Part shown: positions 1 to 64,000 of the stretch, piece after piece
Numbering within the stretch: position 1 is the stretch's first letter
How the letters are laid out: each line of letters begins with the position of its first letter
NCBI GenBank assembly: GCA_958009085.1
Contig: OY253671.1
Location: 930,001 to 994,000, forward strand
DNA: 64,000 bases
DNA from: Protoeuglena noctilucae
Taxonomy: Eukaryota
Direction of reading: 5' to 3'
Translations under genes and position numbers: made by a program
Notes under the pieces: generated by a model
What the model saw: the letters and a program-made list of their open reading frames with translations, nothing else
What the model was told of the DNA's origin: nothing
Databases searched by the model: none

Positions 1-1372
1 GGTGCAGAGGGACAGGCCCCCGCTGGGCTTCTCGTTCGCGGCGATCGCCGCCTCGCCGCTGTGCGTGTTGATGACCCACGAGGGGTCGTCCACGAAGTAC
101 AGGCCGCCCCAGCTGCAGTCCCACCAGTTGGGGTTGAGCGTGTCGGCGAAGACCACCTGGGACGTCTCCAGCGTCTGGATCTGCGCCTCGCCGGTCTGTG
201 GTGGAGCGGAGGCGGGCGGAGCTCGGCCCGACCCACCAGGGGTGCAGGGGTGCGGGGGCATTGCAACGTGGGCGTCGACCGTTCCTTGCCTGGGACAGGT
301 CGAGGCCCACGCCGGGCGAGATGCTGACTCCGCAGCAGAAGGACTGCTGGCACCCGAAGGGCGAGGAGAGGCAGGCGGGGTCCCCGAACGTGCTGTTCCT
401 CTGGGAGCACGTCAGCCCGTTCACCGTGACCTGGTCCGCGCTGATGCGACCGAGGGCCTGGGACGAGGACGCGCCGGCGCTCCCGAGGTTGTTGAAGGTA
501 AACGTGAAGGACCGCATCCCTCCCCCGCTGTCGATCACGCCGTTACTGTCCTGCAGGCAGTACATACAGGCCGCGGCCAGTGGTGCCGCGAGTCACGGGC
601 CGGGGCGCGCGCGGGATCTCAAGGAGCAGCTGCACGATTGGCGTTCATCCGCATGCCAACAGGGCCCGGCGCAGCAGCGCGGGAGGCGAGCAGCAGGGCA
701 GCGTGGGGCAGCGCGCACGAGGCAGTCCCCAGCGGCGCCCGGGAGCGTCCGCCGTCCAAAGGTGCGCCTCACCGTGTTCACTGCTCGAACCTGGGACGTC
801 CCCGGGACCGCGAGGGGCAGGGCGCCCTTGAAGTTGGCAATCTCAAGGTCCCCCGCGTCGCGGAACGACCAGACGAGCTGCCAGCCGTCGATGGGCTGCG
901 ACCTGTTGTTTTGGATGGTGAAGAGCGCGAAGAGGCCGCCCAGCAGGTCGCTGTCCGGTAACGGGGACGGCGAGGGGGCGGGCGTGGCCCCGGGCTTGGG
1001 CAGCAGCGCCGTGCTCCCCACCAGGTACGTCACCGAGACCTGCCGCCCGAGGCGCGAGTGCGGGGTCAGGTACTCCATTTGGGATCGCCGGCATGCGCTC
1101 CGGTGCGCGGGCCTTGGCGCGGCGCCAGGGGGACCACCACTCGCCTCGAAGTTCCCGCAGGTGGCGTCCGCCTTCCCCTGGGTCTGCTGCTGGAGGGACC
1201 GTTTATGCCATACATCTCCTCCATCCCCGCGAACGTTGGCGGGCGGGTCGCCCGTGCCCGCGCCCAGGTCCCGCGCGAGGAGCCCGGCACCTTCCCCCGT
1301 CCGCAGGCTCATGAGCACCAGGACCCACAGGACAGCGAAATCCGTGAAGCGCGTCAGCTGTAAACGCCCCAT
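1..1372 (-). CDS. Secreted carbohydrate-binding protein (CBM2/COBRA-like module followed by a second Trp-rich CBM-like module); 3' end runs off the window
   Basis: ATG at 1372. Signal-peptide-like N-terminus (FAVLWVLVLMSL). Spliced across intron 772-551 it reads FTIQNNRSQPIDGWQLVWSF...SFTFTFN...VTVNGLTC, which resembles a CBM2. A later exon gives VVFADTLNPNWWDCSW. GC donor at 289. Confidence 0.6.
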
Positions 1373-1843
1373 GGCTTCCCCCAGCAAGCGCCCGTCCCCA
1401 TCGGTGCCCAGGCCACGCTCGGGGATGGCGCGACGCAGCCCTGGTGCGCACAGCTCCCGCTTGCGTCCCCGGAAATGACCGCACGATCAACCACTGCGCG
1501 CCGGAGGGATCCGCGCAAGCTTGATTTCGGCGTCAGCTGCTGTCAGACTTCCAGCTCGCCCTCGAAAGCAGGCAGAGGGCGCCTGACGCTCCCATAGATT
1601 CGCTGTCGTCGGTCACAGCCCGCGAGAAATCCCCGCCGCTGCGAATCTCGCTTCGCTGCCCGCTCGACACCGCGCGTGTGCATCGCTCGAGCGGCAAGCC
1701 CGCGTACCTGCCGCCGGCTGTTGTGAGCTCCCTGCAGTGCTTTTGATCAGCACAGCCCGAGCTGCACCGCAATTGCCTCGGAGGAGCGGGGCCCGGGGGG
1801 AGCACGGGCCGCAGTGTCCGGCTCGCGGCCGCCGGAGCAGACG

Positions 1844-3794
1844 ATGGAGAAGGAGAAGACCCAGTTAGTCTACAGAAGCTTAGATGTGGACCATGGGCAC
1901 CACGCGACGCACCAGCCGGGGTTCTGGGAGGTGGTCCGGGACTTCTTCCCGGCGGGAGACGACCTGAAGGATCGCAAGTGGTGGAAGACCAAGCTGATCA
2001 AGCACTTCCTCCCACTCGGTCTCATCATCGCCCTCGTATGGGGGCTGGCGTGGTGAGCGCGCGCCCCACGAAGTTCCTCGTCCCGCGGCCCTTGGCGCAC
2101 CTGCGGCTGGCGCGCCGCGCGGCCGAAACTCGATGGCCTTCGCCGGCGCGGGAGGTGGAAGCCGACGCGCGTTTTCGCCTCCGCAGGCCCACGCCCGGCG
2201 CCTTCCTGGGCGGCCTGAAGAGCGGGAGCTGGGAAATTATCTCGACGATCAACATCTCGCTCATCTTCTTCCTGCAAGGCGTTAGCCTCAAGACGGACGA
2301 GATGAAAGCGGCGCTGAAAGCGGTCAAGGCGCGTGGCTGCCGCGGAGGCCCGCCGCTGCCCGAGAGAGGGCGTGCCTCACATTGCGTCCGGGCCCCTCCC
2401 GCCCGCCCGCAGGCGCTTTCGTACGCGGTCGTCGCCATCCTCGGCATCACGGCGTGCTACGGCTTCATCCTCTTCAACATCCCCTTCCGACCCGACGAGT
2501 TCCGCTACGGTGCTGCGTTATTCTGCGTGGTGCCCACCACGCTCACGTCAGGCGTCCTCCTGGCGAGCGGGCGCCCGCGCCAGGCTTCTCCCGCCTCTGT
2601 CTGCGCGCGACGCAGTGCCATCGACCGTCTCCCTGCCCCTGCACCGCAGGTGACCCAGGCTGGGGGCAACAGCACGCTCGCGCTGATGCTGACGGCCGGC
2701 ACCAACATCCTCGGGGTGGTGACGAGCCCCTTCTTCCTCAAGGCCGTCATCTCGTCCAGGGGCGTCGCCGCCAACGCCACCCTCAACCCCGTCAACCTCC
2801 TCGTCAAGCTCCTCATCACGGTCCTCGCGCCCTGCATGGCGGGCAAGGTGCTCCGGGAGCTGTCCAAGGCCGTCCAGGAGCTGGTGAAGAAGCACAAGAC
2901 CGCCGTCAGCCTCACCACGAACTTCCTCCTCATCATGATCGTCTGGATGCAAGTCTCCAAGGTGAGAACTGGGAGGGAGGACCACGGCGGGCATCGCAAC
3001 TCGCCCCGGTGGCTTGCGAGAGTCTGTCCTGACGCTGACAGGAGATCTGATTAATTGGACAGTTGGCCTTCAATGATCTATTGCCCATGGCAACCCGCCC
3101 CTGCAGGCCCAGCCCAAGTTCCTCTCCATCCCCGGCGCCCACATCGTTGAAGCCATCGCGGCCATGGTGGGGCTCCATCTGGCCTACCTCACGCAAAACT
3201 CGATCTGCGCGCGCCTCCTCAAGCTCCCCAAGGTGACTTGCCCAGCACTGCCCACTCTATCCCCGTGCGCGACACCCCTGCGTGCGATGGGGCATGGTGG
3301 CCGATAATCGACGCGCGCTCGCAACCCTTTCCATCGGCCCGCTCGCCGCAGGAGGAGTACCGCTGCGTCGTGATCCTGACGTCGCAAAAGACCCTGCCCG
3401 TGTCCATCACCATCATGTCCTTCCTCCCCGCCAGCCTGGGGCAGAAGGGTCTCATGACCATCCCCGCCATCGTCGGCCACCTCAGCCAGCTCCTCATCGA
3501 CTCTGCCGTCGTCTCCTACTGGGTGCACCAGGCGAGTTGGGTCTCAATCGACGAGCGGGGCGATCGGCCCAAGTCACATGAGCGAAGTGCCCATACCAAG
3601 AGATGGGACCTCTTTGTTTGTCGCAGGATGAGAAGGCATCAGAGGACGGCACGCATGCCGCGTCCGATGAGGAGGATGCGAGGTTACCGGACGGCCACGC
3701 ATCCTCGTCGCAAGACGTGCAGCACGACGACCCGTTGCCGCAAGGCCTGAGGCACCACGAGCCCACCCGGTCCAGCCACCCTTCGCGCGACTAG
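1844..3794 (+). CDS. Bile acid:sodium symporter family (BASS4/SLC10A7-like) sodium/metabolite cotransporter, multi-exon
   Basis: Spliced motifs HFLPLGLIIALVWGLAW, IFFLQGVSLKTDE, PTTLTSGVLL|VTQAGGNSTLALMLT, SQKTLPVSITI and HLSQLLIDS match the SBF-like family. Three GC-AG introns (donors 2329, 2563, 3532). Confidence 0.9.
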
Positions 3795-3977
3795 CACACC
3801 CACGTTCCCCTCACTGCGGCCCCTCTCCTCTCCATCACAGCAGCAAGGCGTGGTCATGGAGAGGTTTTTCCTTCGCATTCACACGGACCAGCATTCGCTG
3901 GGAATACTCGGTTTGAACCAGACCATACGCACATCGTCTCGGTTGCCCACTGCAGCAGCCATGGGGCAGCCGCTGCG

Positions 3978-6821
3978 CTAGGGTCGGCTGGTGGCTGCGG
4001 ATGCCGCCGCTTTCACACGACGATCCATGAGCTCCTCGAGCCCCTCAGACGCACTCGTGCGCAGCACGTCCTCGTGTGCGAGCGCTGCGCCCATCACACC
4101 GCCTCCCCCAGAACCCCCTGCAGCCCCTGCCGTGGCCCCCGCAGCGTCCTCCGCAGGTCCCTCTTGGGGAGCATCTGACTCGCCCATCCCCTCCACATCC
4201 TCGTCGCTTGCATAGTCCTCCTCCGCCTCACTGCGACCCTCGTCACCCGCCTCTGCCTCCTCTTGCCCCTCTCGCTCAGCGTACCCACGCCCGTCATGCA
4301 CGCCGACGGCGTCGTCGCCTTTGCCCACCAATGCCGGCCCTCGCGTGTCGCCCTGGGGCTGAGACTGGCCCTGAGACCGGCCCCGAGAACCCAGGAGGTA
4401 GCCGCTGCTGCCGTCGTGCACCCGCCCCTCCTTGACCAGCGCCCCGGAGCTCTGCCTCGCCCGGCCCCACGTGCCGCTCCCATCGGCAAACGAAGCCTCC
4501 GAGGGGGCATGGGCGCCCGGGCTCGCCCGGCCCCGGCCCCCCAGGCTGCCCTCGCTGCTCCGGCGGTCCATGCGTTCCCGGAAGGAGGGCCCCTGCAGGG
4601 CCGACCCCTGCCTGGCCCGCCACCCCGCCCCTGGCTCTTCGTCGTAGTCCCCGTACTCCTCCTCCGCCCCCGCCGCCCCATCATCGTCGTTCTGGAGCAC
4701 CACGCCCTCGTCCAGGCCACCGCTGCGGTCCCGGGCATTGTCCTCGCCCCGGCTGCGGCGCACGTACTCCAGTTGGGCAAAGGAGGGGGCCGGCGGAGGC
4801 ACGGCGGGAGGCCCTGCGTGGGGACGAGGCACTGGAGCTGGTCACAATGGCCTGGCTGTGAAGAGGGCCCATGAAAAGGTGCGCTGTCGGCTGCATACGA
4901 GGGAACTCTCACCAGGCGTATAGGCGCCCTCATCGCCGTCCCCCATGCCTGGCAGGCGGGGCGAGATGGCAGGGTCGGGTGCCAGGTCCCCCGACACCTC
5001 GCCCCTCACGACATGGGTCGTGTAAGGGGACTCGGAGGACTGCCGCGTGAGGCTGGGACCGGGCAGCAGGCCCCAGTTGGGGTCCTCAAGGCCATGCAGC
5101 CCGCGGGACTTGCCGCGGGAGAACTGCGGACAAGACCAGGGTTCTACCGCATGACATGCAACCAGGCGGGGCCGGTTTGGGACGGGAGCCAACGCAACGC
5201 TCGTGCGAGCTCAGGCAACAATGCTCCCTCGCCTTTGCCGCCGTGATGTCTGTCTCCTCGTCGTCGACCTGGCTGCCCTCCCCGTACGACGCGGACGTGC
5301 CGTTGGCGCCGAAGATGGCACGCACCTCGTTGGTGCGCTGCGAGCGCTTGCGGCGCTCGACGCCGATCTCTGCCTTCCTCTGCGGGGCATCAAAGGGCAG
5401 GTGGGCGACGTGCAGCGGGCCACGGCGCATCTCCGTAACGCAGTGCCGCGAGCAGGGATGCTGCCCGCACCTGGGCCTCGCGCTTGTTCTTGTCTTCCTC
5501 CTCCATGCTCGCCAAGAGCTCGCGCTGCTTGTCGGCGTCGATGGCCGGCCGGAAGACCTCGCGCACCACCTGCCCGTACGCCTGTCGCCGCTTGATGCGG
5601 GCCAGCTTCTCCTGCCTCTCGCGCTCCTCCTCCTCCTGCCTCCGCCGGGCCTCGTCCTCCAGCCTCTTGGCGAACTTGCTCTTGTACTGCACCCCTATGG
5701 ACGCGACGCTCCCCGAGACGGACGTCTGCGCGGCCCGCGCCTTCTCCTCTCGCTCCTTCTCACGCTGCACCTTCTGCTCGGCCTTGCGCAGCAGATACTG
5801 CTGCTCGTGCGCCTGCGTGAGTCACCAAAAGACCGATGAGTCGAGACCCTACTCCTGGCAGCATGCAGACATCTGCAACGCCTGTGGGCCGTGGTCAGCG
5901 AGCCCAGCCACGCTGCCGCGAGGCGCGTCGCACCTGCACCATCTCCCACGAGCGGACCCGCTCCTCGAAGCGGCTGGGGCTCGTCTTGCTGTGGCCGTCA
6001 CTGTCTCGCGCCCGACGCTCCGCTGCGCGCTGCTTGATCCGCCACTCCATCAGCCGCTTGCGGTCTTCCGCGTTGCCCGCCAGCTGCCGCTCCCTCTCGG
6101 CCTTGCGCTCCTCGATCTGGGCCATGCGCTGCGCCATCTCCTCCCTCCGCCGCGCGTCTCTCTCAGACGCCTTCTCTCGCAGACGGTTCTCCCTCGCAGC
6201 GAGCGCCATCTCCAGCTGCTGCAGCCGACTCTGCTCCGCCACCTCCCGCTCGGCCCGACGCTTGTCCATCTCGAGCCTCAGCGCCGCGTTACGGCGCACC
6301 GCCGTCCGGTGGTCAAAGCTCGACGCCCAGTTCGCTGCTGCAGAGGCCAGGGAGCCCCCGCCGCGCCTGACCGCCTCGCCGTCGACGTCAAGGACGGACC
6401 GGACCGGCACAACGAACCCACCCGGCGAGTTTGACGAGCCGGCCGGGGACGTCTCCGGTGGCACGATGTGCCGGACGGGTCTGAGTCGCACAAAGACTGT
6501 GAGGAATGCGATGGAGCGCGGGCTAGAGGACGCATGGCGACGCGCAGGCGCAACAGGTGTGGCCTCACCGCACGTCGCTGATGACCGCCCGCCTCGGCGC
6601 ACCCTTGGTGCCATTCTTGACGGGAGGGAGGTCTTTGAGCTCCTTTTTCGCTGCTGGTTCCGCGTACGAACTGCAGCGGCGGCCAGGTTGCAACGCGGGT
6701 TTGGCAAGGTCTCGCGCAGGGCAAGGGTCTCCTGGTGGCTCCGCGGCCGGACTGCTCACCTCGTGACAACCACGCCGTCATAGGATGCCTCCTGTGACAT
6801 TGTGGGGATTTCCGGAGCCAT
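3978..6821 (-). CDS. Hypothetical coiled-coil protein with acidic low-complexity C-terminus, about 7 exons
   Basis: ATG at 6821. Exons join with GT/GC-AG sites into a long E/R/K-rich helical region (LEMDKRRAEREVAEQ...; YKSKFAKRLEDEARRRQEEEERE...YGQVVREVFRPAID). Stop at 3978. Family not recognised. Confidence 0.65.
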
Positions 6822-7555
6822 TTTATGCTGACTTCGGGGCCCTAAAATGCGGAAACAGTGAAGGTCATGAGCCGCGGAACCCGCCCAGCCACTGCGTCCA
6901 GACAACTGCACTGCGTGTAAAGACAAGCAAGTAGGTAAGAAGAACGGGCTTACATTCCACTCCGCTGGGCTGGAAAGATCTGTTAGGGCTGCCTGCATGC
7001 ACGAGACGGTGCATGCGTCCCAGGACGTCCGGGGCGTATCCAGGGCATGCGGAACCGACCTGGAGGCTCGAGAGCTGTTGTGGTTTCGTCCGCGGCAGCT
7101 GACACACACGTGCGTGGCCTGGGGACGTGGCGCACTAGGCACGAGGTCTATGCTCGCAGAGTTCATTCAGCAAAGATGCTTAGGATATATCGGTGCAAGC
7201 AGCGGGTGCCGTGCTGCAGTTCTTGCTCGCACAGACCTGACAGGGGCGCGCGCCGTAAGTCTCAGTCTGTCGCCCGCTTCCGGTCCTGGGCCGGCGTCCC
7301 ACGCGGTATTCTTCGCACCTCAACCAAAACGAATATGCCCGCGTGCCGGCGCGCGGGAGCCTTTATCTTGCGGATGCACAGCCTGTAATGGGATGTGCGC
7401 GTGCACAATGCATGCTCGTGACAACGCATACGTAAACGGGCGGCTTAGCGAGGACGTGGTGCCTTGACAGGTGACAGCGCGCAGTGACGGGGGACTGCCA
7501 GGCTCGCGCTCAGCTCGAGAGCAAAGAGGAGGGTTGCGTGGTGCAGGTGGCCAAA

Positions 7556-10500
7556 ATGGGGCCCATGCGCGACGTCCTCAAACTGGGGACGGACGTAGCA
7601 GGAGAGGATGGCCACGATGTGGGCCTCCTGGGCCGTCAGCTCTTCCCCAACCAGCCCGAATGGCTTGCCTTTGGCAATCCGCTGACCAAAATTGCCGACG
7701 GTGGCGCCTCTACAATCATCGGAACGCTGGGAGACCCCGCTCCGGACCTGAAGACGCGCATGGCGCACAAGTGGGTGGTCGTGGCGTGCGACACGTCCTC
7801 GGACGGGCGCGTCGTCGCGGCCCTCGTAAGGTACGTCACTCTCTGCCGAAAGCTGCCGCTGCGGCTCGCGTCCTCGTCCCAGCTCACCGCCAAAGTCGCT
7901 CAATCTCTGGCAGGGAGACCGCTCCATTCCGGCCGGGAGCCTCCCTCCGCCAGCAGCTGGTCATTTGCGACTCGTGGGCCGGGTCCGCCAACCGCACGGT
8001 GCTTCTCCGCAATGAGACAGAGATATCGGGCCTCTCGCTCTCGTTCGCGGGCGACTGGTTCGTGGGCGTGATTCACAAGGGCGATCCCGAGGACGTGAAG
8101 GCCTGGAGCAGTCGGGTGAGCGCCACGGGCGAGCCCATGACATGGCTTGGTACGGAGACGTGGGGTCGTAAACACCTGCTTTGCGCCCCTTTGATTCTGT
8201 CGCAGTCGGGTGACGAGCTCGGCATGGCCATCCAGGACGCGATGGGGAGCGTGTTTGAGGAGCTGGCTAAGGAAGGCTTTGACGCCGTCGTGCACAGCGT
8301 GGCGTGGTCGCCCGTCGAGGATCGCATGGTCGTGGCGCTCCTCTGCCTGGACACCGAGGGCGTCCGGAAGATCGCCCTGGTGTCCGGTGGGTGTCTGCCC
8401 CATGCCTTGCGCCTGTCGCTGCCAGCAGCCAGCCGACAGAGCCTCTCCTCTGACGAACGCGCCCCGTCCCGTCGCAGTCGTCGTGCACCAGGCGTGGGCG
8501 CGACCGCGGGTGCGGGGCCAGGACCGCCGGGCTTCCCAGTTCGACGGAGACATGGGCAGCAACCGCGACCTCCGCCGCGATCCCCCTGGGGAGTCAGCGG
8601 CCAAGCCCGTGCGCGCCGCAACGATGCGGAGGCCCACGGCCGCCGGGGACGCGACTCCGAAGCGGAGCAAGGTCGTGCCGGAGGGCGGGGACCCCGGATG
8701 GGAGCTGGACTGGGTGCAGGAGTGCGCGGTGGTGTCGGGAGGGGAGCCGCCTCAGCCGGACGACATCGACTTCAAGGTGAGGACCGGCACATACGTCAAT
8801 GCCTGTTCCGAGTGGCACCGTGAATCGCAACGTGACGTAGCCTTGTTCTGTACACGCAGGTCCAGTTCAACGGCAAGGGCACGCTCTTGGCCACGAGCAA
8901 GGGCTCCATCATCGATGCGGCCTCGGGGGGCGAGCTCTACGACCTGGCTCTGCGTGGCCGCAACTCCATCACGTCGATCAACCACTGGCGAGAGGGCCTC
9001 ATCGCCGAGCAGGAGATCTGCTTCAGCCCTTGCGGCCGCTTCTTCTTGCAGACCGGCACGGCCGGCTACGGAGGTGACGGGGCTCTCGCTTGCGTGCGGG
9101 CTCCCTCGCGAGGCCCTTGTCGCTGCGCTGTTGACCCTGGCTCCTCCCTCCACTGTCACAGTTGCTGCCGGCACGTTCGCGCTCGTGACAGTGTGGGACC
9201 TGGAGGCCGTGGCTGGGCCGGAGAACATGGGGGCGATTCAAATCCACCATGACGACTGGCTGGTCCTGACGCGGGCGCGGGGTCGGGCGCTGGTGACGAG
9301 CAAGGGCGCCGTAATTTTGCTGGTCACGACCGACACCGGCACGCACGTGATGGTGTGGGGCATGGAGACGCTCAAGCGGCGCATCGAATTCAAGGACGTC
9401 GGGTCCACCATCCTCCCCACCAACTCCTTCCCTCTCCCGGAGCAGCCCGTGATGACGCCCGACGGCGTGCCCTGCGCCTACTTGCACCAAAACGACCAGG
9501 TGCAGGGACCATGGGAACAGGAAGCAGCGATGAATGACACGCGCGGCCTTTGCAGATGACATCTTGGCTTTACGGCCTATCTGCTTCAGATAGATGACGT
9601 CGTGACCTGTCAGCTGTGTCTGTGGTCGTGATTGGTGTCCCCTCGCATCGCCGCAGCCCGTCGTGGAGATATGGTCGCGGGACGGGAGGGCCCTCCGCAC
9701 GAGCCTGTGGCGGCTGGACTGGCTGACGGGCCTGTGGAGCAAGGTCGCGACGCGCGTGGTGGCGAGTGCATCTGGCGGCGGCTCCGACGGCGCGCAAGGC
9801 ACGGGCGAGGACAAGCCCGGCGCATCCGCGACGGAGCATTCCCTCAAAGCAAGCGCGCCTGGCGCGATTCGCAGCCGCCTCCGCCCCGAGGCGCCCACGG
9901 CGGCCGAGGCGCTCCAGATAGACCCAGAGAGGGCCCACCGCGCCATCACCCGGGTGGTCAGCGTGGGCAAGAGTCGCTTCGCGGTGTTCTGCGCCGGCGG
10001 CTCCGACCTGGGCCTCGCCTTCGTCACGAGAGGCGTGCCCCTGGTCGAGGTCTTGGGAAGGGATGCTGTCCACGCCGCCATCCTCAAGTCCACGCTCGCC
10101 ATGACGGTCCTGGCAGGTGCATGTTGCTTGAGACCTGCTCCGAGGTGCCAGCGCCGCTCTGTCTGGACATCTTGTGTTGCAGGCGGCATGCGACAGCCCC
10201 GGCACCGGCACCGCTTGCCCGCAGTGACGCTCGAGCGTCCCCCGATCGACACGCCGTCGTCGGCCAAGGTCAACAAGAAGAAGAGCCAGCCGCAGGGGCA
10301 GAGCGGACAGAGGAAGGCTCTGTTCGGGTCCCGGCGGCCCGGGCGCACTGCAGAGCGGGTGCTGCACCCTTCGGGGTCGGGGTCTGGCGACCACAGCGAG
10401 GGCGCGTCCCTGGTGAAGCAGAGCACGGCGGGGTCCTCGCTGTCGGGTCCGAGCACGATCAGCGCGCTCCACTTCCCGGGGCTGGCGCAGTCCTCGAGCA

Positions 10501-13500
10501 TCGGCCACAGCAGCGACTCGGCCGGGGCGCAGATCTACAAGATCCGCGGGAGGGACTGCGACGCCCTCCTGCGCGCCACGGGGTTCGAGGTCAGTCAAAG
10601 TCATCGGGGCTGTCATGAGGGCGTGCGAAGTGACTGGGGTGGTTACTGAGGCGTGCAAAGTCAGTCACTAAGCGCATCGCTTCCCGGTCGTCACGTCCGA
10701 GCTATCCAATATACTGAGCCTTCCACACCTCGCTTCCCCCCGCAGGTGGTCGTGGTGGACCTGCTGATGCGCAGCAAGCGCACGATCTTCTGCGTCGCTG
10801 ACCTGGACCCGGCAGCCGAGGCCATCCTGGCCACGGAGCCCTCCAGCGGCGCAGGGAAGGCCGGGGCGGGCAAGGCGGACGCCGGGAAGGCCAGCCGGGA
10901 GCCCAGCGCCTGGAATACGACGAGTGGGGAGACGGCAGCTGGCTCCTCGGCATCCACGTCGACTGCCCCTGCGTCCCAAGGGCCCACCGCCCGGGCGGCC
11001 CCCTCGAACGCGGCCGGGCCCTACAAGTGAGCGCGCGCGAGCGCAGCACGTCTGCTCGAACGGGGCACAATGACAGCGTCTCCTTGCGCTTATAATAGCC
11101 ACCTGCCATGGGTGCTTGGGGGCCGCTTCAAATGCCCGCCTCGTCTCTGCGATGCGCGCAGCTTCCCGTACGTTCCCTACACGCTCGTGCCCGACGGCAA
11201 GTTCGGCGCATTCAAGCCGGGTCATACCCTGGGCCGCGTCGTTGAAGTGGGCATGTCCGCGGACGCCTCGATGCTGGCCATCACCCACTGGCTGCCCCAC
11301 GTGGTCGCGGCGGGCTACGAGGACGAGGTCGTTAACCTGACCATCGAGGTGAGACAGATGGGAAGCACGGCGTACCCTAGTCAGCCCACGCACGCGATGC
11401 GCGTCCTTGCGGGCACGACACGAGAGACACCATAACTCAGCGAGCTGCCCCAAAGATGACTAATTTAATCACACATCTATTCTCCTCGCTTCCCAGACGG
11501 TCTTCGTGCGCACGGAGGACGGCGGGTACCGCCCCACGGCCAGCGGCGCCCCGGACCTGCGCCGACTGAACGTGCGGGCGTCCCAGCCCTTTGAGATCGA
11601 AGTGCAGCCGCGGAAGGGGCCGACCACGCTGTCGGGGAAGGTCTTCGACCCGGCCAAGACCCGGCTGGCCGTGTTTGGCGTCAGCAGCCTGATCCACAAC
11701 GTCGTCGACTTTGAGTCCCGGCAGGACGTCCCGTGGGTGCAGCTGCAGGTGTTCGACGTGTCAGGAGCGGCTGCGGATGTCCTCGACCTCTCCACGGGCG
11801 TTGCAGAGACAGTACCCGGGGCCACCGGCCTCAAGCGTATGCGTGCCCTGCACACACGCATACGCGCGGGCGCGTCGCACAACATATCGGCGGCCTTCAA
11901 CGTCGACTCGACCCTCCTCGTCATCGCCGGGTACGACTGGGTCGAGACGGTCAGGCGAGCGGGGCGGCGCACGGCCGCCTGGCTGCGACAGCTCCCGACG
12001 GCAGCCGCCGTCCTTTCTCTGCGTCTCTGCCAGCCAGGATTGGCATTTCGTTGATCCGCGCCGTGACGCTTCCTCATTCCCGTCCCCGCAGCCTCGACAC
12101 GTGGGCGGCGGAGCGGCGGTTCCACATCGACGCCCTCATCCTGCACCCCGTGGACCAGACCATGTGCCCCAGGGGGCTGCCCCAGGTCTTCGCCTATCGA
12201 AAGAAGGACATCACCGCTCAGATGATCGAGAGGGGCGCGCCGTGGAAGGTCCTGCCGCCGCGGACCGTCGAGGAGCGGCCCCAGGCGCTGGCGCGGGTGA
12301 CGGCTGAGTCGGGCGTCGGGTCGGTGCCAGACTCCGTGCCGGAGTCGTGCCCGCCGTCCCCGCGGAGGGATGGCGCCGGGGGCCCGGCGGAGGCGTGGCC
12401 GGACCCGGCGCTGTCGTCGCGGGCGTCCCAGGAAGACAGTGAGCCGGCGGGCGTGGCGCGTCACGCCCTGGCCGCGCCTACGGCCCTGGCCCCGGCCTTG
12501 CACGCCCGCATGGGCCCGCGGCTCACGTGGGCGGAGAGCGAGGACGCCGACGAGGAAAGGGTCGCCGGTGAGAATCGAAGACCCGACCTGCGCCGCCTTG
12601 GAGGGCGTGACTGCTGAGTTGACGACAGATTGATGCCGAGTATCCACCCATGCATGGCTTGCTGCTGGGCAACCTGGACGGCATGCCTTGACTGGGATGC
12701 GCGTGTGCTCATCGGTGCTGAGATGCCACCTGTCGCAGGGCGGGGCGATGGGGAGAGAGCGGCTCGACTGACGGACCCCCCAGTGATGGGGAGCAGGCAA
12801 GGCGACGAGGCGACAGGGCAGGGAGGCAAGTCTTCTGAGGGCCAGAGGACTGGGCTTAGAGAGCAGAGCAATGACGCCGAAGATCCATCAACGGGACCTC
12901 AGCGTACCGCCACTGTCGTCCCCAACGGCGGTGCCGGTGTCCCCACCGCCGACCACGAGGGCCGCCAGGCGTCGCGTGTGCCCTCTCGGCAGGCGTCTGC
13001 AACAGCTGGGCCACTTGCCAAGGGGCCTCCTGGTCCAGCCCCAATCGTTCGTCGCGACAGAGGCGCGTCGGGCACCCTCCCGCCACTGCCGGGCTCCCTC
13101 AGCGACCGCGCTCTGCTGTTAGACGGTGCCATCGACTCGGCGGGCCCCATGGCTGAGTCTGCTCTCCCTGCGCTCTCTGCGCGTGAGCCCTCAGGCACAG
13201 TGACCCCGTCGGACCGGCGTGGGGCGCTCGGCTCGGCTGGGGAGTCGCTGCTGGGCGACAGGGGGGGCCCCGAGGACGCAGAAGAGTACCTGGGGAGCAC
13301 GTGGGTGGACTCCGACGGGGCCGGGAGCAAGGCCGGCTCGACGCGGGGCCGCAACGCCGGGGCACGGCCGCGGGAGGGGACCGCGCTGTCCGTGTCAATG
13401 TCGGTCGCGCCGCGCCGCACGGCGCACCACTCGGCGCCGGGCATTGCGAACGGCCGGGGCTCGGCGGTGGCTGACGGAGACGGCGCGGGCGCAGCGGGGG

Positions 13501-16500
13501 CGCGCGCGCAGCCGCAGGGCGACCCTGCAGGCGACGGGCGGTCGCCGCAGCCGCGCACTGCGGACGCGCAACAAGGCGCGGAGCCTGCCAGGGGCCCCGG
13601 AGGCGAGGCTCCCCAGGATCACGTGGCCCGCGCGGGCACTGCGGTGAAGTGGCGGGGCGTGGACGGCGAGGAGGACCGGTCAAGGGAGGTGGCCACGTGG
13701 CTGGTGTACCAGATCGACCCAGCGACGGGGACGGCGACGTTCGTGGCCCCGGCGCCCTCGGCGTCTTCGGAGGACTTTCTGCGGGTGAGGCAGGGGCGGG
13801 GGTAACGAGCATGACTGGGGGGGTACAGATGAGCGAGACGGGAACAGCGGACGCGCACTGGCGCTGGGTAGGCTCTCTGGCTCTCTGGCAGAGCTGAGGT
13901 CTCTTTACACTCCTTGGTGCAACTAATCACAATGCCGTGACATGCCTGGGACTAACTGCACGCAGATGCAAGGCAGGGGAGATGCCGTTTTCCAGGCGCG
14001 GGCGCTGGCGTCCGAGCGGGCACCTCGCCCTCACGTGGAAGTGCCTCCCGTGGGCGTCCAGGCACGTGGGCCACTGTCTTTGCCTCCCCACTGCCTTTGT
14101 CACCTCGCTGCCTGACACCTCGCTGTGCCTGCCACGCAGCACCTTGCGTGCAACAAGCACTCTCTGATCGTCTGCTCCTCATTCCCTGTCACCCGTGTGC
14201 TCGTAGGTGCTGTCTTCCAATTCGGTGGCAGTGTATCGGGTTAAAAGCACCAACTACACCATCCGGCTGGGGGACAACAACCACAACGACCCGGACATAA
14301 GGTGGGCGGCAGCAGCTGCGGCTGCTGTTACACACACGCAGCGAGTCGCCCTGACTTGCACCGGTAGACCTCCGCTCATGGCCTCGCCACGACTGGTCGC
14401 ATAGGTGATTGACCCTGGACCCTCAAAGCCCCCTAGTGTCTCTTTCTCCACAGGGACGTCACGTCTCGCAATTCCTTCGCCATCCTGACCCGGGCCGCGC
14501 CCCAGGACTACTCGGGATGGGACGCGGAGGAGGTCGTGGGCAACATTGAGCTCCCCTTCAACCGCCTTACGTCCCACGCCTTTCCCCCGGTCCTCACCTA
14601 TGACGGCGTGGCGCCCAGCCGCACGACCGTCGACTGGCTCATCCTGCAGGGCGGGTCAGGTGAGTGCAACATGCCAGAGTTAGGGTGCGCTAGTCCCATT
14701 CGCTGCAGCGCTAGCGGAGGAGTGGAATGATGGGTGCAAGTTGCGAGGCGCGTACGTGCTGGTGACGCGTTTTGTCACACCTGGGTCGTCATTCCATCCT
14801 CGCAGGCGCCATTGCCATCTACTCCCATGCCATCGTGCTCGTCAGCGCGGCGTGCGCGGTGGGGCACTTCATGCCGGGCGCGTGGGTGGACGCCACGCAA
14901 TGGATGTACCGCATTTGGGACGATCAGAGGATGAAGCTCACCGCCAGGCTGGGCCGCCAGGTGAGATGCGCTCGTCAAGACCACTACCGTTTGCGCAATG
15001 CGCCCACCTGTCCATAGCAGCAGCCGTGTCCACCGCAACCCCATAGACTGCGACCAGCTCCCACCGTGAGCCCCTCGTGCTTGCTGCAACACCCTCATGA
15101 TACACTGCCCACCATAATTCTCGACCCCTCGCCCCGTCTTGCAGTGGAACAAGCTCTTCCAGCGATCCTTCCTCATTCTGCTGAACCGCACGCGGCGCGC
15201 GGCGCTGCAGGGGCTCTTCTACTACGCCCCGGAGATGCTCCTGGCCCGCAGCACATGCGGGGCACCCTTCGTCTCGCGGGTCATGGAGTACACGAGAGAG
15301 GTGCGAGATTCCTCAACGGCGACGCGGGAATCCTTATCGGTGCAGTCTGCATCGCGCGAGCCGCAGCCGCGCACCTAAGCGGGCATTGGCCCTTCGTCAT
15401 GCACCCGCAGGCGGTGGACGTCTTTGACCCTTACGAGCTCGACCCGAAGCGGCGCTTCCGCGTCGCGCAACCGACGCTCATCCTGCTAAAAGAGATCTTC
15501 GAGGGCCTGCAGCTGTGGAAGAAGTTCATGCACAAGCGCCTCAAGCTCATGCCGGGCGCGGGGTGGAAGGCCCTCGTGGTCGACTCCATGTCGCCCCTGT
15601 GAGTGCGCGCGGTGCCATGGCAACGCTCCGTCGATGCAAGGAACCCATTGCTCTTATCACTCTACCTGCTTCTGTCATTCGTAATCACTCCATCTCTCCA
15701 TCTTTCCATTGTTCCCATCCTTCGTATCGCCCCCACCTCTCCCGATCAATCCATCGCTCTGATCGCTCTCGCCGCTGCTCTCCGCAGGGCTTGCGTCGAC
15801 AACTTGCTGGAGGGCATGGGCGCGGAGAATGCGCTGCAGCTGGCGCAGTGCCTGGTCCGGTGCATGGAGCAGCGCATCCTGGTGGACGACGGCAGCATGC
15901 ACCGCACGCTGCAGCGGGTGATGCACACGCTCCTCCGGGACCCCACCGACACGGTCCTGCGCTACCTGGACATGCTGGTCGTCAAGAGGCCCGAGACGGT
16001 GCCCGCCAGCGCCCTGATGAAGGACCTCAACCTGGCCACGCGCGCCGAACAGAACACCAGGGTCACGCTCGAGAGCTACACGAACGTGATGACGCCCCTG
16101 ACGCAGCCCATGGTCATTCCCGTCCAGGGCAAGACGCCCTCGGACAGGGACCACCGCGTCGGCATCGAGATTCCCCTGCACCGGCGCCTGTGGCTGGCCC
16201 TCAAGCTTATCGCGCCCATCATGGCCTACGACCCTCAGCGGGGAGAGACGCGGCTCCGGAGGGCGCTGTGCTCCAAGTCGAGGGCCCTCCGCATCATCTT
16301 CGACCCCATGGAGTTCCGGAGGCTCCTGGCATCAGGTGAGGGTGACGTGGATGTTGCTGTGACGGTGCGATGATGGTGCTGTGATGGTGGTGCTGGACGG
16401 TGCTGTGATTGTGTGAGGGTGGCGCGGACAGTGCTACGATACGGCACCGCCCCTTGTGAGTGCATGAACCCCCCAGCATTGCCCTTCTCAGTGCGTCGCT

Positions 16501-18590
16501 AACCTAACCCTGCAGGATTACACCTCTGTCCCTTCGATGGCCGCAGAGACGGACTGGTCGATGGATGACCTGATCGTGTTCGAGCAGGCGGCCAAGGGCC
16601 ACGCAGCCCACCGCTCCTCCTGGGGCCGGCAGACGGTCCAGGTCCTGCAGTGCGTCATATCGGACATCGTAGCACCCACCCACGACCACAAGCACCCCTC
16701 CTGGTTCCAGGTGAGCAGGCCAGGTGGCAGAGCAGTAGCAGTATCACAACCACCGCGCAGTCTCTCTGCAGCACTGCGCGTTGCCTGAGCCCTGCCTTGG
16801 ATGCAACACCTCCCCTCTCGCCACGCGCATGACGCCCGCCCATCACGCACCCCCGCTGTCGCTCACAGGAGATCAACCGCTCGGGCACCCACATCGAGGT
16901 CTACGACATGCCCATCGTGCAGTTCCTCATCCAGGCCAAGTGGGAGGCGTACGGAGCGCGCATGGCCTTCTACGAGGGTGCACTGCACATCGTGATGGTG
17001 GCTGCGTACATGACCTACGGCGGCATGCTCCCCACGGCCATCTACGTGCCTGCCCCAGGTGCGCCAGCGCTTCGTGGCGTTTGCGTGCACCTGACACAGC
17101 GCCCGGCCACACCGGCCGCGGCACTGAAGCAGCCCTCATAGCCATGGCGACTGCCTGGGATGCCGTCGGCTCCGTTGTGCCCCAGTGCCCCCGCCGCGAC
17201 CCCACCGCAGCCGCCACTCCGCATAGCGCCTCTACCCTCCTCCCATCACCACCGCATCGCCCTCGCCCGCGCAGGCCAGGCGGAGCCCTCCCTGAGCACC
17301 CGCTCCGGCAAGTCGTCGGCCGCGACGGCCTTCATCGCGTGTGTCCTGCTGATCGGCGGCCGCCTCCTCCGGCGCAAGGTCCGCCAGTTCAAATGGTTCG
17401 GCGCATCGCGACTCATCCGCTCCCGCTGGGACATCAACGACCTCCTCGTCCTCTCCCTCCTCATCGCCACCGTCGTCCTGCACTTCCAGTTCCTCCTCCA
17501 GCCGTCCCTGAAGGCCGCTCGCGGCCTCAGCGCCGTCGTGGCCCTGGAGATCCTCACCCTGTGGTTCGGCCTGCTCCAGTACGGCCTCAGCATGGACCGC
17601 ACCGGGCCCCTCATCCGAATGATCTTCGAGATCACCATCAACACCCGCTTCTTCATCCTCGTCATCGCCGGCATGATCGCCGGGTTCTCATTCGCCTTCT
17701 ACCTCCTCTTCGCCGAGACCGCCGCCCAGTCACCGAGGGGCAGTGACGTCGGGGACAACTTCGCCACCCTGCCCCGCTCCCTGGTCACCGTCGTGTCCAT
17801 GGCCGTGGGCGGCTTCGACCAGCTCATTTTCTGGGAGACGCCCCTTGCGGCCCTTGCTGTCGTCCTCTTCATCGCCTTCATCGCCCTGGTGTTGATCCTC
17901 CTACTCAACCTCCTCATCGCCATCATGTCCGACACCTACGACAAGGTGAAGCAGTCCGAGCGACTCCACCTCCTCCGCGAGCGCGCCATGCTCATCGAAG
18001 AGCTCGAGGCCTCCATGGGCCGCTGCCAGCGCCAGGACCTCGCAAGACGCCTCCCGCCCAACCTGGCGGTGTTCGTGCCATCCACGGGGCCCCAGCGGAA
18101 GCGCGACAACGACGAGAGGCTCGCGGCCATCGAGGAAATGGTGGGCAAGATCTGGCGGCGCCTGCGACGCATCGAGCGGGGCGCGGCGGGGGCGGCGGGC
18201 CACGGGGGTGGCGGCCATGAGGGCGAGGGTGACGGTGAGGGAGAGGGCGAGGAGGACGACGGGGACGAGGAGGGCCAGCCGGGGCGCACGCTGGCGGCGG
18301 AGCTGGACCCGGCGGTGGTCAGCCAGCTGCTGATGCTGTACAACATGGTGCGAGGCGGAGGGGCCAGCGGGGGCGGGGGCGGGGGCGTGGGCCACGCAGC
18401 GGCGGGGATCGCCCACGCGGCCCCTCACCCTCGCCCCGCCAAGTCGACGGTGGAAGGGTCCGGGGGCCACGCTCACGGCCACGGGCATACCGGGTGGGAG
18501 CGCCTGGCCCATGTGCACCACGTCAGCAGCGGCGAGTCCGGCGCGCACGCTGCGCAGGGACCGTCGCATGGGCAGGCACCGCCCTCGTGA
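7556..18590 (+). CDS. Very large TRP-type cation channel with N-terminal WD40-like beta-propeller region (predicted single gene, >20 exons)
   Basis: N-terminal exons have WD-like blades (HSVAWSPVEDRMVV, ICFSPCGRFF, LVTVWDLE, GMSADASMLAI, AAFNVDSTLLVI). Intron 12568-12738 joins in frame to the downstream exons. The C-terminus has PIVQFLIQAKWEAYG (pre-S1), six hydrophobic helices, pore DNFATLPRSLVTV, S6 LLLNLLIAIMSDTYDKV and a TRP-box-like ERAMLIEELE. The channel part is confident; the single-gene join is inferred. Confidence 0.7.
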
Positions 18591-19042
18591 CGGCGCTGTG
18601 ATGAGTTGCGAGGGGAGTGCGAAGCGCGCTGGTCTCTCTTTTCCACCCTCCCTGCATGTGCATGTCGTCACCCAACCCTTGGGACACAGCAACGCGCGCC
18701 CCAGCTGTGCAGCGCGATATCTCTCGTGATTTGTATGCGATTAGACAAACAGCAGGACGTTGTTGGCTGTATGCGGCTCTCTGTGCCAGCCTTGCTCGTG
18801 ACATGACAACGTGATGCAGTGACCTCTTCACCCCTCGTTTACTTGTTCCCATGTTACCGTGAATGAACGTTGCAGCCATGACTGAATGCACGCATGTGCT
18901 CTGCCCTGGCCTGCCCCAGCCCTACCAACGCTTGAACGACACGACCCTTTCAACCACGACGAGCGCGTATGCAGGGCCCAGGCAAGCCACGAACGCGGCC
19001 TGCATCGCCCCATCACTACCGCTGCATCGTCACGACTCCTCG

Positions 19043-21204
19043 TCACTTCTCTCTCCGCTTCTTGTTCTTCTTCCGCCCTTCACCGTCACCGGCACCGCCT
19101 GACCCCTCCTCAGCCTTGGCCTCCTTGCCCCGCTCCCGCTTCCCTCCTTTCGCCCTCTTCTCTTTCTTCTCTTTCTTGTCTTTCCGCTTTGGAGATGACT
19201 CGTCCCCACCCACCGCCCGCTCGCCCTCCACGCCCTCACGCTTGCGGCCACCCGACCCCTTCCCGGCGCCCCTACCGTCCTTCTCCACAACCACGGCCGC
19301 CAGGCTGTCCTGGCTGCCACTGGGTGCCTCGCCAGCCTGCACGGGTACAATGCTTGTGTGCCAATCGCAAAGCCCTATCTGCAGCCCATCGCAGCATCCG
19401 CTACTGCCAGCCTTCTCGCCCATGCACCCCACACCGAATCACATCCCAGCATCCGCACGCCCCAGCACCCGCCCACGCTCACCTCGCCCTCCGCTCCGTC
19501 TTCGTCCCCAAACGTGCGCTTGCTTCCCGCAAAGTCCTTGCCCAGCGTCGTCGGTCGCTCGGCGTGGCTCGCGCCCAGCCCCATCTTTCCCTCCTTCTTC
19601 CCGCGTGCATGGTTGTGCGCAAACATGAAGACCCGCTCTTGGTCGTCCTCCGTGAAGCCCTTCTTCGATTCCTGCGAACAATAATCAGTATCAATACTCA
19701 TACACCTTCCCTTCCTGCGTCGAACATTGCGAAGCTGCACCCTCAACGCCCTCAGCACAAAGCACGTCGCAAAGCCTCGCTGCGGCCGGCTCACCAGGAT
19801 CTCGTCTCGCGCGGAGCCCACGAACCCGACGCTGACGAAGACCTTGCGGCCCCACCACTGCGGGTCAGCCTCGGGCGTCGTGGGCGGCAGGGTGCCCTCG
19901 TACGCGACGCGCTTGACCGTGACCGTCACGCGCTGCCGCCCGCCACCGCCGCCCGCAGCCTCCCCACCGTCACCGCCCTCCGTGCGCCCTGTGAAGGCGC
20001 CCACGATCCCCGCGAACCGCCCCCAGTGCGAGTGAGCGCCCCCGGTCCCCCCGTCCTCTGCGGGTGCGGGTGCCGCGTCCGCATCCACCTCGTCTGCCGC
20101 AGCATCTTTCGCCTTCTTGCTACGCTTCTTGGACTTGCGATCCTTCCGGCTGTCCCCGGCCCCGTCCTCCGCCCCTCCCTCCTCTCGCCCCGGCCGTCCT
20201 TTGGGACCCTCGTCCACCGCTCGCGACTTCGATTCCTTCGACCTCTCCTTTTTCTTCGCCTTCTTCTCCTTCTTGGACTTTGACGTCTCCCCTGACGCGG
20301 CCCCCTGCCCCGCCTGCGTGCAATGTACCACCATGCGGTCCCTCTGCGTCAGTTCGGCCCCGCCCTGCCTTGTACCTCCGCGCTGCCGCGGCCGCGTCAC
20401 TCACCCCGTCCGCTTCCACGGGACTCAGTCCCAGCTTGGCCCTCGCCTCCCGAGCCATCTGCTCCTCTTGCTCCCTGCACGCAAGGCGTGGCCCACACTC
20501 ACATGCCCGTCGCTGACCCCTTTGCGCGGTCCGCGCCCGCAGAAAACGCGCCAGCCAGGTGTCCATCGTCGCCCCGCACCTGATACGGGCCATCTTGCCC
20601 TCCCTGCCGCCCCATCTGCCCCACTTCTCCTGCCCCAGCTCGTTTAGGATGCGCAGCTCCTCCCGCGATGCAGACGCCGCCAGGGTCCCGTCGCGGTGGC
20701 GCGCGGCGCCCGCCGACGGCGCAGAGCTTTCGTCGCTATCCGAGCTCGACGAATCTGCGGGAACAATGTCGCGAAGTGTCACAAATCCAATCGCACGTGC
20801 TGCAAACTCGCCCCGCCGCCGCCGCAACGGCCGCCGTGGCACGCGGGCACCTCCTCCGTCTTCGCGATTATGCACCGCAGATATCTTGGCAGCGATGGAG
20901 TTGAACGCGCCCTCCCACCACTTGGAGTCCCAACGGTACCCCGTGGCGCCGCCAATGCCGAGGTTGTCCTCCTTCTTCTTCACGCGGATGTGCTCCGTCA
21001 TCCCGTCCTCGTTCTTTCCGAGGCCCTTCCCGTCGGACCAGCCCATCTGCGAAACCAAGCGGGTGGGTTCGGCCGCCGGCAGGAAGACGCGTGGGCTGGC
21101 GAGCCAGGCCCGGCGGTCACCTTCTGCATCAGCCGCTTGCCATAGCCACTGTAGTGCTGCCGCACATGGCCGTTGCCCTCCACGAACCCCGGTGGCAGCT
21201 TCAT
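19043..21204 (-). CDS. G-patch domain protein (GPATCH4/PinX1-like, nucleolar, Lys-rich)
   Basis: YGKRLMQK|MGWSDGKGLGKNEDGMTEHIRVKKKEDNLGIG is a G-patch, followed by WDSKWWEGAFN, KKE-rich tracts and a GFTEDDQERVF...KMGLG motif. Confidence 0.88.
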
Positions 21205-22043
21205 GGCGCTCCTGGGCACCCGAGCCCCTCCTCGACGGCTCACGAGCCTGTCACGCCCCTAGCGCGGCGGCTGCAGTGCCCACCGCCCAGCTGAGGACCA
21301 ACGAAGGCAGTCACGCGGCACGGCCCGCAGATTCGGGCTCAGCAGCGGGAGCTCGTGCCTGCCCTAATGTGGGTGCGGCGCAGGCTGTCACCCGAGACGT
21401 TTAGAGCAGGCGCTGTCGTTCCACGATAGATTTGTTGAGCCAAAATATGCTGCCGATGTCGTTAGTTCGGGGGCGCTTGGGGATCGCCAGAAACAGCCGT
21501 GGACGCTGGGGGCCAGAAAAGCTCAAGCCCCAGAGCTTCGTGTCGGCGATGTCGCGTCCGTGGGGCAGGCGTGTGCACCTGGGGGTCAGCGCGATCATCC
21601 AAGCGTGGGGCCAACAGAGCACGCAGGGCGCTCAAGGGGCAGCGGGGCAGCGCAAGCGCTGTGCGGTGAGCAGAGAACAAGAGGCGGTTTGCAACTCCAG
21701 AGTTGCGCCGCTGATGTGCGATTCGCTGCGCGGGGTGTCATGCGACGACATCTCGCCCTCCTTTCGCGCGGTATCCCCCGCATCCCGCCGAGTGATAGAC
21801 CGTCATTGGTCATGCTTTGCAGAAAAAAGGGAGGGGCGGAGCCACTCGTCGCCTGCGGCGTCCTCGTGAGCATGCACGATGCGCGAGGACGGGGAGGCAA
21901 GGCGCCGGGGCTCCCAGCCGCCGAATGAGGGTGACACGGGCTGCTCGCGTGGATAAGACGTTACGCTACTTTCATTGGACGCGCACGCCTCGGCCGTGGC
22001 CAGCGCGGCCCGCTCTTCGTCGCTTGAGCCAGGTTGTCAACCG

Positions 22044-24211
22044 ATGATTGCCGCAGACTGCGGACCCGCAAGCACCTCCGGCGCGGCTCATACCCACGGT
22101 CAGTATATGCCGTTTTTCGTCACTCTCGGGTCCCACGCGTATCTCGTCAAGTCCTCCGTGAGTTCCCTGGACGAGCTCGAGAACTTGTACATCGGCGCGT
22201 TCCACATGGGGAGTTGGCGCCGCTACCTCAAGCGGCGGACCAAGGACGGCTTCCCGATCCGCCCGGCCTTGTTCGCCGTGTTCGTGGACGGCTTGCCGGG
22301 GGTGCCCACGGTGGGGGGACCGCTGGACGAGCCGTGCGGGGAGTGGCGGCAGCTCCAACACATAAGCGAGCTGCACGAGGGGTGCGTGGTGACGCCCATG
22401 CACCTCGCCTGGCGCGCCATCGCGAGGGTCAGGTGTGTGGCCGCGCTCGTGGGCACTCCAGACTGGTGGCACTCAAGACTGGTGGGCGTGCTGGCCATAC
22501 CTTGTCTGGCTCGTGCAGCCCTGCAACCGTGCTGCTGCGCCCCTCTGCAGCATCGAGCGGGGGAAGGACGCCCGGCGGCCGTGTCATCACATCCGCGGCC
22601 CCCAGTCCAGCTTGGAGAGACTGACGCAAAACTTGCGCATCTTCCTCAACGAGCCCAACTCGTCGTTCCTGGCGCGCACGTGGTCCCAGCTGGTGCTGGC
22701 CGCCATCCTCGTCTCGTCCTTCAGCTTCGTCATCAGCACCCTCCCGCAGTATTACTCCGGGTCAGGTGACTACGCTGAGCGGGGCGCATGCATGTCCACA
22801 CTGCGCGATGACGAACACAGCATGCTGAGTCCCAGCGGGCGTCCGTGCGTCTGCAGTGGGTTGCTCCAACTCCGCCTTCTCTTACATCGAAGTCACGTGC
22901 ATCGCCTTCTTCACCCTGGAGTATGCGCTGAGGATCCTGGTGTCCCCCAACCCCGCCATGTTTGTCATACAGCCCATGAACCTGATCGACCTGGCCGCGG
23001 TAAGGCATGGCTCTGGCTCGCTCTGGGCAGCCAGTCTTGCGCCGTGTCGGACAGGGCAGCCACGGAACGCGTCGGCTCCGTCGCCGCCTCAGATCCTGCC
23101 CTTTTACATCACCATCGGCCTGCCCTGCAACTCCGGCGTCCCCGGCCTTCAGTTCCTGCGTATCCTGCGTTTGATGCGCGTCTTCCGCCTCTTCCGCGTC
23201 TCCCGGGGCACCCTGACCATCCTGACCGAGACCATCGTGCAGTCGGCGCACCCCATCTGGATCCTCATATTCATGCTCAGCATGCTCGTGGCCGTCGCGG
23301 GGTCCATCACGTGGTACACGGAGGCCACGGATTTCGACGAGGTCGCCGAGCAGTGGCTGCGGCAGAACGGTGAGCTGCAGTGTTGCAGAAGGGGCCACGC
23401 CACGTGCGCCGCTCCGCCAGCGACGCACGCCCCGCTCGTGCCTGCAGGCTACCGCTGCCCTGCCGAGTGCCCGAGCGACCCGCGGGAGTTCCTGAATGGG
23501 ATGTGGAGCGACTGCACTGCCCCTGGAGACACGGTCACCCTGATCCTCGGCACCAAGGTGTCGAGCAGCTGCGAGACAAACATGGAGCCGTCGCCCTTCA
23601 ACTCCATCCTCCAGTCCCTGGTGAGGCAGTGCGGGCTGATTGCGCTACTCTCGGTCATCTTGGGAAGTCATGCCTGAGATGTGAGCGAGGGGGGAAGCGC
23701 CGCCCTTGCAGTGGTGGGCGCTCGTGACGTGCACGACGGTGGGGTACGGGGACATCGTGCCAGTCACGCCCCTCGGGAAGTTCTTCGGGTCGCTCACGAT
23801 GCTCACGGGCCTCCTGGTCATCTCGCTGCCCGTATCAGGCAAGTCCCGTGGTGCTCCCGCGGCGGAGGCTGTGACACGGCGGTAGTTCTCGCGGCACAAA
23901 GCGACTCCGCTGCCCCTCTGCAGTGGTGGGAACTCGATTCATGGAACTGTACACCAAGCAGGGGGGCCACACCACCAAGGCCCTGCGCAACTTGGAGATG
24001 GAGATGGAGCCGGATGAGCAGTGGCTCCCGCGACGGCCGGGATCCGTCGGGCGGTCCAGGTGAGAGCCAGGTGGTCCGGCGCAGAGGACGTGCCTGGAAG
24101 GAGTGTTCTCGCATCGACGCGGCCCCCTCACGCTCCCTGGGCTGCAGCTGCACGAGCGACAACTTGTCGGTCTGCGAGGAGAGGCTCGCCCGGCGCACCG
24201 CGAAGTACTGA
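22044..24211 (+). CDS. Voltage-gated potassium channel (6TM Kv-like)
   Basis: [12 protein letters not shown] pre-S1, [16 protein letters not shown] (S2), [13 protein letters not shown] (S3), S4 [17 protein letters not shown], pore [18 protein letters not shown]6 ISLPVS. The start and last exon are less certain (alternative stop at 24063). Confidence 0.92.
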
Positions 24212-24953
24212 TGATCAACTGCGCTATCTGGGGTTCGCCGATATGTTTTCTTTGCAGTAGGGATAGAACCTTGACTGGCAAGACTGGGAGGCCTTGACGA
24301 CATGCGCACGATTCGCGCACGACCAGACGCGATTGAAAGACAGCGCGTCGCGGCACCTTCGTCCCCTGGCTGGCCGTCCCTGCGAAGATGTCGCTGCATA
24401 CTTTGGCCGCAGCGCGCCTGGCGCCTGCGATTGCCCAGCGAACAGCGTCATTGCGAGGTTCAGTCCGATTGGCGGCCGCGCGGGATGACGCGCCCGCCCC
24501 CAGGTGATTGGGGCCTAGCCTTCGCTGCCCGGCCAATCGCACGCCCGATTCCCACGTATGGGCCTTCTTGCGAGCTCTTTGCGGTGTCGTTTGCCTGGAT
24601 ATGTTGCCCGGGGGCTTCCCGGGCCGTTGCCTGGCGCTCTGGGGCGGCCCCGGGGCACGGAGACATGAAATCACCTTGCCGGGTCTTTTGTGGTGGGCCG
24701 CACGCCGGACCATGGGTGATCCACGCATCCTTTGATCGCCCAGACGTGGACGCGAGGTCCCATGCGCGCATCGGGAGGATCTGCGGCGCTTCCGCCCCCT
24801 CTCTCTGACCGCTTAGTTTCCGTGGGCCGTCTGGTGCACACCCGGGCTTTCTTGGTCCCAACTTTGTGTCTTGCAAAGTGAAGCAAAGTCCGCGTCTGTC
24901 GGCGGGCCTGTCCTCCGATCGTGCGCCCGGGCGTGAGCGAAATAGCTGCGCAG

Positions 24954-27944
24954 ATGGTAACTGTCGCAAGGGCTCCGCTTTCCGAGCCTCCGCGGAGTTC
25001 CGGTGTCGTTCCTGCGTTTTCCCGTGCTTTGTGCGTGCAAGACATGCCCACACTGCGCCCCGAGCCCCCCGTGCCCCGCAGGGCGCGCGACGTGGTCGCC
25101 GCTGCCGCAGCCATCCCGCCGGCCGCGCCCGTGGTGCCCCCGATCCCGAAGCGGAAGTACTCTGCAGGTGCGTCGAATAGCTAGCGATCTTTCGCATGAC
25201 TCCGAGGTCCAGGCTTCGCGCCCCGTAGGACGCGAGGTGCCGAGACAACCAGGCAGCGAGACCCACCCCCAGCTGACTTCCGGTCCGCGTTCGCAGTGAG
25301 CGCCGAGGAGCTCGTTTCCGAACTGCTATCGACTACAGAGGCGCAGGCCCGCAAGACGAAGATCGTCTGCACCCTGGGCCCTGCCACGGGTGCGGGGAGC
25401 TGGCCTGGCAAGACGTGCCTGTTGCCGCTGCAGCCATGCCGTGCGCCGTCAGTATCTCGCACCCTCCCCTCCCGCAGCGTCCGCCGAGGGCATCCAGATG
25501 CTCGCCAGCGCCGGCATGAACGTGGCTCGCCTCAACATGTCCCACGGGTGCGTTGCCCTCGCTGCCATGGCTGATCACGGCGTCAGCCCCAAGCGCGACT
25601 CGGGCCATGGCAGCGTCACCCTGCACTTGCCTCGTCTCTGCCGCAGCGACCACACCTGGCACCGCATGGTGATCGACCTCATCAAGGCGTACAACAAGGC
25701 GCACCCCGAGGACGTCATCGCTATCCTGCTGGACACCAAGGGCCCTGAGGTGCGGTCCGGGGACGTCAAGACCCCCCTGCAGCTCAGCGAGGGCGACAAG
25801 CTCACCTTCACCTGCCGGGTCGGGGCGGACGGGGACGGCAACATGGTGTCGGTCAACTACGACGACTTTGTGCACGACGTGGCCATCGGGGACGTCATCC
25901 TCGTCGATGGCGGCATCATGTCGTTCAGGGTCGACTCAAAGGTGACCGCAGGGGCCACTGGCTCGCTCAGGCCAAACGACCTCGCGTCGCTCCATGCCTG
26001 TGCCTCGCGTTGAGGTGGCTTGTGTTTGAACGGCACCCGAGCCTCTGCGCCTCGCTCGCAATGCCCGCAGACGGACGCCGACGTGCGGTGCACCGTGGTG
26101 GACGGAGGGGAGATGAAGTCGCGCCGGCACCTCAACATCCGCGGCAAGAGCGCCTCGCTCCCATCCATCACCGAAAAGGACTGGGACGACATTCGATTCG
26201 GCGTCGAGAACGACGTCGACTTCTTCGCCCTGAGGTGCGTGCGCACCCGCGCCCCGCCCCGATGCCCCACGCATGCCTTGCGGGCCAGGCTACGACATCA
26301 ACTCGCCCCCGCCCTCGGCCGCAGCTTCGTGAAGGACGGGGAGGTGGTCCGGAAGCTGAAGACGTGGCTGCGCGAGAACAACTCGAACGTGCAGGTCATC
26401 TCGAAGGTGGAGTCCGCTGACTCGGTGCAGAACCTGGAGGGCATCCTCGATGAGAGCGACGGGGCCATGGTGGCACGGGGGGACCTGGGGGCCGAGCTGC
26501 CGGTCGAGAAGGCGAGGACGGCGACGCGGGGCGGTCGCTTGCAAGCGCTGTCGTCAGCGGGATGCGGGTTGGTCGGGATGCGGTGCCTGGGTGCGGACGC
26601 GCTCGGCTGCCTCGCACGCAGGTGCCCTTCTGGCAGTCCCAGATCGTGCAGGGGTGCCGCAAGCGGGGCAAACCCGTGATCGTGGCGACCAACATGCTCG
26701 AGTCGATGATCACCAACCCCACCCCGACGCGGGCCGAGGTTTCTGACATCTCCATCGCCACGCGCGAGGGCGCCGATGCCGTGATGCTGTCGGGGGAGAC
26801 GGCGTACGGCAAGTTCCCGGCCAAGTCGGTGCAGGTGACGAGCGATACGCGAGGGCCCCGCGCGATGGCCGGCGATGGTGGCAACGTGACACGCGGGGAT
26901 GGGCACACCGATCAGTCCCCGTAGCATCAATCCGACCCGTTTGCATGGCCAGGCTGTCTTCGCCCATACCTCAAAGCCGGCGTTGGGGTTTCTCCCCGCA
27001 GGTCATGGGCACGGTCGCGAGCCGCACGGAGCGTGCCATGCGCGCCCAGGTGGGCACGCGCAGGTACGGCTCTGAGGAGGCCAAGCCGATCACGTGGATC
27101 CAGCAGCCGGAGGGGTCCACGCCGTCCATCTCGGAGATGTTCGCCTTCCACGCCACCACCATGGCCAACACCCTCAACTGCCCCATCCTGGTCTTCTCCC
27201 GCCACGGCAACATGCCCGCCCTCCTCTCACACTACAGGTGGGCACCAGAGCAATCCCAGGCCCGCTAAGGTTCTGCAAGTGCTCGGGGCAGGACCTCGAG
27301 GTCAGCACCACCTCCCGCCACTCGCTTGGCGCTGCGTTGGGCCCGCGCGTGTACGGACTGGCGATTGAACCGTGCCACCGCGCCCCTCGCTCCCCCAGGC
27401 CCAACAACTACATCTACTGCTTCACGGACAACCCCATGGTGCAGCGGCGCCTGGCCCTGTACCACGGCGTGCGGGCCAAGACGATTGTGATTGAGGACGA
27501 CGCAGACCGGGTCATCGACGCGGCGCTGGCCAAGCTGGTGGAGGGCGGACACGTCAAGCCGGGGACCCAGGCGAGTGGAGCAATGCGGTGTGACTGACAG
27601 TAGCTGCTGATGCACATGCCACTGCTGCCACTGCTGCCACTCTTGAGCTCCGCATCGACACTCATACAGCTCCGGAGCCCTGACCTGCCACTCTTAAGCC
27701 CGTCCATGCGCCATTCACATGCGCCCCCCGCTGCGTCGCGCCGTCGCAGATTGCGGTCGTGCGTGGTGGCCGCAAGCCCATCTGGCGCTCGAACGCGACG
27801 CACGCGATTCAGGTGCGCGTGGTGCCGGAGGTCAAGTCCACCAAGGTCGGTCTCAAGGTGCAGCCGGGGCCCAAGACGATCGAGGACCCCTCTCTCATGT
27901 TCACCTCGGTGGCTGGGTCCATCGACGCGGACAAGGACGAGTGA
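24954..27944 (+). CDS. PK: Pyruvate kinase, plastidic
   Basis: [84 protein letters not shown]. Transit-peptide-like N-terminus (alternative ATG 25044). GC donors at 26512 and 27571. Confidence 0.96.
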
Positions 27945-28174
27945 TGGACGAGAAAGGACTGTGCCAAAGCAGTGTAATGCCGGATGGCGTTAAGTCGATG
28001 CCCAAGCGGCCTGTGTTGATTGGCGGGAAGCAGCATGGCCGCCTCTGTTCAAAATCTGGCACACGGGACTGCCAGAGCTCCCATTGAACGATGTCTCATC
28101 GTACGGTCAGCAGGGCCGCGCTTGAGCCCCAGCGCAGCGGGACTCGTGCGCGTTAACAACACAACGAACGATGC

Positions 28175-30813
28175 TCATGCGTCTCCGGCCCCTTCCCCAT
28201 CCTTGCCCTCCTTCTTCTTGGCTCGTCGCTTGGCGTTCTTCGATGCGGCCTTGGACGCGGGCTCGGCGGGCGCGAACCCCACGGGGAGCGCCCGGCCGCC
28301 CTTGGGCTGGAACGCGGACCCTTTGGCCGCAGTGACCCTGGCCCCCTGGTCCTTTGTCGGGTCTGCGTCGGGCGCAGGAGCTGTGCAGAGAGACGTCAGT
28401 GAGGCAGCAGTGCAGGGAGAAGTGAGTGCTGGCAGCAGTGCAGGCTACACGAGGCGCAACGCAATACAACGAAGCGCCGCGCGGCACAGCCGGCACCCAC
28501 CGAAGCCGAGCGTGGGGATCGTAGTGGGACTGGCGCCCGGCACACCCGCGCCCTCCCGGCCGCGTAAGTGGGGGGGGATGTAGCCCTTGCCGGGACCCAC
28601 CGCGGGCGCCGGGGCGGGCGCGGGAGCGTCGGCGGCGGGTGCCGCCTTGGCGCGCTGCCCCGGGGGAGTGGCCGGGCGGTCGGGGAATGCCCCGGCCGGG
28701 CTAGGCCGCCACCGCGCCTCGTAGAGCACCGGCACGGGAACGTGCTGCAGCTCCTCTCCCGTGTACTTGATGATGCGGAACCCGTTGTCCACTCGCAGCC
28801 GCGGGGTCGTGATGGCCGTGAGCACGGCGCGCCCGCACGGCGACCAGTCGAGCGTGACGCTGGGGCACCGCGTCTCGCCCACGCGCTTGCACTTGCCGTC
28901 GGCCTTCTTGTCGTAGAAGAAGATGTCCCCGGGGAGGTTGCCGAAGCCCGCCATGGCCAGGAAGCGAGAGTGGGGGCTCCAGCGCACTGCGGGCAGGCCG
29001 CCGACGGTGGTGTTGCTGTGATGGCAAGCGCAGGTGGCAGAGTGGCGGTTGTTCATGGGAGCAAAGCGACCAAGCACAGGAAGGGCTCTTATTGCAGCAA
29101 GGGAGCGTGCGCTGCCCGCGTGCACTCGCCCAGGTTGACTGGCAGTGTCCCAAAGTCGAAGATGGGCTTGCACTTGTAGTCGAAGAGGATCGCCTTGGCC
29201 GGCATGAAGCCGTGGATGACGACGAAGTACTCCCCGTTCGGCGCCCACGCCACGTCGTAAACCGGGCCCTCCTTGGCCAGCGGCACGGGGCCGTCATTCG
29301 CCCCGTCCAGAGACATGAAGTACACGTTCTGCTTGCCGTAATACGACTGGTTGCTCTTGTCCACGTCCTGTGCCGCCATCAGCACCAGCGACGTGCCGCG
29401 GCTGTTCTGCGGGCAACACATCGTGCGGGGGGCTTGCGCGACTGCTGGGGGCGGACGGCACACGCAGCGCTGCTACGCATGACCCCCCTCGCACCCAATG
29501 GAAATTCATGTTCTGAGCGCCCATGAGCGACCGAGAGGACATGGCCTGCGGGGGATCCCGAGAGTCCACGCCCGCATCCGGCAGCCGAGCCACGTCGTAG
29601 AGCGCCGCCCGCCCGGGGTTGCCCTTCTTCTCGGGCACTGCGACGGAGGGCTCATGTGGCAGATGCAGCAACGGCGCATGCCCAGTGGATGCTCCTGCAT
29701 GGCGCCGCAGCCGGGTGGCTCACCAAAGGCCGCGATGTGGGCCCCCGTCGGCGCTAGGCCGCTCCCCGCCAGCCCCTGGAGCGGCAGCTTCTTGGAGAGT
29801 GTGAACTGGGTGCCCTGCACCGCGTAGATGTTTACGAGATTGGCGACGGCGTGCGCCGCGACGGTCTCACTGTGGAATGGTGGGGAAGGGGACGGGGAGG
29901 GTCATGCATGGGTACGAAGAGCGAGGGCGGTCCGCGTGAACAACACAGCTGCTCACAGCCCGCAATGCACCTGTCAGAGAACTGCATCGCTGGCCACGCG
30001 TCCTTGGACGCCGTCTTCTGAGACAGCTCCAGGACGGGGGACTTGCTGGCGAGCGCCCGCACGGTGAGGTTGCGGTCGCTGCTACCCTCCTTGGCCTTGC
30101 GCCACGTGGTGAGGAAGGTGGAGCGGGGCGACAGAGAGAGGAGGGCGACGTCAGGGACGTCGATCTCGTACAGCTGCGGGGGAGATTGGTGGGCACCAGG
30201 TTGGGTGGGCACGGAGTGGCTGCGTGGCAGTGCTCTCTGAAGCCTGACGCTGCGCCGCTGGTCTCACAAGCGTCTCCGACTCCGCCGCATACACAGTGAC
30301 GACTTCCCGGCCCGCTACGGCCAGCAGGGAGCCGTCTTGAGAGAAGCAGAACGGCCCATCGGCCGCCTGGAACCCTGCGAGGGCGCACAGCCATCAAACA
30401 CATTCAGCGATGATGGAAAGGCCGAGAGAGCAAAACGAAGGAGCTAGGTGCCTCGCGTCCTCACCCGTCGGCGCAGTCTTCTGCTCAAACGGGCTCCTCC
30501 CGCTGTACAGCGCCGTGTCCCCGTCCTGCCGCACTGCGTGCACATCTCGAGCCGATTGTCCCCCGGATGGAGCCCATTTCCAGCAACAATAACAATTGAA
30601 TCCACAGCGCGCCTGATGAGTGTACCACTCATCGGGCAGGCAGGGTGCAGGAAGAAGCAGGCGGCACTGATCTGACGCGATTGCTTGCGTGGGTCTCCGC
30701 GCGGGAGCGACTCTCCGGCTCCACACCTTCATCGCACAACGCGCCTCGCACCGCGGCAAAGCGAATGGGCGCCGCTTACCCAAGATCTTGCACACGGGCT
30801 GCGGCGCCGCCAT
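28175..30813 (-). CDS. EIF2A: Eukaryotic translation initiation factor 2A (beta-propeller)
   Basis: DVDKSNQSYYGKQ, GPVYDVAWAPNG, HGFMPAKA, AGFGNLPGDI, TTPRLRVDNG, YIPPHLR. The N-terminal exon boundaries are approximate. Confidence 0.93.
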
Positions 30814-31173
30814 CCCGCGCCTAAAACCGGACTCCCGCGCGAGGGACTCTCGCAGGCTCTTCCCAAGGTCTCTGTTGGGCTCGCGGAGGGAATGACAGCG
30901 CGCAGGCGGGCTTAAGAACCTCAAATGAAGCGGCGGTGTGCGTGACCTGCTCTGAGAGCGTGGAACTCGTCACCAAGTGGTTCGCGGCCGCTTCAATGTG
31001 GCTAACGCATGCTGGACTGGCGAGCAGGGAGCGATAGCCAGCGCTCCTGCCCAGCGCACGCGCCGACCGTGCTGCACGATTCGGGCGCCGACAAGGAAAG
31101 GGACCGCGGGTGCTAAATCGATCGGCCCCAGGCAAGAGAGAGTCGCACCCCAGCTTTCCTACCGGACCGCCCT

Positions 31174-33186
31174 TCACAGGGGCTTCTCGCAGATGATGAG
31201 CTGCATGGGCGAGAAGATGCCCGTCTCCCCGCCGCGCACGAGCCAGTAGGCGACGTTGACGAGCATGTCGTGGGCCTCCTTGACGCCCGGGCCGAGGATC
31301 CGCAGGCTCGTGAGGCTGTTAACGATGGTGGCGTTGATGAAGTGCTGGACGCGGTTCACGGCCAGGCGCGCCGTCCAGCGCGTGCAGGGGGGCGTGCCCG
31401 CCGTCGCCATGTCGACGGAGAGGACGACCTTGAAGCCCACGTTCTTGGCGGCCTGCTCGGCCTGGCGCCGCGTGCGCATGTCGGGCAGGCCGTTGCCGCG
31501 GTTGATCTCGTCGATGATCTTGACGTGCTCCTCGTTGGTCGCGTCGTAGAGGTCCGTCGCCACCCACTCGTACGTCACGAACCGACGCCCCTTCTTCAGC
31601 ACGCGGAAGATCTCGCCGTACACGTCCTCCAGGCGCTGGGCGTGGCACGTGGCCTCAATGGCGTACGCCGCGTCGAACGACTGCGCGGAGCGACGAGGAG
31701 ATCTATCATTGCCTCGGCTCGGCAAGAGAGCGGAGAGGCAGTGGCGGCCGCCGGGGGCCAAAGCACGGCCCGGGCACTCGCCTCGTCGGGGAAGGGCATG
31801 TTGAGGAAGTTGCCCTGGACGACATCGGTGATCTTCTCCACGCCCACGGCCGCGTTGTGCTTCTTGGCGCGCTCCACCTGGTAGTTGTTGATGGTGATGC
31901 CCGTCACCTTGGCCCCCGTCCTCGACGCGATACGCCGCATGGGCCCGCCCACGCCGCAGCCGCTGTCCAGCACGCTCTCCCCCGGCATCACTTGCAGGCA
32001 CGCCGCCAGGTGCACCTCGTGCGCCACCTCGCTCGTGTGGTCGTCCTGCCCCACCAGCCTGCAGGGAGCGCGGGTCGGAGGCCTGATCAGATGGCGCCGG
32101 CCAGCCAGGGCGCGAACCCGCTGCTGTCGGCGCGCTGCGTTCTGCCGCACGACGCACCTCGGCGCGAAGTGGAAGGACTGGCCCCAACCCCACTCGTAGA
32201 TGTCCGTCACCAGGGAGTAGAAGGTGTCAACCAGGCCGGGCGTCTCGTCCTTGGCAATGATCCCCTGCGACGATGCTGCCAAAGGCCGTCGTTGGTCGGC
32301 GAACTATGGGGCCGATGGATCTTCAACGGGCATGCGAGTGAGTGCAGGATCTGTATCGCACGGCGTGCCGCACCTCGCTGACCTCCCCGTACGAGCTCAT
32401 GTACTTGGCGAACTCCTTGCCGGCGTCCTCGCCCTTGTAGCTGCCGCCGGACAGGCCGAACGACGATGGCGCGCCCTTCCTGCGGTGGCAAGTCGCTGCG
32501 ATGCTCGCGGCATCTGCAACGCCCCCCTGGATCCCAGGACCCGGCGACCGGCGCGCAGGCGAGCCAGCCCATCCTTTCCGCTCGCAACCGGCCAGGGGAC
32601 GTGGCCAGAAACGGCCGCAGCCGCCGACCCAAATCTCGAGCGCTTGTGGTCCCGGAAACGGCCTGGCCGTAGCGGCGCGATGCGCCCCCCCGGCCCCAGG
32701 AAGACGGCGCGCCACGCTTGGTACCCATCGCCGCTGACGGGAGTCTCGCCAAACAGCCATGCTGTCCTCTCCCGGACGAAAACTCCGTGGGGCCCCCCCG
32801 ACAGAGCAGCTGACGCATCCAGCGGCGCTGGGGATCCCTCACCTCGTCCCCACGAAATAACGCGCGAGCTGGATGGTGACGGCCGTCCCGGCCACCCCCG
32901 CGGTCACGAACCCGATGCGTTCCAACTGCCCGGCCTTCGACCACCGATCCTGCGGCCACGGCAGCGGCCCCGCGTAATAACATACCTTAAAGGCGTCCGC
33001 GGGTCCCCAGAGCATCCGCGCCAGCGTGCGGGGAGTCGTGGGCATCACTAAAGCTCGCCGCTCTCCCCCGATCCCGCGGTGATTCCGGCTCGGAGATCGC
33101 CACAGGTGGCGGGAGGCGGTCCTCACCTGCAGGTCCGCCACCTTGTCCATGATGACGTCCCGGACGCGCTCATAGGTGCTCGCCAT
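31174..33186 (-). CDS. SMT: Sterol 24-C-methyltransferase (ERG6/SMT family)
   Basis: FYSLVTDIYEWGWGQSFHFAP, LDSGCGVGGPMR, ITINNYQV, YAIEATCHA, YEWV, GNGLPD, GGETGIFSPM. GC donor at 31781. Confidence 0.95.
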
Positions 33187-33456
33187 GGTGGGCCCCCCGT
33201 CGATGGCACCTACCCCTAGGTGAGAACAGGATATTTATACGGTGCGGATGCGACGAGTCACACGCACGGCACAGTGACTGTCTGCGCGCGATCGCGCTGG
33301 GAGTGGCAATCGGTGCATGAAGAGTCTGGCGTGGCGTCGATCGCCAGCCAAGCAAGTTCTTGGGGCGACCCTGCGGCCAGACTGTGCTCCACTCCACTGC
33401 GGGGTCGTTGACGGTTCGAAGACGCCATCTGCGGCGGGCATCGTAGCGGAAACCAC

Positions 33457-35527
33457 ATGGCGGCCCCACCGTTCCTGCCGGGTTGCCTGCCCCGCAAGCG
33501 GATGCTGGTTATCGGCGAAAAGGGCGACGAGGTCCGCGAGACTGCCTCAGACGACGCATTCGAGCTCTATCTTCTGGGTGAGGGGGCGTGCATCGGTGGA
33601 ACGAGGGCAGGCGCGCGCGGGGCCCGTTCATGGGCTGAACACCCAAACCTGTGTGCCCATGCAGCCAATCCCAAGGCGGCGGAGCGCGAGGAGAAGCGCG
33701 GGCGTCCCCGCAAGGATGATGCGGGCCTGCACGTGTCGCGGGAGAGCGAGGGAGAGGAGGGCAGGGACGGGAAGGGCAAGGATGGCCGGACCGTGCAGGC
33801 GGAGCGCATCGGCCGCGTCCTCCGCGAGCTCTACGCTGCCAATCTCCACCTCGATACGATCCGGCACGTGATATGGCGTGTCCTGGGCCCAGATCTGCCC
33901 AACTCGCCGCTGGCGGACCGGAGGTGGGGCGCGAGGGAAGGCAAAAACGATATGATCCCATGCCCGAGGGTCCGACGACGTGGTATGACAGACATCATAT
34001 CGACTGCATCGCGCGCAGGGACCTCGGCGTCGTGGGTGTCGTCGAGCCCCCGCTCCTGGCGGAGGATGCGGGGGTCCAGGCCCTGGCGGCCGTGGTGCAG
34101 AGGCACAGGACCACGCTGCTCGACTGCTCGGCGCGCCTGAGGTGACGGGCATTGGCTCAGGGCCGAGTGAGATCGCACGGCAGCTCTCACGCGCTCCCTT
34201 GCCATGCAAACGCCGGGCGCCCCTCGCTGCGATGCAGGGACACGCACGCACGCGTCGGGCGGGAGCTGCGCCGGGACGTGCATTTCATGGAGCAGGTGGC
34301 GGAGCTGCGGAAGCGGTGGGATGTGCGACTGCGGGCGGGTGGGCAGCAGCTGTACGTCCGGCTTGGGTTCGGGCCCACGCCGCCCATGCTGGGCATCGTC
34401 CCCACGGTGTCCTTGCTCATGGGCCCCTCTGGCAACATCCACCTCTCCCCCGCCGAGACGCTCATGCGGCCGCCCTTTGTCGAGACCGCTGCGGGAGAGA
34501 GACATGTGAGTTTTGCCCAGGCCACGATTCTCTGGGTGCCTTGATCCGGGCATTGAAGCCCTGCCGACCTCTCCGAGTGCGGTCGCCCATCGCCGCCTCG
34601 CCTTGTCTTTCGCCGCCGCAGAGGGACGGGCACGGGGGTGGCTGGCGCGTCCCAGGCAGTGTGCCGGCCTTTGTGGCGAAGGAGGGACGCCCCAGGGAGT
34701 GCGCGAATGCTGCAGAGGCCAGCGACGCACTGCGCCAGATTCAGAACGGGCTCGTGCTGGGCATGCTGGCGGATCGGGTGCTGCGGGAGGACGCCGCGGG
34801 CGTCGGCCAGCTGGGAGCGGAGAGGGCGTTCTGGGAGCCCCAGCCGGGAGATGGAGATGAGTCGGACGAAGAGGGGCGGGAGAGTGCAGGGATAGGAGCC
34901 TTTGGCAGCGCAGGCCGGAGCGCGGGTGCGCGACATGGATGGAGGGCATCCGGGGAACGGACTGCGGCCGCGAATGCGGTGACGGGGGCGGCGGTCCTGG
35001 AGGCCATGAGCCTGCCCGCCCTGCACGTGCGGGTGGGGCTGGACGCCACCGCGCAGGGCAAAGCCGAGTCGGTCACCAGCACAGCGTTCGAGTCGTCAGG
35101 GGAGCGGGCGGCGATCGCGCGGTGGCTGGACGGGGTTAGCAGGGACCCTGCGAAGCGCGCGTGGCTGCGTGCCGAGGGCATCCGTGCGCTGGTGGCCTTC
35201 GTCGCGCACGAGACGGACGCAGGGGTGCTGGCGGCCCGGCTGCAGCGGCAGGTGCTGGCGGCGTCGGCCTCGGCCATGCCGGGTCAGAGGCGCGGGATGG
35301 CGCCGCCAGCATCCCCGCAGCCGTCGCGTGGGTCGGCGCAGACCGCGGCGCGGGTGCGGGGGCTTCGGGACAAAGAGGGTCTCCCCGCCTTCCTGATGCA
35401 AGTCGTGGACGTCCCGGCAGCCCCGGTATCGGACCCGACGGGCAGGGCGGGGCAGGTGTCCGTGCTGGGAGTTCTCCGCTGCAAGCTTGCATCTGCAGCA
35501 TGCGCTTTCGTGGCGACGGACGTGTGA
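33457..35527 (+). CDS. Mediator subunit 17-like protein (tentative)
   Basis: N-terminal LPRKRMLVIGEKGDE and internal FMEQVAELRKRWDVR resemble plant MED17 motifs as I recall them. The exons splice with GT-AG sites. The family call needs a search to confirm. Confidence 0.5.
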
Positions 35528-35710
35528 GGTGGCAGGTCCTGTCAACGGTGAGACGGTCGGTCTCGTCAAATGCGGCCCTCCTTTACTCATCCGCATCACC
35601 GTGTCGTCTGATCATGATAAAACACTCGCGCTAGGAGTCTGCGCGAGGTAGTATCGACCGTTCGGAGCCCGCGCGAGTTCCGACACCGGAACTTCCACCG
35701 GAGGCGGGCC

Positions 35711-38700
35711 ATGTGGCGCGTCCTCCTCGGTCCATTTGCGTGCCTAGCGCTCGTATCGGTCGTACGCGCCTCGGCCGATGCGCCTGACCCCGTCGTCATC
35801 AACGAGGTGGACTGGGAGAAGGACTCCATTGAGCTCCTGAACACGTCCAACACCCAGGTTCGCGGCTGCCTCTGCTCACAGGTGCGCCCCCGCGCATCCT
35901 GCCTTGCTTCCCATGTCTCACACGCACCGCGCCTGCCGTTGCGAGCAGGTGTCGCTCAAGGGCTGGTCGGTATGCGACACGAGGCCCGCCCACGCGACCG
36001 CAATCGGCCTTGGGAAGTGCACCGCGCAAGCTACCATCCCCCCACACGGCTTCCTCGTCCTTGAGCGGGGCAAGCCCTGCGGCTTCACCTTCGGTAAGGA
36101 CCATGGGCACAGCACGTTCCCCACGCTCTGCGACCCCCTCCACACACGCTTGCTGGCCTGTTCCTGTGGTGTGCAAGTCGCTTTTTGGTGTGATGCCGCA
36201 GCAGTTAAGACGTCATTTCATGGTCTCGGCACCCACCCCGCCGCGCCCGCAGGCCTGGGGAGCAAGGACGAGGTCGTGCTCCGTGATGCGCACGGCCGCG
36301 TCGTGGACCGAGTCCACTGGGACCTCAAGCTGCCGCCGAACGAGTCGTTCGGCCGCGTCCCGGACGGGACGGGGGCATTCAAGCCCACGACGCCCACCAT
36401 GGGAGCCCCGAACAAGGCCGCGAGCGCCGCGGTGCGCAAGCTGTCGGCGAAGCTTGTGGACGGGGCGTCGGCGATTGGAGCGGCAGTGTCCGAAGCGCCA
36501 GAGCCCCAGCCGTCCCTGGCCCCGGCGGGCCCCGCTCCTGCCGCCCCGGACGCCTTGGCTGCCCCGGACGCCAAGCCACCTAAGGCACCGAAACCATCGA
36601 TGGAGGACAAGGACGGCGAGTGCTGCAAGGTATGCGGGTTTAGCAACAACTGCATCCTCGCCCTTGCCGCGCTCGTGCTTCCTTCCGCGTGACGTCGACG
36701 CTGCTGCCCTGCCCTCGTTGCACCACTACCCACTGCCTCGCTGCGCCACCGCAGCTGCTGGCGTCCGTGGGGTGGACTGTGGACTTGCCGGTCGTCGTCA
36801 TTGCCCTGGATGGCCTCGAGGACGTCCCGGAGGCGCCCAAGGCCCACGCGCAGATGTGCACGTGCATCGGCAAGGGCAACATCCCGGAAGCCAAGGACTA
36901 CTACGGCTGGACCGGCATCTCGCGCCGAGGCAGCTCCTCTCAGGCGAGCACCGCAGGGACGTCATGCCCTGTTGCGCACTGTGCGGATGCATCGTCAGCT
37001 GTGGTGCGTGCGAGCATGGGGAGCTGGTCTGTCCAGTCATTTACCTGGCGCCCCAGTGCCCCTCCCGCAGCGCATCAATCTGAAGAAGAGCTTCGCACTG
37101 AAGTTGGAGACCAACACCACCAAGGCTTCCACGGCCACCCCGGGTCCCCACCCAGAGTACGAGTCGGTGAGCATACGTGAACCACACCCATCCCGCGCGC
37201 AGTGACCTGATGATATCAGATCGAGGGATTCTTACCGCAGCAGCCGGGCTCACCCTCCCAGGCCCAGCTATCCTAGAAACTTCTGTCGGGTCTTTGACGA
37301 AGCGTGACCGTGTCGCGTGGTTGTCGGCTGCAGGTGGACTTCCCGATGCTGGGCATGCCCACCGAGAAGCACTGGGCCCTGTACGGCCCTGAGCTTGACA
37401 AGAGGCGAGTGCCGCGTTGTGGGGCGGCGCAGGGGGTTGTGCTGATGGGGCTGGGACGCTCTGGCTGACCCAATAGCTGGCCGACAGGGGTGTGGTGCTC
37501 ACGGTGTCTGCGCCGTACCTGCACATGTAGCATATGGCATACTGACCCCTGTTTGCCACCCTCGCCGCCCGCAGCCTGGGCCTGCGCAACTACATGGCGT
37601 ACTGGGCGGGCCGGCAGACCGGGGAGTGGGCGCCGAGGACGGAGTTCGTCGAGGTGTTTGTGGTCCGCGGCGCCAACCGCACCATCTCGCAGCTGGACAT
37701 CGGGAAGGACTACGAGGGCATCTACCTGTTCCTGGAGCTGGTTGAGCGGGGCAAGCACCGAGTGGACGTGGCACCTCTGGACCCGGCCAAGGACCTCTCG
37801 GGCGGCTACATCTTCAAGTGAGGGGTGGTGGGTGGGTGTGAGAGTGAGCTGTGGCTGCGTGTGCAAGGGAGGGTGTGTGGGTGGGTGGGTGGATCAGTGC
37901 CAGGGATAGGGGTAGTGCACTGGCTAGGCCCACGTCTCAGTTCCAGTTGGCTTGATGCCGGTGTCGCGACGTCACCGCATGCCGGCACCTGACGTCGCCG
38001 GGTATTGTATCGAACCAAAACCCCATCTGCCTTTCCCGTCGCAGGTACGACAACGACAACATCTCTCCCGGCGACGTGACGTTCCAGCCCATGGAGATCG
38101 GGCTCACCTTCATCTTCAAGTACCCGAAGAGTCCCGTGGCGCAGGCCATCGCGTGGCTCAAGAACTACATCAACGAGCTGGAGGACGCCATGCTGGCCAA
38201 GACCTTCGCCGACCCGCAGCAGGGGTTCCGCAAGTACATCGACGTGCCCTCCTTCATCAACTACTTCCTCGTCGTCGAGTGGACCAAGAGCCCCGACGGT
38301 GAGGCTTGTTAGGGGTGGCGCACATGTCTTGCGCTGAGCTTGTGACTTTTGTCTGATCTGTCTACGATGGGCACGTGATCAAATCGACAAGAGCCGCACG
38401 AGCGCTTGCTGGCATGCTCGGCGCATGTGTCACGTCATCCCAATGGGTGACCCTCTGCACACGCGCAGGGTACCGCGACAGCACGTACATGCACAAGGAC
38501 GTGGGCGGCAAGCTCCACATGGGCCCCCTGTGGGATTTCAACGAGGCATTCGGCGAGTGCTGCGGATACCCTATCGAGGGCTTCCAGGATGCGGGTCAGT
38601 CGGGTCCGGGTACCTCAGGAGGGTCGGCCATCTCCACGTACGGCTGGCGCTTCAACATCTGCGTGGACCCTGGCAGGTGCAAAGCCGACCCCACTGACGG

Positions 38701-39414
38701 CGTATCGCAGTGGTACCAGCGCGCCTGGGCCGACGACGCGTTTGTGGAGGAGGTGGCGCAGAGGTGAGGCTGGAGGGTTGCTTGGCATGCGTGCATGCGT
38801 GAGGGGTGCAGAGGTGGGGCTGGCAGCTCACTTGGCATGCAATGGCGCCGGCTTATTCCGTCGATAATCCCGCGTCACCCCTCCCCGCCCCACGGTGCAG
38901 GTGGGCGGAGCTGCGGGCCGGCCCCATGAGCCAGCAGACGGTGCTGGGGCAGTTTGACAAGATGAAGGCCCGCATCAACTCAGCCGCGCTGCGCAACGGC
39001 ATCCGCTGGAAGGACCGACTGCTCGACAAGTACTGGACGTCCTGGCCCGCCCGATGGGCCTCAGAGACCGAGTCGGTGACGAGCCCTGTCGCTGTTGTGA
39101 CGCCCACTGCGCCCATCGATGTTGCGCAGCGGTCCTCGCCCATGCACAGCCACGGGGTGGTTTAGGATTTGTCCAGGCGGCGCACAGCATGACGTGGAGT
39201 CGCCTCGTGTCGTGCGCAGATGCGGTCGTGGCTGGCGGACCACATGGAGTGGATGGACAAGGCGCTCCAGGACGAGGTGACGAAGAGGAAGGCAGGGACC
39301 GCAGTGTCGCCGCCGTCTCTGGCGCCCGCTGCACCGCCCGCCTCGGGACCGGGCATGCCCGTCTCGGCTGCTGCACCGATCGTCAGCGCTGCGTCTGGCC
39401 CGGCCGGGCCGTGA
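35711..39414 (+). CDS. Secreted lamin-tail-domain (LTD) + CotH-family atypical protein kinase
   Basis: Signal peptide MWRVLLGPFACLALVSVVRA. LTD: VVINEVD...IELLN...SLKGW...SFGRVPDGTG...PTMGAPN. Pro/Ala linker. CotH motifs: RRGSSSQ, KKSFALKL, MLGMPTEKHWALYGPELDKS, LRNYMAY, YEGIYLFLE, YIDVPSFINY, DGYRDSTYMHK, GPLWDFNEAFG. Confidence 0.9.
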
Positions 39415-39790
39415 GCTAGAGGCAAGCAGCGGCCTGACTCCACGCACAGGCTCTGGCAGCTTGTCTATGCCAAGGAAGCTATCGCCAACAATGGCCCTTG
39501 AGTAGCCGGGTGTTGAAATGAGCTTTGTCCATATCTCACTAATCTCATTCGCATATCCCCAATGCCGCTGTCCGATGGTTGTTGATGCAGTTAGAGATGC
39601 CATCGGGTGTGTAGCCAGCGCGAGCGGGAAGCTGGAGACGGAGGGGAGAGGCTCGTCAGTGTCAGATGTGCCATCCCGCCTCGCAATGCCCGACCGCGAA
39701 CCGCTGGCCTTGCAACTCGCGGTCTTCGTGCACCCGACGAGCTCGTCAGCATGCAGTCTCGCTGACCCAGCCCGGCCCTTCGCTCCTGTC

Positions 39791-42733
39791 ATGGCGTCCA
39801 CGGCAATCCGGCGCATCCGGCGCTCCTCGGTCGCGCGGATCGGCGAGCACCTCTGCTCGTCCAGCTCCTTCGGCGACTGGGCCGGGGGGACCGCGCCGGC
39901 CCTCGCAGGATGGCGCCAGCGGAGGGACGCGAGCACGGCACCGGCTGGCGCTCCAGCCACCAGTTTCGTGGCCTGCGCCATTGGGGAATTCAGCAAGTTC
40001 GACCCGGAATCGCAGACCGTGCGGTACACTCCGGGGAGCCAGGAGGCCCGGAGCCTCCTGGCGCAGCTGCAGGAGCTGGCGGGGCAGCAGGAGCACTTTG
40101 ACACGGTCTCACGGGTGCGTGCCGCTCCGCGCCGGGTCCCCGCGGACGGTCGACCGGCCCGCCGCGACACGCGCGTACCTATCCGCAAATGCAGGCGATC
40201 GCGGACACGCTGACGCTGGTCCACGACGCGTCGGGCATGCCCCACTGGGCCACCCTCGCAGTGTGCACGGTGGCTCTCCGAGCGGCCCTGTTCCCGCTGA
40301 CAGCCCTGTCCATGCGCAGCATGACGGTGAACGCGGCAATCCTGCGCACCGCCGGGATCGTCGCGGCCCGCGAGGGGAAGTCTCGGTGGGACCTGTTCCG
40401 GCGAGCCCGCCACAACGCACGCGCCCCTGGGCTGTGGTGGCCGGTGGTCAATGCGGGGGTGCAGCTGCTCGCGCTGGTGGAGCTGGCGCGCACCGTACGG
40501 AAGATGGCCTTCGTCGGCTGGCCAGGGTTCCACAACGAGGGCCCTCTGCTCTTCGACGGCAAGCTCACCTCTTTGCTGGTAGGTGTCGCGCTTGGGCCTG
40601 GCACGGGCGAGGTGCTTGCGGGAGCGCTGCAAGACGCCCGTGCGTCTCTTACCGCAGACGCCGCCCATCAACATCGGCGGGCCTTTCCAAGAATACTTTG
40701 GGTCCCTCCTTCCGATGGGCATTGAAGGCACAGCACTGCCCATCGCAACAGGTGGCGGGCAGATGCAGGCACTCGATCAGCGCCTTCCTTTGCGACTGCC
40801 TTGATGACCCTGGCCTCCACCCGTGGCTCCCCGCAGTGCTCCTGGCAACCGCATACACATCCCGAACAATCAACCGCCTCTATGCGGAGTTCTTCCCCGA
40901 AGGACCGGATGGGAAGCCCAAGGTTGGTGCTGGTGTTGCACTAGACCTGCTTCTCTGCTTTTCGTCAATGATACTCGGTACCCAAGAGCAGCGCACATGG
41001 CGCGGGCACTGAGGTGGCGATGCGCGCGTGCCGGGCGCAGGTGGTGCACCAGTTGGACACCCGGGAGCTCCCCAAGATGGAGAATATGGAGAAATTCCAG
41101 CTGGCCCTTCCCATGATCGTGTCGTTCGCGTCCATGACCCTCAACATGCTCTCCATCCCGCTGATGTACTCCCGTGAGTCTGCCCCATGCTACGCACCGC
41201 ATGCCTTGCAAAGGCATCTCCTGCACAGGCTCGGGACCTGTCCAGGACGCCGTTCGCTCGCGCAGCAACCTCTCCCGGTCTCACTGTCCGCCCCGCAGTG
41301 CTCACGAGCCCCCAAGCCATATCCTATGTGGTCGCTCCTTCGCTCCTCATGTCCCTCACCGTCTCTGAACTGAGGACCCTCCCTCCCGTCCAACACGCCA
41401 TCCTCGGCAAGGTTTTCTCCGAGGTGCGCAGAACCCAAGCCTAGCGCAGCGGCTCGCTTGCCGCCTTGCCTCCCGCCCCAATGCTGCGTATCGCCTGCCG
41501 CTGACGTGGGCACGCCCTGCGCTCTGTGGACTGGACATGCTGGCTTGGTGCCTGCGTTCACACGTCAAAGACCTGGCTGCAGGAGATATACGGGTCGAAG
41601 CAGAGGCAGTCCGTTACGCGCCCAGCACTCGACTCAGCGCCAGTGCCACCCGCGTCGACCTCTGCCTCTTCGCCTGCAAAGGTGACGGGAGCAAGTTGCA
41701 TGGTAGACACGTTTCATAGCAGCTGTATGCTGTTATCAGCAAACCCTACCCTCGCGTTTCCCCATCTCTTCAGGGCCCAACCGCTCCCGCAAGCCACGCC
41801 GTGCTGCTGTTGGGTGGCGCCCTGGGTCGCGTGGGGCACGTGGCTGGGCCCGAGGCCGAGCTGCTGCGCCGCGCAGCCTCCGCCGTCGTGCAGCAGGCCA
41901 ACGCTGCAGAGGAGGCGTGGAGCTTGCCGGTGAGCATGGGGTGGGGCAAGCGAGCCAGTGAGCATGGGAAGGGTGAGCGACGGATTGAGCAACAGAGACG
42001 ACTAAGAGGATGCTGCTATAGCTGTGTCGAGAACCTCGCAACCCTTGCGAGTCGAGGGAACGTGTTAGCCTGTTTGCCTGGCCTCAGGAGGGCCCCTCAC
42101 GCGCTGAACAGGAGGGCGCTCTGGGTGCCAAGCAGCAAGCGACGAGGGAGGAGCTGCGTGGGTTGCTGGAGGCGAGTGGCCAGTCATGTCATCTGTCGTG
42201 GATTCAGCATTGGGCCTCCACAGCACGTTTGTCAGGACAGCGGTGCGATGCCGACCCGGGTGCCCCCTACGCAGGGCGATAAGCTGACTTTCGAGCAGCG
42301 GCGTCTGGCACTCCTGGCGCTGGGATGCTCCCTGTTGACGCTCCCGAGGAGTCTCCCGGATGAGGCTGTGGAGTTTATGTCACGTGCCTCGCGGATGAGC
42401 CCAGACGACAAGAGCGCAGCCACGTGCCTGTCCATCGGTGAGCGTGCTGCGAGTACTAGCAGGGTGTCTGTTGGAGAATCAACTGGATACTGCAACACAA
42501 TCGCTCAGGGTTTGCTGCATGGGAGGGGTGGACTGGGAGGGGTGGTCGATGCAGCGCTGGGATGCTGAGATGTGGCAAGGTGTCTGCCCGTGCCGCTCGC
42601 AGCATTGGTTGCCGCGGGGCGCAAGGGGGAGGCGGAGAAGGTCCTGCGGGGCCAGGGTCTGCTGGCAGGCCGCGCACTGCAAGTGCAGGACGCAAGTGAC
42701 GGCGAGCGGGGTGGCGCGGGGGCCTTCAAGTGA
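39791..42733 (+). CDS. Oxa1/YidC/ALB3-family membrane insertase, mitochondrial (COX18/OXA2-like) with C-terminal helical-repeat (TPR-like) region
   Basis: Arg/Ser-rich presequence MASTAIRRIRRSS. LVHDASGMPHWATLAVCTVALRAALFPL, RKMAFVGWPGFHNEGPLLF and LPPVQHAILG resemble the family. Ala/Leu helical C-terminal exons. Confidence 0.7.
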
Positions 42734-43065
42734 TGTGCGCCTGGTTATTATGAAAAATTGATAGTGGGTCTGTTAGAGCACGTTTGCAACGAGGCGTCAG
42801 GGCAGAGGCTGAAAGGGCCTTGAAGAGGGCACAAAAAGGGAGAGGGGTGGCATCTACCGTGGTTCTACCGTGTAGGGTGGAGCTGCTGTGGAGCACACGG
42901 ACGGTGACGCCGATACTGAAAGGACAAAAATCGAATAAATGTGTGCTGCGAGTCGTAGGAGTCGGCTGCCGTGGGGTCAGTGCGGCCGACCGTGATGGCG
43001 TGGTGTGGATTGGTGTGCACCCCAATACATCTGATATACGAGCCCCCCATTGGGACTGGGATGGC

Positions 43066-46000
43066 TCAGACGTTGTCTCGAGTGCCTGTTCGCCGAACGA
43101 CCTGCTGGCCCATCTGGATGCTGGGAGGGGTCGATCCGTTGACGGGAGACTGGTCGTCGTGGTCGCTCTCGGTGGGCGGCAGAAGCGCCGTGGCCCCCTG
43201 GATCGGCAAATCCTGAGCAACTGCATTGAGCAGAGATACACAGAGCAATCGCGACCTGACACCGCTCCTCTCCCCATGACATAGGATAGGGAGACTGGCG
43301 CACCACACACACGGGGTGGGATGGCCATGCAGTGTTTGCGACACGCTTATCAGTCCAAGCCAGCGCCACCCTCGCCCTCTCTCGCCTGAAGTCTGCGATT
43401 TCCGGAAGAGGCGCAGCACTGCTTGTAATATGCTGCGCCCGCCCAAGACGACCACCGCCAGCACGACCGAGGCGATGAGGATGAGGTACCAGAAACGGTG
43501 CAGGGCGGCCGCCAGAATGGCCACCACGGCCACCAGGAGCTGCAGCGGCGCCCCGAAGCGCAGGAAGTCGGCGAACTTGTACCCGCCCGCTCCGTACACC
43601 ATGAGGTTGGTCTGGTAACCGAACGGCGACAGGAAGGCGGCACTCGCGCCCATCTGCAGGGCAGGCAGGGTACCCACGACGCATTGGCTGGGAGCTAAGG
43701 GGCGCAAGCAAGGCGCCGCGGGTCAGAGTGGCGCCGGGGAGGGGCATGGCAGTGGCCAGGAGCGGCTGGGCATGCCAAGGGAACGAAGGTGACACGGTAA
43801 CGCAGGGTGACACGCATTAGACACGCAGTTGACGAAGGCACGGTAACGAACATAGTACTATCATCTAGAGCTGGCTATGGGCGCTGTCATCGAGCCACCC
43901 GAAGCATCCACGCACCATGATGAGGATGAGCGTCTGTTTGAGGTCGATGGCCTGCAGGCGGCTGGCCTCCACGGCGATGGGGAACATGAGGGCGGCCGCG
44001 GCGTTGTTGGCGATGATGTTGGAGAGGAGAGCCGTGGCGATGTACAGGGCGCCCTGCACGCCGATGCCCCCCACTTTCATCGCCTTGCCGCCCTTGACTG
44101 CGGGCGCGTCAGGCGAGCCAGGGGCAGAGAGTCAGCGACACAGATTACACAGCAAGTTGCGTGGGTCAGCCACAACGAGCTGCCACGGCATGAGGACCGT
44201 GCATTGCCCCTCACCGAGGACGTCTGCGATGGCCCTGGCGACCCCGGAGGCCTGGAGCGCCGCAGAGATGCCGAACGCAGCGGAGATGGCCACGAGGATG
44301 TCCCACTTCACGGCCTGCCTGGCCTCGGCCACACTGAGGCACCGGGCGAGCAGCATGACGGCTGCGGCGAAGGTGGCGGCCACGAAGAGGTCCAGGACCT
44401 TGGGGATGTAGAGCGCGATCATGCCGGCGAGGGCCAGGCAGCCGATCCAGAGCTTGTCCATGCGTGGCGGCGCGCTGCCCTCAAGCGACGACACGAGGGC
44501 GAAGGCGGGGCTCTTGGCGTGCTCCTTCATGAAGGACGGGCCGGCCTCCATCAGGAGCACGTCCCCCGGCTGCGACAGGGAGAAGAGCGGGCAAGTTGGA
44601 ACTGTCCATGTCGCCTATCCTGTCGCTCTCAGCACACAGCAAGGTGTGTCGGTAACCGCACAGCCTTGCTCCACCGTGCGCGCTTGCTCCTCGCACCTGC
44701 AGCTCGACGTCGCCGACCCTCATCTTGAGCCGCTGGCCCTGCCGGTGCACCCCGATGATGGCCGCGGAGAATCGGGTGCGGAACTGCAGCTCGCGGACCG
44801 TCTTCCCCGCCAGGCCACCGTGCGCCGCCACCACCGCCTGGACCAGGAACCTCTGCAGCATGGGGGCGGGAGGGCGGAGGCTGTCATGTCACCCTCTCCC
44901 ACAACGGGGCTGTGTCAATGGCCACCCGGTGAAGCACACCCTCACGTCCAGGCGGTGGTCTTTGAGCTTGTCGACTTGGTCCGTCTGAGGCACCACGCCG
45001 GGGATCTTGCGCAGGCCAGTGACGCCGTCTAAGTCGCCCGCGAACCACAGCACGTCTCCCCTGCGAGAAAAGCACGATCCTCGGTCTGATACGATGTTCG
45101 CAACCCGCCTGCGAGCAATGGCACCCGCCGCCACAACGCTCCCGTCTCACTTCATGATCACTTCGTCCGGCCCTACGGCGTTGATGTGCTGCCCCGTAGC
45201 ACGTTCCAGCGCCACCAGGAATGTCGCAGGCAGGTTGCGCAGCCCGGCATCCTGCACCGTCTTGCCCAGGATGGGGCTCCGGTCTTGCACCACCATGGCG
45301 ATCATGAACTCCTTCTCTATGTCAGCAGACCCCTCGGCACCGGACCCGTTCGCATGCCCCATCTCGGACACCACGAAGTTGGCCTGCATGTCCGCGTCTT
45401 GCCAGTCAAACGCCGGTCCCGCGTTCATCACCAGCTGGTCCCCCGCCTGGACGCAAAGCAAAGGAGGTCGTCAATCCAAGTCTGGCATACACATACCAGC
45501 CCCGGCTGCACTGGCGGTCTCAGCAATGGTCTCCGCTTGTTCACTGCACGTCGCGAGGCTCACCTCGAGCACGGCCAGGCCCAGCTTGCCCCCGACGTGC
45601 TTGCCGTTCCTGCGAATGGCCACCACCGACGCCCCGAAGCGGCTGCGGAAGGACAGGTCCTTCAGGCGCCCACCCACCACGGGCGCCCCTAAACGCACCG
45701 TCGCCCGCACCAGCGCAAAGCCGGACTGCCCGAAACCCCCCACCGTCGCGGCGCCCCCGCCCGACGACCCCGCGCCGCCCGCCCCCCGGCCCGCCGCGCC
45801 TTCCATGGGCGCCACCGCCGCGACCCCGCCCGTCGTGGACCGCCGGCCGATCATCGCCATGGAGTCTCGCTCCTCTTCCTCGGCCCCCACCAGCACCAGG
45901 CCCATGCGCGCGCAGAGGTCCCCGATGCGGTCCGGCATCCCCGTGAACTCCAGGCGGTCCCCGCCCGCCAGCACGCAGTCCGGGCCCACGGCGGGGATGG

Positions 46001-47064
46001 CCCGGCCGTGCCGCACGACAGATGCCAGGAACAGGCCCTCGGGGAGGCCACGCAGGCCCGCCTCCGTCACCGTCTTGCCCACCAGCGGCGACGCGTTCGG
46101 CACCTGCAGAGAGAACGCGTTGCTGTGTTGGGCAACTAAGACGCCAAGCGACGTCCCGAGTTGGGATGGAAAGCGCACAGCACATGGCGAGGCGGCTGCA
46201 AGGCACCTGTGTGACGTAGAGGTAGTGCTCGTTGTCTGCTTCCGTGAGTGCGTTGCCGGGGAGCAGTCGGTCTGAGAAGAGGGCCATGTACACGAGCCCA
46301 GCGACGGCCACGGGGAGACCTGAACCGGGGGTGGTGGCAGCGGGTCATCTGGCTGTATGCGACGGTGTCCATGGCCGACTCAGAGGGCCGACGAGCGTGG
46401 GCTTAGTGCTTCCCTCTCACGCTTCGCTCACCGATCGGCGCCAGGTCCAGCAGGGCGAACTTGATCCCCTGCCCAGACGCGAGGCCCGCCACGACGAGGT
46501 TGGTCGAGGTGCCGATGAGCGTGACGGTCCCGCCGAGGATCGAGGCGAAGGAGAGCGGGATGAGGAGCTTGGTGGCGCTGATGTTGCACTTGCGGGACCA
46601 GGTGACCACCAGGGGCACCATGATGGCCACGATGGGCGTGTTGTTGAGGAACGCGGACGCGACCATCGTCGGCACCAGCAGCCGCACCTGGGCCGCCGCC
46701 AGGGAGCGGGGCTGGCCCAGGAGCCGGGAAAGGACGTAGTCCAGGGCGCCGGTCTCCGAGAGGCCCGCCGCCACGACAAAGAGCACCGCCACGGTGAGCA
46801 CGGCCGAGTTGGAGAAGCCGCTCGTGCCCTCCTTCACCGTGATGATGCGCGCCGCGATGTAACAGACGTCGATGAACAGCATCACTGCGGATGCATCGAC
46901 AAAAGGCGAGCGTGGGGCGAGCCGACCGCATGCAGACAAGGGGGGAACTTGCGTCGCGGCCTGGGCGGCGGCGCACCGTAATCTGGAGGGGCCCAGTCCT
47001 TCAGCAGAACCGCGAACGCCCCGACCAAAAGGACGGCCACGAAGATGCCCTCCCAGAGCGCCAT
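43066..47064 (-). CDS. SLT: SLT-type sodium/sulfate cotransporter (SLC13/CitMHS with TrkA-C domains)
   Basis: [55 protein letters not shown], several TrkA-C repeats ([22 protein letters not shown]), [40 protein letters not shown]. Confidence 0.93.
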
Positions 47065-47520
47065 CGTGACCCCCACGGGCACTGCCCGGTCGTCTCGCCG
47101 GCCGCGGCTGCGTATGACGCGCACGCCCTCAGCGCGCGAGTCTCAAAGCGTCGATGATCGTCCCTAGATTCGAGGGACTCAGATATATCGGCGATGTCGC
47201 AGCCCGGCGCGAAGCGCGGCCCCCCTGGACTGCGTCACTGCAGCCGCCCTCCCTCGCGCGGAGAGCCAACGGAGCGAAGGTCCGTCGAGTCCCCCGGGTT
47301 CGCAAGACGTCCGATGTCCCCCCGCCGCGCCCTTGCTGGCCGATGTCGCCGCCTCGCCCGTGCCAGTGCCCGGGTCGGGTATAGCCTGGTGTGGCTGGGC
47401 GCTTTGCTGTCCTCGCGACGCCCGGGTGCTCCGCCAGTTCCCTCGTGCAACTGCCGTCGGACTTGTCCTTGCTACCCATCCCGGCCTCCCGGGTCTCTTA
47501 GAGCCAAACCAGCGCTTCCG

Positions 47521-48745
47521 ATGGCCGCTGTCGCCTCCCCCGCGACCTGCGCGCGTGCGCAGGCGACATTGTCGCGCCGGCCCACCGCCGTCACGGCCCT
47601 GCGTCTGCAGCGCGCGCGCGGGGGGGTGACTCGCGCCACCAGCGCGCATGGGGGGGCCGCGCAGGAGGCCATGTCGGGAGAATGGCCCTCAAACTGGTCG
47701 ATCGCTAGCTACGAGGTGGGTTGGGCCCTCGGGAGGCCTTCTTTTGCCCCCGTCAGCCCTAACGACCACCCGCGCGCCGCTGGGGCCCTCTCGCGCGGTT
47801 CGGACTCCCGTCCGCGGCCGCGTTGTGACATTTTGCCACTCACCGGTCGGGGGGGAGTCCGGCGGCCTCGCACGGGGCCTCCGCTGGCTGCTTTGCCCGT
47901 CGAGATCTCCGTTACAGCCGTCCCGCCGAGTCGGGCGCCTCCCGATGGACGGCTTCCTCCGTACCCGTCTCCTTGGTTGTTTCGGAGCGCGATCCCTCGT
48001 CCGGACGGCTCCTGGCTCTGTGTTTGCGCCGGGCCAGCACGACGGGGTCCCGGGCGTGCCGATCGCGCTGACTGCGCACGCATCGGCTTCCTTTCGCCCC
48101 TTGACGGATGTCGGTGCACAGCTGGGCCGCTTGCGAGCCGAGCCGCGCGCTCCCGCCCCGGCATGCAGGACCTCGCGGAGTTCTACAAGGGTAAGCTGAA
48201 GGAGGAGGTCGCGGCCAAGGCCGGGACGCCCGTGGAGGACGTCATGTCCACGCGCCTGTTCACCACGACGCCCAGCACGCCGCTGGACAAGGCGAGCGCG
48301 GGCAGCCGGGGGCAGCGCGTGCCCGCACGCGACGAGGCGGAGGTTACAACATGCCCCGCGTGCTCCCTCCCCGCAGCTGGACTTCGGCCCCGTCTCGGGC
48401 ATGCCGGTGATGCAGGGCAGCAGCATGGTGGGCATCATCTCCAAGCAGGACCTCGGGAAGCCCGGCAAGGTGGTGGAGGACGTCATGACCAAGGTGAGAG
48501 GGGCGAAGGTGGTGGGGAGGGCGCTCGCTCGCGGCGAGGCGTCTCGGCGTCTCGCAACGCAAGGCTCTCCGACCCCGCAGCGTGTGGTGGTGACGACGCG
48601 CAAGGCGACGGTAGAGCAGGCGGCCATCATGATGCTCAAGTACAAGGTGCACCGCCTCCCCGTGGTCGACGAGGGCGCCAAGGTCGTGGGCATGATCACG
48701 CGCACGGACGTCTTCAGCGCCATGGAGCATGACCTCGGCATGTGA
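47521..48745 (+). CDS. Chloroplast CBS-domain pair protein (CBSX-like)
   Basis: Transit peptide MAAVASPATCARAQ. VEDVMST...VSGMPV...VGIISKQDL and VEDVMT...MMLKYKVHRLPVVDEGAKVVGMITRTDVF. GC donor at 48292. Confidence 0.9.
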
Positions 48746-48876
48746 TGGGCGTGGGATGGTGCGCGCTAGTGAGAGTCAGCCGCCCCCACTCCCGGCCTCA
48801 ATTCACCGGTCGCCGTGCTGGCGTTGGCAACCTTTGATTGTCAATAGCGTTATGAAGTTCGAATGCTCTGGTCGCG

Positions 48877-51744
48877 TCAGGCAGCCCAGGCCGTCCCCGT
48901 CACCTTGGCCGCGAACCCATAGCAATCGGCGATCTCCTCGATCACCTTCGCCGTAGGCTTCCCAGCCCCGTGACCCGCGCGCACTTCGACGCGCACCACG
49001 AGCGGGTTGCGCTGGGGCGAGTCCGGCGACCCGCACAGCGTGTGCTGCAGCTCCGCAATGAGCTTGAGGCTGCGGGCGCAAGCAGGGACAGGGACGTCGT
49101 GAGCTGACGACTGATGCTGGGCTCACGAGCTGGCGTCAGGTCACACCCACCTGTGGGAGGGCACGACGCGGTCGTCGTGGTCGGCGGTCGTGAGGAGCAT
49201 CGGCGGGTAGTTGCGTGTCCCCAGCTCGGGCACCCGGACGTTGTGCAGCGGCGAGTACCCCAGGAGGTAAGCGAACTGCTCCGGGTCGTCCGCGCACCCG
49301 TAGCCCGTCTTCCACGCGTGCCCGATCGTGTGCAGGTGGAAACGCAACATGTCCATGACCCCGACCTTGGCGATGGCGCAGCCGAAGAGGTCCGGGCGCT
49401 GGTTGCAGCACGCGGCGACCAGCAGGCCCCCGTTCGAGCCGCCTTCGATGACGACCCTGCCCCGGGACGTGTACCCGCGCTCAATCAGGTGCTCCGCGCA
49501 AGACTGGAAGTCGTCGAAAACGTTCTGCTTGTTCATCACCGACCCGGCGTCCCTCCAGGAGACGCCGTACTCGCCGCCACCCCTCAGATTGGCCACCGCC
49601 GCGACCCCGTCGTAGGCGCGGAGGAAGGCGATGCGCGAGACGGAGAAGGTCGGGAGGATGGAGACGTTGAAGCCGCCGTAGCCGTAGAGGAGCGTGAGCG
49701 CGGAGCCATCCACGGGACGGCCGCGCCTGTGGATGATGAACATGGGCACCCGCGTGCCGTCGCGGCTCGTGACGAACTCCTGCCGTGTCTCAAAGTCCTC
49801 CGGATCGAACCCCGGCACCTCCGATCGCTGGACGAGCTCCAGGTCCACGCGCGCGCCGCCGTCCCCGATGCTGCCCCGGTAGATGCTGCCGGGGTCCGTG
49901 AAGGACGTGAAATTGACGAAGAAGTCGTCGTGGGACCGCTTGCCGCTCAGCCCTGACAGCGTGCCGATGCCGGGGAGGTCCACGGTCTGCAGAAGCGCCC
50001 CGTCGCTCAGCCGGCGCACCTGCAGCTCGTCTGCGGACAGGACGCGGGCGGGGGGCGACGTCGGCGTGGCGGGCGCGCGCCTCAGCGACCCCGCTGCGGC
50101 GCGGGCCGCGTCGCTGCGCACCCTTGACGTCCACCATGTAGCACGTGAGGAGCGTGTCGTGCTGCACGTGCGCCCACTTGAGCACATCCTTGTCGTGCTG
50201 CGTGCAGCCGACACGCCGGGCATCAGTGACAACAAGGGAGGCAAGGAGGTCCCCACAACAAGCCGCCGCCGTGCGCAGAGAGAGCGGCCTCGCCTGGGGC
50301 ACCACGGTGGCCCAGTCCCGAGGGTCGCCCGCGTCCCGCACGTCGCAGCGCACGAGCTTGTAGCGCGGCGCCCCGCAGTTGGTGCGGAAGGTGAAGACGG
50401 GCCCGTCGTTGCAGACGTACGAATAGCTCCCATCAAACGAGTCCACGAGCTTCGTCAGCGGGACCATGGGGCGACCCTTGGCCACGTCATGCGCCGAGAA
50501 GTCCAGCGACCCGTCCGGCGCACGGGGCACTTGCTCCAGGTCCACCACGTAGAGCCGGTTGGCGGGCAGGCACCCCTCGCTGATGTACAACACCAGGTAC
50601 CTGCGGGCCGGAGTGAATGGGGTCGCCGTTGTTGCGGTTGCCTGATAGCACCAGCCTGACGGCACCAGGGTCTCCTCTGTTTGCCCAAGCAGCCAGGGTC
50701 AAGACTCACTTGCCGTCCTCGGTGACTTCGGCCCCGCACATCCACCGCGGGTGCGCTGGGTCCGCCCACACCACTGGGTCATCCTCCTGCGGCCTCCCTA
50801 AGCGGTGGTAGCAGAGCTGCTGGTTCTCGTTGATGTCCCGCTCCGTGCCCAGCTCCTTCAGCCCCTTGGGTCCCAAGTATCGGTTGTAGAAGATCCCCAG
50901 GCAGTCGTGGGTCCACTCCAGGCTGCTGAACTTGACGTAGCGCAGGGTCCCGGCATCCAACAGCGCCTTCGCCACCCCGTCCGGACGCACGCGCAAGAAC
51001 TTGGCCTCGCACCAGTCGGAACCCCCGCTGGCCAGAAAGTAGGCCACGTGCTCTCCGTCCCGCGCCACGGAGTGCGCGGTGAGCGCCACTGTGCCGTCGG
51101 TCGAAAGCGTGTTGGGGTCCAGCACGGTGCTGGGCTCCCCGTCGAGGGTTGACCGGACCTGCAGCACGTATTGGTTCTGGAGACCCGAGTTGTACATGGC
51201 GAAGTAGCGCTGGCCTTCGCGGTGAGGCACGCCGCGCTTGGGGTAGTCGTAGAGCTTGGTCATCAGGTCGCGGAACGGCCCACGCGTCTCGCACTGCTCC
51301 AACAACGCATCCGTGACTCGGTTCTGGGCATCCACGAAGGCCTTCGTCTCGTCCGCGTCGGGATCCTCGAGCCACCTGCGAAACGAGCGACGTTGCACAG
51401 TGGATCCCAATGTACGAATCCCATGGGGCAGCGCATTGTGCACTCGTACGCACCGATATGGGTCTGCCACTTTGACGCCGTGGATCTCCTCCACCACCGT
51501 GGCATCCCTTCGCACATCGGGGTACTGGCTGGGCAGGACCTGCGTAAAGAGGGAGCCTTTTACGCTCACCGTGACTTGGAGCAGCTGCGCGCTGCCTATG
51601 CTCCCCTCATGAGCTGCATTGGCTTGCCTGCAGCGTCTCCGTGACGACAGCGCCCTCGCGAGGGGAGCGCGCTGCCATGGTCGTCCGCACCACGGATGCT
51701 CTCGCCGAGATCGGTCGTGCAACGCGAAGGGACGCCTGTAGCAT
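48877..51744 (-). CDS. PREP: Prolyl oligopeptidase (S9A)
   Basis: YPDVRRD...VADPYRWLEDPD, NSGLQNQ, LDPN, YGYGGFN, ANLRGGGEYG. Catalytic triad: GGSNGG (Ser), DHDDRVVPSH (Asp), AGHGAGKP (His). GC donors at 51627 and 50293. Confidence 0.96.
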
Positions 51745-51994
51745 GGAGCAGGAAGCGGCGACGCAAGTCTCGGCTGCAGGCAGTCGGCAACAATCGTTGC
51801 AAGCAATGCACGAGATCCGAAAACCTGTCTGCAGCTATCGCGCAGAAACTGGCAATTTGCCGCCAGTGTTTCGAAGTCGCGCATCGGTGAAACAGTGCCG
51901 AGGTGATCCAGAATTGTTGTGTCGGTGTTCACGAGCGCATCCTGACGATCCATCGGCGAACCTGGCAATCACTGCGCACAGACCAGCCCCTGCA

Positions 51995-54027
51995 ATGGTT
52001 GGGGTCCTGGGGATAGCGCGGGCGGGCATTGGAGGCCCGTCGCGTGCAGGGACGCTGCATCGGTGCGGCGCGGTGCGCGGGACGGCACCCGTCGCTGCAG
52101 ATTGGCGCGAGAAGGCCAAGCCCATCGCACCTGGCTCGCCCTATCCCGCGAAGGAGCACTGCTCGAAATGCGGGCTGTGCGACACGTACTACGTGGCCCA
52201 TGTGAAGGAGGCGTGCGCTTTCCTCGGATCGGGAATGTCGGATGTGGAAGCGGAGATGGAGCAGGCGGTTCATGGGCGCCGGCGTGACCCCAGGTCAGAG
52301 GACGAGGACCTGCTGGGCGTGGTGGAGCGGACGCTGTATGCGCGCGTGCGGCCATCAGTCCCGGGCGCTCAGTGGACGGGCATCGTGACGAGCATCGCCA
52401 CACGGATGCTCGAGCGTGGCATGGTCGATGCGGTCGTGTGCGTGCAGAGCCAGGTGTGACGCCGAGGGTCAGGCTAAGCTCTTGAGAGGCCCCTGAACAG
52501 CATCTTGCATTCGTGGTCGTGAAGAGACACATACCAACTTCTGGTGTCTCTCTGTCGGCACGCAGGACGACGACCGCTTCGCGCCCAAGCCGGTGGTGGC
52601 GACGACGGTGGAGGAGGTGCTAGCCGCACGGGGTGTCAAGCCGTGCCTGAGCAACAACCTGTCCGTCCTCGCCACGGTGGAGGCGATTCAGGCCAAGCGA
52701 CTCCTCTTCATCGGGGTCGGGTGCCAGGTCCAAGCCCTCCGCAAGGTGCAGCAGCACCTGTTGGGCCTCGAGGAGCTGTATGTGCTTGGTGAGACCCGAG
52801 TGCGCTGGATGTGGACGTGCGGTGGGTGGGGTTGGGCAGGCCAGCACTGCGCCCTGCACTGCACCAGCACTGCGGCATGTCGTCAAAGCCACGTGCTTGC
52901 GTCTCGCAGGGACCAACTGCGTCGACAACGGCACGCGGGAAGGGTTCGAGACCTTCCGACTAAACGCCAGCGAGACCCCGGACACTGGTGGGTGCTGTGC
53001 GTGGTGGGACACTTGGAGCCAGGTTTCTGCGACCCCCGTGCCACTGCCGCGCTCGTCACGGTGATGCCCTCCCGCTGTGACGCTTTGCCCGCAGTCCTCC
53101 ACTACGAGTTCATGCAGAATTACAACGTCTTCATAAAGCACACGGACGGGCACACGGAGAAGGTCCCTTACTTCTCCCTCCCGGCAAAGAAGCTGTCCAA
53201 CGTGATTGCGCCGTCGTGCTACAGCTGCTTCGACTACACCAACGCCCTCGCGGACCTCACCGTGGGGTACATGGGTGCGGTGCTGCGGCAGATATCATGG
53301 CGTGCACGTGTGATGATGCCCTGCCGCAGCTGCAACTGCGGCGCCTGTTGATGCAACGTCCATGGCAGTGCTCGTGTGGCTGCGCAGGGGTGCCCTACCA
53401 GGGCGTGGACATGACAGAGCACCTGCAGTACGTGACGGTACGCAACGAGCGGGGCAGGAAGATGCTGGAGACGATTCGGGACGTGCTGGAGGAAGTCCCT
53501 GCGACGTCGTCAGGAAGCAGAGGGGAGCTGGTGATGCAGACGCTGCTGAGGCGAGTGCGGGCAGAGTATGGGTGCATGTGTGTGTCACTGTAGAGGTGGC
53601 AGCACCTGTGATTGCGCCCCTTTGGCAGGAGCACGGCAGAGACGCGCGTCGAGCTCTGCTCACAGTGACGACATGGCCAAGTTCGGGGAGGGTCCGGACC
53701 CCATGCCCCGGTGGCTTGGCCGAGTCCTGGCGGCCATCGTCACGTTCGTGGGGCCCAAGGGCATCGAGTTTGCCAAGTACTCAGGCGAGGGCAGACCCCC
53801 GTTGCGATGATACCTGAGGGTCATGAGACGGCAGTACCTAAGCGATGTGTAGTGTGTTTCCCGCAGTCGAGTACCACTACCTACGGAACTGGCTGTATGT
53901 GCACCGCCACTGGAAGCCCGAACGTGCTGCGGCGTACGTCCCCGCTTACGTGCGGCGCCTGGTGGAAAGGTACGACCGGGACGGCAAGATGACCGAGCTG
54001 CTGCGAAAGGGGAGGCCGGGCAAGTAG
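51995..54027 (+). CDS. HCAR: 7-hydroxymethyl chlorophyll a reductase, chloroplastic (FrhB-like)
   Basis: DWREKAKPIAPGSPYPAKEHCSKCGLCDTYYVAHVKEACAFLG, GAQWTGIVT, GVGCQVQALR, GTNCVDNG, HYEFMQ, CYSCFDYTNALAD, GPKGIEFAKYSVEYHYLRN. GC donors at 53551 and 53785. Confidence 0.95.
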
Positions 54028-54181
54028 CACGGTGGTTGCCTCAGCAACCACCGTGAGACGGCAGTCCAGTGGGCGAGTGTGTCCCGAGCGCAGTGAGCGC
54101 GCAGAGTTTGGCCAGATAAAACACCCCAGCAGTTCAATTGCACAGCTTCCCCTCCAATGTCATGCTCAAGGAAACACGTCG

Positions 54182-54854
54182 TCAGGCGCACATGCACCCT
54201 GCTTCCTCCTTCGACACACAAAGCACATCTGCTAGCTCATGGCGGTCACAGGTCCTCCTCGAGGCCGGGGTAGGGCACCTGGTCTTCCAATCAAAGCCAC
54301 ACTTCTCCATCGCGTCCATGCGGAACTCATCAAACGCGCCCCACGTCACGTCCTTGGCCACCACGTTTGCCGTGCACTGCGGTCCCAGAACAACTTGAGC
54401 TCGGTCGCAACTGCCGCTAAGCTGATACTGCCACACGTCGCCATGCAGCTAGCGGGCGCCGCTCACCAGAAGGTCCCCCACTTGCACGCCAAACCAGTCC
54501 ATGATCAGGTATGCGGGGCAGTCGTAGCGCTCCCGCGTATACTTGTCGCCGGGAGGGATGTACGTGGTCAAGAAGAGCGCCAGGTCATCGGAGCTGGCGC
54601 ACCCGTCGCCTGCGCCGACGGGGGAGGAATGCCCCAACATCCAAAGAGATCTCTCGCATGGCTGCCGGCGAGCACGCCTCCCTGAGCCAGCTGCCGCCAT
54701 GCATTGGTCGCCTCTCACCGTCCGTGTCCATGGGGACGTACGTCAAGGGGAACGTCATCACGGATGCCGGCAGGCTGCACCGCGCATCGCTCCAACTCCC
54801 CAGGAGCGCCGCCATGCAGAACAGCACGAGGACAGGGGGCAGTCGCAAAGACAT
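54182..54854 (-). CDS. Small secreted Cys-containing hypothetical protein (2+ introns)
   Basis: Signal peptide MSLRLPPVLVLFCMAALLGSWSDA. GT-AG introns link exons with Cys/Trp/Asp-rich sequence (YDCPAYLIMDWFG; WGAFDEFRMDAMEKCGFDW). The 3' end is uncertain. Confidence 0.55.
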
Positions 54855-55255
54855 TATGCACAGTCTACGAAGCCGAGCTGTCCACCAGGGGATTGAGAAA
54901 GTGTGAAGTTCTGTGGTGTGTGTCGAGAATGCCTGCGGTGCGACGAGTGGGTCAGGAAGGAGCGCTACGCTGCGTGACGTGATCTCGTCATGGACGGGAT
55001 TACTGGATCCTCATAGGGTTGCCACGAAACAGGACGACCTGACGCACGCAGCGTCGGAACATGCCGACCAGTGAATCGCTCACACGGCGTATCGCCCAGC
55101 TGCACTTGCATGGTGTCCCAGCTTGTATTCTGGACTCCCTGGTCGGACTCCCTGGTCGATACACGTCTGCTTGTGGTCTTCGAGCGAAGAAAGGGCAGTG
55201 GCTTGTTGCGAGCTGCCGCTGCAGCTGCCGCAGACCCCGCACCGCTAGTCCGGCG

Positions 55256-56306
55256 ATGCTGAGCACTGCGCGACTTCCGGGTCCCGCGCCCACCGGGCGC
55301 CAGGCGCGGTTGGCGGGCCAGAGGCCACGCGCTTCGTCTGGAGCCGCTACTGCGACATCCGCGAGCTCCGATGCCGTCGAGCTGATCAAGAAGGCAGCAA
55401 AGTGAGCCTGTCTTTCCCTGCACTTCATCCTTGGGGACAGTCCTGCCTTGGTCCCCCACCACGACCACTACCTCTTCCAAACTCGTTTCCATCCCTCGCG
55501 AGAGCAGGGGCGGATTTGGCCAGCCCAGCCCCGCCGAGGTGCTTCAGGCGGTGAAGACGCTCGAGCGGAGCAACATCCCCGCTGGGGACGACCTCCTGGC
55601 CAGGCTTGGTGGCGAGCAGAGCCCCGGGTTCCGCTGGCGCCTGGTCTACGCATCAGGGCAGAAGGGCAAGACCCCGGGGAGCTTCTTCCCGATCCCCGCG
55701 TGCCAGCGCTGGGACGCCAGCAAGGGCGTCATTGAGAACGGGGTCTATCTGGGTGGCATCCTCGGCTTGATTTTCCAGGTACGCAGAGACCACCGCCACA
55801 GCGCACAGAAAGACACACATTATTCGACGCTCACGTGGCCACGGCCGCACCAACCTTGCGATTCGTGCGACGCAGGGGCCATTCAACCTGGAGGGCCGCA
55901 TCCTGCGCTTCGACTTCAACCGACTCGCTCTGCGCCTGGGCCCCTGGAAGCCCACGTTCACGATCAAGCAGGAGACGAACGACTTCCTCGAGAAGCTCAT
56001 CGTGCGGAGAGGTGGGGCGGCACTGCGAGAACTGCTATCGCCATGGTGGCGCACGTGGGCCCACGCGCACAGGGGACTGGCCAGGTGTCGCTCCCTTCAC
56101 CTGGCACACAAACTCACCGCCACCGCCGAATTGCGAGCGCAGGCATGACCGAGTTCACCCCGGCCAAGAGGTCTCTTCCCTTGTTCAAGATCATCTACGT
56201 GGATGACGAGGTGGCGGTGGCGCGCGGCCGCAGCGGGGGCCTCGCCTTCTGGGCCCGCACGACGCCCACGTGGGAGCTCGAGAACCACGTGGAAGGGCTC
56301 GACTAA
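55256..56306 (+). CDS. Plastid PAP/fibrillin-like (lipocalin-fold) protein
   Basis: Transit peptide, EVLQAVKTLE, RWRLVYASG, IENGVYLG, FDFNRL and IIYVDDEVAVARGRSGGLAFW, which is typical of a fibrillin-like C-terminus. Confidence 0.75.
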
Positions 56307-56357
56307 ACGCGCGGCGCGAGCAATTGCCTACGCCTGCCCTGCTGCCCTGACTCCGCA

Positions 56358-58328
56358 TCAGGCGGCCGACGTCCCCGCCGCTGCCGCCACCGCTTGCCCT
56401 CTCGTGCGCTGCATGGCTTCCTTCGAGATGTCCTGCGTAATCTTGCTCACCACGTCCAGCACGCGGTCGATGTTCCTGCCCCAGTCGTTCAGCACGTCGT
56501 CCGCCGTTTGAACCTTGCCGAACCGCACGATGCCCTGCGAAGGAAACGACACCAGACCCTGTCCTGTCACCTTACTGCCCCAGCCCAAGCGCCAGGCCCA
56601 ATTGGCTGGCTCCTACCGAATCTCCCTATCGACAGCGTTGGTGGACAGGAAAGTGACCGTCCCACCGCACCCGCATGCCCCACCCGCCCCGTATACGCCG
56701 CCGCACCTTGGGCCGGTCGATGCGCACCGTCACCGCCTTCCCGTTGACCATGTCGGCCAGGTGACGCTCGGCCTCGGCGATGGGCAGGGCCAGGAGCTGC
56801 CCCAGGCGCTGCATCGTGACGCGCGTGTAGTACTTGGATACCACGAGGATGTTGTGCTGCACCACCCGGAGGCGGAGGTCCTCGCGCCGCTTGGTCCCGC
56901 GCGGCCCCGCGAAGACCTCCGGCGTCGCTTCCATCTCCGGGGCGAAGCGGGACTGGAAGGCGTCCCACGGCGCAATCTCGACGGTCGTGAAGGTGCGCAG
57001 GAGCTCGCGGCAGGCGGGGAGGTCCTGCATGCGTTTGTCCTGCATCGTCGTGTTGAGCAGCGTGTTGTGCTCGACGCCGGCCGGCGACAGCGCCAGGTAC
57101 CAGCAGATGTTCCGCAGCACGGGCTGCCACTGCCCCGCGTCCGCCTGCACGCTGTCTGTGTCGTAGATGGCCCGGAAGCACCGGCAGACCTCCAGGTAGT
57201 CGTCCTGGGCCTCGTAGTACCGGATCATCATCCGATAGTACCGAATCTTGAGCTCCTCCACCCCGGGGGTGCCCTCCTCCGGGGGCTCGATGCGCGTCCC
57301 CTCAATCCTGCAGCACACGGCGCAGTCCGGGACGCATGAGGGTCGCGAGTAAGCTCGCGCAGTCGCGGGATGCCGAGACAGTCGCGAGCCGTCTGCGCGC
57401 GGGAGAGAAGGGCAGGGTGGAGCGGGTCACGCACCCGAACGCCTGCTCTGGGCCGGTGGACTTCTTGAACGCCCCCGGAGAGATCTTCTTGGCGAGGATC
57501 TGTGCGCGCACGTTGTCCCCGCGGTCGAGGCAGAGCCGGACTTGCTCCAGGATGTAGCTGATCTTCTCCAGCTTGTGCATGGCGCCAAACGTCTCGACCG
57601 CCACCTCTTGCAAAAGGTCAGCAGCCCCCGCCACGTCGCCCTGGCTTTCCCGGATGCCGGCCAAGCGCTTGGTGAGGCGGGCGCGCTCGATCTCGACGAA
57701 GATCTTGCCCATCGTGACGCCCAGGAGGGTCTCGATGAGCTTAACCTGGGTCGCCTGGTCCGGGGCCTGGTCCACGTACCGCATGGCCTGCCGCACGAAG
57801 TCCTGGATTGCACCCCGCAGCTGCGCCCGGCGCTTGGAGAGCAGCAGGATGTGCTCCATCAGCAGGTCCCACTTGCCCGCCGCGAAGCAGCACTCGAGCA
57901 GCGCCCGGCACGCCCGCGACGTGCCCCCGACGTCCTCCGCGAGACGCTCCGTGCGCTCGAGCGCCAGGAGTCCCTGCAGCGCCGCATCAAGACCTCCCTG
58001 CACGAATTCGGGGACCCACAGCGTCGCTGGCGGCGCGGGCGCGGAGGGAGCCGAAGTCCAAAGCAGTTGGGAATGTCGGCCTGCTCCCAGCGCGCGGTAC
58101 GGGATCGCTGGGTCCCGGGACCCACAAAGGAGCTCGCAGTCACTCGACCATGGCGCGGACTTCGCGGGATGCGCGAATCACGCGGCGCAGCGGGAGATGG
58201 CACCGTGGCAAGCGCTAGGCGCCCCTTGCCTTCGCTGCCAGCTCCTTGTACCCCGCGATGTCGGTCTCCAGACTCGAGTAATCCCGCGCCTTCTTGCTCG
58301 TCTCCCCCTCCGGCTTGTCCACGGCCAT
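56358..58328 (-). CDS. RPN5: 26S proteasome non-ATPase regulatory subunit 12
   Basis: LLALERTERLAED, LLSKRRAQL, GKIFVEIERARLT, LQEVAVETFGAM, ILEQVRLCL, RVVQHNILVVSKYYTRV, RIDRP, LNDWGRNI. GC donor at 58229. Confidence 0.96.
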
Positions 58329-58866
58329 GCTGCTCCCCGCCGCCCCCGTGTCCTCCGGGACTGCCATTCTCGCGCCCTCCTAGCCTCCCGCAGCAGATCC
58401 TCTCCGCCAACAGCAACCTCGCGACAATGGGACCTTCGCGTCGATCACCTCGCGCCGCGACCGTCCCAGGGAAGCGCGCACAGTGCAACTATTTGCGAAT
58501 GCTACCAACGTGTGCCTCTGAACGCGCGCGGGTGGTGGGCGCAGCAACGGGCGACTGAGGATGGCGCGTCTGAACACACGGGTCAGCAGACATTCCGCAC
58601 ATAGCCAGCTCGGGCCGTGTCCGACACTGACAGTCACGCCAGCACAATGCGCGCTTGCTTTCGGAGCGGAGGCCTCGCTGGTGGTCATGCCAACGTCGCT
58701 GACTTGTTGGCGGTCGCGCAGAGACTCTCCGCCATCGTGGTGGTGACGAAAGGCCGGGCAGTCTTTGGTCCGCTCGCCTGCTCGCCCTGCGTCGACGTCT
58801 CCCGCTGCGCCCAGCGACTCTGTCAGGGAGGGGCACTTACCCGAGCATGGCCTGCTGAGGGCAGAC

Positions 58867-61800
58867 ATGGCGGACGTGGATAGCTCGGCGCCCGACAAAG
58901 CGGGGCTGAGGGAGGACCAAATCGGCAACGCCGTGGCCTTCCTCCAGCACCCGAAAGTCCGAAACGCAGGTGTGATGCAGTTGATGAGTGCGGTGCAATT
59001 GAGGAGAGCCAGCCTCGCCAGCTTCGCCCGTCCTCCCCCCCCCCCTGAGCCGCTTGCCTCGCCGGCCCGCTGCGCCGCAGAAGTCAGCGCGAAGAAGGAT
59101 TTCCTGAAACAGAAGGGGCTCACCGAGGACGAGATCGAGGAGGCATTCCGTCGCGCGGCGGCGGCCGGCCCCACGGAAGGGGCCCTGCCTGCCCCAGCTC
59201 CAGCACTGGCAGCGCCGTCGAGCGCCCCGGCCAAGCCCTGGCAGCAACCGAGCCAGATTGCTGTCCCCCCTGCCGCTCCAGCCCCGGCCCCGGCCCCGGC
59301 GAAGGAGGGGCGCGGGACCCTGCGCACGGTGCTGGGGCTCGCTGTGCTTGGTGGAGGACTCTACGGGTTGCAGAGGCTCGTGCAGCCGTACGTCACGGAG
59401 TGGATCCAGGCCTGGCGCGACAAGCGGCGGGCCGAGGTCCAGGTGGGCCGCGACCCACAAGGGCCACCACATGTATTCATGCCGCCGACGCGAGGGCATG
59501 AGCGGCGTGTTGCTGACAGAAGCCCGCCTGACAGAGCCCGCGTTCTGTTCCCGGACTCGCAGGAGAAGGAGGACCGGCTTGCGAAGATCGCGGAACGCAT
59601 GAGCGTGGAGTACTCGGAGCTGCACGTGAAGCTGAGCGACGTGGCCAGCTCGGTTGGACGCCTGGCGGCCAGCCTTGAGGCACAGGCGAGGAGGCGCAGA
59701 GACAGACGCGTCGGCTGCATCGGCTGCTTGCCCGCGCAGCATACCTTGACGCGAGCTGTCGCCCTGCCGTGGCGCAGGGTCGCTCCAGCACAGGCGTGTC
59801 GCTGTCAGACCTGCGCCAGGAGCTCCGCACGTTCGCCGCGGTGATACAGGACGCCGCGCCCTCCCCGAATCCCAAGTCCGCGGGGCCCCTATCCAGGTGA
59901 ATGCAGCGACTATGTTGGAATGCAGTCGGTCATGTCGGCGATCATCGTAGCGGGGGTTGCGACTGACGTGCTCCCTGCTCGCGGCTGGCATGACTGCAAC
60001 CGCCCTTCGCGTTCCTGCACTGCAGCGCGGTCGCGGAGTCGCGTGCGTCTCCTGAGATGGACGCCCGCGTGGAGGAGCTGGCCAGCCGCATGGACGCCCT
60101 GCAGGCAGAGCTGGGGTCGCTCCGCGCGAGCGTGGCATCCGCGGCTGCCCTGGGCACCAGCCACAGCAACGCGGCGTCTCCGTCGGGATGGGGGCAGCGC
60201 CCGGGGCCCAACCTCACGGGGGGATCTGAGAGGCCGTCTGGCGGCTCCAGCATCAGGTGATGGGCGGCGGTAGCGGGGGTGGCATACATGGCGATGATAG
60301 TTGAGACGCTTAGTGGTTGATGCGAGGACGAGATGGGCGCCTGAGTCATCTTGTGTCTTCTCGCCAACGCCGGCCCGCCTCTCCCTGCCCGCAGCCTGTC
60401 TCATCAGGGCACGCCTGCGGCAGACGCCAGGGCACACCCCGCGCAGCAGCTCTCTTACCAGGACATCCTCGACATGGTGCAGAGGGGCGAGACCCCACCC
60501 AACATCCGCAAGGACATCGGTGAGTGCTCATGCAGGCACGCGCGACGTGCAATGTGGGGTGCGGTAAGGGGGCTGATCGAGAGCAGCCGCGAGATTGGAA
60601 TGCGCAGTAATAGCGCTGCAGCTTCTTGGCGCTTGGATTATACTTTCCTCGTTGTGTCGCTCTACCCTTCAGGTGTACTGCAACCCCAGACACTTGTTGC
60701 TCGCAGTGGACTCCCCGCCGGACCCCTCTCGGCCCCTCCCGCCCCGTTTAATGGCGCTGCGGCCCAAGCCGTGGCAGGCCAGCAGCGGGGGCGGCCCAGG
60801 CGCCATCACACCGCCCACGCCACCCCCGCCCGCCCCGGGCCCCGTGGGCCAGCCCTCGGGGTCAGCCCGGGAGGCCCTGGCGCCAGGCCCCGCGCCCGTG
60901 TTCCGCAGCGACAGTCGGGTGGAGGATCTCAAGCCCTGGCAGGCCATGCAAGCCGGCATGGCCGTGCAGCCGCCACCCCACATCCGGAGGTGAGCCGCGT
61001 GGCGTCCGGCATCCGCACTCGCACATCTTTCACGTCTCCCGTCTTATCGAGGTTTCATCATCACTTGTGCATCGCTGCCCCACCATGGCGCAGAGCAGCA
61101 CACCGCGACTCGCTTCCCTTTGCAGTGCGGACTCGTACCTCCCCTACACCACCCTGGCTGCCGACAACCGCCGCTACGACGGACACACGGCCAACGCGCG
61201 CTCCGACGGCACGCCTGCCGCGACGGGGCCCCCAGAGCGCCACTTGCCACCGCAAGCCACCCCGGCCATGTCAGGGGTGTCGTCTGGTTCCACCGCACCG
61301 CCCCCCGGGTCTGCCTCTGGCTCCACGCCGCGCCAGGCGGGCGCGGGCCCCGCCGCGCAGTCGCCGCTGGCCTCCACGGCCGCCCCGACCGCGTCGTCTT
61401 CAGGGACGCAGTCGTCCTTCTCGCCTTACCACCACATGTACCACAGCCGGGGGGGCGCGGCGGGCGGCGCAGCCACGCCGGACACGGCCACGGGCGGCCG
61501 AGGGCCCGGGGGCTGGGGCGACGCCGCTTTGGGGGACGCACGCCGCAATGCGGGTGGGGTAGCTGTGGCGGGGTGGCAAGGGTCCATGCAGGGCGAGGGG
61601 GCGGAGGAGGATGCGTGGACCCCACCGCCGATGCCGAAGCCAACGCTGGTGAGGAACGGGGGTCGAGTCCAGGGCAAGGAGGGGAACGGGGAGGGGTCGG
61701 TGGACCGGGGGTCGGAGACGGCGGGGGACGTGGGGGAGAGTGGGGCGGGGCCAAGCGGGGCCTCTGGCGCGAACGGTCATCATGCTGAAAGGGGCAGCCG

Positions 61801-61909
61801 GGGCGAGGAGGACGCTCCGGGCAGTTCGGGGGAAGGGCGCAAGGGGTCCGGGCTTCGTGTGAGCGCCGCGGAGTTCACGCCCGGGGCTGCTGGGGAGTCT
61901 GAGGCGTGA
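58867..61909 (+). CDS. PEX14: Peroxisomal membrane docking protein PEX14
   Basis: REDQIGNAVAFLQHPKVR...KKDFLKQKGLTEDEIEEAFRR (Pex14 N-domain), a TM segment, coiled coil, SYQDILDMVQRGETPPNIRKDI and KPW motifs as in plant PEX14. Confidence 0.93.
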
Positions 61910-62088
61910 GGAGAGAGACGGGGCTAGCAGTTCAACCACGCGCGTTGAATGCGAGAGCTGGGCAGTTTACAAGGTCCAGGGCGGCGTCTGCTACTTCGCG
62001 ACAGCTGCGAGCGTGCATGGTGCTACCACAACTCCACCACTAATATGCAACTATGCTCTATGCCGGGGTAGTTGCCTTGACGCATCGA

Positions 62089-64000
62089 TCACCACTCTCC
62101 GTTCGTGAGTGCGTCTAGCACGTCCTTTTCTGTCATCCACTGGCCTACCAGCACGCAATGGCCGTTGCACCGGGCGCGCCGGGGGCAGCATCGCCGGTGG
62201 GCTGCCGCGCTCAGGCATCCCGAATGCCCCCGCAGCGCATTGGAAGTTCCAGCGAAGGGCGCAGCGAGCCAGGGACACGTGGCCAGTGCTCCGGTGGCAG
62301 CAATGACGCTCGCATCGACGCCGGCAGGGGCAGCCATCGCGCTGTTACCCGCCCCGTCGCCCACGTCACCCTGCGCCGCGTCAGCGATGCCGACATCGTC
62401 GCCGCTGCACCCCAGGACGAGCACGGCCAGGTTGCGCAGGTTCTCCATCGGCGGACACCAGACACGCGCGAAGGATTCGCAGCCCCAGGCGCCCACTGCA
62501 GAAATGCGGGACAGGGAGGGGAGGCCGCCGAGGGCGGCGCACAGCCGCTGCGCCGTCCGCTCGTCGAGGCGGCTGCGGGGGCGAGAGACAGATCATCGTG
62601 ACGTGCACCGTGTAGGCTGCTAGGACACGGGCCTGGCTGTCATCGCAGCGCAGGCGCCGCACCCTGAGACTGACATATCGATGCGGAAGTGCGTCAGTCC
62701 CTCCATGACGGCGATCGCCCGTGTGCCCGCCTCAACGGCCGATGGCTGGTAATCCGTCAGCGCACACTCGCTCAGGTCCAGCGCCTGCGAGAGACGGGCG
62801 AGAGCACGTTCCGACCCGGGCATCGCCACACGCCTGGCAGCGGCACAAAGCTGCTCGGTCCAACACAGGCAACGTCAGCTCGCTAGGCCGCGTCGCTCGC
62901 CTGGAGGCCGCGGAGTGCGGCCAGCACCGCGACCCCTGCCCACGTCACGTGTTCGTTCCACGCCAGGCTCAGCCGCGTGAGGCTCGTGAGTCCCACCAAC
63001 CGCGGGAGCCCCTCGTCCGTGATGCCGGCGCCCGGCGCGCGCTTGGGCAGCGGGCGTCGCTGGCCAGGTGGCCCAGCAGACAGAAGGAGGCACTGGAGGG
63101 CGGGGACGCAGTGCAGGTACTGCATGCCCTCATCGGAGAGGAGCGACGACGCGGAGAGGTCCAGGTGCGTGAGGGACGACATGCCCTGCAGGGTCTCGAG
63201 GTCCAGGTACGGTGGGGCGCCGGACGTGGAGGCCCGGTGGAGGTAGGGCAGTCGGAGGGCGCGGAGGTGGCAGAGGCGGGAGAGGCCGTCGAAGGGGCGG
63301 TCGCATCCGCTGTAGAAGAAGGCGTCGGAGATGGCGAGGGAGGTCAGGGCGGACAGCGCGGTGAGCTGGTCCAGGCCCGGGTCGTCCCAGCACTCGACGC
63401 AGAAGCGCTCGAGGGAGAGCTCGCGCAGGCTGGAGAGCCCCGCCATGCGCCGGACGTCCGAGGGCGACAGGGACATGCGGTGGGTGTTGCCAGCCCGGGA
63501 CCCCACCAGGGCCAGGGACTGCAGGCCAGTGAGGGCCCAGAGACCCTCGAGGCTCCCCGGCACAAACTCCGGCTCTGAGCTGGAGACGTGGTCGCTCCAT
63601 TGGAACCACTCAGAGGGCGAGACGGAGAGGCGGGTCAGTTGAGTGAGGCCAGACGCCTCGTCCGCCTGCAGCGGGGCGACGTCCACGGCGCGCAGCGAGA
63701 GCCGGGAGAGGGACGGATGGGTGCGGCACAGGCGCAGGAGCGCGGCCCAGGGGTCGCTCGCGTCCCTGCGGGGGCCACGGAGCGGCGCTGATTGTGCGGG
63801 GCGAGCCATCAGGTGGGGTGAGGGCATGGTCGCTGGGCAATGCGGGGCTCACGAATCTGTGGCGCGGCTGGGGCGATCATCCTCCTTGGCGAAGGGATTG
63901 GGGTCGTAGTTGGGCTCGGGAATCGCATATGTGTCGCTCCCCAGCTGCGGTACCTCGACGGTGGCGTCCAGATCTGTGGCAGTCGGGCGCAAGCGGCGCT
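62089..64000 (-). CDS. Leucine-rich repeat (RNI-like) protein; 5' end outside the window
   Basis: Repeated LxxLxL motifs (LTQLTRLSV, LSSLRELSL, LTHLDLSASSLLSDEG, ITDEGLPRLVGLTSLTRLSLAWNEHVT). GC donor at 62900. The final exon frame and stop are uncertain. Confidence 0.8.

Follow-up and report, generated by a model that had tools for sequence, protein, structure and literature searches.

GC-AG introns account for about one in five introns in a 64-kb genomic window of a GC-rich marine green alga

Gene content of the window and frequency of GC-AG introns

The window analysed here, a 64-kb stretch of DNA, carries about 24 gene models, which include genes for an SBF-like (BASS) transporter, a K+ channel, pyruvate kinase, eIF2A, a sterol methyltransferase, an LTD/CotH protein, a CitMHS/TrkA_C transporter, a CBS-domain protein, prolyl oligopeptidase, HCAR, RPN5/PSMD12, a Pex14-like protein and an LRR protein. 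The models have about 5 introns per gene and the median intron is 116 nt long. In this GC-rich marine green-algal window about one in five introns is of the GC-AG type, a result that is confirmed and that is relevant for annotation. In the curated gene models 24 of 129 introns (19%, 95% CI 12-26%) start with GC and end with AG, for which P = 3e-23 against a rate of 1%, and GT is still the majority donor at about 80%. When the gene finder was run under several settings the number of introns was 125-131 and that of GC introns 24-27. The GC-AG fraction was 27% among RNA joints (4 of the 15 listed out of 41) and 24% in fully tested sets (9 of 37 introns), but these two figures are biased upward because the 20-kb RNA stretch and the homology-tested genes were picked for holding claimed sites. 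The first-pass annotation had estimated that GC donors make up 10% or more of the introns, and within the window this is well exceeded; its baseline of about 1% overlooked the GC-rich algae, which are known exceptions.

As the data come from one 64-kb window, the excess could be local, the window lying in a GC-rich isochore or on an outlier chromosome and the genome-wide fraction being far lower. We consider this improbable, since the G+C content, 66.7% overall, varies little along the window (63-70% per 4 kb) and since 17 of the approximately 24 models, which encode unrelated housekeeping proteins, contain GC-AG introns.

The curated models include a number of changes made by hand. We removed long GC introns at 35290 and 39292, which were spurious and merged 33457-42733, as well as introns 13996-14453, 53950-54093, 57974-58229 and 62005-62369, the last of which is contradicted by a contiguous piece of an RNA contig (61757-62572). 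Five RNA-confirmed introns that the gene finder had missed were added together with introns 14066-14206 and 14302-14453.

GC-AG introns absent from RNA

The RNA came from runs X1, X2 and X4 of a single study, each from a different marine metatranscriptome sample, and is therefore environmental and not from the sequenced strain. RNA contigs from all three runs precisely skip 48292..48376 (+ strand, donor aag/GCGAGCG, where the slash marks the end of the exon) in the CBS-domain gene, 50198..50293 (-, cag/GCGAGGC) in the prolyl oligopeptidase gene, where the Pfam spacing is also consistent, and 57998..58229 (-, aag/GCAAGGG) in the RPN5/PSMD12 gene. A second intron of the prolyl oligopeptidase gene, 51540..51627 (-, cag/GCAAGCC), is skipped by a contig from run X1 only. 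The first-pass annotation had proposed RNA as the check for nearby GT donors, and at 48292, 50293, 51627 and 58229 there is no GT..AG placement of the joint within the alignment ambiguity (among the 15 of 41 joints listed). None of these four GC..AG joints was present in the DNA run X7, which showed zero differing letters over 43050-63049.

The K+ channel gene is covered by a transcript-derived protein, P0276 (jgi, 520 aa, from a 1900-nt contig), which ends with all 486 residues of the spliced model. This identity fixes 23839..23923 (+, cag/GCAAGTC) as an intron, and the same match fixes the 8 introns of this gene, 7 with GT and this one with GC. Thus, the sequences that start with GC, end with AG and are missing from mature RNA are the four introns with RNA joints and the one fixed by P0276; these five are the GC-AG introns seen spliced out, and the other 19 are predicted introns that lie outside the RNA evidence.

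GC donors supported by homology

In the pyruvate kinase and HCAR genes the junctions were scanned with homologue-profile HMMs, that for HCAR being built from 68 homologues. At 26512..26621 (+, aag/GCGAGGA) and 27571..27749 (+, cag/GCGAGTG) of the pyruvate kinase gene the GC donor came out on top, by 14.0 and 13.0 bits, respectively, over the best GT, and the Pfam PK positions are continuous exactly across 26512 (258 to 261). The GC donor was likewise on top at 53551..53665 (+, gag/GCGAGTG) of the HCAR gene, with 729.0 bits compared to 719.1 for the best GT (+9.9), and at 53785..53866 (+, cag/GCGAGGG), with 729.0 bits compared to 713.4 (+15.6). In total, the GC donor ranked first at all four GC junctions by 10-16 bits, and the modelled GT donor ranked first at all conserved GT junctions (4/4 in HCAR and 6/6 in pyruvate kinase). 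A protein search with an HCAR exon gave a near-identical match, P0001, which proved to be an ORF left unspliced on a genomic contig, and the splice evidence for this gene thus came from the more distant homologues.

Continuity of Pfam positions supports four more sites. In the eIF2A gene the positions run from 104 to 108, an exact continuity when the split codon is included, across 28987..29129 (-, tgg/GCGAGTG), and in the sterol methyltransferase gene those of Methyltransf_11 run exactly from 59 to 60 across 31681..31781 (-, gag/GCGAGTG). In the BASS gene the SBF_like spacing across 2329..2412 (+, aag/GCGCGTG) and 2563..2649 (+, ctg/GCGAGCG) is 61, a 50-aa exon and 115. The first of these two introns is in frame and stop-free, and so what speaks for it is the spacing, whereas when the second is left unspliced the best profile stretch begins directly behind the intron, at residue 155. 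A metagenome scan with a BASS exon returned one relative, L001, which is 36% identical, and no cDNA.

The first-pass annotation had listed 22 GC donors, and a GC dinucleotide is indeed present at all 22 positions on the strand given. The claim holds with independent support at 13 of them (4 by RNA contigs, 1 by the transcript-derived protein, 4 by homologue-profile junction scans and 4 by Pfam continuity); 8 are predicted by models and the one at 14062 is probably wrong.

GC donors predicted by gene models

Of the 22 claimed sites, 21 were also predicted by our own independent gene finder. Its GC-donor matrix was retrained on its own predictions and hence the sites predicted by models, as well as the context statistics over all introns, are partly circular. 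The eight claimed sites with ab initio support only are 289, 3532, 5232, 36944, 37405, 43385, 59686 and 62900. The predicted intron 196..289 (-, cag/GCAAGGA..ACAG) gives a codon log-odds of -0.26 when read through, compared to +0.15 and +0.39 in the flanking exons. Intron 3532..3626 (+, cag/GCGAGTT) would lie in the tail of the BASS gene beyond the end of the Pfam domain, and 5124..5232 (-, aag/GCGAGGG) is a further prediction. In the LTD/CotH gene 36944..37070 (+, cag/GCGAGCA) and 37405..37574 (+, gag/GCGAGTG) are predicted, and reading through the latter meets 1 stop. The putative intron 43221..43385 (-, cag/GCGAGAG) in the tail of the CitMHS/TrkA_C transporter gene is in frame and stop-free, with a read-through log-odds of -0.48, and 59686..59777 (+, cag/GCGAGGA) is predicted in the Pex14-like gene. 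In the LRR gene, reading through 62785..62900 (-, cag/GCGAGCG) hits a stop after 5 codons and the spliced reading, ..LRGLQ/ALDLSEC.., extends the LRR pattern from earlier in the exon. Three more GC-AG introns were predicted ab initio: 4085..4183 (-, tgg/GCGAGTC), which was absent from the earlier list and is in frame and stop-free, which weakens the case for it, and the additional introns 11955..12091 (+, cag/GCGAGCG), whose read-through contains 2 stops, and 42172..42274 (+, gag/GCGAGTG).

Pfam searches at a relaxed E-value with the short exons around 36944, 37405 and 62785 gave no match, and a protein search with the LTD exon returned only the unspliced ORF of the window itself, P0121, and three distant LTD proteins. 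The public proteins P0001, P0121 and P0275 are unspliced ORF calls from the same genome and read through introns.

The claimed GC donor at 14062 (GCACG) cannot be joined in frame to the acceptor at 14206, and at the level of the model an in-frame GT donor at 14066 probably takes its place (14066..14206, +, cac/GTGGGCC). This better GT donor, 4 nt off, is what would be expected if the GC donors were an artefact, the true donors being nearby GTs, the introns being retained or the assembly being in error. The same could be said of the 5 of the 24 GC introns that are in frame and stop-free, for which read-through is conceivable. As a general explanation, however, an artefact is very improbable and is already refuted for the 13 sites above: the four RNA joints have no GT placement and an exact transcript-derived protein covers one more site, the best GT alternatives are 10-16 bits lower at the four scanned junctions, and the absence of differing letters in the DNA run over 43050-63049 argues against assembly errors. 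In addition, the motif AGGCRAG occurs 45 times in the window compared to 25.6 +/- 5.1 times in 100 shuffles, none of which reached 45, and the surplus is as large as the number of putative donors; 20 of the 45 copies coincide with predicted donors.

Donor context and intron class

The donors listed by the first-pass annotation were correctly described as sharing a motif: the exon ends in AG at 20 of the 22, and the intron begins with GCGAG at 16, GCAAG at 4, GCGCG at 1 (2329) and GCACG at 1 (14062). It had also proposed that the C is compensated by a strong donor context, and the verified sites agree with this. The full AG/G.NAG context is present at 10 of 13 verified GC donors compared to 2 of 27 verified GT donors (p = 1.8e-5), A is present at +4 in 12 of 13 and 11 of 27, respectively (Fisher p = 0.002), and the mean complementarity of the verified sites is 6.31 for GC and 5.24 for GT donors (p = 0.0017). 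That GC-AG introns elsewhere lie, as a rule, closer to consensus at the remaining donor positions was reportedly found by Burset in 2000 and by Thanaraj and Clark in 2001. At donors with a strong context the C:T ratio at +2 was 20:16 in the models and about 19:13 when calculated from the motif excess of GC versus GT. The share of C in this context is thus about 55-60%, compared to 67% expected from base composition, and this closeness is consistent with the GC-biased mutation that had been suggested as the origin of these donors.

Two unusual intron classes are known from some green algae, U12-type introns and introner elements, and the introns of the window fit neither. None of the 128 introns has a U12-like donor ([AG]TATCC, the consensus given in a figure legend of PMC3033335), which rules out U12-type introns, and the GC donors read GCGAG or GCAAG; judged by these donors, the introns are of the major-spliceosome type. 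A word resembling the U12 branch box CCTTAAC was found in 1 of the 128. An all-against-all blastn of the 128 introns gave 1 weak non-self match (30 nt, E = 0.001), and introner elements were rejected. CTRAY is present in 14 of 104 GT introns and 2 of 24 GC introns, and no branch-point motif emerged among the 128 introns.

Relation to known GC-AG-rich genomes

The excess is of a known kind, as GC-rich algae with abundant GC-AG introns are already in print, and the deep-branching, intron-rich green alga of the window adds another case. In the passages of Iwata and Gotoh (2011, PMC3033335) that deal with these genomes, GC-AG introns are 1.3% of 2.46 million introns overall, but 39.6% in Aureococcus anophagefferens, 22.2% in Micromonas pusilla and 7.7% in Chlorella sp., and the excess tracks genomic G+C. 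The portion of a later preprint that bears on this (bioRxiv 10.1101/2024.10.30.620910) cites a range of 0.3-2% and estimates 14-17% in Aureococcus strains and 14% in Pelagomonas. What the window shares with Aureococcus, M. pusilla and Chlorella, as the relevant passages describe them, is a G+C content in the range of 64-70%, a GC-AG fraction at least 10 times the usual one, attributed to GC content, and ordinary AG acceptors; in the window itself the fraction is several-fold above 1-2% and the G+C content is above about 64%. Unlike M. pusilla CCMP1545 and Aureococcus, for which the pertinent text gives 0.91 introns per gene (PMC13213038) and 0.4-0.9 introns per gene (bioRxiv 10.1101/2024.10.30.620910), respectively, the window has about 5. 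The HCAR of the window groups only with environmental sequences and is about 65% identical to that of every named green alga or plant, so that the window represents a lineage separate from the known GC-AG-rich algae. A literature search gave, among the matches listed, no pairing of GC-AG with Prasinoderma, Chloropicon, Pycnococcus, Picocystis or Tetraselmis.

Emiliania (Gephyrocapsa) huxleyi, with about 60% GC donors according to the section of Feldmesser et al. (2014, PMC4028052) that reports them, resembles the window in its GC-rich genome (65% there), its RNA-verified GC donors and its canonical AG acceptors. By the same account it differs in being a haptophyte in which GC is the majority donor, whereas the window comes from a green alga in which GT accounts for about 80%. 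The minor class of U2-type GC-AG introns in plants and animals is like that of the window in its GC donor, its AG acceptor and its stronger consensus elsewhere in the donor, but in the window the frequency is about 15-20 times higher.

Origin of the GC-AG introns

The likely explanation is that these are ordinary U2-type introns with C in place of T at +2, which is tolerated in a strong donor context and arises under GC pressure. A change from T to C at +2 would be tolerated where the exon ends in AG and the intron has a purine at +3, A at +4 and G at +5. GC-biased mutation or gene conversion would then have brought about half of the strong-context donors to GC, and this would make roughly one in five introns GC-AG. 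We infer a mutational drive acting with a canonical spliceosome.

If the population is very large, as is probable, a near-neutral C:T ratio may just as well reflect an adapted splicing machinery. The spliceosome of the lineage would then be altered so as to read C and U at +2 equally, GC having been accepted by adaptation, and the alteration could be a base change in U1 opposite +2, a base modification, or changed contacts of U1C, U6 or Prp8; a mechanism of this kind had been proposed in the first-pass annotation. A C:T ratio near base composition in the strong context does suggest that selection against C is very weak, and the passage of Iwata and Gotoh that discusses causes allows for RNA modification or U1 snRNP proteins (PMC3033335). 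What makes an altered spliceosome unlikely, in our opinion, is that the GC donors need a much stronger context than the GT donors, a pattern that classically indicates a penalty at +2. Moreover, in both published GC-AG-rich algae for which the same source describes it, Aureococcus and Micromonas pusilla, the presumed 5' end of U1 has the canonical sequence, AUACUUACCUG (PMC3033335). An Rfam scan of the 64-kb window gave no matches and hence no snRNA.

A still more doubtful idea, which we put forward as a speculation, is that in this lineage U and C are practically equivalent at +2 wherever the 5' splice site has a strong context. If true, such equivalence in a very large marine population would mean a spliceosome that has lost nearly all discrimination at +2, for which a change in U1, in its modification, or in U1C, U6 or Prp8 could be responsible. 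In that case the organism would provide a natural system with +2 recognised independently of the rest of the donor.

Consequences for annotation and for the lineage

The practical consequence is that any annotation of this genome with GT-only or GT-biased methods will fragment or misrepresent a large part of the genes. That GT-only predictors would mis-model many genes had been anticipated in the first-pass annotation, and this is borne out in the window: when our gene finder was restricted to GT donors, 406 nats were lost, 20 models became 26 as models were fragmented, and exons were misplaced at verified sites. The part of the E. huxleyi report that concerns gene prediction likewise describes genes mis-modelled by GT-biased predictors (PMC4028052).

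With this window, an intron-rich, deep-branching green lineage is added to the few GC-rich algae in which GC-AG introns are known to be abundant. The C:T ratio at +2 can here be followed against donor context, and this bears on a question posed in 2011, namely why related genomes that are alike in G+C content differ ten-fold in their GC-AG introns.

RNA and protein evidence for GC donors

The first-pass annotation had listed 22 GC donors, and GC was found on the stated strand at all 22 positions, with an exon-end AG at 20 of them and an intron start of GCGAG in 16 and GCAAG in four. RNA contigs from three marine metatranscriptome samples of a single study (X1, X2 and X4) and the DNA run X7 were aligned to 43050-63049, the 20 kb densest in claimed sites, and the joint figures given here are for the 15 listed of 41 RNA joints. 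When alignment ambiguity was resolved, 11 of these were GT..AG and four were GC..AG, the latter exactly at the claimed donors 48292(+), 50293(-), 51627(-) and 58229(-). A nearby GT donor was checked as the alternative at these four, and none of the GC joints allows a GT..AG placement. None of the 15 listed joints was present in X7. In 43050-63049 X7 had no letter differing from the window sequence and thus the C at +2 there is not an assembly slip. Loose ends of X7 contigs mark breaks at about 49600 (49580-49630) and at 61375-61496, and RNA contigs of X1 end loosely at 61230 and 61469. Allelic variation or a short repeat at these places may be the cause.

When a K-channel exon was used in a protein search it retrieved P0276, a 520-aa JGI protein from a 1900-nt contig. 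Its C-terminal 486 residues match the spliced K-channel model exactly, and its first 34 residues expose an upstream coding exon at 21879-21930(+), followed by a GT-AG intron at 21931-22056(+), both missed by the gene finder. The coding sequence spans 2333 nt of genome with eight introns, and the P0276 contig must therefore derive from spliced RNA; it settles seven introns as GT-AG and the one at 23839 as GC-AG.

Homology was examined with profile HMMs of 68 homologues of 7-hydroxymethyl chlorophyll a reductase (HCAR) and 33 of pyruvate kinase (PK), and at each junction all in-frame GT or GC donors and AG acceptors within 45 nt were scored. At conserved GT junctions, the positive control, the modelled GT donor was best in 4/4 cases in HCAR and 6/6 in PK. 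The GC donors 53551 and 53785 of HCAR scored 9.9 and 15.6 bits over the best GT alternative, and 26512 and 27571 of PK 14.0 and 13.0 bits. The scan was uninformative at the PK N-terminal junction, and at the last HCAR junction it showed the gene model to be wrong. Pfam coordinates run without a gap across 26512 (PK 258 to 261), 29129 (eIF2A 104 to 108) and 31781 (Methyltransf_11 59 to 60), and in the SBF-like (BASS) gene the Pfam spacing is correct across 2329 and 2563. Thus, 13 of the 22 donors are independently supported and the observation of GC donors is confirmed. Eight (289, 3532, 5232, 36944, 37405, 43385, 59686 and 62900) are model-only sites, backed by the gene finder and coding statistics: read-through codon log-odds in these putative introns were -0.21 to -0.48, the mean for GT introns being -0.30, and those of the flanking exons were positive. 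The remaining one, 14062, is out of frame with the sole acceptor opening the next exon; the in-frame GTGGGCC at 14066 is like verified GT donors, and judging from the gene model the GC donor is probably wrong.

Frequency of GC-AG introns

The gene finder, a dynamic programme that combines codon usage with splice matrices and took the 15 RNA joints as its seed, predicted 21 of the 22 claimed donors and also 4183(-), 11955(+) and 42172(+), which the first-pass annotation lacked. With several settings it gave 125-131 introns, 24-27 of them with a GC donor, and it is imperfect, since it recovered no more than 10 of the 15 introns confirmed by RNA. In hand-curated models of the window, 24 of 129 introns were GC-AG (19%, 95% CI 12-26%), which bears out the earlier estimate of at least 10%. 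In 43050-63049 there were 42 modelled introns compared to 41 RNA joints reported. Model-free motif counts agree with the modelled number: in the window AGGCRAG occurred 45 times compared to 25.6 +/- 5.1 in shuffles, 20 of the 45 being putative donors, and AGGTRAG 23 times compared to 10.1 +/- 3.2. The GC-type excess of about 19 therefore matches the putative GC donors in size and is above the GT-type excess of about 13.

In the gene models, 17 of 98 introns with a GT donor and 5 of 24 with a GC donor have a length divisible by three and no stop in the exon frame (2329-2412, 2563-2649, 43221-43385 and 50198-50293 are examples). Their retention would give in-frame insertions, and such introns escape ORF-based reading.

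Donor context and proposed origin of GC donors

Among the verified sites A was at +4 in 12/13 GC donors compared to 11/27 GT donors, and the complete AG/G.NAG context (the slash marks the splice site) was found in 10/13 and 2/27, respectively (p = 1.8e-5). GC donors need a strong context. GT donors in the curated models mostly read GTG, with A, C or G at +4 and G at +5. Position +3 is G in 94%, and +4 is A in 56% and C in 30%; the usual forms are GTGAG, GTGCG and GTGGG and not GTAAG, for example at 47716, 49150(-) and 56706(-). GC and GT introns were alike in composition and acceptor (GCAG/), and did not differ in median length (109 and 119.5 nt). The acceptor is almost always GCAG/, as in all 15 RNA-verified introns (48369-48376 and 50198-50205, for example), and curated introns have C at -3 in 99-100% and G at -4 in 91-92%. 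No recognisable branch-point box was found, CTRAY being in only 16 of 128 introns, and neither U12-like introns nor a repeat family was found among the modelled introns of the window.

In strong-context donors of the gene models the ratio of C to T at +2 was 20:16, which is not far off the 67% C expected from base composition alone. The simplest reading is a mutation-selection balance in which GC-biased mutation or conversion would replace T by C at +2, a replacement that would be tolerated only if the other donor positions make up for it. The first-pass annotation had proposed relaxed 5' splice-site recognition through a U1 variant or altered U1C/U6 contacts; its interpretation is partly supported, in that compensation and GC pressure hold, on the evidence of the AG/G.NAG and +2 counts. 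A U1/U6 variant as the cause appears disfavoured by precedent; according to the excerpted text of PMC3033335, Aureococcus and both Micromonas species have a canonical 5' end in their putative U1. An Rfam search of the 64-kb window gave no match.

Gene content and lineage

The G+C content is 66.7% overall and even (63-70% per 4 kb), and both strands are crowded with intron-rich eukaryotic genes. A Pfam scan, exon by exon, of 134 predicted exons found unrelated housekeeping functions: an SBF-like (BASS) transporter, a K+ channel, a polycystin-like channel, PK, eIF2A, a sterol methyltransferase, an LTD/CotH protein, a CitMHS/TrkA_C transporter, a CBS protein, a prolyl oligopeptidase, HCAR (FrhB-type), RPN5/PSMD12, Pex14 and an LRR protein. 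The LTD/CotH gene, 35711-39165(+), has a hydrophobic N-terminal leader and its product is probably secreted; it also encodes a lamin-tail-like domain (its matches carry PF00932) and matches CotH kinase weakly, a set of features that is unusual in a green alga. The convergent gene pairs 48745/48877 and 56306/56358 have stop codons 131 and 51 nt apart, and each pair is spanned by single RNA contigs across both genes, so that their 3' UTRs probably overlap or abut. Three unspliced ORF calls in the public protein collection, P0001, P0121 and P0275, come from this genome or one nearly identical to it and read through introns in 52593-53348, 35913-36689 and 22856-23674; they are spurious proteins of prokaryote-style gene calling on eukaryotic contigs.

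Transcripts of the window are present at >=99% identity in contigs from a single marine metatranscriptome study. In a protein search the HCAR exon matched true HCARs from green algae and land plants. In the HCAR tree the window copy is a long branch grouped solely with environmental sequences, and it shares about 65% identity with each of the named ones. We therefore take the source to be a deep-branching green alga.

GC-AG introns in other algae

According to the excerpted text of Iwata and Gotoh 2011 (PMC3033335), GC-AG introns are 39.6% in Aureococcus anophagefferens, 22.2% in Micromonas pusilla and 7.7% in Chlorella sp. compared to 2.7% in Micromonas RCC299, and their origin is termed an "enigma". 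Excerpts of Feldmesser et al. 2014 (PMC4028052) put the share of GC donors at about 60% in E. huxleyi, where GT-biased models were shown to be wrong, and those of a 2024 preprint (bioRxiv 10.1101/2024.10.30.620910) give 14-17% GC-AG in Aureococcus strains and 14% in Pelagomonas. Thus, the GC-AG excess, its tie to G+C and its cost to gene prediction are already published and the lineage is the new part. In the table of PMC13213038 every prasinophyte has 0.2-0.9 introns per gene, whereas the alga of the window is intron-dense and is therefore none of those. No paper on GC-AG introns in the prasinophyte or chlorodendrophyte genera Prasinoderma, Chloropicon, Pycnococcus, Picocystis and Tetraselmis was found among the matches listed. 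The annotation risk from GC-AG introns, also part of the first-pass interpretation, holds for the genes of the window.

Follow-up and report, generated by a model that had tools for sequence, protein, structure and literature searches.

The most likely product of this locus, in the genome of a GC-rich alga, is a TRPW-type (WD40-TRP) ion channel of great length. Our analysis indicates that a front half and a channel half are probably fused into one gene, and we lean slightly towards the fuller reading, in which a single plus-strand gene at 7471-18953, with 23 exons, encodes a TRPW-type channel of ~2,596 aa whose front half is a divergent propeller. Positions are those of the window, the whole stretch of 64,000 nucleotides that was analysed.

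A 23-exon gene model joins a front half to a channel half

The model comprises 23 exons and 22 introns (Table 1) and reaches 2,596 aa once both introns unconfirmed by RNA are removed, in agreement with the more than 2,000 aa claimed in the first-pass annotation. RNA contigs bear out 12 of the 22 introns, and those at 12568-12738 and 13785-13995 are not among the confirmed ones. Eleven of these introns correspond to plus-strand joints among those listed from the contigs, while the twelfth, 11348 to 11497, was deduced from a loose end whose 17 letters match the sequence at 11497. The 12 confirmed introns span 110-216 nt, with a GC content of 0.56-0.72. GC at third codon positions (GC3) is 0.77-0.95 in every exon except the stretch 12739-13180, and 0.63 in introns.

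The proposed chain of in-frame exons leading to the channel is carried by RNA contig joints, and 14207-18590 becomes a single open frame, ending at TGA 18588-18590, after the confirmed introns are removed. The single gene of ~11 kb that had been claimed is likely yet unproven, because two of its junctions have no RNA joint among those listed; the second of them, 13785-13995, was not pointed out in the first-pass annotation.

Table 1 Features of the proposed gene, in window positions.
Feature	Position	Strand	Basis
AG acceptor (7469-7470) and 5' untranslated exon (7471 to 7555)	7469..7555	+	RNA contig
Front half, from ATG 7556, 12 exons, ~1,220 aa	7556..12567	+	3 introns RNA-confirmed, 8 predicted only
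Front-half exons 1-6	7556-7825, 7954-8115, 8206-8386, 8478-8776, 8860-9073, 9192-9499	+	
Front-half exons 7-12	9657-10116, 10225-10589, 10746-11026, 11162-11348, 11497-11954, 12092-12567	+	
Candidate intron, 171 nt, GTGAGA...TCGCAG, with in-frame TGA 12615-12617	12568..12738	+	Phase, GC, codon bias
Linker exon, 349 codons, frame 0, disordered-type composition	12739..13784	+	Composition, GC3, RNA contig
Second unconfirmed intron, 211 nt, GTGAGG...TTTTCCAG	13785..13995	+	Phase fits, GC 0.60
Pre-S1 cytoplasmic region and first transmembrane helix or helices, nine exons	13996..17058	+	RNA contig joints, open frame
Channel-half exons	13996-14061, 14207-14301, 14454-14659, 14806-14960, 15145-15300, 15411-15598, 15788-16335, 16547-16710, 16869-17058	+	
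Last exon: remaining transmembrane helices, pore (..GGFD..), S6, TRP-helix-like segment, low-complexity tail	17275..18590	+	Pfam, alignments
3' untranslated region, poly(A) after 18953	18591..18953	+	X2 contig with 18 A's

The channel half is a TRP-type pore domain

All 8 introns between the nine exons of 13996-17058, together with the one that follows them, are RNA-confirmed. Pfam Ion_trans matches the last-exon ORF (17142-18587) at 1.9e-15, with 57 bits against a cut-off of 25, and solved TRP channels lead the structure matches, which upholds the earlier call of a TRP-like six-helix channel. We obtained 110 solved chains at E<=0.01, with TRPs on top among the best 60 of the 110. Insect Inactive/Nanchung (9nvn), Chlamydomonas CrTRP1 (6pw4), TRPV1/3/6, TRPA1 and PKD2L1 are similar at E-values from 3.3e-11 to 3e-5; the similar stretch begins at S3/S4, takes in the pore and S6, and extends into the TRP-helix region. 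Beyond S6, the sequence can be aligned both with the TRP-box region of Inactive and with '..F.K.RA..I.ELE', conserved in relatives; the tryptophan is absent, and the motifs that follow the TRP helix in relatives, 'YLHVL.P' and 'W.G', are not kept here. By eye, a charged, helical-looking stretch comes after the TRP-helix region.

The solved TRP channels named above bear ankyrin repeats or other N-terminal domains. At this locus no Ank family matches at E<=0.1 in the 34 ORF pieces covering 7468-18587, as the first reading of the sequence had noted, and membership of the ankyrin-bearing TRPA, TRPV or TRPN classes was rejected on this result. PKD_channel matches at 4.4e-6 over profile positions 157-225 of 225 only (S5-S6); as this match is not full-length and leaves the large S1-S2 loop uncovered, we also rejected membership of the polycystin/TRPP class.

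No TGTAA, the poly(A) signal of Chlamydomonas, occurs near 18953 or 12617, and the motif is not enriched within the window (18 occurrences vs 15.3 expected).

The closest relatives are WD40-bearing channels

We scanned 33 relatives of the channel domain out of the 48 listed matches of at least 850 aa. WD40 or propeller Pfam matches lie N-terminal of Ion_trans in 26 of the 33, and the other 7 have no WD40 Pfam match. In the channel domain the WD40-bearing relatives score 77-128 bits, whereas solved TRPV/TRPA/TRPP-type chains reach 46 bits at best. Judged by bit scores rather than by a rooted tree, the channel domain therefore appears to group with WD40-bearing channels and not with other TRP families.

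Among named relatives, green-algal proteins that combine WD40 with Ion_trans match the channel domain best (116-118 bits, 33% identity). They come from Tetraselmis astigmatica (2,014 and 2,085 aa, from transcripts), Volvox africanus (2,625 aa) and Ostreobium quekettii (1,501-1,764 aa), and also from Caulerpa and Bryopsis. These proteins are similar to the predicted one in size and in the order of their parts, and several carry 1-2 Pfam-detectable WD40 repeats; outside the transmembrane domain they show no detectable similarity to it. Even the closest WD40-bearing match (P0008) has only 38% identity in the channel domain. Choanoflagellates contribute matches of the same composition, from Choanoeca (1,746 aa, 82.9 bits) and Hartaetosiga (1,322 aa, 77 bits). 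The channel exon found no relative in the JGI metagenomes, and in the representative search the locus itself was matched by no annotated protein, but solely by an ORF of a strain variant (P0006) called in prokaryote style.

The algal TRP class suspected in the first-pass annotation is borne out, in that channels with an N-terminal WD40 region instead of, or besides, ankyrins are the closest relatives. The TRPW family, named in June 2026, is reported in chlorophyte algae; the same preprint describes TRPW1 of Salpingoeca rosetta as having one clear 7-blade WD40 propeller, and places Chlamydomonas TRP11 in the TRPW clade (bioRxiv 10.64898/2026.06.15.732144). The idea that propellers replace ankyrins is fair for the family but not new. 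The architecture was already known, and the locus is probably a divergent TRPW member.

Like TRPW1, as the preprint describes it, the predicted protein has a TRP-type transmembrane domain, a segment at the position of the TRP helix and a long N-terminal cytoplasmic region. Unlike TRPW1 in that description, its front half of ~1,220 aa is Pfam-silent and broken by low-complexity stretches, and a disordered linker of ~350 aa separates it from the pre-S1 region. TRP11, a ciliary mechanosensory channel, is a green-algal TRP of the same proposed clade by the preprint's placement, and this kinship suggests a sensory, possibly flagellar, role.

Our model proposes that a cytoplasmic front half of very divergent WD40-like beta-propeller blades would be followed by the disordered linker, a pre-S1 region of ~500 aa, the six-helix pore domain, the TRP-helix-like segment and the low-complexity tail. 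If it behaves like TRPW1 and the solved TRP channels, the protein would assemble into tetramers that conduct cations, probably including Ca2+, and would probably have a sensory role, with its propellers serving as cytoplasmic surfaces for docking or regulation. TRPW was described only in 2026, as a proposed ancient class of sensory channels linked to flagellar behaviour. If the fusion holds, this locus would add a very divergent algal member, and would widen the range of the family by a propeller region that Pfam does not recognise and a long disordered insert before the channel.

The front half carries a weak WD40 signal

Weak WD40-like motifs occur in the front half, which is beta-rich and contains several low-complexity inserts. 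Its introns 11027-11161, 11349-11496 and 11955-12091 are RNA-confirmed, and GC3 is 0.79-0.93 per exon. At its 5' end, 35 unmatched leader letters precede 7471 in the RNA contig; this leader was not found within the window, and a 24-nt leader query gave no match in the JGI metagenomes.

A custom WD40-repeat HMM, built from the relatives, gave the front 1,220 aa a score of 9.3 bits, compared with a maximum of 7.4 bits in 1,000 local shuffles of the front half and 0.5 for the reversed control. The WD40 motif signal is weak but non-random, with none of the 1,000 shuffles scoring as high. Behind it are three matches, all short and partial, which score between -0.7 and 2.2 bits each and whose strings resemble the WD40 blade core 'GH..V..v.fSpDG'.

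The 'WD40-like' label given earlier to these exons therefore stands as a weak motif signal above shuffles, but neither a Pfam WD40 match nor a propeller fold came with it. The HMMER check that had been proposed, taken over the separate ORF pieces rather than over the spliced protein, returned no WD40 or propeller Pfam match at E<=0.1 in the 34 pieces covering 7468-18587. AlphaFold2 modelled exon 11497-11952 alone as all strands with a pLDDT of 38, too low in confidence to count as evidence. In the ESM Atlas this exon retrieved unnamed clusters only, at 0.87, which is below the useful range. Exon 12093-12566, used as a protein query (278-2,000 aa range), found no protein on record. Queried both ways, the front half and the N-termini of the relatives gave no significant match by tblastn, phmmer or hhalign, and the hhalign probability against the green-algal family profile was at most 3.9%.

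These results bear on a different outcome of the same fusion, in which the front half would adopt some other beta-rich or mixed fold and the product, though a TRP channel, would carry a novel cytoplasmic domain and would not be a strict TRPW. The Pfam, hhalign and language-model results all speak for it, as does the short and partial nature of the WD matches. However, the summed WD signal exceeds every shuffle and includes strings of the blade-core type. Moreover, 6 of the 33 long relatives also have long N-termini in which Pfam detects neither WD40 nor ankyrin, so N-terminal divergence is common in the family. We consider this other fold unlikely and retain a putative divergent propeller.

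Splicing at 12568-12738 would bypass the in-frame stop

ATG 7556, the in-frame TGA, the GTGAG donor at 12568 and the CGCAG acceptor ending at 12738 are all present in the sequence. The upstream exon ends at 12567 with one base of a codon, because GTGAG begins at 12568, and removal of the 171 nt keeps frame 0 and joins ..EERVAG to RGDGER.., so that the stop would be bypassed in phase, as previously claimed. The TGA comes only 47 nt after the donor and, if the fusion holds, would lead automatic pipelines to split one gene in two.

At 0.61, the GC content of the candidate intron is below that of the exons on either side (0.75 and 0.74). Of the 16 codons between the donor and the TGA, 9 end in G or C, vs 148 of 159 (0.93) in the preceding exon (P=5e-5). 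Thus, the codon bias stops at the donor rather than at the TGA, which favours splicing. Donor (ccgGTGAGA) and acceptor (TCGCAGgg) are like those of the 12 RNA-confirmed introns. In the RNA, an X1 contig (record 3, 429 nt) aligns to 12738-13134 with 32 bases left over, and its base ahead of 12739 is G, as 12567 would give; the start of this contig exactly at the acceptor also favours splicing. The 32 spare bases could be a leader instead of an upstream exon, because the contig at 7471 has a leader absent from the window. Neither 12567 to 12739 nor 13784 to 13996 appears among the RNA contig joints listed.

Against the splice, X1 and X3 contigs extend 31 nt beyond the donor, to 12598, and then continue into sequence absent from the window. 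Loose ends of this kind, at 8589, 12598, 12953 and 13334, are read as putative strain or paralogue variants; an 'introner' explanation of them was dropped because the introns do not recur as repeats within the window. The sole listed contig that is unspliced across 12568-12738 on this sequence belongs to run X2. Because this run contributes none of the 15 listed joints, and the confirmed intron 15599-15787 is likewise spanned by a contig from it, we take the contig across 12568-12738 to be unspliced material.

The same RNA could be explained by one transcription unit with two products, where retention of the intron would give a soluble front half ending at TGA 12617 and splicing would give the channel, or, as a variant, by a dicistronic mRNA. 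The libraries do seem to hold unspliced contigs across the donor as well as a contig starting at the acceptor, and green algae are reported to make polycistronic mRNAs (PMC7896298). However, the unspliced X2 contigs also run across confirmed introns and may be precursor RNA or DNA, and nothing points to regulation of the retention. For the dicistronic variant, a first frame of 1,236 codons would make leaky scanning implausible. We regard two products as very unlikely.

The linker exon and the question of two genes

The single-gene reading turns the sequence after 12738 into a linker exon whose GC3 is 0.67 (98 of 147) over 12739-13180, resembling non-coding DNA such as the introns, and 0.87 over 13181-13784. 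An insert of ~350 disordered residues is unusual, and its first part does not share the codon bias of the gene. An RNA contig is unbroken across 12738-13134, and over 12741-13181 frame 0 has no stop in 147 codons, against 1-4 stops in each of the other five; an equally open frame arose in 458 of 5,000 dinucleotide shuffles. Used as a protein query (72-230 aa range), 12741-13133 found no protein on record. In-frame ATGs occur at 12786, 13149 and 13398. Without splicing of the second intron, the frame would end at TAA 13803-13805. X1 contig depth is low in the bin 13772-14288, and neither depth nor uncovered stretches were counted as evidence.

Alternatively, the gene for the beta-rich protein could end at its TGA, or at the TAA if the first intron alone is real, and an independent TRP gene could begin at ATG 12786, 13149 or 13942, all of which are in frame, with acceptor 12738 taking a short leader exon of this second gene, possibly a leader like that at 7471. 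Consistent with this, neither junction is spanned by a listed joint, GC3 is low over 12739-13180 and climbs just past ATG 13149, the 32 spare bases at 12738 are comparable in length to the 35-letter leader at acceptor 7470/7471, and seven of the long relatives lack a WD40 match. Against this, a poly(A) site, a promoter and a first exon would have to fit into only 120 nt from TGA 12617 to acceptor 12738, or 136 nt from 13805 to ATG 13942. Each junction preserves the phase and has strong splice signals, the codon bias halts at GTGAG and not at the TGA, and the contig base ahead of 12739 is the G of 12567, whereas the listed part of the 7471 leader (perhaps 30 of its 35 letters) ends in C. Low GC3 does not set the two readings apart, since an mRNA containing 12739-13148 has 12786 as the first AUG of the long frame, which makes this stretch coding in two genes as well. 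Two separate genes therefore seem doubtful to us, and we keep the single gene.

Finally, the fusion itself could be young or remodelled, with a separate beta-propeller gene joined to a channel gene, the spacer turned into exon and a new intron removing the old stop. This would fit a stretch, 12739-13180, that is open and present in RNA without codon bias, and a front half without kinship to the propellers of the relatives. We hold such an origin to be distinctly unlikely; under it, retention of intron 12568-12738 could still give a free front-half protein.

RNA contigs and base composition outline a multi-exon gene

Between 7.5 and 18.6 kb on the plus strand, in a window of about 66% GC, we observed blocks of strong third-position GC periodicity whose frame shifts from one to another, the pattern to be expected of a multi-exon gene. 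Sampled words of the locus stretch were present in each of the four metatranscriptome runs (X1 to X4) at fractions of 0.29-0.57, and RNA contig alignment gave at least 11 plus-strand joints among those listed. At 11348, a contig's loose end of 17 letters matches 11497, which indicates a twelfth intron. After adjustment for shared bases, all RNA-confirmed introns except two are GT-AG. The GC-AG donors, GCGAGC and GCACGT, make up two of 12, a high share in a small sample. No annotated protein of the locus was found in the protein collections searched; the best match to the last exon, P0006 (428 aa), comes from prokaryote-style ORF calling on a strain variant.

The gene model was obtained as a dynamic-programming exon chain, using codon usage learned from the confirmed exons, and was then set to the junction proposed in the first-pass annotation. 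It encodes 2,596 aa in 23 exons; an in-frame stop precedes the ATG in the first exon. Twelve of the 22 introns are RNA-confirmed and ten are predicted only.

Features of the candidate channel locus
Feature	Position	Strand	Details
Gene model	ATG 7556 to TGA 18590	+	
Twelfth confirmed intron	11349-11496	+	
GC-AG introns, RNA-confirmed	11955-12091; 14062-14206	+	
First candidate intron	12568-12738	+	GTGAGA...TCGCAG; upstream exon runs to 12567, leaving one base of a codon
Second candidate intron	13785-13995	+	GTGAGG...TTTTCCAG; 211 nt; GC 0.60; in phase; predicted, needed by the model
Last exon	17275-18590	+	Pfam Ion_trans 1.9e-15, 57 bits; PKD_channel 4.4e-6, S5-S6 part
Poly(A) site	18953	+	Contig with 18 A's
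Upstream flanking gene	5500-6480	-	CT..AC joint 5811-5933
Downstream flanking gene	18931-20851	-	CT..AC joints 19335-19482, 19670-19794, 20754-20851

The channel half belongs to a known family

The channel half of the gene is solid. With the confirmed introns taken out, 14207-18590 is a single open frame ending at TGA 18588-18590. Among solved structures, the last exon matched insect Inactive best (3.3e-11), with Chlamydomonas CrTRP1 at 1.1e-7 and further top matches to TRPV1/3/6, Nanchung, TRPA1 and PKD2L1; the alignment with solved channels extends across S6 to the TRP-box region. The exon chain leading to a TRP-like channel, as first annotated, is thus borne out by RNA joints, the open frame and the Ion_trans match.

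A search of 1.84 billion representatives with the channel exon gave 1,875 matches at E≤1e-3, and we scanned with Pfam the 33 best-ranked of the 48 listed matches of at least 850 aa. WD40 or propeller matches lie N-terminal of Ion_trans in 26 of the 33 (two of which also carry ankyrin repeats); one relative has ankyrin repeats only, and in the long N-termini of the other six Pfam recognised none of these domains. Named relatives include the green algae Ostreobium, Tetraselmis (2,014 and 2,085 aa, from transcripts), Caulerpa, Bryopsis and Volvox africanus (2,625 aa), the choanoflagellates Choanoeca and Hartaetosiga, and Triparma. According to a June 2026 bioRxiv preprint (10.64898/2026.06.15.732144), this WD40-TRP architecture is named TRPW, the cryo-EM structure of S. 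rosetta TRPW1 comprises a 7-blade propeller, TRP helix and coiled coil, bacterial lipids activate TRPW1, and Chlamydomonas TRP11 is assigned to the TRPW clade. The first-pass guess at the family level was thus correct. Since the architecture is already known, the locus probably represents a new, divergent member and not a class of its own. In alignment, the window protein has in common with the family S1 'KW..Y', 'TGPL.RMI', pore 'G.FD', S6 'LLNLLIAIM.D.Y..V' and post-S6 'RA..I.ELE'; beyond the last of these, the window protein lacks two motifs conserved in the relatives.

The front half is coding and only weakly WD40-like

GC3 (third-position GC) and three RNA-confirmed introns clearly mark the front half as coding, and WD40 is not recognisable in it by standard means. 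Among 34 ORF pieces, Pfam at E≤0.1 returned no WD40, propeller or ankyrin match, the last in agreement with the ankyrin-free protein first described. Nor did tblastn, phmmer or hhalign give a significant match between it and the relatives' N-termini. A custom WD40-repeat HMM, made from canonical repeats of the relatives, picked out three partial blade cores (model residues 70-88, 173-187 and 357-366). None of 1,000 window-wise shuffles reached its summed score of 9.3 bits (highest 7.4; 0.5 for the reversed sequence), which gives the earlier WD40-like impression weak statistical backing. For the RNA-bounded exon 11497-11952, AlphaFold2 on the exon alone reached a pLDDT of 38 and an Atlas look-up was uninformative. 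On balance, we lean towards a single fused ORF whose front half is of propeller type; a fused ORF with a front half of some other fold, for which the empty Pfam scan speaks and against which the HMM signal counts, is unlikely.

The halves are probably joined in one reading frame

A single fused ORF is, overall, the probable reading. The first-pass junction coordinates proved exact, and the 171-nt skip holds frame 0 (..EERVAG|RGDGER..). Signals, length and GC (0.61, with flanks of 0.75 and 0.74) of this candidate intron fit those of confirmed introns. GC3 falls from 148/159 in the preceding exon to 9/16 in the 16 codons from donor to TGA (binomial P=5e-5); the coding signature therefore stops at the donor, not at the TGA. 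An X1 contig (record 3, 429 nt) aligned from exactly 12738 to 13134 with 32 bases left over, and its one-base overlap (G) at 12738 is the expectation for a 12567|12739 join. Counting against the intron, that join is not among the RNA joints listed (a further 11 joints, 8 loose ends and 128 contig pieces exist), and X1 and X3 contigs continue 31 nt beyond the donor to 12598 before entering sequence not in the window. An X2 contig is unspliced across 12080-12802; this is not counter-evidence, since not one of the 15 listed joints occurs in X2 and a second X2 contig spans the confirmed intron 15599-15787.

Frame 0 is open over 12739-13802. Its stretch 12741-13181 has no stops, against one to four in each of the five other frames, which is modest evidence, since 458 of 5,000 dinucleotide shuffles were equally open. 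The composition (more D/E, no C/W) resembles a disordered protein segment rather than translated junk. GC3 over 12739-13180 is 0.67 (98/147), as in non-coding DNA; over 13181-13784, which begins shortly past the in-frame ATG 13149, it is higher, at 0.87. The low stretch is in-frame, open and RNA-present, yet the gene's other exons have GC3 of 0.77-0.95; the low-complexity exons 8478-8776 and 10746-11026 and the C-terminal tail retain the bias. This is the main unexplained point, and it does not cleanly separate the fused from the separate-gene reading, because an mRNA containing 12739-13148 (X1 record 3) would be translated from ATG 12786 or from an earlier start.

If the second candidate intron is unspliced, the frame ends at TAA 13803-13805 and a separate channel gene could begin at ATG 13942. 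In that frame, the 23 codons ahead of the acceptor have intron-like GC3 (14/23). We consider separate genes doubtful and a two-product unit very improbable, and favour the fused ORF.

Transcript leader, variants and neighbouring genes

An X1 contig carries 35 letters ahead of 7471 that have no match in the 64-kb window even with three mismatches, and 7471 lies immediately 3' of a pyrimidine-rich acceptor (...TTGACAG). The leader's absence implies either a 5' exon more than 7.4 kb distant (other introns are 110-216 nt) or addition in trans; an assembly chimera is a possible source. Sea-sample RNA contigs match at ≥99% and then change abruptly to non-window sequence at 8589, 12598, 12953, 13334, 17371 and 18176-18384. 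The changes at 12953 and 13334 coincide with frame-0 codon boundaries, and the reading frame remains open in the new sequence; P0006 has a variant tail of the same kind at 18384. Such switches suggest variants, of strain or paralogue origin, whose low-complexity parts have undergone large in-frame changes. RNA contigs of the downstream minus-strand gene begin at about 18931, so that this gene, at its end, either overlaps the channel gene's 3' UTR or lies directly against it.
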